Positions 1-64,000 of a DNA stretch of 64,000 bases are shown piece by piece (within the stretch, counting starts at the first letter, position 1; each line of letters begins with the position of its first letter). A model generated the notes under the pieces. It searched no databases. It worked only from the letters and a program-made list of their open reading frames with translations, and had not been told where the DNA came from. This stretch comes from Eledone cirrhosa. Lineage: Eukaryota. A program made the position numbers and the translations under genes. The stretch is taken from assembly GCA_964016885.1 (NCBI GenBank), contig OZ024743.1, positions 24,180,001 to 24,244,000 on the forward strand. Reading direction: 5' to 3'.

Positions 1-2713
1 CCACCACCACCACCACCACACCACCCACCACACCACCACCACCCACCACCACCACACCACCACCACCACCACCACCACCACCACCACCACCACCACCACA
101 CCACCACCACCACCACCACCACCACCACCACCACCACCACCACCACCACCACCACCACACCACCACCACCACCACCACCACACCACCACCCCACCACCAC
201 CACCACCACCACCCACCACCACCACCACCACCACCACCCACCACCACCACCACCACCACCACCACACCACCCACCCACCCCACCACCACCACCCACCACC
301 CACCACCACCACCACCACACCACCACCACCACCACCACCACCACCCACCCCCACCACCACCACACCACCACCACCACCACCACCACCACCACCACCCACC
401 ACCACCACCACCACCACCACCACCACACCACCACACCACCACCACCACCCACACCCACCACCACCACACCACCACCACCCCCACCACCACCACACCACCA
501 CCACCACCACCACCACCACCACCACCACCCCACCACCACCACCACCACCACCACCACACCACCACCACACCACCACCACACCACCCACCACCACACCACC
601 CCACCACCACACCACCACCACACCACCACCACCACACCACCACCACACCACACCACCACCACACCACACACCACCACACCACCACCACCACCACCACCAC
701 ACCACCACCACACCACCACACCACCACCACACACCAACCACCACCACACCACCACCACCACCACCACCACACCACCACCACACCACCATCACCACCACCA
801 CCACCACCACAACCACCACACCACCACACCACCACATCACCACCACCACCACACCACCACACCACCACCACCACCACCACCACACCACCACCACCACCAC
901 CACCACCACCACACTCACCACACCACCATCCACACCACCACACCACCACCACCACACCACACCACCACCACCACCCACCACCACCACACCACCACCACCA
1001 CCACACCACCACACCACACACCACCACCACCACCACCACCACCACACACCACCCACACCACCACACCACCACACCACCACCCCACCACCACCACCACCAC
1101 CACCACACCACATCACCACACCACATCACCCACCACCACCACACCACCACACCACCACCACCACCACCACCACACCACACCACCACACCACCATCACCAC
1201 CACACCACACCACACCACCACCACCACCACCACACCACCACCACCACACCACCACACACCACACCACCACCACCACCACCACCACACCACACCACACCAC
1301 ACACACACCACACCACCACACACCACCACCACCACCACCACCACCACACCACCATCCACCACACACCACACACACCACCACCACCACCACCACACCACAC
1401 CACCACACCACCACACCACCACCACACCACCACACCACCACACCACCACACCACCACCACCACCACCACCACCACCACACACCACCACCACCACCACACA
1501 CACCACCACACCACCATCACCACCACACCACCACCACACACCACCACCACACCACCACCACACACCACACCACCACACCACCACCACCACCACCACCACC
1601 ACACCACCACCACCACCAACCACCACCACCACCACCACCACACCACCACCACCACCACCACCACACCACCACCACCACACCACCACCACCACCACACCAC
1701 ACACCACACACCACCACCACACCACCACCACACCACACCACCACACCACCACACCACCATCACCACCACCACCACCCACCACACCACCACCACCACCACC
1801 ACACCACCACACCACCATCACCCACCACACCACCACCACACCACACCACCACACCACCACACCACCACACCACCACACCACACCACCACCACCACCACAC
1901 CACCACCACACCACCATCACCACCACACCACCACCACACACACCACCACCACCACACCACACCACACCACCACACCACCATCACCACCACACCACCACCA
2001 CACCACCACCACACCACCACCACCACCACTCACCACACCACCATCACACACCACCACCACCACCACCACCACACCACCACCACCACCACCACCACACCAC
2101 ACCACCACCACCACCATCACCACCACCACCACCACACCACCACCACCACCACCACCACACCACAACACCACACCACCACACACCACACCACCACACCACC
2201 ACCACCACCACCACCACACCACCACACCACACCACCATCACCACCACACCACCACCACCACCACCACCACCACACCACCACCACACCACCACCACCACCA
2301 CCACCACACCACATCACCACACCACCATCACCACCACACCACCACCACACCACACCACCACCACCACCACCACCACACCACCATCACCACACCACCATCA
2401 CCACCACCACCACCACCACCACCACCACACCACCACCACACCACCACCACACCACCATCACCACACACCACCACCACCACCACACCACCACCACCACACC
2501 CACCACCACCACCAGCACCACCACACCACCATCACCACCACACCACCACCACACCACCATCACCACCACACCACCAACAGCCACACCACCACACCACCAT
2601 CACCACACCACCACCACCACCACCACCACACCACCACCACCACACCACCACACCACCATCACCACACCACCACCACCACCACCACCACACCCACCATCAC
2701 CACACCACCATCA
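1..2713. repeat. Degenerate (CCA)n/(CCACA)n low-complexity array
   Basis: Almost pure C/A sequence built from ccacca/ccaca units, with CAT variants increasing rightwards; its ORFs are V/W/G/C artefacts. Confidence 0.97.
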
Positions 2714-2913
2714 NNNNNNNNNNNNNNNNNNNNNNNNNNNNNNNNNNNNNNNNNNNNNNNNNNNNNNNNNNNNNNNNNNNNNNNNNNNNNNNNNNNNNNN
2801 NNNNNNNNNNNNNNNNNNNNNNNNNNNNNNNNNNNNNNNNNNNNNNNNNNNNNNNNNNNNNNNNNNNNNNNNNNNNNNNNNNNNNNNNNNNNNNNNNNNN
2901 NNNNNNNNNNNNN
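2714..2913. other. Assembly gap (200 N)
   Basis: Run of n characters. Confidence 1.
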
Positions 2914-5900
2914 CAACACCACACACATTACCAACACCACACACATTACCAACACTACACACATTACCAAAACCACAACACATTACCAACACTACACACA
3001 TTACCAACACCACACACATTACCAATACACACACATTACCAACACCCACACACATTACCAATACCACACACATTACCAATAACCACACACATTACCAACA
3101 CCACACACATTACCAACACCACACACATTACCAACACCACACACATTACCAACACCACACACATTACCAACACTACACACATTACCACACCACACACATT
3201 ACCAACACCACACACATTACCAACACCACACACATTACCAACACCACACACATTACCAAACCACACACATTACCAACACCACACACATTACCAACACCAC
3301 ACACATTACCAACACCACACACATTACCAACACCACACACATTACCAACACCACACACATTACCAACACCACACACATTACCAACACCACACACATTACC
3401 AACACCACACACATTACCAACACCACACACATTACCAATACCACACACATTACCAATACACCACACATTACCAACACCACACACATTACCAACACCACAC
3501 ACATTACCAACACCACACACATTACCAACACCACACACATTACCAACACTACACACATTACCAACACCACACACATTACCAACACCACACACATTACCAA
3601 CACCACACACATTACCAACACCACACACATTACCAACACCACACACATTACCAATACCACACACATTACCAACACCACACACATTACCAACACCACACAC
3701 ATTACCAACACCACACACATTACCAATACCACACACATTACCAATACCACACACATTACCAACACCACACACATTACCAACACCACACACATTACCAACA
3801 CCACACACATTACCAACACCACACACATTACCAATACCACACACATTACCAACACCACACACATTACCAAACCACACACATTACCATAACACACACATTA
3901 CCAACACCACACACATTACCAACACCACACACATTACCAACACCACACACATTACCAATACCACACACATTACCAACACTACACACATTAACAACACCAC
4001 ACACATTACCAACACCACACACATTACCAATACCACACACATTACCAACACCACACACATTACCAACACCACACACATTACCAACACCACACACATTACC
4101 AACACCACACACATTACCAACACCACACACATTACCAACACCACACACATTACCAACACCACACACATTACCAACACACACACATTACCAACACTACACA
4201 CATTACCAACACCACACACATTACCAATACCACACACATTACCAACACCACACACATTACCAATACCACACACATTACCAATACACACACATTACCAACA
4301 CCACACACATTACCAACACCACACACATTACCAACACTACACACATTACCAACACCACACACATTACCAACACCACACACATTACCAACACAACACACAT
4401 TACCAACACCACACACATTACCAATACCACACACATTACCAACACCACACACATTACCAATACCACACACATTACCAAAACACACACATTACCAACACCA
4501 CACACATTACCAACACCACACACATTACCAACACCACACACATTACCAATACCACACACATTACCAACACTACACACATTACAACACCACACACATTACC
4601 AACACCACACACATTACCAATACCACACACATTACCAACACCACACACATTACCAACACCACACACATTACCAACACCACACACATTACCAACACCACAC
4701 ACATTACCAACACCACACACATTACCAACACAACACACATTACCAACACCACACACATTACCAACACCACACACATTACCAACACCACACACATTACCAA
4801 TACCACACACATTACCAACACCACACACATTACCAATACCACACACATTACCAATAACACACACATTACCAACACCACACACATTACCAACACCACACAC
4901 ATTACCAACACCACACACATTACCAACACCACACACATTACCAACACTACACACATTACCAACACAACACACATTACCAATACCACACACATTACCAACA
5001 CCACACACATTACCAATACCACACACATTACCAATAACACACACATTACCAACACCACACACATTACCAACACCACACACATTACCAACACCACACACAT
5101 TACCAACACCACACACATTACCAATACCACACACATTACCAATAACACACACATTACCAACACCACACACATTACCAACACCACACACATTACCAACACC
5201 ACACACATTACCAATACCACACACATTACCAACACTACACACATTAACAATACCACACACATTACCAACACCACACACATTACCAACACCACACACATTA
5301 CCAACACCACACACATTACCAACACCACACATATTACCGATACCACACACATTACCAACACCACACACATTACCAACACCACACACATTACCAATACCAC
5401 ACACATTACCAATACCACACACATTACCAACACAACACATATTACCAACACAACACATATTACCAATACCACACACATTACCAATACCACACACATTACC
5501 AATACCACACACATTACCAATACCACACACATTACCAATACCACACACATTACCAACACCACACACATTACCAACACCACACACATTACCAACACCACAC
5601 ACATTACCAACACCACACACATTACCAATACCACACACATTACCAATACCACACGCATTAACAACACCACACACATTACCAACACTACACACATTAACAA
5701 TACCACACACATTACCAATACCACACACATTACCAACACCACCACATTACCAACACCACACACATTACCAACACCACACACATTACCAACACCACACACA
5801 TTACCAATACCACACACATTACCAACACCACACACATTACCAACACCACACACATTACCAATACCACACACATTACCAACACCACACACATTACCAACAC

Positions 5901-8530
5901 CACACACATTACCAACACTACACACATTACCAACACCACACACATTACCAACACCACACACATTACCAACACCACACACATTACCAACACTACACACATT
6001 ACCAACACCACACACATTACCAATACCACACACATTACCAACACCACACACATTACCAATACCACACACATTACCAATAACACACACATTACCAACACCA
6101 CACACATTACCAACACCACACACATTACCAACACCACACACATTACCAATACCACACACATTACCAACACTACACACATTAACAATACCACACACATTAC
6201 CAACACCACACACATTACCAATACCACACACATTACCAACACCACACACATTAGCAACACCACACACATTACCAACACCACACACATTACCAACACCACA
6301 CACATTACCAACACCACACACATTACCAACACTACACACATTACCAACACCACACACATTACCAACACTACACACATTACCAACACCACACACATTACCA
6401 ATACCACACACATTACCAACACCACACACATTACCAATACCACACACATTACCAATAACACACACATTACCAACACCACACACATTACCAACACCACACA
6501 CATTACCAACACCACACACATTACCAACACCACACACATTACCAACACTACACACATTACCAACACAACACACATTACCAATACCACACACATTACCAAC
6601 ACCACACACATTACCAATACCACACACATTACCAATAACACACACATTACCAACACCACACACATTACCAACACCACACACATTACCAACACCACACACA
6701 TTACCAACACCACACACATTACCAATACCACACACATTACCAATAACACACACATTACCAACACCACACACATTACCAACACCACACACATTACCAACAC
6801 CACACACATTACCAATACCACACACATTACCAACACTACACACATTAACAATACCACACACATTACCAACACCACACACATTACCAACACCACACACATT
6901 ACCAACACCACACACATTACCAACACCACACATATTACCGATACCACACACATTACCAACACCACACACATTACCAACACCACACACATTACCAATACCA
7001 CACACATTACCAACACCACACACATTACCAATACCACACATATTACCAATACCACACATATTACCAATACCACACACATTACCAACACCACACACATTAC
7101 CAATACCACACACATTACCAACACTACACACATTAACAATACCACACACATTACCAACACCACACACATTAGCAACACCACACACATTACCAATACTACA
7201 CACATTACCAATACCACACACATTACCAACACCACACACATTAGCAACACCACACACATTACCAACACCACACACATTAACAGCACCACACACATTACCA
7301 ACACCACACACATTACCAACACCACGCACATTACCAATACCACACACATTACCAACACTACACACGTTAACAATACCACACACATTAGCAACACCACACA
7401 CATTACCAATACAACACACATTACCAACACCACACACATTACCAACACCACACACATTACCAATACCACACACATTACCAACACCACACACATTACCAAT
7501 ACCACACACATTACCAACACTACACACATTACCAATACCACACACATTACCAACACCACACACATTACCAATACCACACACATTGCCAATACCACACACA
7601 TTACCAACACTACACACATTACCAATACCACACACATTACCAATACCACACACATTACCAACACCACACACATTACCAACACTACACACATTACCAATAC
7701 CACACACATTACCAATACCACACACATTACCAACACCACACACATTACCAACACTACACACATTACCAATACCACACACATTACCAACACCACACACATT
7801 ACCAACACCACACACATTACCAACACCACACACATTACCAATACCACACACATTACCAATACCACACACATTACCAACACAACACATATTACCAACACAA
7901 CACATATTACCAATACCACACACATTACCAATACCACACACATTACCAATACCACACACATTACCAATACCACACACATTACCAATACCACACACATTAC
8001 CAACACCACACACATTACCAACACCACACACATTACCAACACCACACACATTACCAACACCACACACATTACCAATACCACACACATTACCAATACCACA
8101 CGCATTAACAACACCACACACATTACCAACACTACACACATTAACAATACCACACACATTACCAATACCACACACATTACCAACACCACCACATTACCAA
8201 CACCACACACATTACCAACACCACACACATTACCAACACCACACACATTACCAATACCACACACATTACCAACACCACACACATTACCAACACCACACAC
8301 ATTACCAATACCACACACATTACCAACACCACACACATTAACAATACCACACACATTACCAACACCACACACATTACCAACACCACACACATTACCAATA
8401 CCACACACATTACCAATACCACACACATTACCAACACCACACACATTACCAACACCACACGCATTAACAACACCACACACATTACCAACACCACACACAT
8501 TACCAACACCACACACATTACCAACACCAC
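2914..8530. repeat. 18-bp minisatellite (consensus CCAACACCACACACATTA), about 5.6 kb
   Basis: Tandem unit visible directly; 6-aa periodicity (GNVCGV / VVLVMC) in the ORF track. Confidence 0.98.
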
Positions 8531-8745
8531 ACACACACACATCTTACCCCCTCTCTCTCTCTGTCGTCTTACTTAATACTCTTTGTTTTCTTTTTTCACT
8601 GTTGCTTTTTATTCTTTTCTTTTCTATTTCCTTTCCCTCTTTCTTGTTCTTTTTCTTTCAAATCAATGAAAACTTTACAATTGTCACCAATTTAATATAA
8701 ACTCTGTGGAGATTATTGAGGATTGTAATATCTTATCGATAAATT

Positions 8746-8747
<2 letters not shown>

Positions 8748-8795
<48 letters not shown>

Positions 8796-8828
8796 CTATG
8801 TATATATATATATATTTATATATGTATG

Positions 8829-8860
<32 letters not shown>

Positions 8861-9259
8861 TATATATGTATGTATATATATATTTATATATGTATGTATA
8901 TATATATATATTTATATATGTATATCATCATCATCATCATCATCAACGTTTAACGTCCGTGTTCCACGCTTGCATGGGTTTGGACGGGGGTAGTCCCACT
9001 TGAGGCAAGAGTGATTGTCTTGCTCGCATAGGACTGTCTGGCAGGTTTTCTACAGTTGGATGCCCTACCTAACACCAACCACATTTACAGTGTGGGTCTG
9101 GGAGGTTTTTACCGTGTTGCCTACACGGCCACATTACAGCGTGTATATATATATATTTATATATGTATATATATATATTTATATATGTATGTATATATAT
9201 ATATTTATATATATATGTATGTATATATATATATTTATATATATATGTATATATGTATG

Positions 9260-9290
<31 letters not shown>

Positions 9291-9323
9291 GTATATATAT
9301 ATGTATATATATATATTTATATA

Positions 9324-9361
<38 letters not shown>

Positions 9362-9385
9362 TATTTATATATATATATACATATA

Positions 9386-9427
<42 letters not shown>

Positions 9428-9507
9428 TATTTATATATATATATATATATATATACATATATATTTATATATATGTGTGTGTGTGTGTGTTTTTATGTAT
9501 GTATGTA

Positions 9508-9574
<67 letters not shown>

Positions 9575-9632
9575 CATATATACTGTATATGTATATATAT
9601 GTATATATACATATATTATTCATATATATATA

Positions 9633-9689
<57 letters not shown>

Positions 9690-9705
9690 GTTTATATATA
9701 TATAT
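8748..9705. repeat. (TA)n-rich microsatellite tract interrupted by a short dispersed repeat
   Basis: TA/TATG repeats at 8748-8924 and 9143-9705. Confidence 0.95.
8925..9140 (-). mobile_element. SINE or RTE-type 3' end fragment with (GAT)n tail
   Basis: (CAT)n followed by cgtttaacgtccg...ttcc...gcttgca; a similar start occurs at about 26530-26580. Confidence 0.5.
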
Positions 9706-10649
9706 AGTCATAGATATATATGTGTTTTACAACTGGTCAAGTTGTGGCTCAATGAAGAATTAATAAATTAAATAATCAGAGCTCTATATCATAAAACATG
9801 TCTTTAGAATCACTAGATATAATATATACTATTTCATCTCCCAATTAGCATAATTAACTATATAAAAAATCAATTAGACCAAGCTATAAGAATAAAGGCT
9901 CCTATGAAGAAATCTCCGACAAATAACCGAAAGCAGCCCCTTCGCGGTGGCCACGATGGAGTATTTATCCAATATTTCGACAGCATGTAAAAATCGACCA
10001 GATATACAGTCAACCAAACACAATTAGGTGTAAAATCAAACTTAGAAGAAATGCGTACATACCAAATACCTCTACCATGGTTTCATCCTTATTTTAAGAC
10101 ATCCGATAACAGTGAACGTCCAGAGCTTCGGATTCATCAGGAGCGAACTCAAAATTAGACATTTAATTTTACTAAATGATCGCGCCAAAAATACATTAAA
10201 AAATGGCTAAGAATCGTGACGTGGCAGCGGTCAAGTTAGAAAGGATGTGATTAGTTACTTACGGCGGGTAGGCTTATTGCTAGAAAGCGCAGCCCAATAT
10301 AGCCAAATTGTATCTCAACCTAACGGGAGATTATTACATATAAAGGTTTACATATATATAAAGTCATAGATATATATGTGTTTTGCAACTGGTCACGTTG
10401 TGGCTCAATGAAGAATTAATAAATTAAATAATCAGAGCTATATATTATAAAACATGTCTTTAGAATCACTAGATATAATATATACCATTTCCTCTCCCAA
10501 TTAGCATAATTAACCATATAAAAAAAATCATAGGAGCCTTTATTCTTATAGCTTGGTCTAATTGATTTTTTATATGGTTAATTATGGTAATTGGGAGAGG
10601 AAATGGTATATATTATATCTAGTGATTCTTTCTAAAGACATGTTTTATG

Positions 10650-10652
<3 letters not shown>
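9683..10652. mobile_element. Penelope-like element remnant (pseudo-LTR with direct and inverted copies)
   Basis: 9683-9872 is repeated directly at 10338-10530; 10528-10652 is the reverse complement of about 9787-9907; contains a hammerhead core. Confidence 0.65.
10070..10143 (-). ncRNA. Type I hammerhead ribozyme motif
   Basis: Minus strand: ctc-CTGATGA-atcc...ggat-GAAA-ccatgg-TA-gag. Intact core, stem II atcc/ggat, palindromic stem III, stem I ctc/gag, GUA cleavage triplet. Confidence 0.7.
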
Positions 10653-10733
<81 letters not shown>

Positions 10734-11817
10734 GCATTTATACATATATGTTGGGTGTATGATTTAGGTGTGTGTGTGTAATTATATGTTTGTTACATTT
10801 ATTTCAATTTATGATGTATTTCCTAATGGAGCTTCATGAAAGTTAACTTGGTTTTAACAAGTTATAGTTAGACAGAGGTGGGGTTTTTGTTCACATCTTC
10901 CCATTCTTATTTTTAACTTGTTCATAAGATTTTCGTCAGTACTTTGTTCTTGCTTTTACTTTTCAATCAATTTTATTAAGGAGTTTATGTATAATCTCAA
11001 ACCATGAAGGGGATAGCAATAGTTGTTCCTTCATTGATAAATATCAAATGAAAATGCAAAGAATTTGCTGATATTCTATTATCCTTCTCAAACCAATCAG
11101 CCAATATAAGTGGTAACTAGTCAATCACAATCACCACTCTTATACTACCATAAATGAAGGATTTAACTGGAGGCCATATCGCTCGTTGACAATGTCGATA
11201 CGATCAAGGCTTAAACGCCTTACACCACACGTCTGCTCAATTATGAATGATCTTAAAATATTTAGCATCAGGAACAATAGTAACTGACACCTATTTTGTA
11301 AATTGAAACAAAAAAGGAATTCTAAATATTAAACTCATCTTACGGGATTGCCATGTTCCACTTTCCTGTAGAACCAAGACATTTCACCAGCATGCGAAAC
11401 CTGCGCTGATAGACATACATATCTTGTATAGGATCACAGTCAATCGACCTCTGAATATGGATGGTTTCAATCGATAGGCTGCAGATGGCAACCAACTGGA
11501 AACATAATACATAGTATAACGACACGGAAGGATAACTTGAATAAAATTCCATTTGAAAAATATAACCATTCAAACACAAGAAGAGAAATACGAATCATAT
11601 CCTCTAATATCATGCTAGATGGAAAAAGAAAAACGAGAGGTTAGTAATGGCCTAGACAGATTGCATCATACTCCAATGAAATTAAGGGATTTACTCACAT
11701 TCGAAAATGAAAACTCAAGCCAAAAACAGAAACAAAACAAATAAATAAACAGAAAATTATTTAAAAAACAGGAAAATAACTGTCCTAAATGAAAATGATG
11801 ATGAGAAAATCATATAT

Positions 11818-12070
11818 AAGGCCTAGTAGTAAGGGTGTTGGACTTACGATCATAATGTGCTGGGTGGCTCGTTGTGTTCTTGCACAAAACACTTAATTTC
11901 AAGTTGCTCCAGTATACTCAGCTGAAAATGAGTACCAGCTATAACTGGGGATTTAACCCTGCGAAGAACTGGCATCCTATCCAGGTGGGACTCATGTACA
12001 TCCACTCGCTTCACGCCACGAAACCGGATTAAAACCCCGACCTAACGCGCCTTCCGGCTTCAGACAGATT
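11818..12070 (+). mobile_element. tRNA-derived SINE (second family), decayed
   Basis: A-box-like ggcctagtagtaagg, then aaaatgagtaccag and actggcatcctatccagg, which resemble conserved metazoan SINE central domains. Confidence 0.55.
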
Positions 12071-12101
12071 TTTATAATGTATGTATATATACATATATTG
12101 T

Positions 12102-12166
<65 letters not shown>

Positions 12167-12232
12167 AGAAAGATGAAATCGAAAATGCAACTGGAGTCTT
12201 ATTTTTTAAAAATATATATATTTACTTGGTTC

Positions 12233-12268
12233 CTTTACCGGTTTCGCAGTTCTTCTGCTTTTCAAAAG
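12233..12268 (-). ncRNA. Degenerate minimal hammerhead motif
   Basis: Minus strand: ctt-TTGAAAA-gcag aagaa ctgc-GAAA-ccgg-TA-aag. All three stems pair, but there are two changes in the CUGANGA box. Confidence 0.45.
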
Positions 12269-12384
12269 TAGAGTTGAGATGGAGGGTCTGTGGTTTTTCT
12301 CAAGCTGACACAGGTCTCCCATCTCAGACTTGCATGTATTGACACTTGTGCAGACTTGCATGTATAGCACAAATTAAAGACATC

Positions 12385-12508
12385 GAGGGGCATGCCCCAT
12401 GGAGATAGGAGACCTGTGTCAGCTTATGGCGACGACGTCACCGATGTAGTGTCGAGCACCAAACACATCGACACAGCTCTGAAGGAATACGGAGCGCTAA
12501 CAGGAGTG
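12385..12508 (+). mobile_element. Tx1-like reverse transcriptase fragment
   Basis: Translates VSAYGDDVTDVVSSTKHIDTALKEYGALTG, similar to VSAYADDITMMVSDT...EYERLTG in the LINE at 28401-29696. Confidence 0.6.
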
Positions 12509-12699
12509 CTCCTGGAGTCAAGTTAGATATCAACTTCAATTTACCGTTAATGATAATTAGTCTACATTTATCTGGGAAAGTGAAGAGCATAAATAGTTAA
12601 AATATATCCTTAGCAACATTTTCCACAGAGCTTAATATGTGGATGAAACCTTTTCTCAAATATAGATATAAAACGACAATATTAACCAAGAAACCAAAT

Positions 12700-15020
12700 A
12701 ATGAAAATTCTGCCTGTCATCGACAAAATTTGAGGTGAATATTTACGACTAACTAGTATACAAGCTTTACCTTTTACCGTAGCAATGACAGTGAAGCTAT
12801 AACCTGTTGATAATAGATATGTTAACAGAAACCACAAAAAGGCCATCGTATATTTCAAAAACAAAACAATATCGCTGACCTACGAAAATCTATCGGCCAT
12901 GTGAAGATGCTTATCATGTGTAAAGAAAAGCATATAATGACAGTCATCACGAACAAAGAGTGTAAAATGAAATAAAAATTGATATTTGGAGATGGTACAA
13001 CCGAGACCCTTAAACACAAATTGATCTCCATGAAATAGGAACTGGTAGCTGTCAGTGAGAAACTCCTACATCAGAAAATATTGCCTGAAATTGATTAATA
13101 TAGGATTCAGCCGAAATCAAAGAAAGATATGAGGTGCAAATCAATAAATGTCACTGTCCAAGAAAGACATCTGGAGAAAAATAGGTGCTGAGAAAAAGAA
13201 ATTCAACAAAGATGTAGTGTATTTGAGAGATCGGAACGAACTATTGTCTCTGCATTACACCAAAAACATACATCAATGATTATACCCTTGAAACTGTGAT
13301 AGAAAATCCTTAAGGAAGAAAGCCCCAGGAAGAGTCTTGATTGTCGGCTACTGGTACGAAAACTGACTTTCCACCGCATGTGTCTTATCGACCTGTACCA
13401 GCAAGCTCTCAGTGGAGATGTATATATAACAAGCTGATTGACATTAGCAGAAACAATATTGGACACCCTCACCAAAGAAACCCACTTGGTAAAAACGTAC
13501 CGACCTAATGTATAAATGTAAACAGCCTGTCTGAACCTATTCTTCCAGGACCATTGTGACAATAACCAAATCATCACAGATTAGCAAACGGCTGGGATAG
13601 AAGCTGCGAGGTCAGAGATGCGGTGACATAGGACACACTTGGTCACAGTAAGGCTGGACTACAAGAAGGCATTCGAATCTATTCAGCATTCTTCGAGGCT
13701 AAATCCCTTCAGACCTGCTAGAGTCCCAGAGACCATTATCAAATCCATAGATAATCTCTTTTCTTTGTTGGCCACTATTCTGAAGTTAAATACAGAGAAG
13801 GAACACTATATTTTCACTGATAAGATAGAATGCCGCAGGGGTATATTTCAAGGAGACAGTCTCTCTGTAATGCTATTTATACTGTAAATAAACCCCTTGT
13901 CCTTTAGGTTTGGGAACTATTAAGGATACGTAATTGGTTCACAGGAGGCCGGAAACACCAACTTAAGGCATAGCTTCTTTGTGGATGACCTGAAACTTTA
14001 TGCTAAGAATATAAATGGTATGAAGAAAAACCTTGACCTGGTTAGATCGTTCTCCAACGATATAGGAATGGATTTTGGCCAAGATAAATGTTCCTATAAA
14101 ACGAATCTAGCAAAATCTCTATCAATAGCCTGTTTATTTCACCGGTATCTGACTTGGACTGCGACAGATACTTAAAGTTTGATGGAAATATATCCTATGG
14201 TGGTATTTGTAACAAGGAAAAAGGAACCAGGGAATATAACATACGAAATATTCTTCTGAACTCTCTGCTCATAACAAATTAATAGCCCGTTATTTGTTTG
14301 CTGTGCTTGTGTTGACACCAACATTTGAACAACTTGACCGGATACTAGATGAGATCTGAGACATTGATATTGAAACCCGAAAAGTTCTAACTGGCACCAT
14401 AAATTACCACATCAACAGTGACATAGATCGCCTCTATCTGTAGCATAAAGAAGGCGGCAGTCTTAACATACGTCCAAAACGCATTTGGGAGTCACATCAT
14501 ATCTTTCCGACAACATCTACGAGCAACGAAACATCGAAAGCTATCTATAGAACAAGTCTGTCTACACGAGGCAGATAAGAACCTGAGAGTTGGGAAGGCT
14601 CTCCTTGATAAATACTCCTTGCATGATATCCCACATGGCTATTCTGTCAGGAATCTCCAAAGTGAGAATAATATAGATATGCAAATCAGTCTATCTTGGA
14701 CCAACAACCGGTATATTTGTTCTCACTTTGAAGGATATGTTTTTGAAATACAAAAACAAAAATAACGAAATACCTAATGCTCAAGAGATAGGGATGCAAT
14801 CAAAATAACTAGATATAACAACAGATGTAGAGTGTATGAATCATCATCATGGATGTCACCCATATCACAAGTAGCTGTCCGAAGATGTCATCACGTTACT
14901 ATCTACCTATAGGCATGATGTAATAGCTAAACACCATACAATGCATTCCATAGAAATGATAGCCCTGAAAATAAACATAAAATGTTACTGTAATGTAGAT
15001 GACATATGCATACATAATAG

Positions 15021-15090
<70 letters not shown>

Positions 15091-15508
15091 CGATATGGGA
15101 TGGAGATAAGAAGACATGCACACTAGTGGAAATCAGTTGCCTAGCAGATGTCAATATAATGATAAAAATTAACAAAAAGGAAAACATTTATGCTGAACTA
15201 ATGAGGAATCTGCAGATACTCCACTCTGACTATAAGTTTAGATGTGTATCTGTGAAAATTGGGCTCTGGTATATGTTACTTACTGCCTCAGTACAAAACT
15301 TGAGAACCAGAAAGGCCATAGCTAGTTAGAAAGTTGCAAGTACAGTTCAGTAATGGAACTGTGAAAATATGTAAGACATTTCAAAACTTCAGCATGTAAT
15401 ATCTGCACATATATGTATAGATAGAGAAACATATGCACGTGTACACACATAGCTAAAAATATACAGGTTCACACTTGCAATAACACTCATATCTGCACAC
15501 CCACACAA

Positions 15509-15595
<87 letters not shown>

Positions 15596-15720
15596 CATAT
15601 GTAGCTATTTACCTAGCTGATGTATAATTTACAATGAGGCAAGTTTCGATGTTAGAAACAGATTCTCTCTCTCTCCCTCTCCCTCTATTGGTGAACATGT
15701 ATAAAACAATAAAACCAGAA
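12700..15720 (+). mobile_element. Decayed R4-like RLE non-LTR retrotransposon (family B, older copy)
   Basis: RT motifs LDYKKAF, RGIFQGDSLS and FVDDLKLYA; C-terminal EISC...KKENIYAEL; 3' end aaaaccagaa followed by CATACATA. Many stops; left boundary uncertain. Confidence 0.85.
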
Positions 15721-15732
15721 CATACATACATA

Positions 15733-17128
15733 CTCGATTGGGCGATAGACGAAATCCGAGCAATTGATGTTAAAACTCGAAAAATTCTAAACACCGGAAA
15801 CTTCCACATCAACAGTGACATAGACCGCCTCTACTTGAAACGTAAGCAGGGAGGCAGAGGCCTAACATCAGTCCAGAGAGCATTTGAGTGTCGCATCATA
15901 TCCCTCCGACAACATTTACGAACCTCAAAGCGTACGAGCCCATCTATTGAGCAAGTCTATCTGCATGAGACAGATAACATCATGAGAGTTGGGAAGTAAC
16001 TCCTTGAAAGATATTCCCTGCGTGATAGTCAAAAACTCATACAGGGTAATTGCCCAGCAGTACCGCAGTGAATCCATGGATGGATACTGCATGCTTAGCT
16101 GCAAAAATTCATGCGAGGGTATGTTGCCAGGAAGCTCCAAGGTAAGAGTAATATAGATAAGCAAAGTAGTCTATCTTGAACCAACAACCGCTATATTGGC
16201 TCCCACTTTGAAGGATACGCTTTTGCAATCCAAGAACAGGAAATCAAACAAAATACCTGATTCACAAAAGAGATAGGGATGCAGGCAAAACAGTAGATGT
16301 GATAACAAGTGCAGACTCTGCAGAATTAACAACGCAGATGTCACATGTCATAAGCAGCTGTCCAAAGATGTCATCACGGTAATATCTACCTATGAGGCAT
16401 GTTGTAGTGGCCAAAACACTGTACAATGCAATCCGTAGAAAAGAAAGCCCCGATAATAAACACATTAAAAGCTACAGTAATGTGGAAGACATACATATAT
16501 ACATAATATGAAAGAGTACTGGTGGAATGTTCCAGTAAAAACCCCAATCAAATGCAGGCATAACAGACCAGGTATAATGATATGGGACAGGGAAAAGAAG
16601 GCATGCACAGTAGTGGACGTTAGCTGTCCAGCAGATGCCAATATAATATCAAAGATTAGCGAAAAAGGAGAATATCTATGCATAACTAATGATAAATCTA
16701 CTGATACTCCACCCTGACTATACCTTTAGATTTATGCCTGTGATTATTGGGGCACTGGGATATGTTAGTAACTGCCTCAGTACAATTCTTGAGAAGCTGG
16801 GCTTCACAAAAACAGACAGAAAGAACATGACTAGTTAGGAAATTACAAGTACAATAAATGGAACAGAAAAATATGTAAAACATTCCAAATGTCTGCATCT
16901 AATAACTGCATATACACTTGTACAGATATAAAGAATATGCACCTGCTCACATACAACTCAAAACATCCATATCCACACATACAATAACATCCATACCTAC
17001 ACATGCATGCATACAGACATGCAGACATATCTACCTAGTTAATGTTGTGTAATTGAGAGTCTTGTATCTATGTTAGAAACCGACTCTCTCTATTGGCAAA
17101 CATTTGTGAAATTATAAAACCCGAACAA
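15733..17128 (+). mobile_element. 5'-truncated R4-like RLE element (family B)
   Basis: Collinear with 54002-55409 (IDRLYLKRKQGGRGL, CRHNRPGIMIWD, VDVSCP); flanked by CATA repeats. Confidence 0.9.
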
Positions 17129-17325
17129 CATACATACACACATACATACCTGTATAGTAACTGTCAGTGACTTTTATGTTTGTCATACAGTTTGATAATA
17201 ATATTTTGTTAACGCAAGTTAACAAACTAATAGATTTTATGCAATATGAACGTTTTACTTGATTTCAAAATTTGGAACTTCGAACAGTAATTTTTTGTGT
17301 AAATGTTGAAGCAAATAACCTTTCT

Positions 17326-17352
17326 AAAACCGAACAGAATGAATTTATTTAG
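17326..17352 (-). terminator. Conserved polyadenylation signal block of paralogue 1
   Basis: Minus strand ctaAATAAAttc...ttcggtttt, shared by all three paralogues. Confidence 0.65.
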
Positions 17353-17405
17353 ATCGGACCTTGATATACTATTGGGGTTCTATATCAGTGTAATAATTTC
17401 TCAAT

Positions 17406-20400
17406 TTAATAATATCCATAACATGTGTTTGCGTAACTCATAACTTGGCAAGGGTTGTGCATCGTTTCAGAGTTCTGATAAGGGGAGTAAGCGTAATTTG
17501 TAGTAGGACTGGGATTGTAATGGGAGTAAGCGTAATTTGTAGTAGGAGTGGGATCGTAAGGGGAGTAAGCGTAATTTGTAGTAGGAGTGGGATTGTAAGG
17601 GGAGTAAGCGTAATTTGTAGTAGGAGTGGGATCGTAAGGGGAGTAAGCGTAATTTGTAGTAGGAGTGGGATCGTAAGGGGAGTAAGCGTAATTTGTAGTA
17701 GGAGTGGGATTGTAAGGGGAGTAAGCGTAATTTGTAGTAGGAGTGGGATTGTAAGGGGAGTAAGCGTAATTTGTAGTAGGAGTGGGATTGTAAGGGGAGT
17801 AAGCATAATTTGTAATAGGAATGGGATTGTTAGGTGCTATCGGTGTTTCCCTAATATCATAAGACTCTGTATTACCACAGCAATCTGTGATCACAAGTGA
17901 ACATATATTGTCATCATTTTCTTCGATTTCAATATTAATATTTTGTAGACAGTTTTCTTGCGCACCATGAGGGAGGGTTATTGATATTTCATATTCCTCC
18001 ACCTCGTCATCATCTGAATTCTCTATCATTAATGCTGGTGTAACTTGATATTCCTCCGTCTGTAATACATATTCTGGTGGAGAATGTTCTATTTCATTAA
18101 TATATAGTAGTGGAAGAGATGCCTCAGCTTTAAATTCCGATGAAGTAGGCTTTTCTTTTGTATATGTTGGTGAAACAAACTGTTCAACCCCTTTGAGTTT
18201 ACCGACTGATTCGATCGGTTTTTCCTTGAATTCAGATTCTATAAGTTCTTCTTTGCATTCAGTTAAAAATGTCGGTTCTATGGACTCTACTATCACTTCG
18301 GATGTATCAGCTTGCTCTATAGACAGTGTTTTGAATTCTGGTATATCTGCTGATTCTATAGGTTCGTCTTTGACTCCAGGTATATGTACCGGTTCTATAG
18401 GTTCTTTCACTTCAGGTGTATCCATTGATTTTATAGACTCTGCTTTGACTTCAGGTGTATCCATTGATTTTATAGACTTTGATTTGATTTCAGGTGTATC
18501 CATTGATTTTATAGACACTGCTTTGACTTCAGGTGTATCCATTGATTTTATAGACTTTGATTTGATTTCAGGTGTATCCATTGATTTTATAGACACTGCT
18601 TTGACTTCAGGTGAATCCATTGATTTTATAGACTTTGCTTTGATTTCAGGTGTATCCATCGATTTTATAGACTTTGCTTTGATTTCAGGTGTATCTGCTG
18701 GTTTTATAGTTTCTATTTCCACTTCAGTTTTATAATCCGAAGCGCGTTCATCCTTAACCTCAACCGGCGTAATGGTCTCCACTATCTCCAATTGAGACTC
18801 TTCTGGTGCATCATCTATCTCTATTAATATATCCGTCGCTTCCGGTATTTCAACTATTGGTGGTGTAGTACCAATATATTCCATTGCTAATTGTTGTTCA
18901 ACTTCTTCAATAACATCAACTATTGGTGGTGTAGTACCAATATATTCCATTGCTAATTGTTGTTCAACTTCTTCAATAACATCAACTATCTGGGCTGAGT
19001 GAACATTATTTTTGCTTGCAACTTCCGTTAGTGTTTTCTCTTGCAGTATGCCAGTCATACTCTCCTGGTAATTTGTGTTACCTGGATTGATGTATTGCTC
19101 AACGGCATCAGTATATATTGTGGGAGCTGGGTGAATACATATATGATCGCCACAAAAATCTGATATCAGTACATGTTCATAACAAGAATTTGAAATCTGT
19201 ACACATTCACAACAATCTGATACTTGTACATGTTCTACAGTTTCACAACAGTCTGATACTGGTATACATTCACAACAACACTCTGGGGCCTGTACAATTT
19301 CACAACAGTCTGATACTGGTACAGGTTTATGACAACAGTCTGGTACCAATACAGTTTCACACCAGCAGTCTGCTACTTGTATAGATTTATGACAACAGTA
19401 ACAGCAGTGGTTCGAAACTATCGATGCAATTTGTCGTTCAAAAATCTTCTCCGCCATTCCTAGGATTTTATTTATTACCAATGCTAACATAGCCTCTTCC
19501 TTCACTCCTGCTTCTATAGATTCTTTTTTTACTTCTGTTACTATAGGCTCTAAGTGATCTGTTACTATAGGCTCTAAGTGATCTGTTACTATAGGCTTTA
19601 AGTGATCTGTTACTATAGGCTCTAAGTGATCTGTCTGTGTAAACTTTTCAGTGATGCTTGCTTTATCTGCTGGTTCTGTAGGCTTTACCTTCAACTCATC
19701 TCTCTGTATGGACTGTTCGCTGATGCCCACTTTATCTTCTGTTTCTGTAGGTTTTTTGACGTCTGTTAACTTCACCGATTTTACAGATACTTTTTTGTCA
19801 TTAGTTATATCTACTGGCTTCATAGATACTTCGCCGATTTCTTGTGTATCTGCCCGTTTTATAGATTCTTCTTTGATTTCTGGTATATCTGCTGGTTCTA
19901 TATCCTCTTCTTTTACTTTATTTGTATCTGCCTCCTTTATTCGCTTTTCTGGTACTAATGCCCTATAATTCTCTGTAATATTACCTTCACTAGCTGTCCC
20001 ATCAGACATTTCGTTCGTCAGTGATGATGTATAAAGACCGTCCTTTGATGATTGTTCAAAGCGTGCAGCTTTCGATTTTGTTTTCTCTTGCAGTAAACCA
20101 GTCATATAGTTCTGATAGTATTCTTTATTTGGATCGATGTATTGTACGACGTTACCGGTAAATAACGTGCCGTCTGTATAAATGTATGTTTGATCACAAC
20201 AATTATCTGATATCATTACATGATCACAACAACAATCTGATACCGGTATATGTTGACAATAAGATTGTGATACTGATGGACCTCCACAACAGCCAATCTT
20301 CTCTCGCATTGACACCGGTAGGCAATTATTTCCTCTGACTTCGAACACGGCTAGTTGTTCACAGCTGCATCTCCTGGTGTCCAAAAATCTTATTGATCCA

Positions 20401-20708
20401 CCACTGATTCCTGAGTTCATAGAATTTGTTTGTCGCACACGGGTTTGGTCCTCCAGCCCCAAAACAGTTGGTTTCTCACAGGCATTCCTTGCTATATCAA
20501 AATGAGAGGCGGTAGTTTTCCCTGAATTTGTGTGTGCTTTAGAGACTCCTCCCAAATCCGGAAAGGTCAATGATTCGTGTCTATTCCTCACTGAATTTCC
20601 TTGTTGGCTACCATTATGGTTTTTGCCAGCTGAGGCGATTAGCCTTCGAATGTTATCTATCGTGATCTGTGAAAGAGTTCGGGGTGAATGACTGCCTCTC
20701 ACATTCAT
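17406..20708 (-). CDS. Paralogue 1: 1100-aa Cys-rich, acidic repeat protein of unknown function with a C-terminal Tyr-rich (NYAYSPYNPTPTT)n repeat
   Basis: Uninterrupted 3.3-kb ATG-initiated ORF with much non-repetitive sequence; protein similarity to the other two ORFs; AATAAA at 17344-17349 (minus strand). Confidence 0.85.
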   Translation of the reverse strand: MNVRGSHSPRTLSQITIDNIRRLIASAGKNHNGSQQGNSVRNRHESLTFPDLGGVSKAHTNSGKTTASHFDIARNACEKPTVLGLEDQTRVRQTNSMNSGISGGSIRFLDTRRCSCEQLAVFEVRGNNCLPVSMREKIGCCGGPSVSQSYCQHIPVSDCCCDHVMISDNCCDQTYIYTDGTLFTGNVVQYIDPNKEYYQNYMTGLLQEKTKSKAARFEQSSKDGLYTSSLTNEMSDGTASEGNITENYRALVPEKRIKEADTNKVKEEDIEPADIPEIKEESIKRADTQEIGEVSMKPVDITNDKKVSVKSVKLTDVKKPTETEDKVGISEQSIQRDELKVKPTEPADKASITEKFTQTDHLEPIVTDHLKPIVTDHLEPIVTDHLEPIVTEVKKESIEAGVKEEAMLALVINKILGMAEKIFERQIASIVSNHCCYCCHKSIQVADCWCETVLVPDCCHKPVPVSDCCEIVQAPECCCECIPVSDCCETVEHVQVSDCCECVQISNSCYEHVLISDFCGDHICIHPAPTIYTDAVEQYINPGNTNYQESMTGILQEKTLTEVASKNNVHSAQIVDVIEEVEQQLAMEYIGTTPPIVDVIEEVEQQLAMEYIGTTPPIVEIPEATDILIEIDDAPEESQLEIVETITPVEVKDERASDYKTEVEIETIKPADTPEIKAKSIKSMDTPEIKAKSIKSMDSPEVKAVSIKSMDTPEIKSKSIKSMDTPEVKAVSIKSMDTPEIKSKSIKSMDTPEVKAESIKSMDTPEVKEPIEPVHIPGVKDEPIESADIPEFKTLSIEQADTSEVIVESIEPTFLTECKEELIESEFKEKPIESVGKLKGVEQFVSPTYTKEKPTSSEFKAEASLPLLYINEIEHSPPEYVLQTEEYQVTPALMIENSDDDEVEEYEISITLPHGAQENCLQNINIEIEENDDNICSLVITDCCGNTESYDIRETPIAPNNPIPITNYAYSPYNPTPTTNYAYSPYNPTPTTNYAYSPYNPTPTTNYAYSPYDPTPTTNYAYSPYDPTPTTNYAYSPYNPTPTTNYAYSPYDPTPTTNYAYSHYNPSPTTNYAYSPYQNSETMHNPCQVMSYANTCYGYY

Positions 20709-20739
20709 TGTGTCAGCTCGTTAGTCGCTTTTAGTAGAA

Positions 20740-21535
20740 GTCATGAGATTTGAGATATTCCAGATTGTAGATTAGCTATTTCCGTTGTTAGAGCAGAATA
20801 ATGTTTCTTGCTATGGGATGACACTCGATCTAAATCAAGTCATTTGTTCTCATTGAAGAATATTAGTGCTGAATCCAAGCTTTTCCTACCATCTCAAGTT
20901 TCCCTACAATAAGCAAGCTAAAGATTGTGTGTGTTCTTTAATTTTACGAGTATAACGAAGTCAAGAAAACACAAATTCTCTTTACCTTTACTGTTGTAAT
21001 TCTTATTAATTGTTCCTACCTTCGCAGTCGACTCGGATAATATAAATCCGGTTATACGACCATGTATTTACACTATCTGAACTAAGTCATTTGATAGCGT
21101 CTTGTTAGCGTCTCCGGACAATAGTTTACATAGTGCAGCAGCCTCACACCACAACTACAGTTAGTAGATATGACACCAAAGAGATAACGGTTTTTGTGTC
21201 ATAATTATTACTGTTCCAGTTGATTATTCTTTTTCATATTACCCGAATATAAACACAAATTCCGAGTATAAGTTATTTAATCCATAGTACATAAAAAAAG
21301 TTATTGAGTGCCTCGTAATGGAAATATCTAACAAAGTTTGAAAAATATCTTTCCATGATTTTATTTCAATGATTTCTGTTGCTTTTCTCTGTTGTTTTTG
21401 GTAATGTTGGTGGTGATGATGATGACATTAGATGGTAGTACTATTGTATTACTGTTAAATAGATGCATGCCATAAAACAGTCATACCGATAGTGTGACAG
21501 TTTTAAAGCTATGGAAATTATATTGGTGGCGTTGC
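20740..21535 (-). promoter_or_regulatory. Conserved upstream region of paralogue 1 (5' UTR, possible intron, promoter)
   Basis: Ordered homologous blocks shared with 41190-42080 and 59835-60710 (ttacctttac.gttgtaatt; cgtctt.ttagcgtctc; aaagagataa; tgtgaca..tttaaa). Confidence 0.7.
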
Positions 21536-22696
21536 TGAGGAAATATCTTAAATACAATAACTTCGTATTTGCTTGCTTGCGCCGTTTGTCGTTGTTCAGT
21601 AATGAGTACGCATCTGCGCATGGAGACTAATGCATGAGCCACAATTCTTCAACCATGTGATGCACACGTGGGCAGATGTTGAACCCTGCTTTTGTGTGAC
21701 ATTGATGTTTCTATTCGCAATATAGCACTCCTTTGACTGTAGCCGGGTGGCTTCAAGTGAGGGACGAAACGCCAACAGGCACTAGTATGAGCTAAATCTT
21801 CCCATTAGGCTTGTGGAATCTTGTAAAGATCAAACAATTGTCTCAGTTTATAATAGTAACCTTTCCTCCTGCCACGGAGATCTTTAGCTCAATGTAAATT
21901 ACTAGTAAACTTGGCGCGATAGAAAGAGCAGGAATATGAATTGTATGTCTTTTGCCTGTATGCATTTCAAATTTTGCGTTATTGTTTTTTATATTTTTGC
22001 CTTTTATTTTTTCTTCGATCACCATACCCCCATTTCTTTCTCTTTCTTATTTTCTTTCCGCATAAAGATGCTAATGGAAATTAGGCATTATTGTTAGAAT
22101 TATTGTTCTAAAGCAATAAAATTGAAAGAATTAAATAAAGCAACAAAGGAAGATTCTGCGAAGACTTTACGTTCAAAGCTGGTAAAAGATATATTTATAT
22201 TCAGAAGAGTTCATCTGGAAAGTTCAAAACATCTGAAAATTAATTCGTCTGGATTTAATCCTTTCTAATATTATTGTTCGTAGTGATTCTAGATTTATTG
22301 CTGAGGTTAGGATTAATGGTATATATTAGAATTAACAAAATGGAGATTAAGCTTATTGTTAGATCTAAGATTCATAATTAGAATTATGATCCCTGAGGAT
22401 TCCAGCTTGAAAAGATAAAGTTAATTATCAACATTAGGAGCTGATCATTTTTTAGTTGTTTTAATGTGTATACTTTCAACAATACGATATTTGCTCATGT
22501 TCCTAGTGAAATAAATTTTGACTAGATATACTTTATGACAATTGGCATAAAATAAAACTAAACTCAGATTTTGTTGACTAAACAAAGACAATTCTGTTTC
22601 AGTTTCTGGTTGATACCAATCTAATTCATTTACAATATTAATGCTATTAAGAAAGATATATGAATACAGAATTATAATTATTTTTTATCATCATCG

Positions 22697-22800
22697 AGGG
22701 CGCTGGATTCGCAGTGTCGCTAGATCGTCGGACTACATGCTTTGCGGCATATATTTGCGTTATGAGTTCAAATCCCGCCGAGGTTATCTTTGCTTTTCGG
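22697..22800 (+). mobile_element. tRNA-derived SINE 5' part (main family)
   Basis: B-box gagttcaaatcccgccgaggtt, shared with about 12 other copies. Confidence 0.75.
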
Positions 22801-22869
22801 CTAATCATCCCAGCTCTTAAAACCCTCGGTTAACGCCCAAAGACGCTGCCTGCATTGTCAGCTCTCGAA

Positions 22870-24160
22870 ATCTCTTGAAAGCCAAACGGGAGTGCCTGAG
22901 GATGTGGCATGTAGACCTGTTTAGAATGACGGAGAAATTGCGCTTTATTGACGCGCACCCGCGCATCCTCCTGAGGAACTGCTTCACCCTTCCTAAATTT
23001 TTGTTCAGGTTTCACTCTCTTCCAGATCGCCTCGGGGAACTCGATGCCACCACCCGGTGTTGTGTGTTACTCATCTGCAATATCAGCTTCGACAGCACCG
23101 GTTGGTAACCGATGAAGCTGTCTGTGAGTTTCGATGGCCTCGGATTCCAATCCGCATCCGATCTGGCACTGCCGGCCTACCTCTCCTCAATTTCCTCCAG
23201 TCGCATTCTCATCAGCGAGGTCCTCAGCAAGAACTAGAGTAGGTTCTGTCTCTCTGGACCAGCGAAAACCTCTCCGTTCTCCAGTATATTAGTGTCCAAA
23301 TTAACTGGGACGAAATCAAGTGCAAGTCTACCTTCAGGCGGATCGAATCAGGCTTGGACTTACACAGACTTGCCTATCTAAGTTCGGCTTCGCAACCAAA
23401 CAGCGCCGCGTGGCGCAATTCGGTGTCCTCATTCCTCATCAACCTGTACCTTTCTTGATGTCGAATGCACAAGAATCTGAAGAGCCCAATGCCTCGGTCT
23501 CCGCGTGTGTGAGCGATATAATTGGCATTGTGGAGATGACGTCGATGAATTTGGCCTGCACCCATTATTATGCCGCCAGTGCCCAGGCCATTTCCTCCGA
23601 CATGCCACTATCAATGACATAATGACAAGGAGCCCCCATGCATTTGGCTTCTCGTCACAACTGGAGCTAGGAGGCCTTAACCGTGGTGACGCATGTGCCG
23701 CGATGGAATTACCCTCATCTGGGACGCGACATGCTGAGACACGTTTTCCGCCTCCAACATATCGCTTCGGCCACAAACCCCGGTACTGCAGATCGCAATG
23801 CAGAGGACAGGATGACAAGCAAATACCGGACCTTATCCGACTGCTTCCTCTTTGCAACCGTCACCACCAAGACCTCGGGCGTCATCGGATCCCGGACAGC
23901 TGACCTCCGACGTAAAATCGGATCGATAGCAGCTGTTGCAGCGTGTCGTTGGCCATTGTCTGCGAAAATGCCTTTACTGTTTTGTCCACGGGGCCAAGCC
24001 GAAACACCGCTCTGACCTCGATGTAGAGTCTGTCACCCTCTCCCATTCACTCTTTCTAGTAGACTGTGATCTTCCCCTCCTTTTCCTCATATTTATGGCA
24101 TTTATATTCCTTTCTAATACTGCTTTCCTTTTCTGTATGTTTAACCAAATAAAAATTGCT
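22870..24160 (+). mobile_element. Decayed CRE-like RLE non-LTR retrotransposon, 3' part
   Basis: Fragments LLRNCFTLPKF, the Zn-knuckle CGDDVDEFGLHPLLC...RHATINDI, WDATC and a C-terminal LLQRV...ENA motif; frameshifted. Confidence 0.75.
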
Positions 24161-24255
24161 AAGTATATTTTGTGATGAAGGTATAGTGTTTGAATCGTTA
24201 AGACTTTTTCTACTTCGTCGTCTATTGTGTTTTTCCGTTTACGCTTCACACACAT

Positions 24256-24357
<102 letters not shown>

Positions 24358-24452
24358 CATAATATATATATATATATATGTATTTATATGTATATAAATT
24401 TATGTATGTATATATATATAAATTGATGTATGTATATATATATAAATTGCTG

Positions 24453-24499
<47 letters not shown>

Positions 24500-24503
<4 letters not shown>

Positions 24504-24835
24504 TAATTAAGAAAAATAAGACCACAAACTTCACAAGGAAGACATTATTAAAAGATTGTCAACATAGTTTTAGTTTAATGTAAGGAATATAAAGAATAAT
24601 AATAATAATACTAATAATGTCCGTTTACAATTGTTTCGCTACTCCATATACTGTTTCTGGATCAAATGATTATAGATCATTATTGATCTGGTTCAGTTGA
24701 AGATAATTAACTTAGGTAAAATTAGAGCAGTTCATCGGAACTTCAAAAGGAATATAAATTAAGGTAAAATGTTGACAATCTTTTAATAATGTCTTCCTTG
24801 TAAAATTTGTGGTCTTGTTTTGCTTAACTAATGAA
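24500..24835. mobile_element. Penelope-like remnant with an inverted repeat
   Basis: 24501-24566 is inverted at 24769-24834 and brackets a hammerhead-like core. Confidence 0.55.
24623..24741 (-). ncRNA. Hammerhead motif with a core substitution
   Basis: Minus strand: gtt-CCGATGA-actgctc...gagtagc-GAAA-caattg-TA-aac; palindromic stem III; U4C change. Confidence 0.5.
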
Positions 24836-25007
24836 TATTTCCAGCTCTGTGCACCTAACCTCTGCATGAACCAAGCCACCTAGTTGCCTTCCACTGCATA
24901 TTTCACATTGAGCACATGCCTTTACGCTTTGGCTTCTAACTAATTCACCAATCTCTCTTCTCCTCTCCTATCTCCATCCCTCTCTTTAAGATTGGTTACT
25001 CTTGAAC

Positions 25008-25059
<52 letters not shown>

Positions 25060-25119
25060 AAAAACATGAGAAGAAAGAAGAATACTGCGTGGTTTGCACA
25101 TGGGTTACATATGACAAAA

Positions 25120-25702
25120 ATAGTCCTTCGTCAGTGATTTTCCAACCATCATTGGTATTTTATCGCATTAAAAATCAGATACCTCAGGTTGGTACGAGCA
25201 ATAACTAAAAAAAGTTATTGGGACCAGAATTCGCGTAAGGCGAGGGGGACAAGTAAACAACATAGAAGGATAAAAGCAAACCGAAGATAGGAAAATAAAC
25301 AAGCAACATGGTTGTCCGGTCAGCATAATCTGGGTGGATTTCATGAGCGATCGGGATACAGACAATGAACCCCATTTGGCAAAAAACTACTGACCTAATG
25401 TTTAAAATATAAACAGCGTGTCTGCACCTGTTCCTCCATGATCACTGTTCACCTGCCAACTGTCAGAGCTAGTGAAAATATATATTTTCTAAAATATACA
25501 GTGATTGATTGCCCTGATTTGCATATTAGCAGACTAGCTGATCAGTCAGATCTGCATACTAACAGATCCACTGATCAGCCAGATTTGCATATCAGCAGAT
25601 AGGCCTGTCAGTTTCATGTATACAAGCGATTAATGGCCAGCTTTGCCATATTCAAATAACTAATAACATATTATTAATATTTGAAAAACTCAGATCACAT
25701 TT

Positions 25703-25742
<40 letters not shown>

Positions 25743-25860
25743 TAAATTTAGTCCTTCATCAGTGATCTGCCAACCTTCATAGGTATTTCATCGCTTTAAA
25801 GACCATATACCTCCGGTTGGTGCGAGCAACGGCTAAAGAAAGTCGTTGGGACACGCAAAT
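25120..25860. repeat. Pair of diverged direct repeats of about 110 bp (25120-25230 and 25748-25860), possibly Penelope pseudo-LTR pieces
   Basis: tagtccttc.tcagtgat...ggttggt.cgagcaa occurs in both; the minus strand has CTGAYGA-aggac. Confidence 0.5.
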
Positions 25861-26252
25861 AAGGGGAACGAGCGAGACAGTAAACAATCAAAGATGGTAA
25901 TGCAACGAAAAGTGAGGAATAAGGAGTCAAGTCCCTGAAATCGATGAACATAAGTTCTGTGAAATCGTGGACGAGAGAGAATAAAGACCATCAAACCTGG
26001 TCGAAATGTGAACAAGGAAAGAATTTCGCACAGGTCAAACGGGAGGAAGTAGGAGAGGGAGTAGCAGAGAGTGAGTGAGTGAAAGGTGAGGAAGAGGCTT
26101 ACAGAGAGAGTGACTGTTAGAGGGGGTAAAGGGAGGTGAGGGATACAGAGAAAAGAGGAAGCAGTAAGAAAGAAACAGACGGGTCACAGCGGAGGAAAAT
26201 ATATATATATATGAATATGAAAACATGGCGTGCTGCGTGGTTGCAAATGGGT

Positions 26253-26309
<57 letters not shown>

Positions 26310-26340
26310 TTATATACATATATATACATATATATATATA

Positions 26341-26480
26341 TCTACTTTTGGCACAAGGCCAGCAATTATCCCAGTGTATCACTGGTACTTTATTTTATCG
26401 ACCCCGTAAGGATGAAAGGCAAAGTTAAAACGGCGGGATTTGAACTCAGACCATAAAGGGCCGTAACTCTTTGCTGCAAA
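26341..26480 (-). mobile_element. tRNA-derived SINE (main family)
   Basis: ggcacaaggccagcaatt...tcgaccccgtaaggatgaaaggcaaagtt...gatttgaactcag. Confidence 0.85.
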
Positions 26481-26482
26481 TG

Positions 26483-26517
<35 letters not shown>

Positions 26518-26759
26518 GCACACATATATATCATCTTCATCATTTTACGTCCGCTTTTCCCTGCTTGCAAACGTTGCACGGTTCATATCCTTGTGCGATT
26601 GCTTGATGACGGTCGCGGGGTTCTTGCACACTGCCGCACTAGCCACCCCACTACCGTTCGCAGCCCTAATATGGTTAGTTTTATTGCTGTTTACGCAGCA
26701 ACTTATCTGTTGTGCTCATAATTTTTTTGGCATTAATATATACTGATTAATATATACTA

Positions 26760-27305
26760 CCAGTCTCTCTCAGATGATATTTATACTGTAAATATACCCC
26801 TTGTCCTTTATGCACAAGAAATAGGAAGAATATGTTATTGGTTCACAGGAGGCAGAAACACTAAGCTGGAAGACATGAACGTTTATGCCAAAAAATTATA
26901 AATGTTATGGCGAAAAACCTTGACCTGTAACAACATCCTCGAAAGAATGGATTTTAGTCAGGATAAATATCCCTATATAATTTTAAAACGAAAAAAAAAA
27001 ACTACAAGCTATTCTAGAAACATCTCTATGAATGGCCTGACTGTTTGGCCGACTTTGACTGCTTCAGATACTTACGGTAGTTGAAAATATATGCTATGAT
27101 GGAATTTCTAACAAGGAACGTGTACCCAGGGAATATAACATCCAATATCGTTTTCTGAAACGTAGATAAGATCCGAGTCATTGATGCTAAAACTCGAAAA
27201 GTTCTAACCGACCCCGGAAAGTTCCACATAAACAGTAACATAGACGGCCTCTACTAGAAGCATAAATACGGCAGCAGAGGCTTAACATCAGTTCAATCAA
27301 CATTC

Positions 27306-27309
<4 letters not shown>
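26760..27309 (+). mobile_element. Decayed R4-like fragment (a related piece lies at about 25330-25450)
   Basis: Aligns by eye with 13855-14490 and 54010-54160 (e.g. ttccacataaacagtaacatagacggcctctac). Confidence 0.7.
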
Positions 27310-27338
<29 letters not shown>

Positions 27339-27664
27339 TTTCATTTATTGGCCACAAGGGCCGACATATAGGGGACAATACAAAAGACTGGGACAGTGGG
27401 GTTTTACAGAAAAATCGAGTAAACAATATGAATCACAATAACAAAGTAACAATAAAGTAACAAGAAAATTACAAGAAAAAATTCCCCAATAGAGGGGATG
27501 ACCACTCAGGGTTCGTTCAGGTACCACACCAGTCCTGAACGACCCGACGCTTCGAGAGCACCCTGGAAAGGCACCCCCTCTCCTCTTAAAATTTACCTAC
27601 CTACAGCCGCATGACCAGAGTAGGCCCACTCACACGGGCCATTCTCGCCACATTCACCCACCTT

Positions 27665-30600
27665 TCAGCAAATGTACTGGGGGGCAGCACTTCTCTCCAC
27701 CCTCACATACCTTTCCAAGTGAAACTTGAAAAAGTTGATGAGGGATTGGCCGGAGAGAAAAGTGTCTGTCTTCAGTCCTTTCAACCTCGTCCACCATACA
27801 ACCTCTTTCGCTACTGCCACCAGACAGAGGAAAATTGCCTGCGCTTCCTGGCCAAAAGAAGGCGGCGGGTCGATCTTCACTATGGACTCGGCCGATAGCC
27901 GGATCCGTTCTACACGCGACAACAGCTGTTCAACATAACTCCACAAGTCAGAAATGCACGGACACTGGACGAGTGCGTGCAGAACGGTTTCGTCGCTCTG
28001 CCCGCATCTCGGGCAGGTCCGTCTGACAGCACTTCTGTGCCTGTAGAGTTTATCTCGAACCGGCAGTGCCCCCCGGTAGCACTGCCAAGCGAGGGATTTT
28101 GGGAAATTATCCATCGTCCCCGACTCGAAAGTCCTCCGGTACAGACTGGTTAGTTCGACTTCGTTGACTCCCAGAGCCTCTCCGAGTGCGTCGTCGCACT
28201 TGCCCACCACTAATCCTCTATAGAACTCGAGAGTGGAAGTTCCACTGCCCGCATTTCCCGCCTGGTAGAGGGCAGTGAGTGCCTGGCAACATTCCAGATG
28301 CCAGTGACCCAGTCTCGGTCTCTTCTTGACCCAGGACTGCAACTCAGTAAAAGAAACGAGCTGCGGAAAGGCCCGTCTGACAAACGGCGACCACACCTGT
28401 TCACCGTTTAGGCAGAATATCTGGAGATGCCGCAGCCTCAGCGCGTGCCTGCGCATCATTAGCCACGGCATGCACAGCCCTCCACGTAGAGGGTGCTGGC
28501 AGCAGATGGACCGCTTCACCAGCGGAACCTGACCCCTCCACAAGAATTTGAAGAGGAGCCGCTCCAAGATGGCGAGGCGGGAGCAAGGGACGACAGTTAG
28601 ACGGTAATAGATGACGGACGCGATGTACGCGTTCGCCACCTCTGCCCGACCTTTCAGTGATAGCTTCATCCCAATTCTTATCCACCTGGATATCTGGCCT
28701 GAACCAAACCCCTAGCAACTTTACCGGTCCGTCCATCCAACGCCTAACGACGCTGTTGGACGGCATGGACTTGCCTCTCCAGGTGCCGAGTTGCAAGCCC
28801 ACTGACTTTTCCGGGTTATGTTTTGCTCCCGTCAACCTTTCATATTCCCATAATAAGTTGCCAATCACCTCGATTTCTGGGGTGTCCGACACCATCATGG
28901 TGATGTCGTCCGCGTAAGCCGACACAGCCTTTCCGCGTCCCGGTTCGAGCGGGATGCCCTGCAACTGCTCCAGCTTCCGCAGTAAAGGCTCGAGAGTCAA
29001 TACGTACAGAAGGGAGGAGAGAGGGCACCCTTGACGGACCGATCGGGAGACCTGAAATGGTTCCGAGAGGTGGCCATTAATTTTGACCATCGAGCAGGTG
29101 CAGCTGTGCATTGCAGCGATCCAGCTTCTGAAGACGGGGCCGAAGCCAGCCGCCTTGAGGACAGCCTCCAGATACCGATGGTCGACCCTATCGAATGCTT
29201 TCCATTGATCTAAATTGATCAGAGCCCCACCGAAGCCAGGTTTACACCCTACCCTCTCTATGATGTATCGCATTAGGTGGAGGTTGTCGTGTATGAACCT
29301 GGTTGGGATTGCGCAAGTTTGCGCCTCCCCAACCAAATCCCCGACGACAAGCGCCAACCTCTTCGTTAACACCCTGGCCAAAATCTTAAACTCTGTGTTG
29401 AGCAGAGTTATGGGCCTGAAATTGTCTAATGTGTCCCTCTTGTTCTCGTCTTTCCTTATCAGCGTCACTACGCCCCGGCTCACAGAACTGGGAATACTCC
29501 CGTTTTGCTGCCAGTTGCAGTAAAGGGCTTCGAGGAGATTGGAGAACAAGTCTGGCATATTTACGTAAAGCTCGTAGGGCAGATCATCCAAACCGGGTGA
29601 CTTGCGCCTCATGCAGTCGACAATGGGATCCTGAATCTCGGCTGAAATAATTGGCCTTTCGCAGCGCCCAGCGTCAGCCGCCGAGAGTTGCGGCAAGCCA
29701 AGAGGTAGGGACTGAAGTCCGCCACCATCCCTGACCCACCACTTCCCCCGAACAACCGAGCAAAATGTTGGCGAAAGGCCTCACACATCCTCTTGGAATC
29801 GCTCAGCTCGTGCCCGTCTCGGTCCGTCAAAGACCAAATCGTGGTTTTATTACCACGCTGCGCCTCTGCCACGCGGGCCCATCGAACAGCTTTGGTTCCC
29901 TCGTTTCTCAGAGCACGCGCCTTAGCTCTGACAATGCAACCTTCGTGTTTCGTATTGAAGAAATGGTCTAATGCTATTCTCGCCGCTAGCACGTCAGTTG
30001 CAATGCCACTACCAATAGCTTCGTCTAACTTATCTACCAACTCACCCTCCTTTCTATTTTTCTTTAACGCTACTTCTTTGCTAAACTCTAGCGACATTAC
30101 TCTAATCTCTCTTTTGAGAGCCCCCCACCATCTATTGTTGACGACTCCCCCTGTCAACATTTTCTTAACTAAATTGTTGACCAGGTCCCTGTAAGCCTTA
30201 CGTGCCGGAAATGACATGTTTAGCATCCAGTAACCAGGTCCTAACCTACGCGTCTTATCTAGGTCGACCATACAGATCACAAACTTGTGATCTGAATAGG
30301 CGACCGTTTCAAAACATGGACAGCTTACACTATTTCTGTCTATTTTCCTAATGAATATCCTGTCTATATACGATCTAGATGACCCTATGCGGTTAGCCCA
30401 GGTCCACACTGGCGCATTAGGGAAATCTAGTCGGTACCTGTCAGACAGTTGGAACTGGCTGATCAGGTTCTTGAGGCTTTTGCACCACCCGCTCTTGTCG
30501 GATAGCCCACACAGTCCCAGCGTGCGTCTAAAATGCCTTTACAGTCCCCCGCTAACAGTAAAGGGCGAGACGTACCCAGAAAGGCTTCCAGGCGTCTAAA

Positions 30601-30963
30601 GAAGTCCGGTCGTCCTGCCCCAGTAGGAGCATAGACGGCCACCAGTCTAAAGGCACCACCTTCATTATTGTTCACGTTCAGGACCAACTTCCCGTCCGGG
30701 TCCCGGAAGATCGACCTTACCTCGAGATCCAGGCCTTTCCTAAACAGCACTGCCACCCCGACTCCCATTCCCGGCCGGCTAACAGATGCAAAGATCTGAT
30801 AGCCGTCGAAAATGGGGTCTAGTGCGCGCGTGTCGGAAATCTTGGTCTCGCTGACTGCAATTACATCCATTTCTATAGACCTGAGGTCGTTGAGCAGGTG
30901 ACCCTGCTTCCAGGACGATCCCAGGCCTCGAACATTTAAACATCCTACTCTTAATATGGCCAT
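27665..30963 (-). pseudogene. LINE ORF2 (endonuclease-reverse transcriptase), split into four frames
   Basis: CLNVRGL, AVSETK, VYAP, SYIDRIF, YSDH (APE); NFRPITLLN, KAFDRV, RQGCPLS, YADD (RT); CPRC...ETVLHALVQC. Confidence 0.92.
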
Positions 30964-30994
30964 GTTGGCAGGTTAAACAGAGAGAGAGGAAGGT

Positions 30995-32714
30995 TTACTT
31001 ACCCTCCGGGCTCTTGTGAAGGTCGGGTTGTTCGACCTCCATAGTTGGTGGGGTTTCTTTTGGGAACCTTTTTAAAAGTCTTGAAGTGGGTTTTACGTTC
31101 GGGGTTCCCACGTCCCGAGGAAAGCTGTCTCGTATTTCTTTGAATATGTCGAGCGACATTCGTACCAGAACCAAATCTTCCGGCACGCGAAATGTGCTCG
31201 ATTTAAAAATTTCCTCCTCTTTTTGTATATTTTCACTTCGTGCTACGAGGGCCATCAGTTCCTTGTTGGCCCTTCTGAGGAGCACGAAGTTTTGTATGTT
31301 TTGTTGGTGTGATTTTATTTGTTTGCGTGGCTGTGGTGGTAATGGTTTTGGTGGTGTTGTTTCGATTGTATATGCGTTTGTTGTGAGTGCGGTGTCTGTG
31401 GTTTCAGATGTTTGTGTGTATATTTGTTCTTGCGTCTGTTTAGGTTGTTTGCGTTTGGGGGATGATGGTGATGGTGGTGTTGATGTTGGTGTTATTGGAG
31501 AGATGTTTGTGTGGGTGGTGTCTGCGTTTTTTATTGTGGGTGATTTTGTGCTTTGTTGAGTCTTTTTGTTTTTTTTGTGTTTCCTTTTTTGTATTTTGGG
31601 GAATTTTGGTTTTCCCTCATTTTCACTACTGGTAGATGAGGGGTCTGTGTCTGTAAGTGTGTCTGTATGTATGTTTATGGCTTTATTGGTGTGTGTATTT
31701 TGGGGGGAGGGGGAATTTGACAGCTTTCCTCGTTTCCCCCCTGGTCAATGTTGGTGGTGGTCTTTCTATTGGTGTTGTTGTTGGTGGTTTTGCCGGTGTT
31801 GGTGTTGGTTGTGGTCCTCGCCCCGGCGTCGGCAGCAGTGGAGCCTTTCGACCCCTTGCATTCTGAAGGCGGATGTGGTCTGGGATTGTCTTCACATTCT
31901 CGGGCCTGATCTGGAGAAGGATCTCCAGGTCAACCCCGGACCAGTCCTCTCTGGCCGTTCTGGTCACTTCTATAGGGGCGGTATCCGTCCCCTCCACAAT
32001 CACACATCCCAGAAGCCACCACATGTCAAGTCCTGGTGGTATTCTTGGAATGCGGAGACGGGCCGTTCTTTTTCCCATGTGGGAGGGGTACATTATGACC
32101 TTGCTGGTTTTGCAAGGAGTCATAGCGTGTTTCATAGCGAGGGTTTCTGACTTGAACAACACCGAAATGGTGCCGTACTGTCTGCCCCTCTCTATGTACT
32201 GGGTGTCTTCTCTGATGCACCTCAGCGCGACTTCGACATCTTCTTGTGGGATTAAAGCTGCCCTTTTGGTTTGTGCTGAGATGCATCTATAATGCACCGT
32301 TCTGCGCTCCACTGCCTCAATAGCTTCTACCGGGACAGTTAAGTTGGCCCAGGTTTGCTCTTGCTTGATGAGCTTCCATGCCTGGGCCAACTTTTCATCT
32401 TTGTTTGAGAGGTCCATGTTGAAGCATGGCCTCTTTTTTGCTGCTGCCGCCGCGAAAGTGTTATTGTTTTCGTTGGGGGTTTTGCTGTCGTTGTTCTTGT
32501 TGGTGTTGTTGTTAGCACTGTCGCTGTTATCATTGTTGTTTTTGTTGCCACCGTTGTTCTCGGTGCAGTTGGTATTGTTGCTGTTGGTGTTGTCGCTATT
32601 TGTTTTCATGTTAGTGGTGGTTGTTGTATTTGTTATTTTTTTTTTTGTTATCTGTATTTTCGTTGTCGCTGTTGCTGTCATTTTTTTCAAAATTAGAGTT
32701 CTTATTGGTATCAT
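30995..32714 (-). pseudogene. LINE ORF1, interrupted (pieces 31683-32714 and 30995-31285)
   Basis: Lies directly upstream of ORF2; Asn/Thr-rich N-terminus, then FAAAAAKK, a globular region and a Pro/Thr-rich linker. Confidence 0.7.
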
Positions 32715-33149
32715 TGGTGTCTTTGTTTACCTTGTTTGTGGTGGTGTTTGTGTTATCAATGTGTGTTAATTTCGCTGTAGCGCTCCTCTCAACTTCAACG
32801 TCGTTGTCGCACGACAGCCGACATATGGCTGGGGGCGTGGCTCAGCCATGTTTTTTTTTTTTTCTTCGTAAATTTTTTAACATGTAAAATAAAGTTCAAA
32901 TATTTGGGCCAAAAGGCCCAAATATTATACTTTCCCCTTCACGGGGCAAAGTCTAAGGGCTTATATCCCTTACACAACAAGAAATAGTTAACAACAAATA
33001 ATTTTAACAGGCAAATAAAGCGACTTACTGTGAGCGAGCAAAATACGTCCGCTTAGACCAATAATAATAATAATAATAATAAAAGAGTCTAGCAACGAAA
33101 GTAAGAGGAATGAAGTGACAGTCTCTATATCCCAACCTGAGTGGTATTC

Positions 33150-33480
33150 CAGCTGCGTCCCACGGATAAAATGGCAACTGTACTGCGTTGAGAATGGCCA
33201 CTGATACCCGATGTAACAGCCACTGCACCTCAGGGTGATCCTTCTTCGGGGGCACTGCTGTCTTTCCTATTTTACGGTATTTAGTTCTCTTACCTTTGTC
33301 TGTGCTGCGGGTGGTGTTTCCCGGATGTGCCGCCGAAGCAACAAGGATGGAAGTGGTGAACAACACGTCGCGTCCCAGATTAGCGATTTACCTTCATCGA
33401 ATGGGAAGAAGGATATTTAGACGGAACCAACTTGCCTCAACCATCACTACAGTTGAGGCCAGTTGGCTCCAGTTGTAACC
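33150..33480 (-). mobile_element. CRE-like RLE C-terminal fragment
   Basis: Translates ...TKYRKIG...EVQWLLHRVSVAILNA, similar to the WLFQRISLIILRGN end at 44700-44750. Confidence 0.5.
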
Positions 33481-33555
33481 GGAAGCCAGTTGCGTCGAGG
33501 TTCTTATCCTTATAACAGAATTGACTGCAGACTATAAAAATTCAACACTCCTTAT

Positions 33556-35975
33556 CCACCTATATACCTACCTACGTACCTAATTACCTACTATCTTACC
33601 TACCTACCTACCTACCTACCTACCTACCTACCTACCTACCTACCTACCTACCTACCTACCTACCAACCTACCTACCAACCTACCTACCTACCTACCTACC
33701 TACCTACCTACCTACATACCTACCTACCTACCTACCTACTTACCTACCAACCTACCTACCTACCTACCAACCTACCTACCTACCTACCAACCTACCTACC
33801 AACCTACCTACCAACCTACCTACCTATCTACCTACCCATTACCTACCCACCTAACTACCTACCTACCTACCTACCTACCTACCTACCTACCAACCTACCT
33901 ACCTACCCATCTACCTACCTACCTACCTACCTACCTACCTACCTACCTACCAACCTACCTACCTACCTACCTACCCACCTACCTACCTACCCACCCACCT
34001 ACCTACCTACCCACCTATCTACCTACCCACCTACCTACCTACCTACCTACCTACCTACCTACCAACCTACCTACTTACCAGCCTGCCTGCCTACCTACCT
34101 ACCTACCTACCTACCCACCTACCTATCTACCTACCTACCTACCAACCTACATACCTACCTACCTACCTACCTACCAGCCTGCCTGCCTACCTACCTACCT
34201 ACCTACATACCTACCCGCCTACCTACCTACTTACCTACATACCTACATACCTACCCGCCTACCTACCTACCTACCTACCTACCTACCTACCTACCTACCC
34301 ACCTACCTACCTACCCACCTACCTACCTACCTACCCACCTACCTACCTACCCACCTACCTACCTACCTACCTACCAACCTACCTACCTACCAGCCTGCCT
34401 GCCTACCTACCTACCTACCTACCTACCTACCTACCTACCCACCTACCTACCTACCTACCTTCCTACCTACCAACCTACATACCTACCTACCTACCTACCT
34501 ACCTACCTACCTACCAACCTACCTACCTACCCATCTACCTACCTACCTACCTACCTACCTACCAACCTACCTACCTACCTACCTACCTACCTACCTACCT
34601 ACCTACCTACCTACCTACCAACCTACCAACCTACCTACCAACCTACCTACCAACCTACCTACCTATCTACCTACCCATTACCTACCCACCTAACTACCTA
34701 CCTACCAACCTACCTACCTACCTACCTACCTACCTACCATCCTACCTACCTACCTACCTACCTACCTACCTACCTACCTACCAACCTACCTACCTACCTA
34801 CCTACCTACCTACCTACCTACCTACCTACCAACCTACCTACCTACCCACCTACCTATCTACCTACCCACCTAACTACCTACCTACCAACCTACCTACCTA
34901 CCCACCTACCTACATACCTACCCGCCTACCTACCTACCTACATACCTACCCGCCTACCTACCCGCCTACCTACCTACCAACCTACCTACCTACCCACCTA
35001 CCTACATACCTACCCGCCTACCTACCTACCTACCTACCTACCTACCTACCAACCTACCTACCTACCCACCTACCTACATACCTATCCGCCTACCTACCTA
35101 CCTACCTACATACCTACATACCTACCCGCCTACCTACCTACCTACCTACCTACCTACCTACCCACCTACCTACCTACCCACCCACCTACCTACCTACCCA
35201 CCTACCTACCTACCCACCTACCTACCTACCTACCTACCAACCTACCTACCTACCAGCCTGCCTGCCTACCTACCTACCTACATACCTACCCACCTACCTA
35301 CCTACCTACCTACCTTCCTACCTACCAACCTACATACCTACCTACCTACCTACCTACCTACCTACCTACCTACCTACCTACCTACCAACCTACCTACCTA
35401 CCCATCTACCTACCTACCTACCTACCTACCTACCTACCTACCAACCTACCTACCTACCTACCTACCTACCTACCTACCTACCCACCTACCTACATACTTA
35501 CCCGCCTACCTACTAACCTACCTACCTACCTACCCGCCTACCTACCTACCCACCTACCTACCTACCTACCTACCTACCTACCTACCTACATACCTACCCA
35601 CCTACCTACCTACCTACCTACCTACCTATCCGCCTACCTACCTACCTACCTACCTACCTATCTACCTACCCACCTACCTACCTACCTACCTACCTACCTA
35701 CCACCTACCTACCTACCTACCTACCTACCTACCTACCTACCTACCTACCTACCCACCCACCCACCTACCTACCTACCTACCTACCTACCAATCTACCTAC
35801 CAACCTACCTACCTACATACCTACCTACCTACCTACATACCTACCAATCTACCTACCAACCTACCTACCTACCTACCTACCTACCTACCTACCTACCTAC
35901 CTACCTACCTACCTAACTACATACCCACCTACCTACGTACCCACCTACCTACCTACCTACCTACCTACCTACCTA
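33556..35975. repeat. (CTAC)n tetranucleotide array, about 2.4 kb
   Basis: Directly visible, with recurring variant blocks. Confidence 0.98.
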
Positions 35976-36149
35976 CAAAATTGCAAATCGTGTTCTATAT
36001 TCTTTTTGTTATACTTGATCTCAATATTTAAAAATTCGAACAATCATTTCTCTTGTATGAATGACAAATGTATTTATACTGCCACACACTCTATTAAAGG
36101 AGGAATGTGCCATCGTGGTATTCATCCCGTTATGTTCAGTCAGAGTCTC

Positions 36150-36272
36150 AGTGAACACAACCACGAGGATACGGTCCGAACGTGGAAGAGCCGAACTCCC
36201 ACTGTCACCACCTCCATCTCTCTCGCCCTCCCCATCTCTCCGTATGGTGAGCAAATGGGGTCCCACGTGCCG
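36150..36272 (-). mobile_element. 3' UTR fragment of a CRE-like family
   Basis: 36239-36270 is nearly the reverse complement of 44790-44822; aactcccactgtca is shared with 61207. Confidence 0.6.
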
Positions 36273-36309
36273 TAGTCAGTACTTAAAAGATGAAGAAAAT
36301 AAACATATA

Positions 36310-36336
36310 AAACCGAACGGCATAAATTTATTTAGT
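36310..36336 (-). terminator. Conserved polyadenylation signal block of paralogue 2
   Basis: AATAAA at 36327-36332 (minus strand), in the same context as paralogues 1 and 3. Confidence 0.65.
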
Positions 36337-36402
36337 CGATATGTTCTTTTATTTACACGAGTGTAATACATTCTCACCTTACTCGTATGTATATATGTTT
36401 TC

Positions 36403-39400
36403 TTAACTCATTACTTGGTTATAGTTTGGCATCATCCAAGAGTTCATGTATGGTGAATAAACATAATTTGTAATATGATTCGTATAAGGTTGTGTAATTC
36501 TTCTTTGCATAATATCACAAGACCCTGTCAAACGACCATAGCAATCTCTATACACATGTCTATATCCTGCTCCATTAATTTCGTCTATGATCTCAATATG
36601 TAGATTTTGTAGACAATACCCACGTCTGGAATAAGGTAATGATACCAATATTTCATATTCGTCCCCGTTGCCAGAATTTAGCAGAATTCTGTTGAGTCCT
36701 TCACATATTTCAAATGTTCTTGATAACGGATTCACGTGTTGACTTACCGGTGGATAAGAATATTCATTCCTTTTTGTCGCTTGTGATGATAAATTTACTG
36801 GTAGAAGACGCTCTTCTTTTACTTTATTTTTAAATACTGGTGGATCAGATGCTTCACTGACCTCAGTTAGAAATACAGGTTCAGCACGTCTTTCATGTTC
36901 AGCCGCATCTGATGATTCTATAAGATCTTTTTTTATTCTATTTGTACCGGGTCGTTTCCTCGTTTTTCTTTTTACTTTAGTTGTTTCTGCTGACTTCATC
37001 GACTTTTTCTTGGCTTCTCGTGTATCTATTGGCTGTACAGAATGTTTTCGTTTTTTTTTTATTTTAGTTCTTCCATCGCTTTTTATATCATCTTCGTTCG
37101 CAGATCTCGATTTTGTTTTCTCTTCTTGTAAATTTGTCTCCTGGTTAATTGCGTCGTCTGAATCGATGTATTCAGTGACTTTTCCATGTGCGCGATTACA
37201 ACAGTGATCGCAACATTCTGATTCATATATAGGTTCTCTAAAACAGTCTGATGCTGATATAGGTTTATTCCAACAGGCCATCTCATAGCTTTGTTTCAAA
37301 CAAGGAAATGAAGTACAATAGATTTTTGGCAGATCAGTTTTCTTCACTTTCCCTTTGACTTTTTTTCTCTTTGCTGTTGGTTCTTCTTCGAAATCAATTT
37401 TATCCTTTGTCTTAGTAGAGTTTTCGCTGATCTCTTCTGTTTCTGTAGGCTCTTCATATATCTCTGACGTACTTTCTTCTGCTAAAGACTTGTCCTGCAT
37501 CTCTGACTCATCTACTTCTTCTAAAGACTCGTCCTGCATCTCTGACTCATCTACTTCTTCTAAAGACTCGTCCTGCATCTCTGATTTATCTACTTCTTCT
37601 AAAGACTCGTCCTGCATCTCTGATGTATCTACTTCTTCTAAAGACTCGTCCTGCATCTCTGATGTATCTACTTCTTCTAAAGACTCGTCCTGCATCTCTG
37701 ATGTATCTACTTCTTCTAAAGACTCGTCCTGCATCTCTGATTTATCTGCTTCTTCTAAAGACTCGTCCTGCATCTCTGATTTATCTGCTTCTTCTAAAGA
37801 CTTCGATGCAACTGAAAGCCTCACCTTCATCTTGATTTTATCATCCCTCGGCTTAGACTTGTATATGATGCCTGATTTATTTGCAGTTATTGTAGGCTCC
37901 ACCTTCAAGTTAATGTTATCGTCTGTCTGTTTAGACTTGTACTTGATGCCTGCTTTATCTGCAGTTATTGTAGGCCTCACCTTCAAGTTAATGTTATCGT
38001 CTGTCTGTTTAGACTTGTACTTGATGCCTGCTTTATCTGCAGTTATTGTAGGCCTCACCTTAAAGTTAATGTTATCGTCTGCCTGTTTAGACTTGTACTT
38101 GATGCCTGCTTTATCTGCAGTTATTGTAGGCCTCACCTTCAAGTTAATGTTATCGTCTGCCTGTTTAGACTTGTACTTGATGCCTGCTTTATCTGCAGTT
38201 ATTGTAGGCCTCACCTTCAAGTTGATTTTATCGTCTGTCTGTTTAGACTTGTAGTTGATGCCTGTTTTATCTGCAGTTTTTGTAGGCCTCACCTTCAAGT
38301 TGATTTTATCGTCTGTCTGTTTAGACTTGTAGTTGATGCCTGCTTTATCTACAGTTTTTGTAGGCCTCACCTTCAAGTTGATTTTATCATCCCTCAGTTT
38401 AGACTTGTAGTTGATGCCTGCTTTATCTGCAGTTTTTGTAGGCCCCACCTTCAAGTAAATTTTATCGTCTGCCTGTTTCGACTTGTAGTTGATGCCTGCT
38501 CTATCTGAAATTGTTGTAGGCCTCACCGTCAAGTTGATTTCATCGTCTTTCTTAGTCGACTTATCGTTCATGCCTGTTTTACCTGCCGTTTTTGTAGGCC
38601 TCACCGTCAAGTTGATTTCACCGTCTGTCTGAGTCGACTTAGCTTTCATGCCTGTTTTACCTGCAGTGTTTGTAGGCCCCACCTTCAAGTTGATTTCACC
38701 GTCTGTCTGAGTCGACTTATCGTTCATGCCTGTTTTACCTGCCGTTTTTGTAGGCCTCACCGTCAAGTTGATTTCACCGTCTGTCTGAGTCGACTTAGCT
38801 TTCATGCCTGTTTTACCTGCAGTGTTTGTAGGCCCCACCTTCAAGTTGATTTCACCGTCTGTCTGAGTCGACTTATCGTTCATGCCTGCTTTACCTGCCG
38901 TTTGTGTAGGCTTCAGCGTCAAGTTGATTTCACCGTCTGTCTGAGTCGACTTAGCTTTCATGCCTGTTTTACCTGCAGTGTTTGTAGGCCCCACCTTCAA
39001 GTTGATTTCACCGTCTGTCTGAGTCGACTTATCGTTCATGCCTGCTTTATTTACAGTTTGTGTAGGCTTCAGCGTCAAGTTGATTTCACCGTCTCTCTGT
39101 TTCGGCTTGTCCTTCATCCCTGCTCCATATGCAGATGTTGTACCCTTCACCTTCAAGTTGAATTCATCGTCTCTCTGTTTCGACTTGTTCATGCCTGCTT
39201 TACTTGCAATTTTTGTAGGCCTCGCCGTCAAGTTGATTTCATCGTCTCTCTGTTTCGGCTTGTCCTTCATCCCTGCTTCATATGCAGATGTTGTAGGCCT
39301 CACCCTCAAGTTGATTTCATCGTCTCTCTGTTTCGGCTTGTCCTTCATCCCTGCTTCATCTGCAGATGTTGTAGGCCTCACCCTCAAGTTGATTTCATCG

Positions 39401-41169
39401 TCTCTCTGTTTCGGCTTGTCCTTCATCCCTGCTTCATCTGCAGATATTGTAGGCCTCACCCTCAAGTTGATTTCATCGACTCTCTGTTTCATCTTGTCCT
39501 TCGTCCCTGCTTCATCTGCAGATGTTGTAGGCCTCACCCTCAAGTTGATTTCATCGTCTGTCTGTTTTGACTTGTTCATGCCTGCTTTACTTGCAATTTT
39601 TGTAGGCCTCGCGGTCAAGTTGATTTCATCGTCTCTCTGTTTCGACTTGTTCATGCCTGCTTTACCTGCAGTTTTTGTAGGCGTCACCCTCAAGTTGATT
39701 TCATCGTCTGTCTGTTTCGACTTGTTCATGCCTTCTTCATCTGCAGTTTCTTTAGGCTCCTCTTTCACTTCACTTGTATCTGATTTTTTTATGTATGTTT
39801 CTGCTGATCGTGCGTTATAATCTTTTTTAAATTTATATTGGCTATCTTGTGTGTAGTCCTTTAAACCTAGTTGTGAATCAGTAAGTTGTGTCTCCGTTAC
39901 ATAATATGGAAAATCCATGTCGTGTAATTCTGAATCAAACAGCTGTGGTCCTGTCCCATGTCCCTTCCTGACATCAGTTGATTGCATTGCCTGATTTTGC
40001 ATACTAACACGTGACCTCTTTGATATCCCAATATTGGCGTCTAGTGCTTGTTGTTCAGATCCTACAGTACATTCAACTATCTGGCCTGATTTTTTATATT
40101 TCTGTTCAATACTACTTTCGCTTTCTCTATCATGTTTGATTTCAACTTTCGATATTTTTTTCCTCTCCGGTAAATCAACCTCACAATTCTGATATATATC
40201 CCCAGGTGACTCAATGTATTGCGCGACTTCACTGTCAGCTAATGTATGGTCTATTTGAATGAATGTTTGATCGCCACTATCTTTCATCTTTACATGTCTA
40301 CCGCAACTTTCTGATACCGATACATGTTCGTAATTATTTGATATTGATACATGATCTGTTGCCAGTGCACGTTCACAAATATCTAATACCGGTTCAGTTT
40401 CACAACAATAATCTAATACAGGTTCCCTTTCACAACAATATTCTGATATCGGTACACCTTCAAAACTATCTGACGCTGGTATACGGTCGCAAGAGCAGTC
40501 TAACAATGGTGCAATTGTGTGACAGTCTGGCATTTTCTCCGAAATTGACACTGCTGTTTGCTCTTGTAGTAAATCTGTCTTATTTTCCTGATAGTATTCG
40601 TTATTTGGACTCGTGTGTTTTATGACTTCATGGGTAAATATTGTTTGGCCAGTGTCAACACATGTTTGATCGTAATAATTATCTGATACCGGCACCTGTT
40701 GACAAGTACACTCCGAAAGTAGTTCAGTTTCACAATACTCTGGTATCTCCCCTCGCATTGAACAAGTTTTTCCTGTGATCTCTGGTAAGGTTCGAAGTTC
40801 ACAATTCTCATTTGTGATGTCCAAAGATGCTGCAGATCTACCATTGTCACTCGAATCCCCCGAAAACCTATGTCGTACATGTGGTGTTTCTATTACTGTC
40901 AGAGCTTCACAAGGGTCTCTTACAGTATTTGAAGCTGAGTTGTCTGAATGTGTTAGCGGTCTAGAGACGTGTTCCGCAATCACTGAAACCGTGCATGGAT
41001 CAGAGGTCGTCCTTACAATATCCGAACAAGGCTCTGGTTCTTGTCTATCATTCACTGAATCTACTTGGCTACAATTCTGTTTTTTTGTAGCTGAGGCGAT
41101 TAATCTTCGACAGTTCGCTTCCGTGATCTCCGAAAGAGTTAGTGGTGAATAATTATCGGACGAAGACAT
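36403..41169 (-). CDS. Paralogue 2: 1588-aa protein with a Cys-rich N-region, Lys/Thr-rich 26-27-aa repeats and acidic 13-aa (ESLEEVDTSEMQD)n repeats
   Basis: Uninterrupted 4.8-kb ORF; the N-terminus aligns with paralogue 1 (SPxTLSxIT..N.RRLIASA); C-terminal YEI...CLQNLHIEI and TNYVYSPY. Confidence 0.85.
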   Translation of the reverse strand: MSSSDNYSPLTLSEITEANCRRLIASATKKQNCSQVDSVNDRQEPEPCSDIVRTTSDPCTVSVIAEHVSRPLTHSDNSASNTVRDPCEALTVIETPHVRHRFSGDSSDNGRSAASLDITNENCELRTLPEITGKTCSMRGEIPEYCETELLSECTCQQVPVSDNYYDQTCVDTGQTIFTHEVIKHTSPNNEYYQENKTDLLQEQTAVSISEKMPDCHTIAPLLDCSCDRIPASDSFEGVPISEYCCEREPVLDYCCETEPVLDICERALATDHVSISNNYEHVSVSESCGRHVKMKDSGDQTFIQIDHTLADSEVAQYIESPGDIYQNCEVDLPERKKISKVEIKHDRESESSIEQKYKKSGQIVECTVGSEQQALDANIGISKRSRVSMQNQAMQSTDVRKGHGTGPQLFDSELHDMDFPYYVTETQLTDSQLGLKDYTQDSQYKFKKDYNARSAETYIKKSDTSEVKEEPKETADEEGMNKSKQTDDEINLRVTPTKTAGKAGMNKSKQRDDEINLTARPTKIASKAGMNKSKQTDDEINLRVRPTTSADEAGTKDKMKQRVDEINLRVRPTISADEAGMKDKPKQRDDEINLRVRPTTSADEAGMKDKPKQRDDEINLRVRPTTSAYEAGMKDKPKQRDDEINLTARPTKIASKAGMNKSKQRDDEFNLKVKGTTSAYGAGMKDKPKQRDGEINLTLKPTQTVNKAGMNDKSTQTDGEINLKVGPTNTAGKTGMKAKSTQTDGEINLTLKPTQTAGKAGMNDKSTQTDGEINLKVGPTNTAGKTGMKAKSTQTDGEINLTVRPTKTAGKTGMNDKSTQTDGEINLKVGPTNTAGKTGMKAKSTQTDGEINLTVRPTKTAGKTGMNDKSTKKDDEINLTVRPTTISDRAGINYKSKQADDKIYLKVGPTKTADKAGINYKSKLRDDKINLKVRPTKTVDKAGINYKSKQTDDKINLKVRPTKTADKTGINYKSKQTDDKINLKVRPTITADKAGIKYKSKQADDNINLKVRPTITADKAGIKYKSKQADDNINFKVRPTITADKAGIKYKSKQTDDNINLKVRPTITADKAGIKYKSKQTDDNINLKVEPTITANKSGIIYKSKPRDDKIKMKVRLSVASKSLEEADKSEMQDESLEEADKSEMQDESLEEVDTSEMQDESLEEVDTSEMQDESLEEVDTSEMQDESLEEVDKSEMQDESLEEVDESEMQDESLEEVDESEMQDKSLAEESTSEIYEEPTETEEISENSTKTKDKIDFEEEPTAKRKKVKGKVKKTDLPKIYCTSFPCLKQSYEMACWNKPISASDCFREPIYESECCDHCCNRAHGKVTEYIDSDDAINQETNLQEEKTKSRSANEDDIKSDGRTKIKKKRKHSVQPIDTREAKKKSMKSAETTKVKRKTRKRPGTNRIKKDLIESSDAAEHERRAEPVFLTEVSEASDPPVFKNKVKEERLLPVNLSSQATKRNEYSYPPVSQHVNPLSRTFEICEGLNRILLNSGNGDEYEILVSLPYSRRGYCLQNLHIEIIDEINGAGYRHVYRDCYGRLTGSCDIMQRRITQPYTNHITNYVYSPYMNSWMMPNYNQVMS

Positions 41170-41189
41170 TGTCGCGGGTAGTTAGTTGC

Positions 41190-42080
41190 TTTTAGTAGCG
41201 GTTGAGATATCTCTGATGTTCCGGATTTTAGGTGAGCTCTCTCTGTTTTTAGTGCAGGATAATTTTGTTTCTTGCTATCATCTCATGACCTATTCAAGTC
41301 AATGTCATTTGCTACCACCGATGTGGTATAGTCAAGATACTATTGATGTGGTATAGTCAAAATACTATTGATGTTTGTTTTAACATTTTTTGCAATATCA
41401 TTTCTTGCAAACTCAACTACATTAAAATATTAATAAATAAGCTTAAGATTGCGTATGTACTTTAATTTTACCAACATAACGAAGTTATGAAAACAAAAAT
41501 TCATTTTACCTTTACAGTTGTAATTTTCTTTCATTTTCTATACGTTCAACTGTCTACTCGGATAATATAAACCCGCTTCTACGACTACATATCTATACTA
41601 AACTATAAGAGCTACGTCATTCCATAGCGTCTTATTAGCGTCTCTAGAGGAGAATTGTGTAATAAATGCAGCAACCTCACACCACAACCACAATAAGAAA
41701 ATATGAAACAAAAGAGATAACGGTTTTTGTGCCATACTAACTATATTAACTACTGTTCCTCTTGTTGGAAATAAATTCCAGTTATTAATTCTTTTCCCGA
41801 TTATCCGAATATAAATCTAAAATCTGGGTGAATGTGATTAAATTCATAATACATAAAAATTGTTATTAAGTGCATCACATCCTAATATATAACAAACGAA
41901 GTTTTAAAAATACAGTTGACGCTTTTTTTTTCTTCTTATTTTGCTTTACGTCGCTAGTGACTGCAGTGATGGTGATGATGATAGTATTAAATTGTGATGG
42001 TGTTTCTTTTTTTTTTTATTTTCAATAGAATTTTGTTATCAAGCAGACATTCTCTTAATGTGACAGATTTAAATATAGAA
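41190..42080 (-). promoter_or_regulatory. Conserved upstream region of paralogue 2
   Basis: Same ordered blocks as 20740-21535 and 59835-60710. Confidence 0.7.
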
Positions 42081-42132
42081 AGGTCATTTATTCAGTGTGT
42101 ATCATAATGGCGGTATCTAAAAAGATAATAAA

Positions 42133-42285
42133 TAATTGTTTCTACATTTGGCACAAGGCCAGCAATTACCAAGTACATTACCGGTACTTTATTTTACTTC
42201 GACCCCGTAAGGATGAAAGGCAAAGTTAACCTCGGCGGGATTTGAACTCAATTCATAAAGGGACGTAACTCTATGCTAGAAAGCA
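42133..42285 (-). mobile_element. tRNA-derived SINE (main family)
   Basis: Same consensus as 26341-26480. Confidence 0.85.
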
Positions 42286-42731
42286 CAGGAATACACAAAA
42301 TAGAGAAAAGGAAAATGTAGAGGAAGGAAAACTAAATAAAAAATGGAAGTTGGTAAAGGAGAGAGCAAATTCTACACTAATGACTGGAGGAAACCTGCAG
42401 ACCGGGAACCAAATACACCAAAAACCTTCATGGCTAACAGCCCAAAAAGGAAGCGGTTTGTCGAAGTATATGTTTATCTTTCACTAATCTGCGTTACGGA
42501 GAGCGGAGTCTGGATTTATGGCGGAGGCGATGCGATTGGAATCGGAGAACGTGTCGCAATCAGTGGAATCCCATATTAGTGATTTACTCATCTTGAAAGT
42601 GAAAAGAGTTATCCCGTTTGGGCACCTACTGCAACGACGGTCAAGGCTGACAGGCTCTAATTGTCAGAACTGAACGAATGCTGTATACGGTGTCAACAAA
42701 TAGTTTCGCCGCAATTCCAATTTATCACCTG

Positions 42732-43075
42732 CTAGCTGACGTACCCAGCTTCGCCTGGGGAACAGATGATATGAGAAGATCAGTAGAAAGGAAAACCACT
42801 GTATTCAATGCTTTGTAAGGTTTACAGTACGAAGTTAAAAAGTGAACTTTATGGTCATATCAAAACTGGTTCTAACAGGGAACTGAAATCTTGAGAATTT
42901 GAACGGCAGCTCGGTAAAGGAAGGGATCAGAGGAATATTGGGAATAAATGCATTTCTCCTAGAATAGTGACTTGTAGGAGATGGTTCATCTTCCCCCTGA
43001 TTGTTAAGCGTGTACCATCGCATAGACGTCTCTGGTCCAAGTTTCTCAAAAGGATGATGGGAGTTTGAATCTTTT
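42732..43075 (-). mobile_element. Helitron 3' end remnant with PIF1-like helicase fragment
   Basis: Minus strand encodes PIILLRNLDQRRLCDGTRL and AFIPNIPLIPS..LPFKFSRFQFPVRTSFDMTI; ends with the hairpin cccaggcgaagctggg then CTAG (42732-42735). Confidence 0.8.
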
Positions 43076-43099
43076 ATATTATATATAGATATAGATAGG

Positions 43100-43300
43100 A
43101 ACGTCGGAAGACCCGCGAAGTGAGGGGGCAGGCTGTTGCAGCGGGTGTCGCTGGCCATTGTCCGCGAAAATGCTTTTGCAGTTTTGTTCGCGGAGCGCAT
43201 CCCCAACACCGCCACGCCATGGGCCCAGAGCCCATCACCCTCTGCCTTTCTCTACTCCTTCCCCATTTGTAATGTTATTTATACAATCGTAAATAAAATT
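43100..43300 (+). mobile_element. CRE-like 3' end fragment
   Basis: LLQRVSLAIVRENAFAVL; DNA similar to 23932-24000. Confidence 0.65.
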
Positions 43301-43454
43301 AATATATTACGTCGTAGAGCAGGAACAAATTCTTGCTTTGGAAAAAATATATTTTTACTATGAAAAAATTAGGAGACTAATATTCTTTATACAATAGCCG
43401 AATGGTTTCCAGCTCCATATATGGAAAAAATGATGTTAATAAAAGGAAGAGAAT

Positions 43455-43485
<31 letters not shown>

Positions 43486-44451
43486 GGGGGGGGGGGGGGG
43501 CGTGTGTGTGTTTGTGTAAACCAGGGTTCGATTTGGAGACGCTGACCGCGAAACACGATCGTTGACAACTAACGTGTAGAAAGAATCCCTTATAGTTGAT
43601 TCTCAACCTGCTAGAAATAGCAGTCTGCATACCCGGGATGTTTTTCTTCTTCTTTGATTTAAAAAAAAATGCGTATCAATAAATCTTCCTGGGTATACCC
43701 TTATTTATCAATTTTCGTTTTTGTCTGATGAACGAAGGAACCAAGCAACAAACATCTCTCTTTTACATTATGTATAGATGAGTTGTACGAGTTTATTGTA
43801 AGTCTTATGTGTGGTAGACCTAGGATTATGTTCTGAAGATCTTTAACTTCAGGTTTTACAGAGCATAGATATAGAAAAGCATATGTATATGCATGTATAG
43901 ACCTACATTCATATAATTGAGAACATTTCGTCTGGTGCGCCTTTAATATGCTCACTCAGTGGAATCCCTTTTGTTTTATATCATTGTCAGTTATCCCGAT
44001 GTAATTTTCCCCATACCTTCAGAATATTAAAATATAGACAAGATTACCACATGAACACTGTTTTTATGTTTAAACGTTTGCACATCTTTCAAACTGAATG
44101 TTGACCTTTCCAGCATGTATTCACAATTTCCGCAATTAGTTTTTTCGTTACTTGTCGATTGGGAATCTGTTTGGAAATAATTGCACTTGTGAGTATTCTT
44201 TTCAATTTTTCCAGTTACTGTTTGCTCTTTATAATTCGCTGATTCTCCAGGACATTTTCATTTTTTTAATCATTATCCAAAACAAGTAGATTCTTATGAA
44301 CATAATTATCAATTTCAAAATCTTCGGGTAGAATTTTCATATAAATGGAAGTATATCAAAATTGGTTGTGTTTCGTGTGTATCTTACAGTTTATTCGAAT
44401 GTATAATATATGCGAAGGAACTGAGAGAAAACTTAAGACGTTTTCAAGCCC

Positions 44452-44825
44452 CAAAACCCTCGTCTGGGATTCCACTTGCAGCGACACTTTCTCCAGCCGC
44501 AACGTGGTGCAGTCTGCGACCAACCCAGGTACTGCTGCATGTCGGGCTGAGGAGGCCAAACTCTCCAAGTATCGGTTGCTCTCCGACAGGTTCGCGGTCG
44601 TGGCCTTGGCAGTGCAACCTCTGGGTTCTTTAGCCCTAGGGCTACCTCCCTATTCACCTCCATAGGCGCTGAGCTGGCCAGCCGCAGTTGTGAGCCTCGT
44701 GAGTTGAAATGGCTCTTCCAGCGCATCTCCCTTATCATCCTCCGGGGAAACGTCTTCTCCAACCTGCCCACCGGGGCTGTGGGGAGGCCAGCACGTAGGA
44801 CCCCATTTGCTCACCATACGGATTA
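44452..44825 (+). mobile_element. CRE-like RLE domain fragment
   Basis: KTLVWDSTCSDTF...AEEAKLSKY...FAVVALAVQPLG and WLFQRISLIILRGN. Confidence 0.75.
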
Positions 44826-45159
44826 ATAGGCAAAGTTATAAACTGTTGTAAATAAATAATTATTGTGGTTTGCTTTAAAAAAAAAAAAAAAAAATTGATC
44901 CTTGGAATCCTTTTAAGTATACTTCGTTAGGTAATTAGAGACTAATATTGTATTAACATGTCTTGGATTATTACTTAAATTTGTTGTAAATATTTATAAT
45001 ATGATATAAGAGAAAGATGAGAGTTGACTGTTTTAATATAAAGTGTTGTCTGGGCAGTAATCTAGTTATTGCACTGCTGGTTTAAATTTTAGATAAATCA
45101 TTTTCTTCTAATTTTACCCTCCCTACTTCTCTTTCTTTGCATCCCTCTCTTTTGGGACG

Positions 45160-45193
<34 letters not shown>

Positions 45194-45494
45194 CCTCTCC
45201 CTCTCTCTCTTGGGACGTGTCACTCTCTTTGGAGGTGTCTCTCTTTATTTCGTATCCCCTTAAGTTTTCTGTCTCGAATTCCATTAGGTGTTACAAAATA
45301 CGTAACATTTTTGGCGTCAAACTGTTTTATTCTGCCTTTAATCTTTCTTTGATCTCTCTCTCCCCCCCCCCCACACACACACCCACACACACATACATTC
45401 AGCACGACAGTAGAGCGCCTATGAGGACCTGGGAACGAATTTTTATTAGTAAGCGTGAATGAATATAAAAGCAAAAGGAGATTAGCTTCACAGA

Positions 45495-45990
45495 TTTTAA
45501 CAAGTGTCCTTGTTGACAGTTCGAGGTAAACTCTACAGCATGGAAGTGCTGTCAGCGGGGCCTGTCCGATGCGCACAGAGTGACGAAACTATCCTGCACA
45601 CAATCGCCCGGTGTCCGAGTATTGATGACTTGTGCGTATATGTCGAACAACTACTGTCACGTATAGGACTAATCCGGTTATCAACCGAATCCATTATGAA
45701 GATTGTCCCACCGTCTTCCTTTAGTCAGGAAGGTTTGGATGTTTTTATTTGTCTTGTGGCCATGGCCAAAGAGGTTGTATGGTTGACGCACTTGAAAGAT
45801 TTGAAGACGAGCACTTTCCTATTCGTTGAAGCCATGATTAACTTCTTCAGGTTTCACTCGAAGAGGAAAATCAGGGTGGAGAGGGAAGTGCTGCCTTCAA
45901 AGCAGTTTGTTGAAAGGTGGGTGAGAGAGGTGAGCATGCCCTTGTGTGAATGGGCTCGCTATGAGTGTGAGCCAGTATATTAGAGGAGAA
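45495..45990 (+). mobile_element. Tx1-like ORF2 C-terminal fragment related to the 27-33 kb LINE
   Basis: CAQSDETILHTIARCPSI...FICLVAMAKEVVW matches CGQSDETVLHALVQCPCI...FLCLVAVAKEVVW. Confidence 0.85.
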
Positions 45991-46171
45991 CAACTTGCCC
46001 CAGAGATCAGAGAGCACACGTGATTTTATGAGTTTTGTTTCCACGAGTGACCTCCAACGTCTACTCTCTATTGAGGAATTCACATTGATTATTTTTTTTT
46101 ATTGTTATCTTTCTTTTTTACTATTGTTAAATCTGTTTACACGCAAAACAGAAACACCTACACAATCACAT

Positions 46172-46279
<108 letters not shown>

Positions 46280-46436
46280 AGATACACACACACACACACA
46301 CACATACACATACATACACACAACCTGTTTCCGTTCTGTGCCATCCTAATGTTTTCTTGACATTAAGCCTTGTGGTGAATAATTAAATCATTATTATTAT
46401 TGTTGTTGTTTTGTCGCTTGGAGTGCAGCCTTTTGA

Positions 46437-48992
46437 AGTGAGAAAATCGACCCCAGTACGTTACTGGTACTTTATCAACCCCGTAAGGATGAAAGGAAAA
46501 CTAACCTCAGCTTGATTTTAACTCAGAAGGTAAAGGGGCATAACTACAAGCCGCAAACACTGACCGACGCTCTAACGATATTGCCTTTCCACTGCCTTTA
46601 TGGTGATGAGGATAATTATGATATTCGAGGTTAAATGGGATTCCCACATAAACCTTAAGTGACATCAAACCATCTAGAAGGAAAACTCAGACGTCAAACC
46701 AATTCCCGATGTCTACAAACACCGAGTTGATATTTGGCGAGATTTTGTAACATATCATAGGTGGAATGACGTCTTACACCATGGCTATGACAATAATTCT
46801 ACACGTGATGCGTGGAAACAAACATTCGTTGTTCTCCTGAAACATTCCCAGCTATCTAAACTATAATAAAGTAAGAAGCGCGGGACTGCGTACGGTTTAT
46901 AATTTGTTATCCCCTTAGTAAAATAAGTTGGATTAATTTGAATAAATAATTGTTCCTACTTTCGGCACAAGGCCAGCAATTACCCAGTACATTACTGGTA
47001 CTTTATTTTATCGACCCCGTAAGGATGAAAGGCAAAGTTAACCTCGGCGGGATTTGAACTCAGAGCATAAAGGGCCGTAACTTTTTGCTGACCCTCTACC
47101 GATACTGCCAATCCACCAATAATGAATGAATATTACATAATTTATCTACTAAATTTCGTGGCTGTTCATTAAATATATTTTATTACTTATTTAAAGATTC
47201 ACTTCTTTAACATTTTCAAATGTCAACACTTCCGGTTAGCGATCGTTTAAATAAATATTCATATATTTCTGTCACTAATTTCCTCCTAACGCAGTTTATA
47301 TATAATATCGTCTTTTTTTTTAATGTATCATGGATTACGTTACTGATTGCATAAGACAGTGTAACAAACACACTCTTCGTTCAATTTCTGTGTATATTAT
47401 CAATTACGATTTTATTTGATGTATCATATCTACATGCATATATACTTGAGTATAATATCAATATACACACTACACATACTAGCAGAAAACCACCCGAAGA
47501 GTGGTTTTTCTGCTAGTTTGTTTAAGACAGTGTAGACTTCCTTTAATTTAATTTAATTCTTATTTGTCTAATTAACAGTAGTGAATTGATGTTTATAATT
47601 GTTTCTACTTTTGGCACAAGGCCAGCAATTATCCTAGTGTATTACTGGTACTTTATTTTATCGACCCCGTAAGGATAAAAGGCAAAGTTAACCTCGGCGG
47701 GATTTGAACTCAGATCATAAAGGGCTGTAACTCTCTGCTGCAAAGCATGGCATCCGACTTTCTAACGATACTGCCAATCCGAAACAATTTCTTCTTCTTC
47801 TTCTTCTTCTTCAAACACTCCCTCGAGCAGGTCCTGTCAGAAGCAACCGTCTCCAACTGATCCGGCTGGATCCCCAAGCGTGACCAGCCAAGCTCTTGGA
47901 TGTTATCCAAATAAAAAACAAAATACTTACACCAAATAAATATATAATATATTACATTTTTAACTGTGTAACTCCATTACAAAGAATATACATGTATTTC
48001 AAATATATTTATGCTGAGGGCGGTGGATTGGCAGTATCGGTACAGAGTTGGACGCCATGCTTTGCAGCATAGAGTTACGGCCCTTTATGATCTGAGTTCA
48101 AATCCGACCGAGGTTAACTTTGCCTTTCATCTTTACGGGGTCGATAAAATAAAGTACCAGTCACGCACTGGGGCCGATTTAATGAACTTTCCCCTCCCCT
48201 AAAATTGTTGGTCTTGTGTGGCTATATAAAAAACCATTATCCTGTTCCAAGTAATTACACATTCACTGAGTTATTACTTTACCAATCAACGCCGGTTATT
48301 ACTCCTAGTTTCCATTATAAAGTCAGAATATTTGGAATTGGTTAACTGTACAATTTTCCTAATGATAACTGCAAATCAGAAATTAATTATCAATAAACTG
48401 GTGAATAACATGTGAAATTAAAATTGTATGAAAAATAGAAACGAGCTTTTTAATTTTCAGTCGTATTGCAATTTTCTTTTGATTTTTACTATATTGATTT
48501 TTTTTTTGTTCGATAGCGGTGTAGGTATTGTCCTTATCTCGTACTAACCATATTAGCCGGTTGGATATAGCCCAGTATATTGGGTCCATATGTCTTTCTA
48601 AATGGTTTTGTAATAAATTAATTATTTCTGATTTAGGCACAAGACCGACAATTTGAGGGGATGGGAAAATCGATTAAATCGACCCCAGTGCATTACTGGT
48701 GCTTAATTTTATTGAAAGGCGAAGCTAACCTCGGCGGGATTTGAACTCAGAACGTAAAGGGCCATTACTCTATACCGCTAAGCATGGTTTAGTTTTGTAA
48801 GAAATGAATGGTTTCTTATATAGTCACAAGCCAGCAACTTTGGGGGCGGGGGAAGTCGATTAAATCGACTCCAGTGTGTGACTGGTACTTTTGTTTATCG
48901 ACCCCGTAAGGATGAAAGGCAAAGTTAACCTTGAACTCAAAACGTAAAGGGCCATAACTCTATACCGCAAAGCATGGTTTGGTTTTGTAAGA
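46437..48992. mobile_element. Cluster of six main-family SINEs: about 46437-46597 (-), 46950-47117 (-), 47597-47780 (-), 48016-48240 (+), 48622-48790 (-), 48815-48992 (-)
   Basis: Each copy carries part or all of the A-box (tggcagtatcgg), B-box (gagttcaaatcc) and ggggtcgataaaataaagtaccagt segments. Confidence 0.85.
47788..47912 (-). mobile_element. RTE-like LINE 3' end with (GAA)n tail
   Basis: Translates RLGIQPDQLETVASDRTCSR before a trinucleotide tail. Confidence 0.45.
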
Positions 48993-49259
48993 AATTAATA
49001 AAAACTATACATAAATACACTAACAAATTCCTAAATGTCGATACTTATATAGTTTTACTTTATTTCTGTTCAGGTAAATTACATTTCAAAATGTTAGCTG
49101 ATGAAAACTATAAATAGATTATATTTTCATCTTATCTTTTATTGCTTTAAATTTATACTGTGTGGTTTTTTTGTCCGGTAGTAGTGGGGTTTTTGTCCAG
49201 TTGGGGTTTGCGTCTCCCTATCTTCACAAAAAGTATTGGTTGTGGTTGTTATTTTAAAG

Positions 49260-49490
49260 AGTGTACAAAAGGACGACTATATGAACCCTGTGTGCGAAGA
49301 ATGATGTCAATGGAAGGAATTTGCAATAGATGTAGACCAAGAATTCCCTGGGTATACGTTGTGAGTGTTGACCTCAAATCATTGAGACTCATAGAACCAT
49401 TGACAACGGATCGTGGCGTGTGGAGAGATAGCAGGTTGAGAAGGATCCATAGAAAAGCGAACGCAAAAACGATGATGTCGATGATGATAT
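49260..49490 (+). mobile_element. RTE-like LINE 3' end with (GAT)n tail
   Basis: EGICNRCRPRIPWVYVVSVDLKSL...TTDRGVWR resembles the GxRxRGRP..W...D...DR..WR terminus. Confidence 0.55.
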
Positions 49491-49541
49491 ACGTATATAT
49501 ATGTATATATATATGTATATACGTATATACGTATATATCTG

Positions 49542-49614
<73 letters not shown>

Positions 49615-49671
49615 CGTAAAATAAGAAAATGTTTAAAAAAATTTAAAAAAATTAACTTACTTAAATTTTCA

Positions 49672-49751
49672 CTCCAACTAATTAGTTTCTGCAATGGGAT
49701 AAAGACAGTTACGTAATGAACTGTTGAGAATTTCATTGCGTCATCAGGGAG
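49672..49751 (-). ncRNA. Type I hammerhead ribozyme motif
   Basis: Minus strand: ctcc-CTGATGA-cgcaatg...cattgca-GAAA-ctaattag-TT-ggag; stem I ctcc/ggag, stem II gcaatg/cattgc, palindromic stem III. Confidence 0.65.
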
Positions 49752-49943
49752 GTCTATTCTCAGCCAAGTCTCCAGGCAATGCGCGGACACTGGGGACTCA
49801 TATAAAAATAATAATAATTCGGTAAATGGAACAGCTATCGGGGACTGGATTCCAAGCACTGAAGATTCTCGCTGCCACTGGTCAAATGGCCGATTCTAAA
49901 GAATCAATCACGTGACACTGAGGCTAGTTGGTAGGAGTGGGAT

Positions 49944-50014
<71 letters not shown>

Positions 50015-50329
50015 CACAAACACACAAACACACACACACACACACACAAACACACAAACACATACACATACACATACACACACACAGATATGCATATTTT
50101 GATATTTTGCTGTTCAGGAACTCAGACAAGCCTGTATGTATGTACAACAGCAAGCGTGCGTGTTAGCATATATGTGCTTGTATGTGTGTATATATTTTAT
50201 TTTTTGTTTGTTCTTCTCATTAAAATTCTTAGGATTTCTCTCGAATAGAGAATCAGATTCTAACACTGAAACATTGCTCTTTGAATAGAATTTAGACATC
50301 AACTAAGTAATTATGTATGTCTGTCTCAA

Positions 50330-51050
50330 TGTCTGTATGTATGCAGGTATGGTTTACGTTTGGTTTTGTAGGTTTTGAATTATATGCGCGTATATACATA
50401 TCTTTCTATATCTACATGCGTGTATATGCTGGTGTTACATAGTAAATATTTCTGGTATGTTTTATGTTTTTACAGCTCTAAAAATATATCCTTCTAGTAA
50501 CTTTCCTAATTAAGTTCCTCTATCTAGTTCTATGAAGTTCAGCTTCTCACTATTTGTGCTGAAGGAGTTACTAACATTCCAAATGCCCCATTGGTTACAG
50601 GTATTAATCTGATGCAGATTACTCATGTGTTCGGCATAAAGTTCACCGTTTCATTAATCTTTCACGTTGGATTTCATCTGTTGGGCAACTAATGTACACT
50701 ACTGTACTTGCCTTTTTTCTTTGTCTCATCTCATGGTGTTTGGTCTCTTTGTTTACCAAGTGTTTTAATTCCTATTTAGTCGCTTCTTGTTGCAAATTCA
50801 GTCATCATTGCCTAAATATATAGCACATTCATCATGAGATACCGAAAAACGAAACGCCAGTTCATTGATAGACCAGTTTCGAAATTGGTTTGTAGTTTTG
50901 CCTTGCTATATAATCATACAGGAATATTTATCCTAGACAAGGACCATCCTTATATCGTTCCAGACTGTCGTAAACATGTCAAGTTTTTTTTCATACAGCT
51001 TTTACTTTTCAGATCGTCCACAAAGAGGCTATGTGATAGATTACTATTTT
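50330..51050 (-). mobile_element. Highly decayed, internally deleted R4-like copy
   Basis: Reverse complement has HSLFVDDLK and segments matching 54900-55120. Confidence 0.65.
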
Positions 51051-51461
51051 AGTCAATTATGTTAGAAATAGTCGGGCTGGAGACTCGATCGCGTGGTAGA
51101 ACCACTGGGATTGAAGGACACGTAGCCTTTTTCAGGGCATTCTTCTAGGAGAAGACAACTCAGGAAACTGGGATAACTCTGACATAAAACCTGCGGCTCA
51201 GTAGTTACCGATGAATGATGTTGATCTTTTCTTCTTTTCGGGTTGGAGCTACTGTCTCTCAGAGAGTGAGATTGGCTCAGTGCACAGCCTTTCCTCAATT
51301 AAAAAAAAATATTCATGCATAGGCATTGCACGATAGAATTAATTAATAATTATAAATAATGTTATATCGTGCAATGGCCATACTTGATAACGAGGGGGCA
51401 GCCATCATGTATGTATGTATGTATGTATGTATGTATGTATGTATGTATGTATGTATGTATG

Positions 51462-51580
51462 TTTATCTCTTTCTCTTAATTTCGAGTACATTTTTTTTGA
51501 CCGGCCACCTTCCTGGTGGCAAGGTTGTAAAAGAAAAGAAATTGTCATCCCTTGAATCGCAAGAATGTTTTGCAAATTTT
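51462..51580 (-). mobile_element. Extreme 3' end of R4-like family A, inside (TATG)n
   Basis: Near-exact reverse complement of about 52373-52489, with TATG repeats on both sides. Confidence 0.9.
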
Positions 51581-51940
51581 ATGTATGTATGTATGTGTAC
51601 TTACATATTGCACGGCTTTTCGCTTATAATATATTTGATCTGTAGATCTATAAATGTGATGTGGATTTGTTTCTACCTTATATTTTCATTATATCGTAGA
51701 TGCATGGCAACATTTATTGCACACCATAGCTTGTATTTTATGATCACTAGAATTGCACTGCTTACTATACATAAACAGCTGTTCATACGTGCCTACTTAC
51801 CTACCTACCTGTCTGCATTCATACATACATACATACATGCATACATACATACATACATACATACATACATACATACATACATACATACATACATACATAC
51901 ATACATACATACATACATACATACATACATACATACGTAC

Positions 51941-52489
51941 ACAACCATCTGGAACGCACTTCGGAAAACAAAATTAACAACAAACGAGGAAGAATATATT
52001 GAGACAGATGGCACTAAGGAATACTGGTGGAACCTGAAAATAAAAACTGCCACCAAATTAAAGCACAACCGGCCTGATATTGTAGTTTGGGACCACACAT
52101 TGAAAACGTGTTCTGTTGTGGAGATCAGCTGCCCACTTGATGTAAACGTTGTCAGAAAAATACAGGAGAAGGAGGACATCTACGGACCATTGATGAGGAG
52201 TTTACAAATCCAGTATCCAAGATACACCTTTAGCTTCATACCCATCATTATTGGTGCTACGGGTTATATACCAACCCGCTTGGACCAAAGTATGACTGAA
52301 CTTGGATTTGCGGACAAAAAGCGCAGCTCCCTAATTCATAGTCTACAAATGGCTGCGATAGCTGGCACCTTCAAAATTTGCAAAACATTCTTGCGATTCA
52401 AGGGATGACAATTTCTTTTCTTTTACAACCTTGCCACCAGGAAGGTGGCCGGTCAAAAAAATATACTCAAAATTAAGAGAAAGAGAAAA
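51941..52489 (+). mobile_element. 5'-truncated R4-like RLE element, family A
   Basis: KHNRPDIVVWD...VVEISCP...KEDIYGPL RLE motifs; (CATA)n on both sides. Confidence 0.9.
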
Positions 52490-52603
52490 CGTACATACAT
52501 ACGTACGTACATACATACATGCATACATACATACGTACATACATACGTACATGCATACATACATACGTACATACATACATACATACATACATACATACAT
52601 ACA

Positions 52604-52635
<32 letters not shown>

Positions 52636-53480
52636 CACGAAATACCTGATTTACAAAAGAGATAGGGATGCAGGCAAAACACCTAGATGTGATAACAAGT
52701 GCAGACTCTGCAGAACTAACATCGAGGATATCACCCATGTCATCAGCAGCTGTCCAAAGATGTCATCGCGGTACTATCTACCTATGAGGCATGATGTAGT
52801 GGCCAAAACACTGTACACTCTAAAAAGATAGCCCCGATAATAAACACATTAAAAGCTACAGCAATTAGGAAGAAATCCATGTACATAATAAGAAAGAGTA
52901 CCTGTGGAATATTCCAGCAAAAACCCCAATAAAATGCAGGCATAACAGACCAGATATTATGATATGGGACAGGGAGAAGAAAGCATGCACAGTAGTGGAA
53001 ATTAGCTGCCCAGCAGATGCCAATCTAATCTCAAAGATTAGTGAAAAGGAGAATATTTATGCAGAACTAATGAGAAATCTGCAGATACTCCACCCTGATA
53101 ACACCTTCAGATTTATGCCTGTGGTTATTGGGGCACTGGGGTATGTTAGTAACTGCCTCAAGGCAAATCTTGAGAAGCTAGGGTTCACAGGAACAGAAAG
53201 AACACAATTAGTTAGGAAATTACAAGTACGATCCATTAATGGAACAGTAAAAATATGTAAAACATTCCAAAAATGTTGCATCTAATAACTGCATAAACAC
53301 ATGTACAGATGCAAAGCATATACACATGCACACATACAACTCAAAACATACACATCCACACATACAATAACATCCATATCTACACATGCATGCATACATA
53401 CATATCTACCTAGTTGAGTATCTATGTTAGAAACCGACTCTCTATTGGTAAAACTTTGTGAAATTATAAAACCAGAAGAA
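52636..53480 (+). mobile_element. 5'-truncated R4-like element, family B
   Basis: CRLC...HVISSC...RHD Zn knuckle plus RLE; nearly identical to 54523-55409; (CATA)n flanks. Confidence 0.92.
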
Positions 53481-53660
53481 CATACATACATACATACGTA
53501 CATACATACATACGTACGTACGTACGTGTATACATACATACATACATACATACATGCATACATGCATGCATACATACATACATACATACATACATACATA
53601 CATACATACATACATACATACATACATACATACATACATACATACATACATACATACATA

Positions 53661-55409
53661 AAAATCTTGACCTGGTTTCAACGTTCTCAAAGGATATAGG
53701 AATAGAGTTTGGCCAAGATAAATGCTCATACATGACTGTAAAGCGGGGAAAAACAGCAACCCAATCTAGCAACATTGTCATCAATGGTCTAACTGCTTCA
53801 CCGATATCTGATGAGGACTGCTACAGATACCTGGGGATAGATGAGAACATATCCTATAATGGTATCTGTAATAAAGAACGCGTAACCAGGGAATACTACA
53901 CCCGATTAAGAAAGATATGGTCATCGGAACTCTCTGCGCAAAACAAAACAGTGGCGCACAATGTGTTTGCTGTGCCTGTCCTAACACCAACGTTTGGAAT
54001 ACTCAATTGGACGATAGACGAAATCCGAGCAGTTGATGTTGGAACTCGAAAAATACTGAACAACACCGGAAACTTCCACATCAACAGTGACATAGACCGC
54101 CCTTACTTGAAACGTAAGCAGGGAGGCAGAGGCCTAATATCAGTCCAGACAACATTTGAATGTCGCATCATATCTCTCAGACAACATCTACGAACCTCGA
54201 AGCGTAGGATCCCGCTTCTCGAGCAAGTCTATCTGCATGAAACAGATAAGATCATGAGAGTTGGGAAGGAACTCCTTGAGAGATATTCCCTGTGTGATAA
54301 TCAAAAACTCACACCCAGGGATGTCGCTCAGCAGTATCGCAGTGAATCCATGGATGAAAAACTGCATGCCTATCAGCAAAAAATCATGCATGGATATGTT
54401 GCCAGGAAGCTCCAGACTGAAAGTAATATAGATAAGGAAAGTAGTCTATCTTGGACCAACAACCGCTATATTGGCTCCCACTTTGAAGGATACGCTTTTG
54501 CAGTCCAAGAACAGGGGATTAGCACGAAATACCTGATTCACAAAAGAGATAGGGATGCAGGCAAAACACCTAGATGTGATAACAAGTGCAGACTCTGCAG
54601 AACTAACATCGAGGATATCACCCATGTCATCAGCAGCTGCCCAAAGATGTCATCGCGATACTATCTACCTATGAGGCATGATGCAGTGGCCAAAACACTG
54701 TACAATGCAGTTCGTAAAAAAGATAGCCCCGATAACAAACACATTAAAAGCTACAACAATGTGGAAGACAGCCATGTACATAATATGAAAGAGTACTGGT
54801 GGAATGTTCTAGTAAAAACCCCAATAAAATGCAGGAATAACAGACCAGATATTATGATATGGGACAGGGAGAAGAAAACATGCACAGTAGTGGAAATTAG
54901 CTGCCCAGCAGATGCCAATATAATATCAAAGATTAGTGAAAAGGAGAATATTTATGCAGAACTGATGAGAAATCTGCAGATACTCCACCCTGACTATACC
55001 TTCAGATTTATGCCTGTGATTATTGGGGCACTGGGATATGTTAGTAACTGCCTCAATACAAATATTGAGAAGCTAGGCTTCACAGGAACAGAAAGAACAC
55101 AACTAGTTAGGAAATTACAAGTACAATCCATTAATGGAACAGTAAAAATATGTAAAACATTCCAAAAATGTTGCATCTAATAACTGCATATACACATGTA
55201 CAGATACAAAGCATATACACATGCACACATACAACTCAAAACATACACATCCACACATACAATAACATCCATATCTACACACACATGCATGCCTACATAC
55301 ATATCTACCTAGTTGATGTGTAAATTCCAAGGAGAGAGTCTTGTGTCTATGTTAGAAACCGACTCTCTCTCTATTGGTAAAACTTTGTGAAATTATAAAA
55401 CCAGAAGAA
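53661..55409 (+). mobile_element. 5'-truncated R4-like element, family B, with an open 482-aa frame (53732-55180)
   Basis: YRYLG (RT end), GGRGL, CRLC..H...C, RHD, NRPDI, EISCP, KENIY; (CATA)n flanks. Confidence 0.93.
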
Positions 55410-55770
55410 CATACATACATACATACATACATACATGCATACATACATACATACATACATGCATACATACATACATACATACATGCATACATACATATAT
55501 ACATACATACATACATACATACATACATACATACATACATACATACTTGCATGCTTGCCTGTATCTCTACCTGCTTACTCACCAGCGAGTCCATCTACCA
55601 AGCTTAAAATGGGGAGTAACTCTCGATGACTTTTGTTAATAGAAACAAACAATCAAATTTTTTAATCGTTTGCGATACTCGCATTGTTTTGCTTAACAAT
55701 AACATTTGAAAAGTCAAGCAATCATGTTTTGTGTAAGCAGCACTTAAATGATAAAACAAAAATTACATTT

Positions 55771-55798
55771 AAACCCGAACAGAATAAATTTATTTAGG
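55771..55798 (-). terminator. Conserved polyadenylation signal block of paralogue 3
   Basis: AATAAA at 55789-55794 (minus strand), in the shared context. Confidence 0.65.
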
Positions 55799-55863
55799 TC
55801 AGTCCTTTTTGTGGATGTACACGGTTGTAATACTTTCTCCCTTGACGCGCATACAGATGATGT

Positions 55864-58800
55864 TCATATGTGATGTACAAACCCATGGGCGAAGCATGGT
55901 GAACAAATGCTATTTGTATTATGAGTGATGTTATATGGTGTCTGTGTTGTTGGTGTCTCTGTTGTTTTCATAACTTCATAAGATGTTACTGTTTTTCCTG
56001 AGCAATCTTCGATTTCAATATGTAGATTTTGTAAGCAATGATGATGAGAGTGTTCAGTGAGCATTAATTCAAATTCGTTCTCGCGGCCATAATCTAATGT
56101 TCCAATCAGTGTTGTCTTAGAGACTTCAGATATGTTATTTGTTCGTGATAGTGAACATGTATTTACCTGTGAATATTCGCATGTTGCAATTGGAAATGCT
56201 GATGGAGCATGCTCGCATATCATTTGTGGTATATCTACTAGTTGAATACTCTCTTCTACTTCAGTTATAAATAATTGTGGAAGAGAAGCTTGTTCTATAA
56301 GCCCTTCGCTTTCGTTTGTATCGACTGTTATTATCAATTCTTCATCAACTTCAGTTATATCCTCTGCTTCTATAAGATATTCTTCTACTTCAGGTATAGC
56401 TACCGTTTCTAAAAGTTCTATAGGATATTCTTCGACTTCAGCTATAGCTACTGTTTCGAAAATTTCTATAGGATATTCTTCGACTTCAGCTATAGCTACT
56501 GTTTCGAAAGGTTCTATAGGATATTCTTTGACTTCAGCTATAGCTACTGTTTCGAAAAGTTCTATAGGATATTCTTCGACTTCAGCTGTAGCTACTGTTT
56601 CGAAAGGTTCTCTAGGATATTCTTCGACTTCAGCTATAGCTACTGTTTTTAAAAGTTCTATAGGATATTCTTCGACTTCACTTGTATGTTTCGGTTCTAT
56701 AGACTCTTTTACGATTTCAGTTATATCCACTGCTTCTATAGGATCTTCTTCGGCTTTAGCTGTAACTGCCAGTTCTATAGGCACTTCTTCAACTTCAGTT
56801 AAATCAACTTGTTCTATAGCTTCTTCTTCGACTTCAGTTTTATCCACTGGTCCTATAGGCTCTTCCTTCATTTCAGGTGTATATGCCGGTCCTATAGGCT
56901 CTTTCTCCACTTCAGGTGTATATGCCGGTTCTATAGGCTCTTCCTCCACTTCAGGTGTATATGCCGGTTCTATAGGCTCTTCCTCCACTTCAGGTGTATA
57001 TGCCGGTTCTATAGGCTCTTCCTTCACTTCAGGTGTATATGCCGGTTCTATAGGTTCTTCCTTCACTTCAGGTGTATGTGTCGGTACCATAGCTTCTTCG
57101 TTCATTTCAGCTTTAATTTTCGGTTCTATAGGCTTTTCCTCCACTTCAGGTGTATATGACGGTTTTATGTGCTCTTCCTTCACTTCAGGTGTATATGCCA
57201 GTTTTATAGGCTCTTTCTTCACTTCAGGTGTATATGCCGGTTTTATAGGCTCTTCCTTCACTTCAGGTGTATATGCCGGTTTTATAGGCTCTTCCTTCAC
57301 TTCGGGTGTATATGCCGGTTTTATAGGCTCTTTCTTCACTTCAGGTGTATATGCCGGTTTTATAGGCTCTTTCTTCACTTCAGGTGTATATGCCGGTTTT
57401 ATAGGCTCTTTCTTCACTTCAGGTGTATATGATGGTTTTATAGGCTTTTCCTTCACTTCAGGTGTATATGCCGGTTTTATAGGCTCTTTCTTCACTTCAG
57501 GTGTATATGTCGGTTTTATAGGCTCTTCCTTCACTTCAGGTGTATATGCCGGTTTTATAGGCTCTTCCTTCACTTCAGGTGTATATGCCGGTTTTATAGG
57601 CTCTTCCTTCACTTCAGGTGTATATGCCGGTTTTATAGGCTCTTCCTTCACTTCGGGTGTATATGCCGGTTTTATAGGCTCTTTCTTCACTTCTGGTGTA
57701 TATGCCGGTTTTATAGGCTCTTCTTTCACTGCAGGTGTATATGCTGGTTTTATAGGCTCTACCTTCACTTCAGGTGTAAATGCCGGTTTTATAGGCTCTT
57801 CCTTCACCTCAGGTGTATATGACGGTTTTATAGGCTTTTCCTTCACTTCAGGTGTATATACCGGTTTTATAGGCTCTTCCTTCACTTCAGGTATATATGC
57901 CGGTTTTATAGGCTCTTCTTTCACTTCAGGTGTATATGCCCGTTTTATAGGCTCTTCTTTCACTTCAGGTATATATGCCGGTTTTATAGGCTCTTCTTTC
58001 ACTTCAGGTGTATATGCCGGTTTTATAGGCTCTTCTTTCACTTCAGGTGTATATGCCGGTTTTATAGGCTCTTCCTTCACTTCAGGTGTATATGCCGGTT
58101 CTATAGGCTCTTCCTCCACTGGAGGTGTATATGCCGGTTCAATAGGCTCTTCCTCCACTTCAGGTGTATATACCGGTTCTATAGGCTTTTCCTTCACTTC
58201 AGGTGTATATACCGGTTCTATAGGCTCTTCCTCCACTTCAGGTGTATATGCCGGTTCTATAGGCTCTTCCTCCACTTCAGGTGTATATGCCGGTTCTATA
58301 GGTTCTTCGTTCACTTCAGGTGTATGTGTCGGTACCATAGCTTCTTCGTTCACTTCAGCTTTAATTTTCGGTTCTATAGGCTTTTCCTCCACTTCAGGTG
58401 TATATGCCGGTTCTATAGGTTCTTCGTTCACTTCAGGTGTATATGCCGGTGCCATAGCTTCTTCGTTCACTTCAGCTTTAATTTTCGGTTTTATAGGCTC
58501 TTTCTCCACTTCAGGTGTATATGCCGGTTCTATAGGTTCTTCGTTCACTTTAGGTGTATATGCCGGTTTTATGGGCTTTTCCTTCACTTTAGGTGTATAT
58601 GCCAGTTCCGTAGGTTCTTCTTTCACTTCAGCTATATAAACGGGAGCGCGTTCATCCACAACCTCAACCGGCATAATGGGATCATAATTTATATCAGATA
58701 TTGGAAATATTGCTAGGGCTGGAGATGACGAAATGGGTTCAACTATGTGACATGTTTCAATAATTTCCTCACTCTGTAGTAGCTCCAGCTCCAAGATTTC

Positions 58801-59799
58801 CTCGGTCTCCACTATCTCCAATTGGGACTCTTCTGGTGTACCACCTATCTCTAATAATATATCCGTTACTCCTTCCGATATTTCACATATTGGTGGTGTA
58901 GTATCAATATATTCTATTGCTAAGTCTTGTTCCACTTCTTCAGTAATATCAACTATCTGGGCTGAGCAAATATCAATTTTACTTGCAACTTCCGTCAATA
59001 TGTCAGTGTCACTCTCCTGGTAATTTTTGTTAACTGTATCGATGTATTGCTCAGCGGCATCAGTATATATTGTGTGAGCTGGGTGAATACATATATTATC
59101 GCAACAGCAATCTGATACCAGTGTATCTTTGTACCAAGACTCCGATATCGGGACATGTTCATAACAACAGTCTGGCACCGGTACATGTTCATGACAACAG
59201 TCTGGCACCGGTACATGCTCATGAAAACAGACTGGTACCGGTACATGTTTATGACAACAGTCTGGTACCGGTACATGCTCATGAAAACAGACTGGTACCG
59301 GTACATGTTTATGACAACAGTCTGGTACCGGTACATGTTTATGACAATAACCTGGTACCGGTACATGTTTATGACAATAGCCTGGTACCGGTACATGTTT
59401 ATGACAATAGCCTGGTACCGGTCCATGTTTATGACAATAGCCTGGTACCGGTACATGTTTATGACAATAGCCTGGTACTTGTACATGTTTATGACAATAG
59501 CCTGGTACCGGTACATGTTTATGACAACAGCCTGGTACCGGTACATGTTTATAGCAATAGCCTGGTACCGGTACATGTTTATGACAACAACCTCGTCCCG
59601 GTACATGTTGATAACAACAGCTTGAATCCTTTATATATTCACAACATTCTGATACTAATGCAGGTTTACAGCTAATATCTGATACCGATCTATGTTCATG
59701 ACAACAGTTAAGAGGTGCATAGTGGCAAATTCGCATTGGGCCATGCCTCGTCATCGCTGAATACCCATGTTGTCTATGATAGTGCTCCTTGGTATTCAT
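55864..59799 (-). CDS. Paralogue 3: 1311-aa protein with His/Cys 10-aa repeats (CHKHVPVPGY)n, a long (PAYTPEVKEEPIK)n array and 15-aa acidic repeats
   Basis: Uninterrupted 3.9-kb ORF; CIHPAHTIYTDAAEQYI...TTPPI closely matches paralogue 1; C-terminal CLQNLHIEIEDCSG. Confidence 0.85.
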   Translation of the reverse strand: MNTKEHYHRQHGYSAMTRHGPMRICHYAPLNCCHEHRSVSDISCKPALVSECCEYIKDSSCCYQHVPGRGCCHKHVPVPGYCYKHVPVPGCCHKHVPVPGYCHKHVQVPGYCHKHVPVPGYCHKHGPVPGYCHKHVPVPGYCHKHVPVPGYCHKHVPVPDCCHKHVPVPVCFHEHVPVPDCCHKHVPVPVCFHEHVPVPDCCHEHVPVPDCCYEHVPISESWYKDTLVSDCCCDNICIHPAHTIYTDAAEQYIDTVNKNYQESDTDILTEVASKIDICSAQIVDITEEVEQDLAIEYIDTTPPICEISEGVTDILLEIGGTPEESQLEIVETEEILELELLQSEEIIETCHIVEPISSSPALAIFPISDINYDPIMPVEVVDERAPVYIAEVKEEPTELAYTPKVKEKPIKPAYTPKVNEEPIEPAYTPEVEKEPIKPKIKAEVNEEAMAPAYTPEVNEEPIEPAYTPEVEEKPIEPKIKAEVNEEAMVPTHTPEVNEEPIEPAYTPEVEEEPIEPAYTPEVEEEPIEPVYTPEVKEKPIEPVYTPEVEEEPIEPAYTPPVEEEPIEPAYTPEVKEEPIKPAYTPEVKEEPIKPAYTPEVKEEPIKPAYIPEVKEEPIKRAYTPEVKEEPIKPAYIPEVKEEPIKPVYTPEVKEKPIKPSYTPEVKEEPIKPAFTPEVKVEPIKPAYTPAVKEEPIKPAYTPEVKKEPIKPAYTPEVKEEPIKPAYTPEVKEEPIKPAYTPEVKEEPIKPAYTPEVKEEPIKPTYTPEVKKEPIKPAYTPEVKEKPIKPSYTPEVKKEPIKPAYTPEVKKEPIKPAYTPEVKKEPIKPAYTPEVKEEPIKPAYTPEVKEEPIKPAYTPEVKKEPIKLAYTPEVKEEHIKPSYTPEVEEKPIEPKIKAEMNEEAMVPTHTPEVKEEPIEPAYTPEVKEEPIEPAYTPEVEEEPIEPAYTPEVEEEPIEPAYTPEVEKEPIGPAYTPEMKEEPIGPVDKTEVEEEAIEQVDLTEVEEVPIELAVTAKAEEDPIEAVDITEIVKESIEPKHTSEVEEYPIELLKTVAIAEVEEYPREPFETVATAEVEEYPIELFETVAIAEVKEYPIEPFETVAIAEVEEYPIEIFETVAIAEVEEYPIELLETVAIPEVEEYLIEAEDITEVDEELIITVDTNESEGLIEQASLPQLFITEVEESIQLVDIPQMICEHAPSAFPIATCEYSQVNTCSLSRTNNISEVSKTTLIGTLDYGRENEFELMLTEHSHHHCLQNLHIEIEDCSGKTVTSYEVMKTTETPTTQTPYNITHNTNSICSPCFAHGFVHHI

Positions 59800-59834
59800 T
59801 ATCCCAGTTGTATATTAGATTTAATTGCAATCAA

Positions 59835-60710
59835 ACAATCTCAGATGTTCTGGATTTTAGCTTAGTTGTCTGGAGTATGATAGAACAATTTTGTTTCTTA
59901 CTATCAATTCACAGTAGTCAATTGTTATAACTGGAATGCTTTAATGAAAATGTTGAGTTTTTACAAATATGATTGGTCTAAAATCTTTGATATTTAATAT
60001 TTTGTATGCTCAACAAAACCAAAATATCAATAAGCGAGCTAAACATTGACAAATACGACGAAGTGAAGAAAACACAAATTCTGTTTACCTTTACAGTTGT
60101 AATTATTATTCCTTTTGATAACTTCGAAATCTACACAGCTAATATATATCCTATTATATGATCAAGTACACATACTATAATATTTAAGCCACTGGATCAG
60201 ATCTATATTATAAATGGTGCTATTTATGTTAATCTTTTGTGTGTATATGATGTATATGATGTACATATACAACAAATATTTGAGCCGTTTTCATTCCGTC
60301 TTGTTAGCGTCTCCAGAGATTAGTATACGTATGACAACCATCACACATCACAACCAAAATTAGCAAATATGAAACCAAAGAGATAATATAATGATTACTG
60401 TTCCTGCTGTGCAAAATACATTCCTGTTATTTTTGTTCATATTAACCAAATATAGATCTGAAGTTCAGGTGAAAGTTTTAAATCCAGATAACACTAAATG
60501 TCTTATCTCATATCTATCAAAGGAAGTTTGAAACAGAGCTTACGCTGTTTGATTTCGTTGTTGGTTTTGATGGCAGTGATGACTGCACTAACATATGATG
60601 GCGTTCTATTCTTTATATATATATATTATTAAATAGAACTATGTTATCAAGCAATCATTCTGTTGGTGTGACAAATTTAAAACTATGGCAATCGCATTTG
60701 TGGCGTTTCA
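59835..60710 (-). promoter_or_regulatory. Conserved upstream region of paralogue 3
   Basis: Same ordered blocks as the other two paralogues. Confidence 0.65.
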
Positions 60711-60867
60711 TAAGAAATTGAAAATAATCTTTTCTATACCTCAACCTCATTAAGTAAGATTCACAAGTAATACCAATCACTCATTCAGACATCCACGTTT
60801 TCCTTGTTGTTTCATTCTATGTTCTCAAAATAATGTATAATATACAGAGTGTATTATATAATATGTA

Positions 60868-61060
60868 AGGGCGACGGATTGGCAGTTTCGGTAGAGAGTC
60901 GGACGCCATAATCTACAACATAGAGTTACGGCCCTTTACTTTCTGAGTTCAAATCCCGCCGAGCTTAACTTTGCTTTGCATCCTTACGGGGTCGATAAAA
61001 TAACGTGCCAGTAATACACTGGGGTAATTGCTGGCCTTGTACCAAAAGTAGAAACAATTA
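60868..61060 (+). mobile_element. tRNA-derived SINE (main family), near full length
   Basis: gggcgacggattggcagtttcgg ... gagttcaaatccc ... gtagaaacaattat. Confidence 0.88.
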
Positions 61061-61194
61061 TATAGTATGTATAACTGAAATCCCATTTTTTCATCGTTGA
61101 AACGGTGAAAGCATAGATTTTGTGCTTAAAACTATAATTGTAAAAGCTGAAAATAAGTGTAAAATTACGCACACATGTACACCAGGTCAGAACT

Positions 61195-61568
61195 CATAGG
61201 AACCAAACTCCCACTGTCATCGCCTCTATCCCCCCGTCCCCCCGCCCTACTGATCTCTCACTATTATGAACAAATAGGGTCCCATATGCTGGCCGCCCCG
61301 CGGCCTCGGTGAGCAGAATAAAGAAGGCGTTTCCCCGGAGGATTGTGAGAGAGATGCGCTGGAAGAGTCACTTCAGCTCGCGAGGCTCACACCTGCGGTT
61401 AGCCAGCTCTGCTCCGATGGTGGTGAGTAGCGAGGTGGCCCTAGGACCAAGGACACCAGAAGTCTCTACTGCTACGGGATCGATTGCAAACCCGTCGGTG
61501 AGCGATCGATATCTGAAGAGTTTACCCTCCTCAGGCCGAAGTGCAGCAGAGCCTGGGTTAGTCGCCTG
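61195..61568 (-). mobile_element. CRE-like 3' end fragment
   Basis: Reverse-complement similarity to 44515-44820. Confidence 0.7.
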
Positions 61569-62173
61569 AATTTTGCTGTTTTTCCGTCACTAATTTGACA
61601 GGGTAAAATAAACAAAAAATAAACAAATTTAAGCAAAACCAAGACTACAAATACATATGCCGAAATCTGTGATTTAAAATAGTATATTACATGAATATAG
61701 TTAATTGAAAATGTGTTCCATAGAATGAAAGATTAAAAGAACAAAACCGGAATTATGTTTGCACCATATATTATATGTAAGCAAATATTTTGAGAATGAA
61801 TTGTTTCAAAATAGTCTAAAAAGCTGCTTCCTATATTACCGTACTACTGCTTGTATGACTCATATACACATGATAGATAGAGTTTGTATATAAATGACCT
61901 ATTACCTTTCTTATATGTTTTTTTATCAACCTTACAGCACTATTTTCCATATCTGTATTCACTACTTGCATTTAAAAAATTCGACATCTAGATCGATAGA
62001 CAAATTGTTATTTCTTCCAATAAAATATGCAAATATGTATGAAAACGTTGATTGAAAAATGATCTCATACAATTACATACTGTATACTTGAAAAAATCAT
62101 CGTTAGTGTTTGTTAAAGCTAGCTTGCTTGGAATGTTGTTGATTATGCTTCGTAATGTTTATAGTGAGAAAAA

Positions 62174-62343
62174 TAATTGTTTCTACTTTTGGCACAAGGC
62201 CAAAAATTATCCAGTACATTACTGGTACTTTATTTTATCGACCCCGTAGGGGTGAAAAGCAAAGTTAACCTCGACGGGATTTGAACTCAGACGTAACTAT
62301 GCTAGAAAGCATGGCGTCCAACCCTCTACTGATATTGCCAATT
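62174..62343 (-). mobile_element. tRNA-derived SINE (main family)
   Basis: Matches the family consensus. Confidence 0.85.
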
Positions 62344-63524
62344 CAAAGAATAATGTAAAATACTTTGCTGTGAGAATACGACCAATTGTGTCTTCAAAAC
62401 TTTGGAAATTATTTCAAAATCCCGACCAATTTCATCGGGAACATTCGACGATAACACTTTGCTCGGAGGATTTATTGGTGGAGAGGCATATTTTCACTAA
62501 ACAAAATCCAGTAAAACAAAATAACGATCAGAAATATGTATAAACATTTATTGCTGACTGAATTTTCATTCGGACTGCAGGGCCCAAAACACTGATAATA
62601 GAAAGAGGTGACTGCCACAGAAAGGATCGCAATCATCGGTGGCGTAGGCATCTCATTGCAATGATCCACTTGAATTAATCATTGGAAGACTGTGTTATAT
62701 AGACGCATGTACTCACGAATATTCAAACACATGCACTCACAAAGAAAAGTGATCACAAATATATAAAAACACATTGCCAACTAAATTCTCTTTTGGACTG
62801 CTATGTCAACGATACTATTACCAACAATAACATCAACTCATTACATCAAAAAACATCGCAACGACCATCGATGAAATTAGTGCACCCAACTCCTCGAAAG
62901 AGTTAACTGTTATTGTGACATGTACATTAATGATGCTTAAGAGTTTACCAGTACCCCTATCACCCGCCCACCTCCCTATTTCTTTGGGCGTTTTCTGTGA
63001 CACAAGGAAGATCAGAAAGTTTTAGAGTATGACAGTTTTAACTCCCTGTCTTGCATTGGCCTGATCCGACGTGTTTTAAAATCTCTCTCAACGTGGTGAT
63101 GTTGCAGTTACTTCTGGCCCACGTCTGAGCAGTAGCAGCCGACCACCGGAACTCAAACCCAAACAGTGAGATTTTACCATGGCAAACACCACTCTGTTCA
63201 AAAGCTTCCGTATATTAACAGCCGACGACCTCAGCATAAATTCCGACGATCTTCAGCATAAATTCTAAGCTAATTGAAGTCAATGTCCCCCACGGAACTA
63301 TTTAACTGTCTACACCGATACCACTTCTCGAAGCTTATCTCAGTTGTACTCCATCGGTCTACCCATTCGCTTACTTCTTATACGGGTATCCGTGTGTGCT
63401 CTTCGTCGTGGATAATGCTATTCCATCTTCCACCGTTGAGCTGTTAGGTCCTCTCCCCTTCGTGTTCCATGTAGACACATAGCATTACAGCACTATTCAA
63501 TGTGTGGTATTTGGAAGAGGCATG

Positions 63525-63900
63525 CTGTATGGCATAGGGTGACAGCGCTTTACGTTCTGAGTTCAAATCTCGACGAGGTTAGTTTTGCCTTTCATCCTTA
63601 CAGGGTCGATAAGATAAAATAAAGTAGCAGTAACGCACTGGTTCGATTTAGTCGACTTTCCCCTCCCCCAAAATTACTGGCCTGTTGTCTGTACTAGAAA
63701 TCATTATTAATATCGGTGAATTGGCAGTATCGGTAGAGGGTTGGACGCCATGCTTTCTAGCATAGTTACGTCCCTTTACAGTCTGAGTTCAAATCCCGCC
63801 GAGGTGAACTTTGTCTTTCATCCTTACTGGGTCGATAAAATAAAGTACCAGTAATGTACTGGTAAATTGCTGGCCTTGTGCCTAAAGTAGAAACAATTAT
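63525..63900 (+). mobile_element. Two tandem main-family SINEs (about 63525-63707 and 63712-63900)
   Basis: Two B-boxes and two gggtcgataa...aaagta.cagt segments. Confidence 0.85.
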
Positions 63901-64000
63901 TAATATTACTGTTGTTGTTGTTGTTATTTTCCTTATTATCATCATTATTATCAATTTCGTTAGTTCTGTTATTGATCATGCTACTTGTCGTTATTCAGCT

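What the first reader, a model, noticed from the sequence alone, without database searches (positions are those of the whole stretch)
19033..59101. Shared module of about 40 aa following each Cys-rich segment, present 2, 3 and 1 times
Seen: a block D(Q/H)..I....T.....V.QYI......YQ....L.QEKT follows Cys-rich stretches. It occurs in paralogue 1 at about 20079-20195 and 19033-19147, in paralogue 2 at about 40554-40670, 40158-40272 and (degenerate) 37113-37209, and in paralogue 3 at about 58996-59101. Inference: the proteins were built by duplicating a [Cys-rich + module + 13-mer spacer] cassette, and the module may be a new small domain or interaction motif.
Basis: partly seen in the sequence, partly recalled or inferred. 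Interest (0 to 1): 0.75.

Follow-up and report, generated by a model that had tools for sequence, protein, structure and literature searches.

The report
Drifting linker in octopod Cys-rich proteins
A 39-amino-acid stretch is repeated six times across three neighbouring genes that have no relatives in the databases searched, but it changes as freely as unselected DNA, so it is likely a linker copied along with the cysteine-rich repeats of probable structural proteins rather than a new protein domain.

Summary
Three tandem minus-strand ORFs (1100, 1588 and 1311 aa) carry the block 2, 3 and 1 times, always directly after a Cys-rich decamer array. Five copies are firmly homologous (leave-one-out HMM E 3e-7 to 3e-21). 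The sixth is degenerate but significant at DNA level. The cassette-duplication idea is largely right. The 'new domain' idea is not supported. Across five copies dN/dS is 1.0-1.3 (95% range about 0.85-2), and invariant columns number 4 of 37 against 3.9 expected under neutrality. Nucleotide distance equals that of the genes' non-coding flanks, and one copy has lost the 'QEKT' end. No homologue was found in Pfam, PDB, 1.84 billion representatives or elsewhere in this 3-Gb, octopod-type genome. Best reading: an orphan three-gene family of disordered, intracellular, Cys-cross-linking structural proteins (sperm-tail or epithelial; tissue untested), in which the module is a passively copied linker. 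A new family of a known kind; modest interest.

The parts
17406..20708 (-). Gene 1 ORF (P1, 1100 aa): N-terminus, Cys array A, module a, link, 13-mer-like spacer, Cys array B, module b, link, 13-mer array, C-terminal core, Tyr/Pro-rich 13-mer tail
   Evidence: arrays
36403..41169 (-). Gene 2 ORF (P2, 1588 aa): Cys+module a, Cys+module b, link, basic 26-mer x25, acidic 13-mer x8, Cys+degenerate module c, basic spacer, C-terminal core
   Evidence: arrays 37818-39757 and 37476-37802
55864..59799 (-). Gene 3 ORF (P3, 1311 aa): His/Cys decamer x16, module, link, Pro/Glu/Lys 13-mer x51, acidic 16-mer x6, C-terminal core
   Evidence: arrays 59149-59621, 56655-58638, 56368-56680
20079..20195 (-). Module copy P1a (aa 172-210)
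   Evidence: leave-one-out E 1e-17
19032..19148 (-). Module copy P1b (aa 521-559)
   Evidence: E 3e-21
40555..40671 (-). Module copy P2a (aa 167-205); followed directly by the next Cys array, no spacer
   Evidence: E 7e-11
40156..40272 (-). Module copy P2b (aa 300-338), the fastest-evolving full copy
   Evidence: E 3e-7; branch dN/dS 2.6, p=0.10
37111..37209 (-). Degenerate module copy P2c (aa 1321-1353), several deletions
   Evidence: E 0.037; DNA-level p 0.000-0.022
58990..59100 (-). Module copy P3a (aa 234-270); 15-nt deletion removes the QEKT end; about 90% nt identity to P1b
20196..20372 (-). P1 Cys-rich array A (degenerate decamers)
19149..19406 (-). P1 Cys-rich decamer array B
40672..40803 (-). 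P2 Cys-rich segment A
40273..40524 (-). P2 Cys-rich decamer array B
37210..37317 (-). P2 Cys-rich segment C
59101..59724 (-). P3 Cys/His decamer array (30-bp unit, 15.8 copies)
17835..18002 (-). P1 C-terminal core with CLQNINIEI...DCCG; constrained segment
36490..36669 (-). P2 C-terminal core with CLQNLHIEI...DCYG
55951..56082 (-). P3 C-terminal core with CLQNLHIEIEDCSG
20709..21550 (-). Gene 1 upstream region, paralogous to those of genes 2 and 3 and found nowhere else of comparable length in the genome; possible 5'-UTR splice donor at 20973-20987 (inferred)
41170..42075 (-). Gene 2 upstream paralogous region; same donor-like site at 41497-41511
59800..60720 (-). Gene 3 upstream paralogous region; same donor-like site at 60076-60090
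17339..17350 (-). Conserved AATAAA poly(A) signal of gene 1 (also 36322-36333 and 55784-55795), followed by a GT-rich tract

Best explanation
The 39-residue block is the stretch that follows the last cysteine decamer and was copied with it by internal and whole-gene duplications; it evolves at the neutral rate and is likely a flexible linker, not a folded domain, inside three mostly disordered proteins that likely act as intracellular cross-linked scaffolds. Shown: homology, position, neutral-rate evolution, ORF retention, no signal peptide or membrane helix, shared promoter-side and poly(A)-side flanks, constraint on the C-terminal core. Inferred: the CC-containing decamers would cross-link chains by disulfides or Zn/Cu, the charged 13- and 26-mer arrays would act as extended spacers, and the C-terminal CLQN core would be the real assembly or anchoring site. 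The most likely place is the sperm-tail accessory fibres, next a cornifying epithelium; the tissue is untested. Likely history: a one-cassette gene became a two-cassette gene, and whole-gene tandem copies followed. Gene 2 re-duplicated Cys+module locally. Module plus link were recently homogenised between genes 1 and 3.
For: dN/dS of five copies 1.28, grid 95% range 0.85-2, no purifying site class; IQ-TREE 0.98-1.31 for five and 0.77-1.21 for six copies over three models; two independent pairs 1.14. Invariant columns 4 of 37 vs 3.9 simulated, >=4-of-5 columns 13 vs 12.4. Identity, BLOSUM and hydropathy agreement not above 1000 neutral simulations (P 0.39, 0.25, 0.11), whereas the C-terminal core gives P 0.008, 0.009, 0.001 in the same test. 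K2P distance P1a/P2a 0.35 vs non-coding upstream 0.32 and 3' 0.37 for the same gene pair. QEKT deleted in P3a, several deletions in P2c. A FoldIndex-type score is negative for 6 of 6 copies and for 63-88% of each protein. ORFs kept: a neutral branch of 0.17 would give 12-20 stops per gene in the non-array parts, with no stop-free run in 2000. No hydrophobic N-terminal stretch, maximal 19-residue hydropathy 1.18. P1b/P3a and the link behind are at K 0.11-0.13 vs 0.34-0.52 elsewhere for the same gene pair. Octopus sperm tails have outer dense fibres and a fibrous sheath (PMC11753710, passages).
Against: Four copies keep exactly 39 residues without a gap. Non-coding flanks carry 2.7-3.7 indels per 100 nt, 21 of 71 a multiple of three, so about 3 in-frame indels would be expected on that tree (my arithmetic; post hoc, since the block was defined as gap-free). 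Of 15 pairwise tests, two cross-cassette pairs lean to purifying selection (0.39, p=0.07 each), two with P2c give about 0.04 (dS saturated, gapped alignment) and two with P2b give >1 (3.8 and 5.3, p=0.03). Only 39 codons x 5 paralogues: a handful of constrained sites (D1, T10, Y27, Q28) cannot be excluded. The C-terminal control used 42 ungapped columns of 60 in a gapped protein alignment, which can inflate it; its single-rate dN/dS is 0.77 (range 0.5-1.25) in one model. Disulfide or metal cross-linking and tissue are not tested by any search.
Confidence: 0.62

Rival explanations
1. The module is a short interaction or assembly motif (for example a cross-beta or partner-binding segment) whose length and hydrophobic pattern are held while the sequence is under mixed purifying and diversifying selection, as in reproductive proteins.
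For: Four gap-free 39-aa copies; every Cys array keeps a copy behind it, 6 of 6; hydropathy correlation 0.63 vs 0.53 neutral, P=0.11; P2b pairs have dN/dS 3.8 and 5.3, p=0.03; the core is not derived from the decamer or, with one marginal exception (p=0.04 of 6), from the 13-mer.
Against: A three-class site model gains only 1.7 log-likelihood units x2 over all-neutral; P2b branch p=0.10; QEKT lost in P3a and deletions in P2c.
Confidence: 0.2
2. The module is a new autonomously folded small domain, or folds together with the last Cys decamers as a disulfide- or metal-stabilised unit.
For: Significant homology among copies; AlphaFold draws five short strands, but at pLDDT 42; the last two decamers show mildly conservative change (P 0.026 and 0.031).
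Against: dN/dS range 0.85-2 excludes the strong constraint usual for folded domains; disorder-type composition in 6 of 6 copies; no Pfam match above a cut-off and no PDB match below E 0.07.
Confidence: 0.08
3. The proteins are metal-storage or detoxifying proteins (metallothionein-like) with the module as inter-domain linker.
For: CC pairs 13, 4 and 11; His-rich decamers in P3.
Against: Cys is 2-4% overall and CxC is rare (7, 2, 1), whereas cephalopod metallothionein is 72 aa, 29% Cys, CxC-patterned (PMC9781358, passages); no Pfam metallothionein match; 1100-1600 aa mostly of charged spacers.
Confidence: 0.06
4. The ORFs are non-functional by-products of duplicated repeat-rich DNA.
For: dN/dS about 1 over the module and link; 5 of 6 allelic base differences in P1 change the residue.
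Against: Three ORFs open at about 0.3-0.4 pairwise divergence, where neutral drift gives 12-20 stops each; aligned ATG and conserved AATAAA in 3 of 3; constrained C-terminal core; the one allelic indel in P1 is in frame.
Confidence: 0.04

Closest known systems
Simple epidermal-differentiation-complex genes, e.g. avian EDCRP; mammalian ultra-high-sulfur KRTAPs (PMC4423139, passages seen)
   Same: Tandem genes with one coding exon (here inferred from single ORFs, possibly behind a non-coding exon), CC-containing repeats of about 7-10 residues, variable repeat number, unique conserved terminal segments, conserved proximal upstream DNA, no signal peptide.
   Different: No sequence or Pfam match; mollusc, not amniote; Cys only 2-4% overall against 36% in EDCRP; long charged 13/26-mer arrays; at most an analogy by convergence.
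Cys/Pro-rich sperm-tail structural proteins (ODF1, SMCP, Drosophila Mst84D/Mst87F; recalled, not from a call)
   Same: Intracellular, Cys-pair repeats, lineage-restricted, fast-evolving, clustered; octopus sperm have outer dense fibres and a fibrous sheath (PMC11753710).
   Different: No homology detected; these proteins are 5-20 times longer and mainly acidic; expression untested.
Mollusc metallothioneins (PMC9781358, passages seen)
   Same: Modular duplication of Cys-rich units.
   Different: Size, Cys content and CxC spacing all differ; no Pfam match.
Titin PEVK and neurofilament tail repeats (recalled)
   Same: The 13-mer array of P3 is Pro/Glu/Val/Lys-rich and predicted disordered.
   Different: Compositional likeness only; no Ig, Fn3 or filament domain in any ORF.

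Membership tests
   dN/dS 1.0-1.3; 4 of 37 invariant vs 3.9 neutral
   pLDDT 42, pTM 0.19 on a six-row alignment
   only this locus in G000; no true hit in 1.84 billion representatives or the word search; coverage of octopod proteins in these libraries is unknown
KRTAP / SPRR / LCE / EDCRP | Sequence match to the family models | tested here: not met
   no such Pfam family at E<=1 for 3 whole proteins or 11 segments
KRTAP / SPRR / LCE / EDCRP | Whole coding region in one exon, tandem cluster, CC repeats | tested here: met
   (single ORFs with aligned ATG and poly(A) signal; splicing not seen directly)
KRTAP / SPRR / LCE / EDCRP | Expression in cornifying cells and cross-linking | not testable with these tools
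   needs tissue RNA or protein data
Metallothionein | Small, about 30% Cys, CxC clusters | tested here: not met
Secreted cephalopod structural proteins (egg-case, beak, sucker-ring types) | N-terminal signal peptide | tested here: not met
   best 8-residue hydropathy in the first 40 aa is 0.38-0.82; in-frame stops 4-5 codons upstream of each ATG
Sperm-tail accessory proteins | Testis-specific expression and flagellar location | not testable with these tools
   needs tissue RNA or protein data

The most novel reading that the evidence does not exclude
An octopod-specific family of giant, disordered, Cys-cross-linked scaffold proteins, convergent on amniote KRTAP/EDC proteins, in which Cys-decamers plus the 39-aa module form a new length-constrained assembly unit under diversifying selection, and the C-terminal CLQN core is a new small domain; it would be a candidate for the unknown material of octopus sperm dense fibres or a cornified epithelium.
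Probability: 0.2. Interest if true: 0.6.

Novelty: new variant of a known kind. Interest (0 to 1): 0.3.

Why it matters
The module itself is most likely ordinary: a repeated segment whose likeness reflects recent copying, not constraint. The case shows that passing shuffle and Pfam tests does not make a domain. What remains of value is the host family: three orphan genes under selection to stay open while most of their sequence drifts, with one constrained C-terminal core. If they are sperm-tail or epithelial cross-linking proteins, they would be a mollusc case of convergence on vertebrate cysteine-rich structural proteins and a concrete handle on octopod cell structures.

Tried and rejected
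Homologue searches found nothing real. Word search with P1 aa 1-230: 0 of 391 candidates. Module alignment, longer proteins: 0 of 986. C-terminal alignment, longer proteins: 0 of 1872; shorter fragments were not searched. The full HMMER scan of 1.84 billion representatives gave 3 hits, all summed weak matches in repeat proteins (two named as bacterial by their sources, one unnamed from JGI/IMG), rejected. Pfam and PDB sequences gave nothing above cut-offs. The ESM Atlas could not read the sequence, so that look-up is missing. AlphaFold models were low-confidence (module pLDDT 42; C-terminal core 49, best blocks 63-67) and were not sent to fold search. The two-copy complex of Cys+module gave no answer, score 0.02; not used as evidence. 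No RNA holder listed; the three holders are one sample and behave as genomic DNA, covering intergenic sequence. Derivation of the module core from decamers (0 of 6) or 13-mers (1 of 6 at p=0.04) was not supported. A second N-terminus inside P1, meaning a whole-gene fusion, was not supported at DNA level. Weak genome hits L031, L047 and L050 were treated as chance. No paralogue in 100 kb on either side. Four look-ups of earlier scan findings returned nothing. Five paper searches (listings only) showed no paper that describes these proteins; subscription journals and supplements were not covered. The first two IQ-TREE runs failed to print omega and were repeated.
Full report
Setting. The window lies on a 379-Mb contig of a 3.0-Gb eukaryote genome. 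The genome holds molluscan haemocyanin beta-sandwich units: 39 matches, 35 of them in five runs of seven. Seven units per subunit is the octopod/nautilus pattern (recalled), so I treat the animal as octopod-type. Three long minus-strand ORFs stand in tandem: P1 20708-17409 (1100 aa), P2 41169-36406 (1588 aa) and P3 59799-55867 (1311 aa).

Observation. Among the five full copies, 9 of 10 pairs beat all 2000 shuffles and one was reached by 40. Leave-one-out HMMs recover them at E 3e-7 to 3e-21 with no competing hit in the three proteins. P2c is weak as protein (E 0.037; 2 of 5 pairs not significant) but significant as DNA against 5 of 5 copies. A DNA profile of the 30-bp Cys decamer scores positive up to about residue 4 of each module and not beyond, so each module begins with the tail of the last decamer and then has its own sequence. 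The consensus is loose: only D1 and Q28 are invariant in all six modules.

The genes. The three ORFs are whole-gene paralogues. About 800-900 bp upstream align at 70-74% identity with the ATG in register. An AATAAA plus GT-rich tract is conserved downstream in 3 of 3. The upstream blocks occur nowhere else in the genome at comparable length, so they are not a mobile element. A conserved donor-like site about 270-330 nt above each ATG suggests a non-coding first exon (inferred). In-frame stops lie 4-5 codons above each ATG, and there is no hydrophobic leader or membrane helix. Neutral drift over half the pairwise distance would put 12-20 stops into the non-array parts of each gene, and no run of 2000 was stop-free. 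Contigs of one DNA sample differ from P1 at six coding bases (five change the residue) and by one in-frame 3-base insertion, with no stop or frameshift. No other family member was found in the genome or in 100 kb either side, nor any homologue in the protein collections. These blanks are limited by unknown octopod coverage.

History. Cys arrays, modules and 13-mer spacers are homologous between cassettes at DNA level. The link between module and spacer is not detectably homologous between cassette A and cassette B of P1 (p=0.52), and P2a has no spacer at all. P2b groups with P1a in the best of three trees tested and shares the downstream link and the unit that expanded into the 26-mer array. 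P2a and P2b are therefore a local re-duplication of Cys+module, and P2c most likely answers to P1b. P1b/P3a and the link behind them are only K 0.11-0.13 apart, against 0.34-0.52 for the Cys array, flanks and C-terminus of the same gene pair. That points to recent gene conversion, so the most striking pair says little about constraint.

Is the module a domain? Shuffle tests show descent, not function, so I tested selection. On the five-copy tree dN/dS is 1.28 (grid 95% range 0.85-2), with no purifying site class; invariant columns are 4 of 37 against 3.9 simulated. IQ-TREE gives 0.98-1.31 for five and 0.77-1.21 for six copies. Identity, substitution conservativeness and hydropathy agreement do not exceed 1000 neutral simulations (P 0.39, 0.25, 0.11). 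The P1a/P2a distance (0.35) equals that of the non-coding flanks (0.32 and 0.37). P3a has lost the QEKT end. Against this reading: four copies keep exactly 39 residues where about 3 in-frame indels might be expected (my estimate, post hoc). Of 15 pairwise tests, two lean below 1 at p=0.07, two with the gapped P2c give about 0.04 with saturated dS, and two with P2b exceed 1 at p=0.03. The data are 39 codons in five paralogues, so a few constrained sites remain possible. The AlphaFold model (pLDDT 42) is uninformative.

What is constrained. The C-terminal core E(Y/F)E..L....CLQN(I/L)(N/H)IEI..DC.G passes the same tests that the module fails. P is 0.008, 0.009 and 0.001; a quarter of sites fall near dN/dS 0.06 (2dlnL 9.9); IQ-TREE gives 0.43-0.64. 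The caveat is a gapped alignment of three sequences, 42 of 60 columns used. The last two Cys decamers show mildly conservative change (P 0.026 and 0.031).

Mechanism. Shown: disordered composition (63-88% of windows), CC-rich decamers, charged arrays, no leader. Inferred: decamers cross-link chains by disulfide or metal bridges, arrays act as extended spacers, the C-terminal core anchors or assembles the protein, and the module is a linker carried along with the decamers. This architecture works like avian EDCRP and KRTAPs: single coding exon, CC repeats, conserved termini and promoter (PMC4423139, passages). It is not a member of those families (no Pfam match). Octopus sperm have outer dense fibres and a fibrous sheath (PMC11753710, passages), and near-neutral protein evolution is typical of sperm proteins (own knowledge). 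I therefore rank sperm tail first (about 0.35) and cornifying epithelium second (about 0.2), both untested. Metallothionein membership fails on size, Cys content and spacing (PMC9781358, passages).

Verdict. The repeat is real and the cassette model is mostly right. The 'new domain' is not supported. The host genes are an orphan family of a known kind of protein. Interest 0.3.

Noticed in passing
window 17835-18002, 36490-36669, 55951-56082 (-): C-terminal CLQN(I/L)(N/H)IEI...DC.G core shared by all three proteins; the only segment with clear constraint and a better candidate for a new small domain than the module.
   Followed up: yes
window 18774-19395 vs 58804-59347: Module b plus link of gene 1 and the same part of gene 3 are about 88-90% identical, against 63-73% elsewhere: likely recent gene conversion. 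Gene 1 also has an exact 66-bp tandem duplication at 18850-18989.
   Followed up: partly
window 39760-41700 vs 19605-22780: In the same three DNA runs the unique contig over gene 2 has depth 3.0, 2.6 and 4.7, against 9.0, 6.0 and 9.7 over gene 1. The tool warns that depth is no copy number, so this is only a hint that gene 2 may lie on one haplotype or have a divergent allele.
   Followed up: no
window 20709-21550, 41170-42075, 59800-60720: Paralogous upstream DNA with short near-identical blocks (for example 21098-21114, 41628-41644, 60297-60313) and a conserved donor-like site; candidate tissue-specific promoter elements.
   Followed up: partly
window 27668-32726 (-): A fragmented LINE (ORF1-like, endonuclease and reverse-transcriptase pieces, recognised by eye) lies between genes 1 and 2; related pieces occur in both flanks. 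Other retroelement fragments at 51356-55177.
   Followed up: no
G000:C1:173.74-173.91 Mb and G000:C26:21.93-22.02 Mb: Five seven-unit haemocyanin genes at two loci (three tandem on C1, an inverted pair on C26) plus two units on C27.
   Followed up: no
window 1-8535 and 33565-35976: Long simple arrays (CCA x942, 18-mer x313, TACC x604) give spurious long ORFs; a 200-N gap at 2714-2913.
   Followed up: no
window 17479-17834: P1 alone has expanded a Tyr/Pro/Asn-rich 13-mer nine times after the C-terminal core; P2 and P3 keep one unit.
   Followed up: no

Follow-up and report, generated by a model that had tools for sequence, protein, structure and literature searches.

Probable target-directed insertion of two R4/Dong-like retrotransposon families into (CATA)n microsatellites of Eledone cirrhosa

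Results

Two CATA-type arrays and five elements

The window, a stretch of 64,000 nucleotides of Eledone cirrhosa contig OZ024743.1, contains two CATA-type arrays on opposite strands, at 51407-51596 and 51816-55546, separated by about 220 bp of nonrepeat DNA. Four elements lie in these arrays (E0 to E3), each flanked on both sides by CATA or TATG runs, and all are 5'-truncated and placed as a preliminary description of this DNA had reported. That description assigned the elements to one microsatellite; copies of two families, A and B, are indeed stacked, but only in the second array (51816-55546), and the first is a separate array on the opposite strand. It also overlooked a fifth element, D (51063-51409, plus strand), which adjoins the first array and faces the opposite way. 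D is a nonautonomous, internally deleted derivative of an APE-type, RTE-like LINE, in which a piece of the 5' UTR is joined to the element's own 3' end: positions 51063-51362 are 85% identical to the 5' UTR of the autonomous copy L386 and positions 51367-51420 are 94.6% identical to its 3' end, parts that lie 3.9 kb apart in L386. The 3' end of D runs into a (TATG)14 array (51407-51462) that is at once tail or flank of D and the 3' flank of E0. E0 (51463-51580, minus strand) is a 118-bp family A 3' end, 96.6% identical to the full-length copy L072, and (TATG)4 (51580-51596) forms its 5' flank.

The second array begins with about 31 CATA units (51816-51941, including a pure run of 97 nt), the 5' flank of E1 (51943-52489, plus strand). 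E1 is a truncated family A copy consisting of the endonuclease C terminus and 3' UTR; it is 99.8% identical to L072, is the youngest element of the stack, and has CGTACA on both sides. A CATA array with CGTA and CATG variant units (52490-52635) separates it from E2 (52636-53480, plus strand), a truncated family B copy with a broken frame, and a further CATA array (53481-53660) lies between E2 and E3 (53661-55409, plus strand), a family B copy of 1,749 bp with a 3' UTR of 229 nt, followed by about 34 CATA units (55410-55546). E2 and E3 are 90.9% identical, with 42 gap positions. An open frame in E3 (53660-55180; 506 aa, or 482 aa from the ATG at 53732) spans the end of the reverse transcriptase (RT), the thumb, a CCHC knuckle, and a PD..E endonuclease motif. 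With the hyphen marking the junction, the 3' ends read GAA-CATAC in family B and AAA-C(A/G)TAC in family A. The four pieces are truncated copies of two R4/Dong-like LINE families.

Coding capacity and age of families A and B

Full-length copies of family A bear out the R4/Dong-like assignment, with its restriction-like endonuclease, made in the preliminary description. The single ORF has a central RT (RVT_1, E 9.7e-25) with an FVDD motif in six ORFs, and a C-x2-C-x8-H-x4-C knuckle and RPD..E endonuclease motif in 6/6. By these motifs a C-terminal restriction-like endonuclease is present, its catalysis putative, and a Pfam search gave no Exo_endo_phos match that would indicate an APE domain in the A/B protein. 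R2 structures were the best matches of a full-length protein model (E 2e-34, 16-19% structural identity), and R2 proteins were also the best PDB matches by sequence. At the N terminus, neither a Pfam zinc-finger match nor a Cys or His among the invariant columns (R12, Y14, W20, K47, W50, P55, and L64) was found. This region is modeled as three helices (pLDDT 83.6), and its top fold matches, mostly of Myb/SANT/TRF type, are weak, with Z at most 6.0 and no Foldseek match at E<=0.001; on this model the N-terminal domain is predicted to be Myb-like.

Exact motif matches number 4,383 for family A and 5,570 for family B genome-wide. Family A is very young and recently active: among its best 40 matches, 40/40 are 100% identical over 300 bp, and six near-identical full-length copies (98.7-99.8% identity) have open ORFs of 1,164-1,170 aa (about 1,169). 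Family B is older. The recent activity claimed in the preliminary description therefore holds for family A, but cannot be drawn from the 482-aa family B frame on which that claim had rested: identity of E3 to five full-length B copies is 93.6-96.1%, and a whole open ORF was found at 0/20 B loci examined.

CATA repeats flank both ends in one orientation

Flanks were scored as CATA-like when they matched at least 14/16 positions within 6 nt, and positional samples were drawn with an exact 21-nt motif over the initial 60 Mb of a single contig, which favors better-kept copies. Among family A copies with both flanks, the 5' flank was CATA-like in 50/56 and TATG in 1/56, a strand bias of 50:1; the corresponding counts for family B were 11/18 and 0/18. 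In a 200-kb sample of arbitrary genome, 56,720 positions were scored and 0.54% were CATA-like; among local controls taken 600 bp further upstream, 0/49 were. CATA was the best-fitting unit at 50/56 family A 5' junctions, TA or CA at none, and TAA at 0/56, in a genome in which the 200-kb sample contains 4.5% TA, 1.0% CA, and 0.17% CATA repeats. Truncation points adjoin CATA even though they are spread over positions 1-3921 of 4027, and CATA borders full-length as well as truncated copies at either end. A CATA 5' flank is missing from 6/56 A and 7/18 B copies, and two of the six A exceptions resemble later insertions at an ATT site.

Among copies extending to the reference end, the 3' flank opens with CATAC in 36/52 of family A and 24/28 of family B. 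It varies by locus (CAAAC, CACAT, CGTAC, or TACAT) even in copies at least 99% identical, which argues against a templated tail. Because 5' flanks are CATA-like in 50/56 A copies against a background of 0.54%, the data support the repeat as the target of the element, not its tail; this sampled tabulation contradicts the prospect, raised in the preliminary description, of CATA at the 3' end only. The strand-matched orientation noted there extends beyond the window, with neighboring A or B copies across a CATA gap on the same strand in 27/27 pairs. Short-read contigs, assembled independently, likewise contain short family A ends joined to (TATG)n.

An unrelated LINE occupies the other strand

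An unrelated APE-type LINE and its short derivatives are co-tenants of the CATA repeats on the other strand: across a CATA gap, A/B copies and these derivatives were in opposite orientation in 77/79 cases. The autonomous copy L386 has a 1,203-aa frame with Exo_endo_phos, RVT_1, and weak C2H2 matches, and we take this type of LINE to be RTE-like from its architecture and general resemblance. Its 3' ends run into TATG/TA repeats, and family C, which like D is partnered with this LINE, has more than 24,000 motif matches genome-wide. Seeding of the arrays by the tails of families C and D was considered and is unsupported as a general rule, because C copies themselves sit inside repeats; the 29 examined often have the same TA/TG/TATG mix on both sides.

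Run asymmetry and target sites

Pure CATA runs of family A are longer on the 5' than on the 3' side (median 37.5 versus 14 nt, n=56, p=0.0016), and more so in young copies at least 98.5% identical (56 versus 12 nt, n=31, p=3.5e-5), of which 9/31 have no more than 15 nt of pure run on the 5' side. Family B medians were 11.5 and 10.5, not significantly different (p=0.42, n=18). Among the first 27 pure arrays of at least 15 units on C1, 19 have no A or B copy directly downstream, so unoccupied targets exist. At one locus, L078, contigs of one sample gave the filled junction only, and candidate paralogous empty sites among the loci examined were all repeat-repeat junctions, with no true preinsertion site; the flank of L077 is a high-copy repeat. 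Since no preinsertion allele was seen, we infer that the 5' run was there before insertion.

A short target-site duplication is a feature of nematode R4. Among 58 informative copies no consistent duplication was found; one was scored in 15, against 9.6 by permutation, and many of these are boundary offsets. Several young copies have a variant 3' unit that is not duplicated. Microhomology at the 5' end averaged 2.2 versus 0.4 nt, with a control unmatched to BLAST end extension and one outlying value.

Phylogenetic placement

In an RT tree (FastTree) that included A, B, Bombyx XP_037866951.1, a Pediculus RT, TAA-flanked loci, and a single RTE-like outgroup, but neither sequences bearing the name R4 or Dong nor R2, NeSL, or HERO references, A and B group next to the insect proteins and TAA-flanked loci, in a branch apart from them (support 0.999). 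RT identity to the Bombyx and Pediculus proteins is about 40%, and the named protein closest to family A is from Argonauta hians (65-69%). A and B share 55.6% RT identity and are not sister branches, so that the single lineage of the preliminary description is only loosely right. Among 41 metagenome relatives that reach the C terminus, 20 end in (TAA)n and 0 in (CATA)n.

Discussion

The present analysis suggests, with a probability that we put at about 0.85, that A and B pieces sit one way in (CATA)n, the likely reason being that the single protein of each element recognizes the repeat and cuts its TATG strand for priming. Specifically, the predicted Myb-like N-terminal domain would bind an upstream run of CATA units, the endonuclease would nick the bottom strand at TATG-TATG or no more than 1 nt away, the exposed 3' OH would prime on the 3' end of the RNA, and early termination of reverse transcription would produce the 5' truncations. 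Upstream binding and a downstream nick would fit the 5'-long asymmetry together with the predicted domain. The 3' register of A and B is fixed (element ...AA-CATA). Every new copy is left with CATA at either end, so that the locus can be targeted again and head-to-tail stacks build up.

There is some chance, though a distinctly smaller one, that the element selects no more than a short CATA motif and that the long 5' run arises at the 5' junction during insertion, through template jumping or slippage of the RT, with replication slippage extending it afterwards. The strong asymmetry of young A copies is what this would produce. So are several loci (L064, L077, L156, and L163) where a pure (CATA)16-21 precedes the element and 1-5 units follow it, within otherwise TA/CA-rich repeats, and two (L101 and L152) where a word of the 3' flank, particular to the locus, is met again upstream of the pure run. 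However, pure arrays of 15-27 units are common without A or B downstream (the 19/27 above), so no new synthesis is needed, family B has no significant asymmetry, and some young copies have short 5' runs. Were the run made at insertion, targeting would still be real, and the element would also build the microsatellite.

Very improbable by comparison is an element-encoded 3' tail of CATA, with 5' CATA acquired by landing in the tails of earlier copies. Although stacks are common (the 27 neighboring pairs) and most 3' flanks begin CATAC, 5' CATA is present in copies with nonfamily sequence beyond both arrays (L106, L133, L141, L161, and L077), the locus-specific 3' flanks of the youngest copies often have 1-3 units and are shorter than the 5' runs, and landing on one strand of earlier tails would itself need CATA targeting. 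Least probable of all, and scarcely credible, is random insertion with survival in microsatellite-rich, unselected DNA, or stacks that are assembly artifacts. The genome is certainly rich in microsatellites, but CATA is rare among them and still prevails at the 5' junctions, where neither TA nor CA is ever the best-fitting unit, and the strand bias is pronounced; E2 and E3 differ by 9% and so are not collapsed duplicates, and the junctions recur in the independent short-read contigs. We return, then, to target-directed insertion as the preferred reading.

Within the R4 clade, Dong encodes its RT and restriction-like endonuclease in one ORF, lacks N-terminal zinc fingers, has a diverged N-terminal Myb/SANT-like domain, and inserts into a microsatellite (PMC7998251, PMC3812793), which is (TAA)n in most insects, molluscs, and cnidarians (PMC7998251). 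Families A and B have the same single-ORF plan as Bombyx mori Dong, DongAg, snail DongBg, and ostracod Dong1/2, whereas their target is (CATA)n and, with TAA at none of the 56 A junctions, they are not Dong in the strict sense. Dong also has an HDV-like 5' ribozyme (PMC3774820), and none was detected in A or B: across six loci that include 5' ends of A, B, and C, Rfam gave no ribozyme match, only microsatellite-driven miRNA and snoRNA noise below gathering scores, and a custom descriptor had 0 matches in A and only AT-rich, implausible ones in B. R2 (R2Bm, R2Tg) has the RT-CCHC-endonuclease order of A and B and gives the best sequence and fold matches but, unlike them, has N-terminal zinc fingers plus Myb and a 28S rDNA target (PMC7650587). 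Waldo (WaldoAg1/2, WaldoFs1) targets ACAY microsatellites, the ACAT/CATA unit included (PMC3812793). It is an insect element of the R1 clade with an APE-type endonuclease, a domain that A and B lack; the enzymes are unrelated and the common target is convergent. In repeat annotations of O. vulgaris and O. bimaculoides, octopus Dong-R4 is abundant and recently active, with five families and 1,129 recent insertions (PMC13282606), and a full-length Dong consensus exists for O. bimaculoides (PMC9115989); the text consulted in these two papers states no target site. A and B may be orthologues of annotated octopus families, whose libraries may name them or their target. In the literature searched, as distinct from Repbase and Dfam, we found no earlier (CATA)n-targeting R4/Dong-like element, in keeping with the suggestion in the preliminary description that it is possibly undescribed. 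The system is a new target within the known R4/Dong clade.

These families bear on how retrotransposons with a restriction-like endonuclease change target; the N-terminal Myb-like domain of R4/Dong is a proposed determinant of specificity. The two families, only 56% identical in RT, have in common a target that is unreported for Dong, and the intact family A ORFs make domain swaps with TAA-type Dong feasible. The surprise is moderate: Dong elements as a rule target microsatellites, and the unrelated Waldo is already known to target ACAY. The finding also attaches a target to a class of LINE whose recent activity in octopus had been noted before, and the system accounts for a large part of the repeat nesting associated with (CATA)n in this 3-Gb genome (about 10,000 A and B and >24,000 C motif matches). 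We would advance only speculatively, as an idea that is more probably wrong than right, that a branch of R4/Dong apart from the TAA elements switched to (CATA)n by way of its Myb-like domain, that it inserts in polar fashion downstream of a long pure run, and that it may write new 5' CATA units. If this reading and extending of CATA is true, then a retrotransposon builds the microsatellites that it and an RTE-like family on the opposite strand inhabit, and the intact full-length copies would make it a directly testable case of the reading and extension of a tetranucleotide repeat.

Results

All four 5′-truncated elements of the preliminary description lie where it placed them, with CATA/TATG runs on either side: E0 (51463–51580, minus strand) and E1 (51943–52489, plus strand) of family A, and E2 (52636–53480) and E3 (53661–55409), both plus strand, of family B. 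The two families were said to be stacked in a single microsatellite. There are, however, two arrays, which lie on opposite strands with ~220 bp between them, and only the second holds A and B together in a stack; a fifth element (51063–51409), which adjoins the first array, had been overlooked. The E3 open frame spans 506 aa, or 482 aa counted from its first in-frame ATG. Two older B-related copies, 68–73% and 87% identical to L091, occupy 12669–15720 and 15730–17128 on the plus strand, stacked across a short CATACATAC; because CATACATAC then comes after both 3′ ends, the register is old. Decayed B-related fragments (66–69%) lie at 50247–50749 (minus strand) and 26761–27308 (plus strand), the latter followed by (TAA)8, which is either its own flank or the tail of a neighbouring element.

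Elsewhere in the window, a frame of 1,316 aa lies open between two stops (55864–59814, minus strand); it consists of tandem repeats of 39, 48 and 30 bp with EEPIKPAYTPEVK-like units and has no Pfam match. Similar 39/30/78-bp repeats at 18336–19913 and 37476–40466 suggest a family of repetitive exons. Positions 1–8535 comprise a CCA-rich array (1–2710) and an 18-bp tandem array (2914–8535) separated by a 200-N gap, and a 2.4-kb (TACC)n array at 33565–35976 is far longer than the CATA arrays.

Across the 3.0-Gb genome, exact motif matches number 4,383 for A, 5,570 for B and 24,362 for the non-autonomous family C, with none for the reversed-motif controls. Family A is the recently active family: all 40 top matches to its 3′ end are 100% identical across 300 bp, and when 12 long A loci were selected and extended, six proved to carry open ORFs of 1,164–1,170 aa in copies that are 98.7–99.8% identical in nucleotide sequence. 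No whole open ORF occurs in 20 family B loci (longest, 1,023 aa), and E3 is 93.6–96.1% identical to five full-length B copies. The recent activity previously read from the 482-aa frame thus belongs to family A, and the B frame itself is a remnant. The family A 5′ UTR occurs in two lengths, ~200 nt of internal repeats apart (L065, L070, L135–L137, L143).

The full-length family A protein, P0001, contains RVT_1, a CCHC knuckle and an RPD..E motif, with neither an APE domain nor an N-terminal zinc finger, and in the PDB R2 proteins match it best in both sequence and fold. Among named proteins the closest relative comes from Argonauta hians, which makes an octopod host probable. The N-terminal 75 residues are conserved and are predicted to form three helices, for which the leading fold matches are weak (Z up to 6.0) and mostly to Myb/SANT/TRF-type domains; the model would agree with the Myb/SANT-like domain that PMC7998251 ascribes to R4/Dong. 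In a FastTree analysis of 64 RT regions (428 columns), A and B, which share 55.6% RT identity, fall in one branch (support 0.999) that excludes the Bombyx, Pediculus and TAA-flanked sequences; within it A is sister to Argonauta and B is placed elsewhere. By architecture the families are R4/Dong-like; their probable membership of the clade draws on that architecture and on these tree neighbours, the tree holding no named R4 or Dong reference. Among 80 metagenome loci, 41 reached the C-terminus; (TAA)n-phase repeats follow 20 of these, and (CATA)n is the first repeat in none. The two such loci within the A/B branch, L306 and L308, have no repeat of at least four units. A short CATACATAG past the 3′ UTR of L306 (3090–3377) is a weak hint from a single copy.

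Families C (~600 nt) and D occupy the same CATA arrays. For D, the matches are to the 5′ UTR and the 3′ end of an APE-RT-C2H2 LINE (1,203 aa), which makes D a derivative with an internal deletion; C resembles both of these regions more distantly. Many C copies are 5′-truncated, and a C2H2-like coding remnant lies near the C 3′ end (L091). Across CATA gaps (loci L101–L230), 77 of 79 A/B–C/D pairs are in opposite orientation and 27 of 27 A/B–A/B pairs share orientation. TA/TG/TATG mixtures usually lie on either side of C, indicating a looser preference: family C is a tenant of the arrays, and an array-building role is unsupported.

Discussion

Known microsatellite targets include TAA for Dong and ACAY for Waldo (PMC3812793). 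Families A and B lack a TAA target and thus are not Dong in the strict sense. HDV-like 5′ ribozymes occur in Dong and R4 according to PMC3774820; none was detected in the A/B sequences examined. Dong-R4 elements are described as abundant and recently active in Octopus, with no insertion target named in the portions available (PMC13282606, PMC9115989, PMC8967140); PMC4640811 and PMC7650587 supply background on the clade. Literature searches confined to the main text of open-access papers found no CATA-targeting R4 element, in keeping with the suggestion that the lineage is possibly undescribed.

The repeat could be an element-encoded 3′ tail or a pre-existing target. A tail predicts CATA at the 3′ end only, with unique 5′ flanks. 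In the positional sample (first motif matches along contig C1; 68 A copies from 70 loci, both flanks visible in 56, 12 running off the locus), the 5′ flank is CATA-like in 50 of 56 A copies and TATG in one, and the 3′ flank is CATA-like in 43 of 56; for B, with both flanks visible in 18 of 30, the 5′ flank is CATA in 11 and TATG in none. CATA-like sequence occurs at 0.54% of the positions in an arbitrary 200-kb sample and at 0 of 49 sites 600 bp upstream of A copies. TA (4.5% of the 200-kb sample) and CA (1.0%) are never the best-fitting unit at A junctions, though both are far commoner than CATA (0.17%). Truncation points are spread along the element. Among copies that extend to the reference end, the 3′ flank begins CATAC in 36 of 52 for A and in 24 of 28 for B, but it differs from locus to locus even among copies over 99% identical. 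Of the six A copies without a CATA 5′ flank, two resemble insertions made later at an ATT site and one lies opposite an inverted array; the other three have no explanation. The tail model fails, and the reading of the repeat as target survives.

Pure CATA runs around A are longer 5′ than 3′ (medians 37.5 versus 14 nt, n = 56, p = 0.0016), also among copies at least 98.5% identical (56 versus 12 nt, n = 31, p = 3.5e-5); the family B difference is insignificant (p = 0.42, n = 18). Genome-wide, pure CATA runs seldom exceed about 22–27 units and TA runs cluster near 80–82 nt, limits set either by biology or by the assembly. CATA may alternatively be made at the 5′ junction during insertion, only filled alleles being in view. 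When the first 27 pure arrays on C1 with at least 15 units are considered, 8 have A or B directly downstream and the other 19 do not; long unoccupied targets therefore exist. The genome-wide, strand-specific association with CATA is real, and we consider it quite probable (roughly 0.85) that endonuclease-directed targeting explains it. On the simplest reading of the polarity, the element would bind upstream and cut close to the downstream end of the CATA run.
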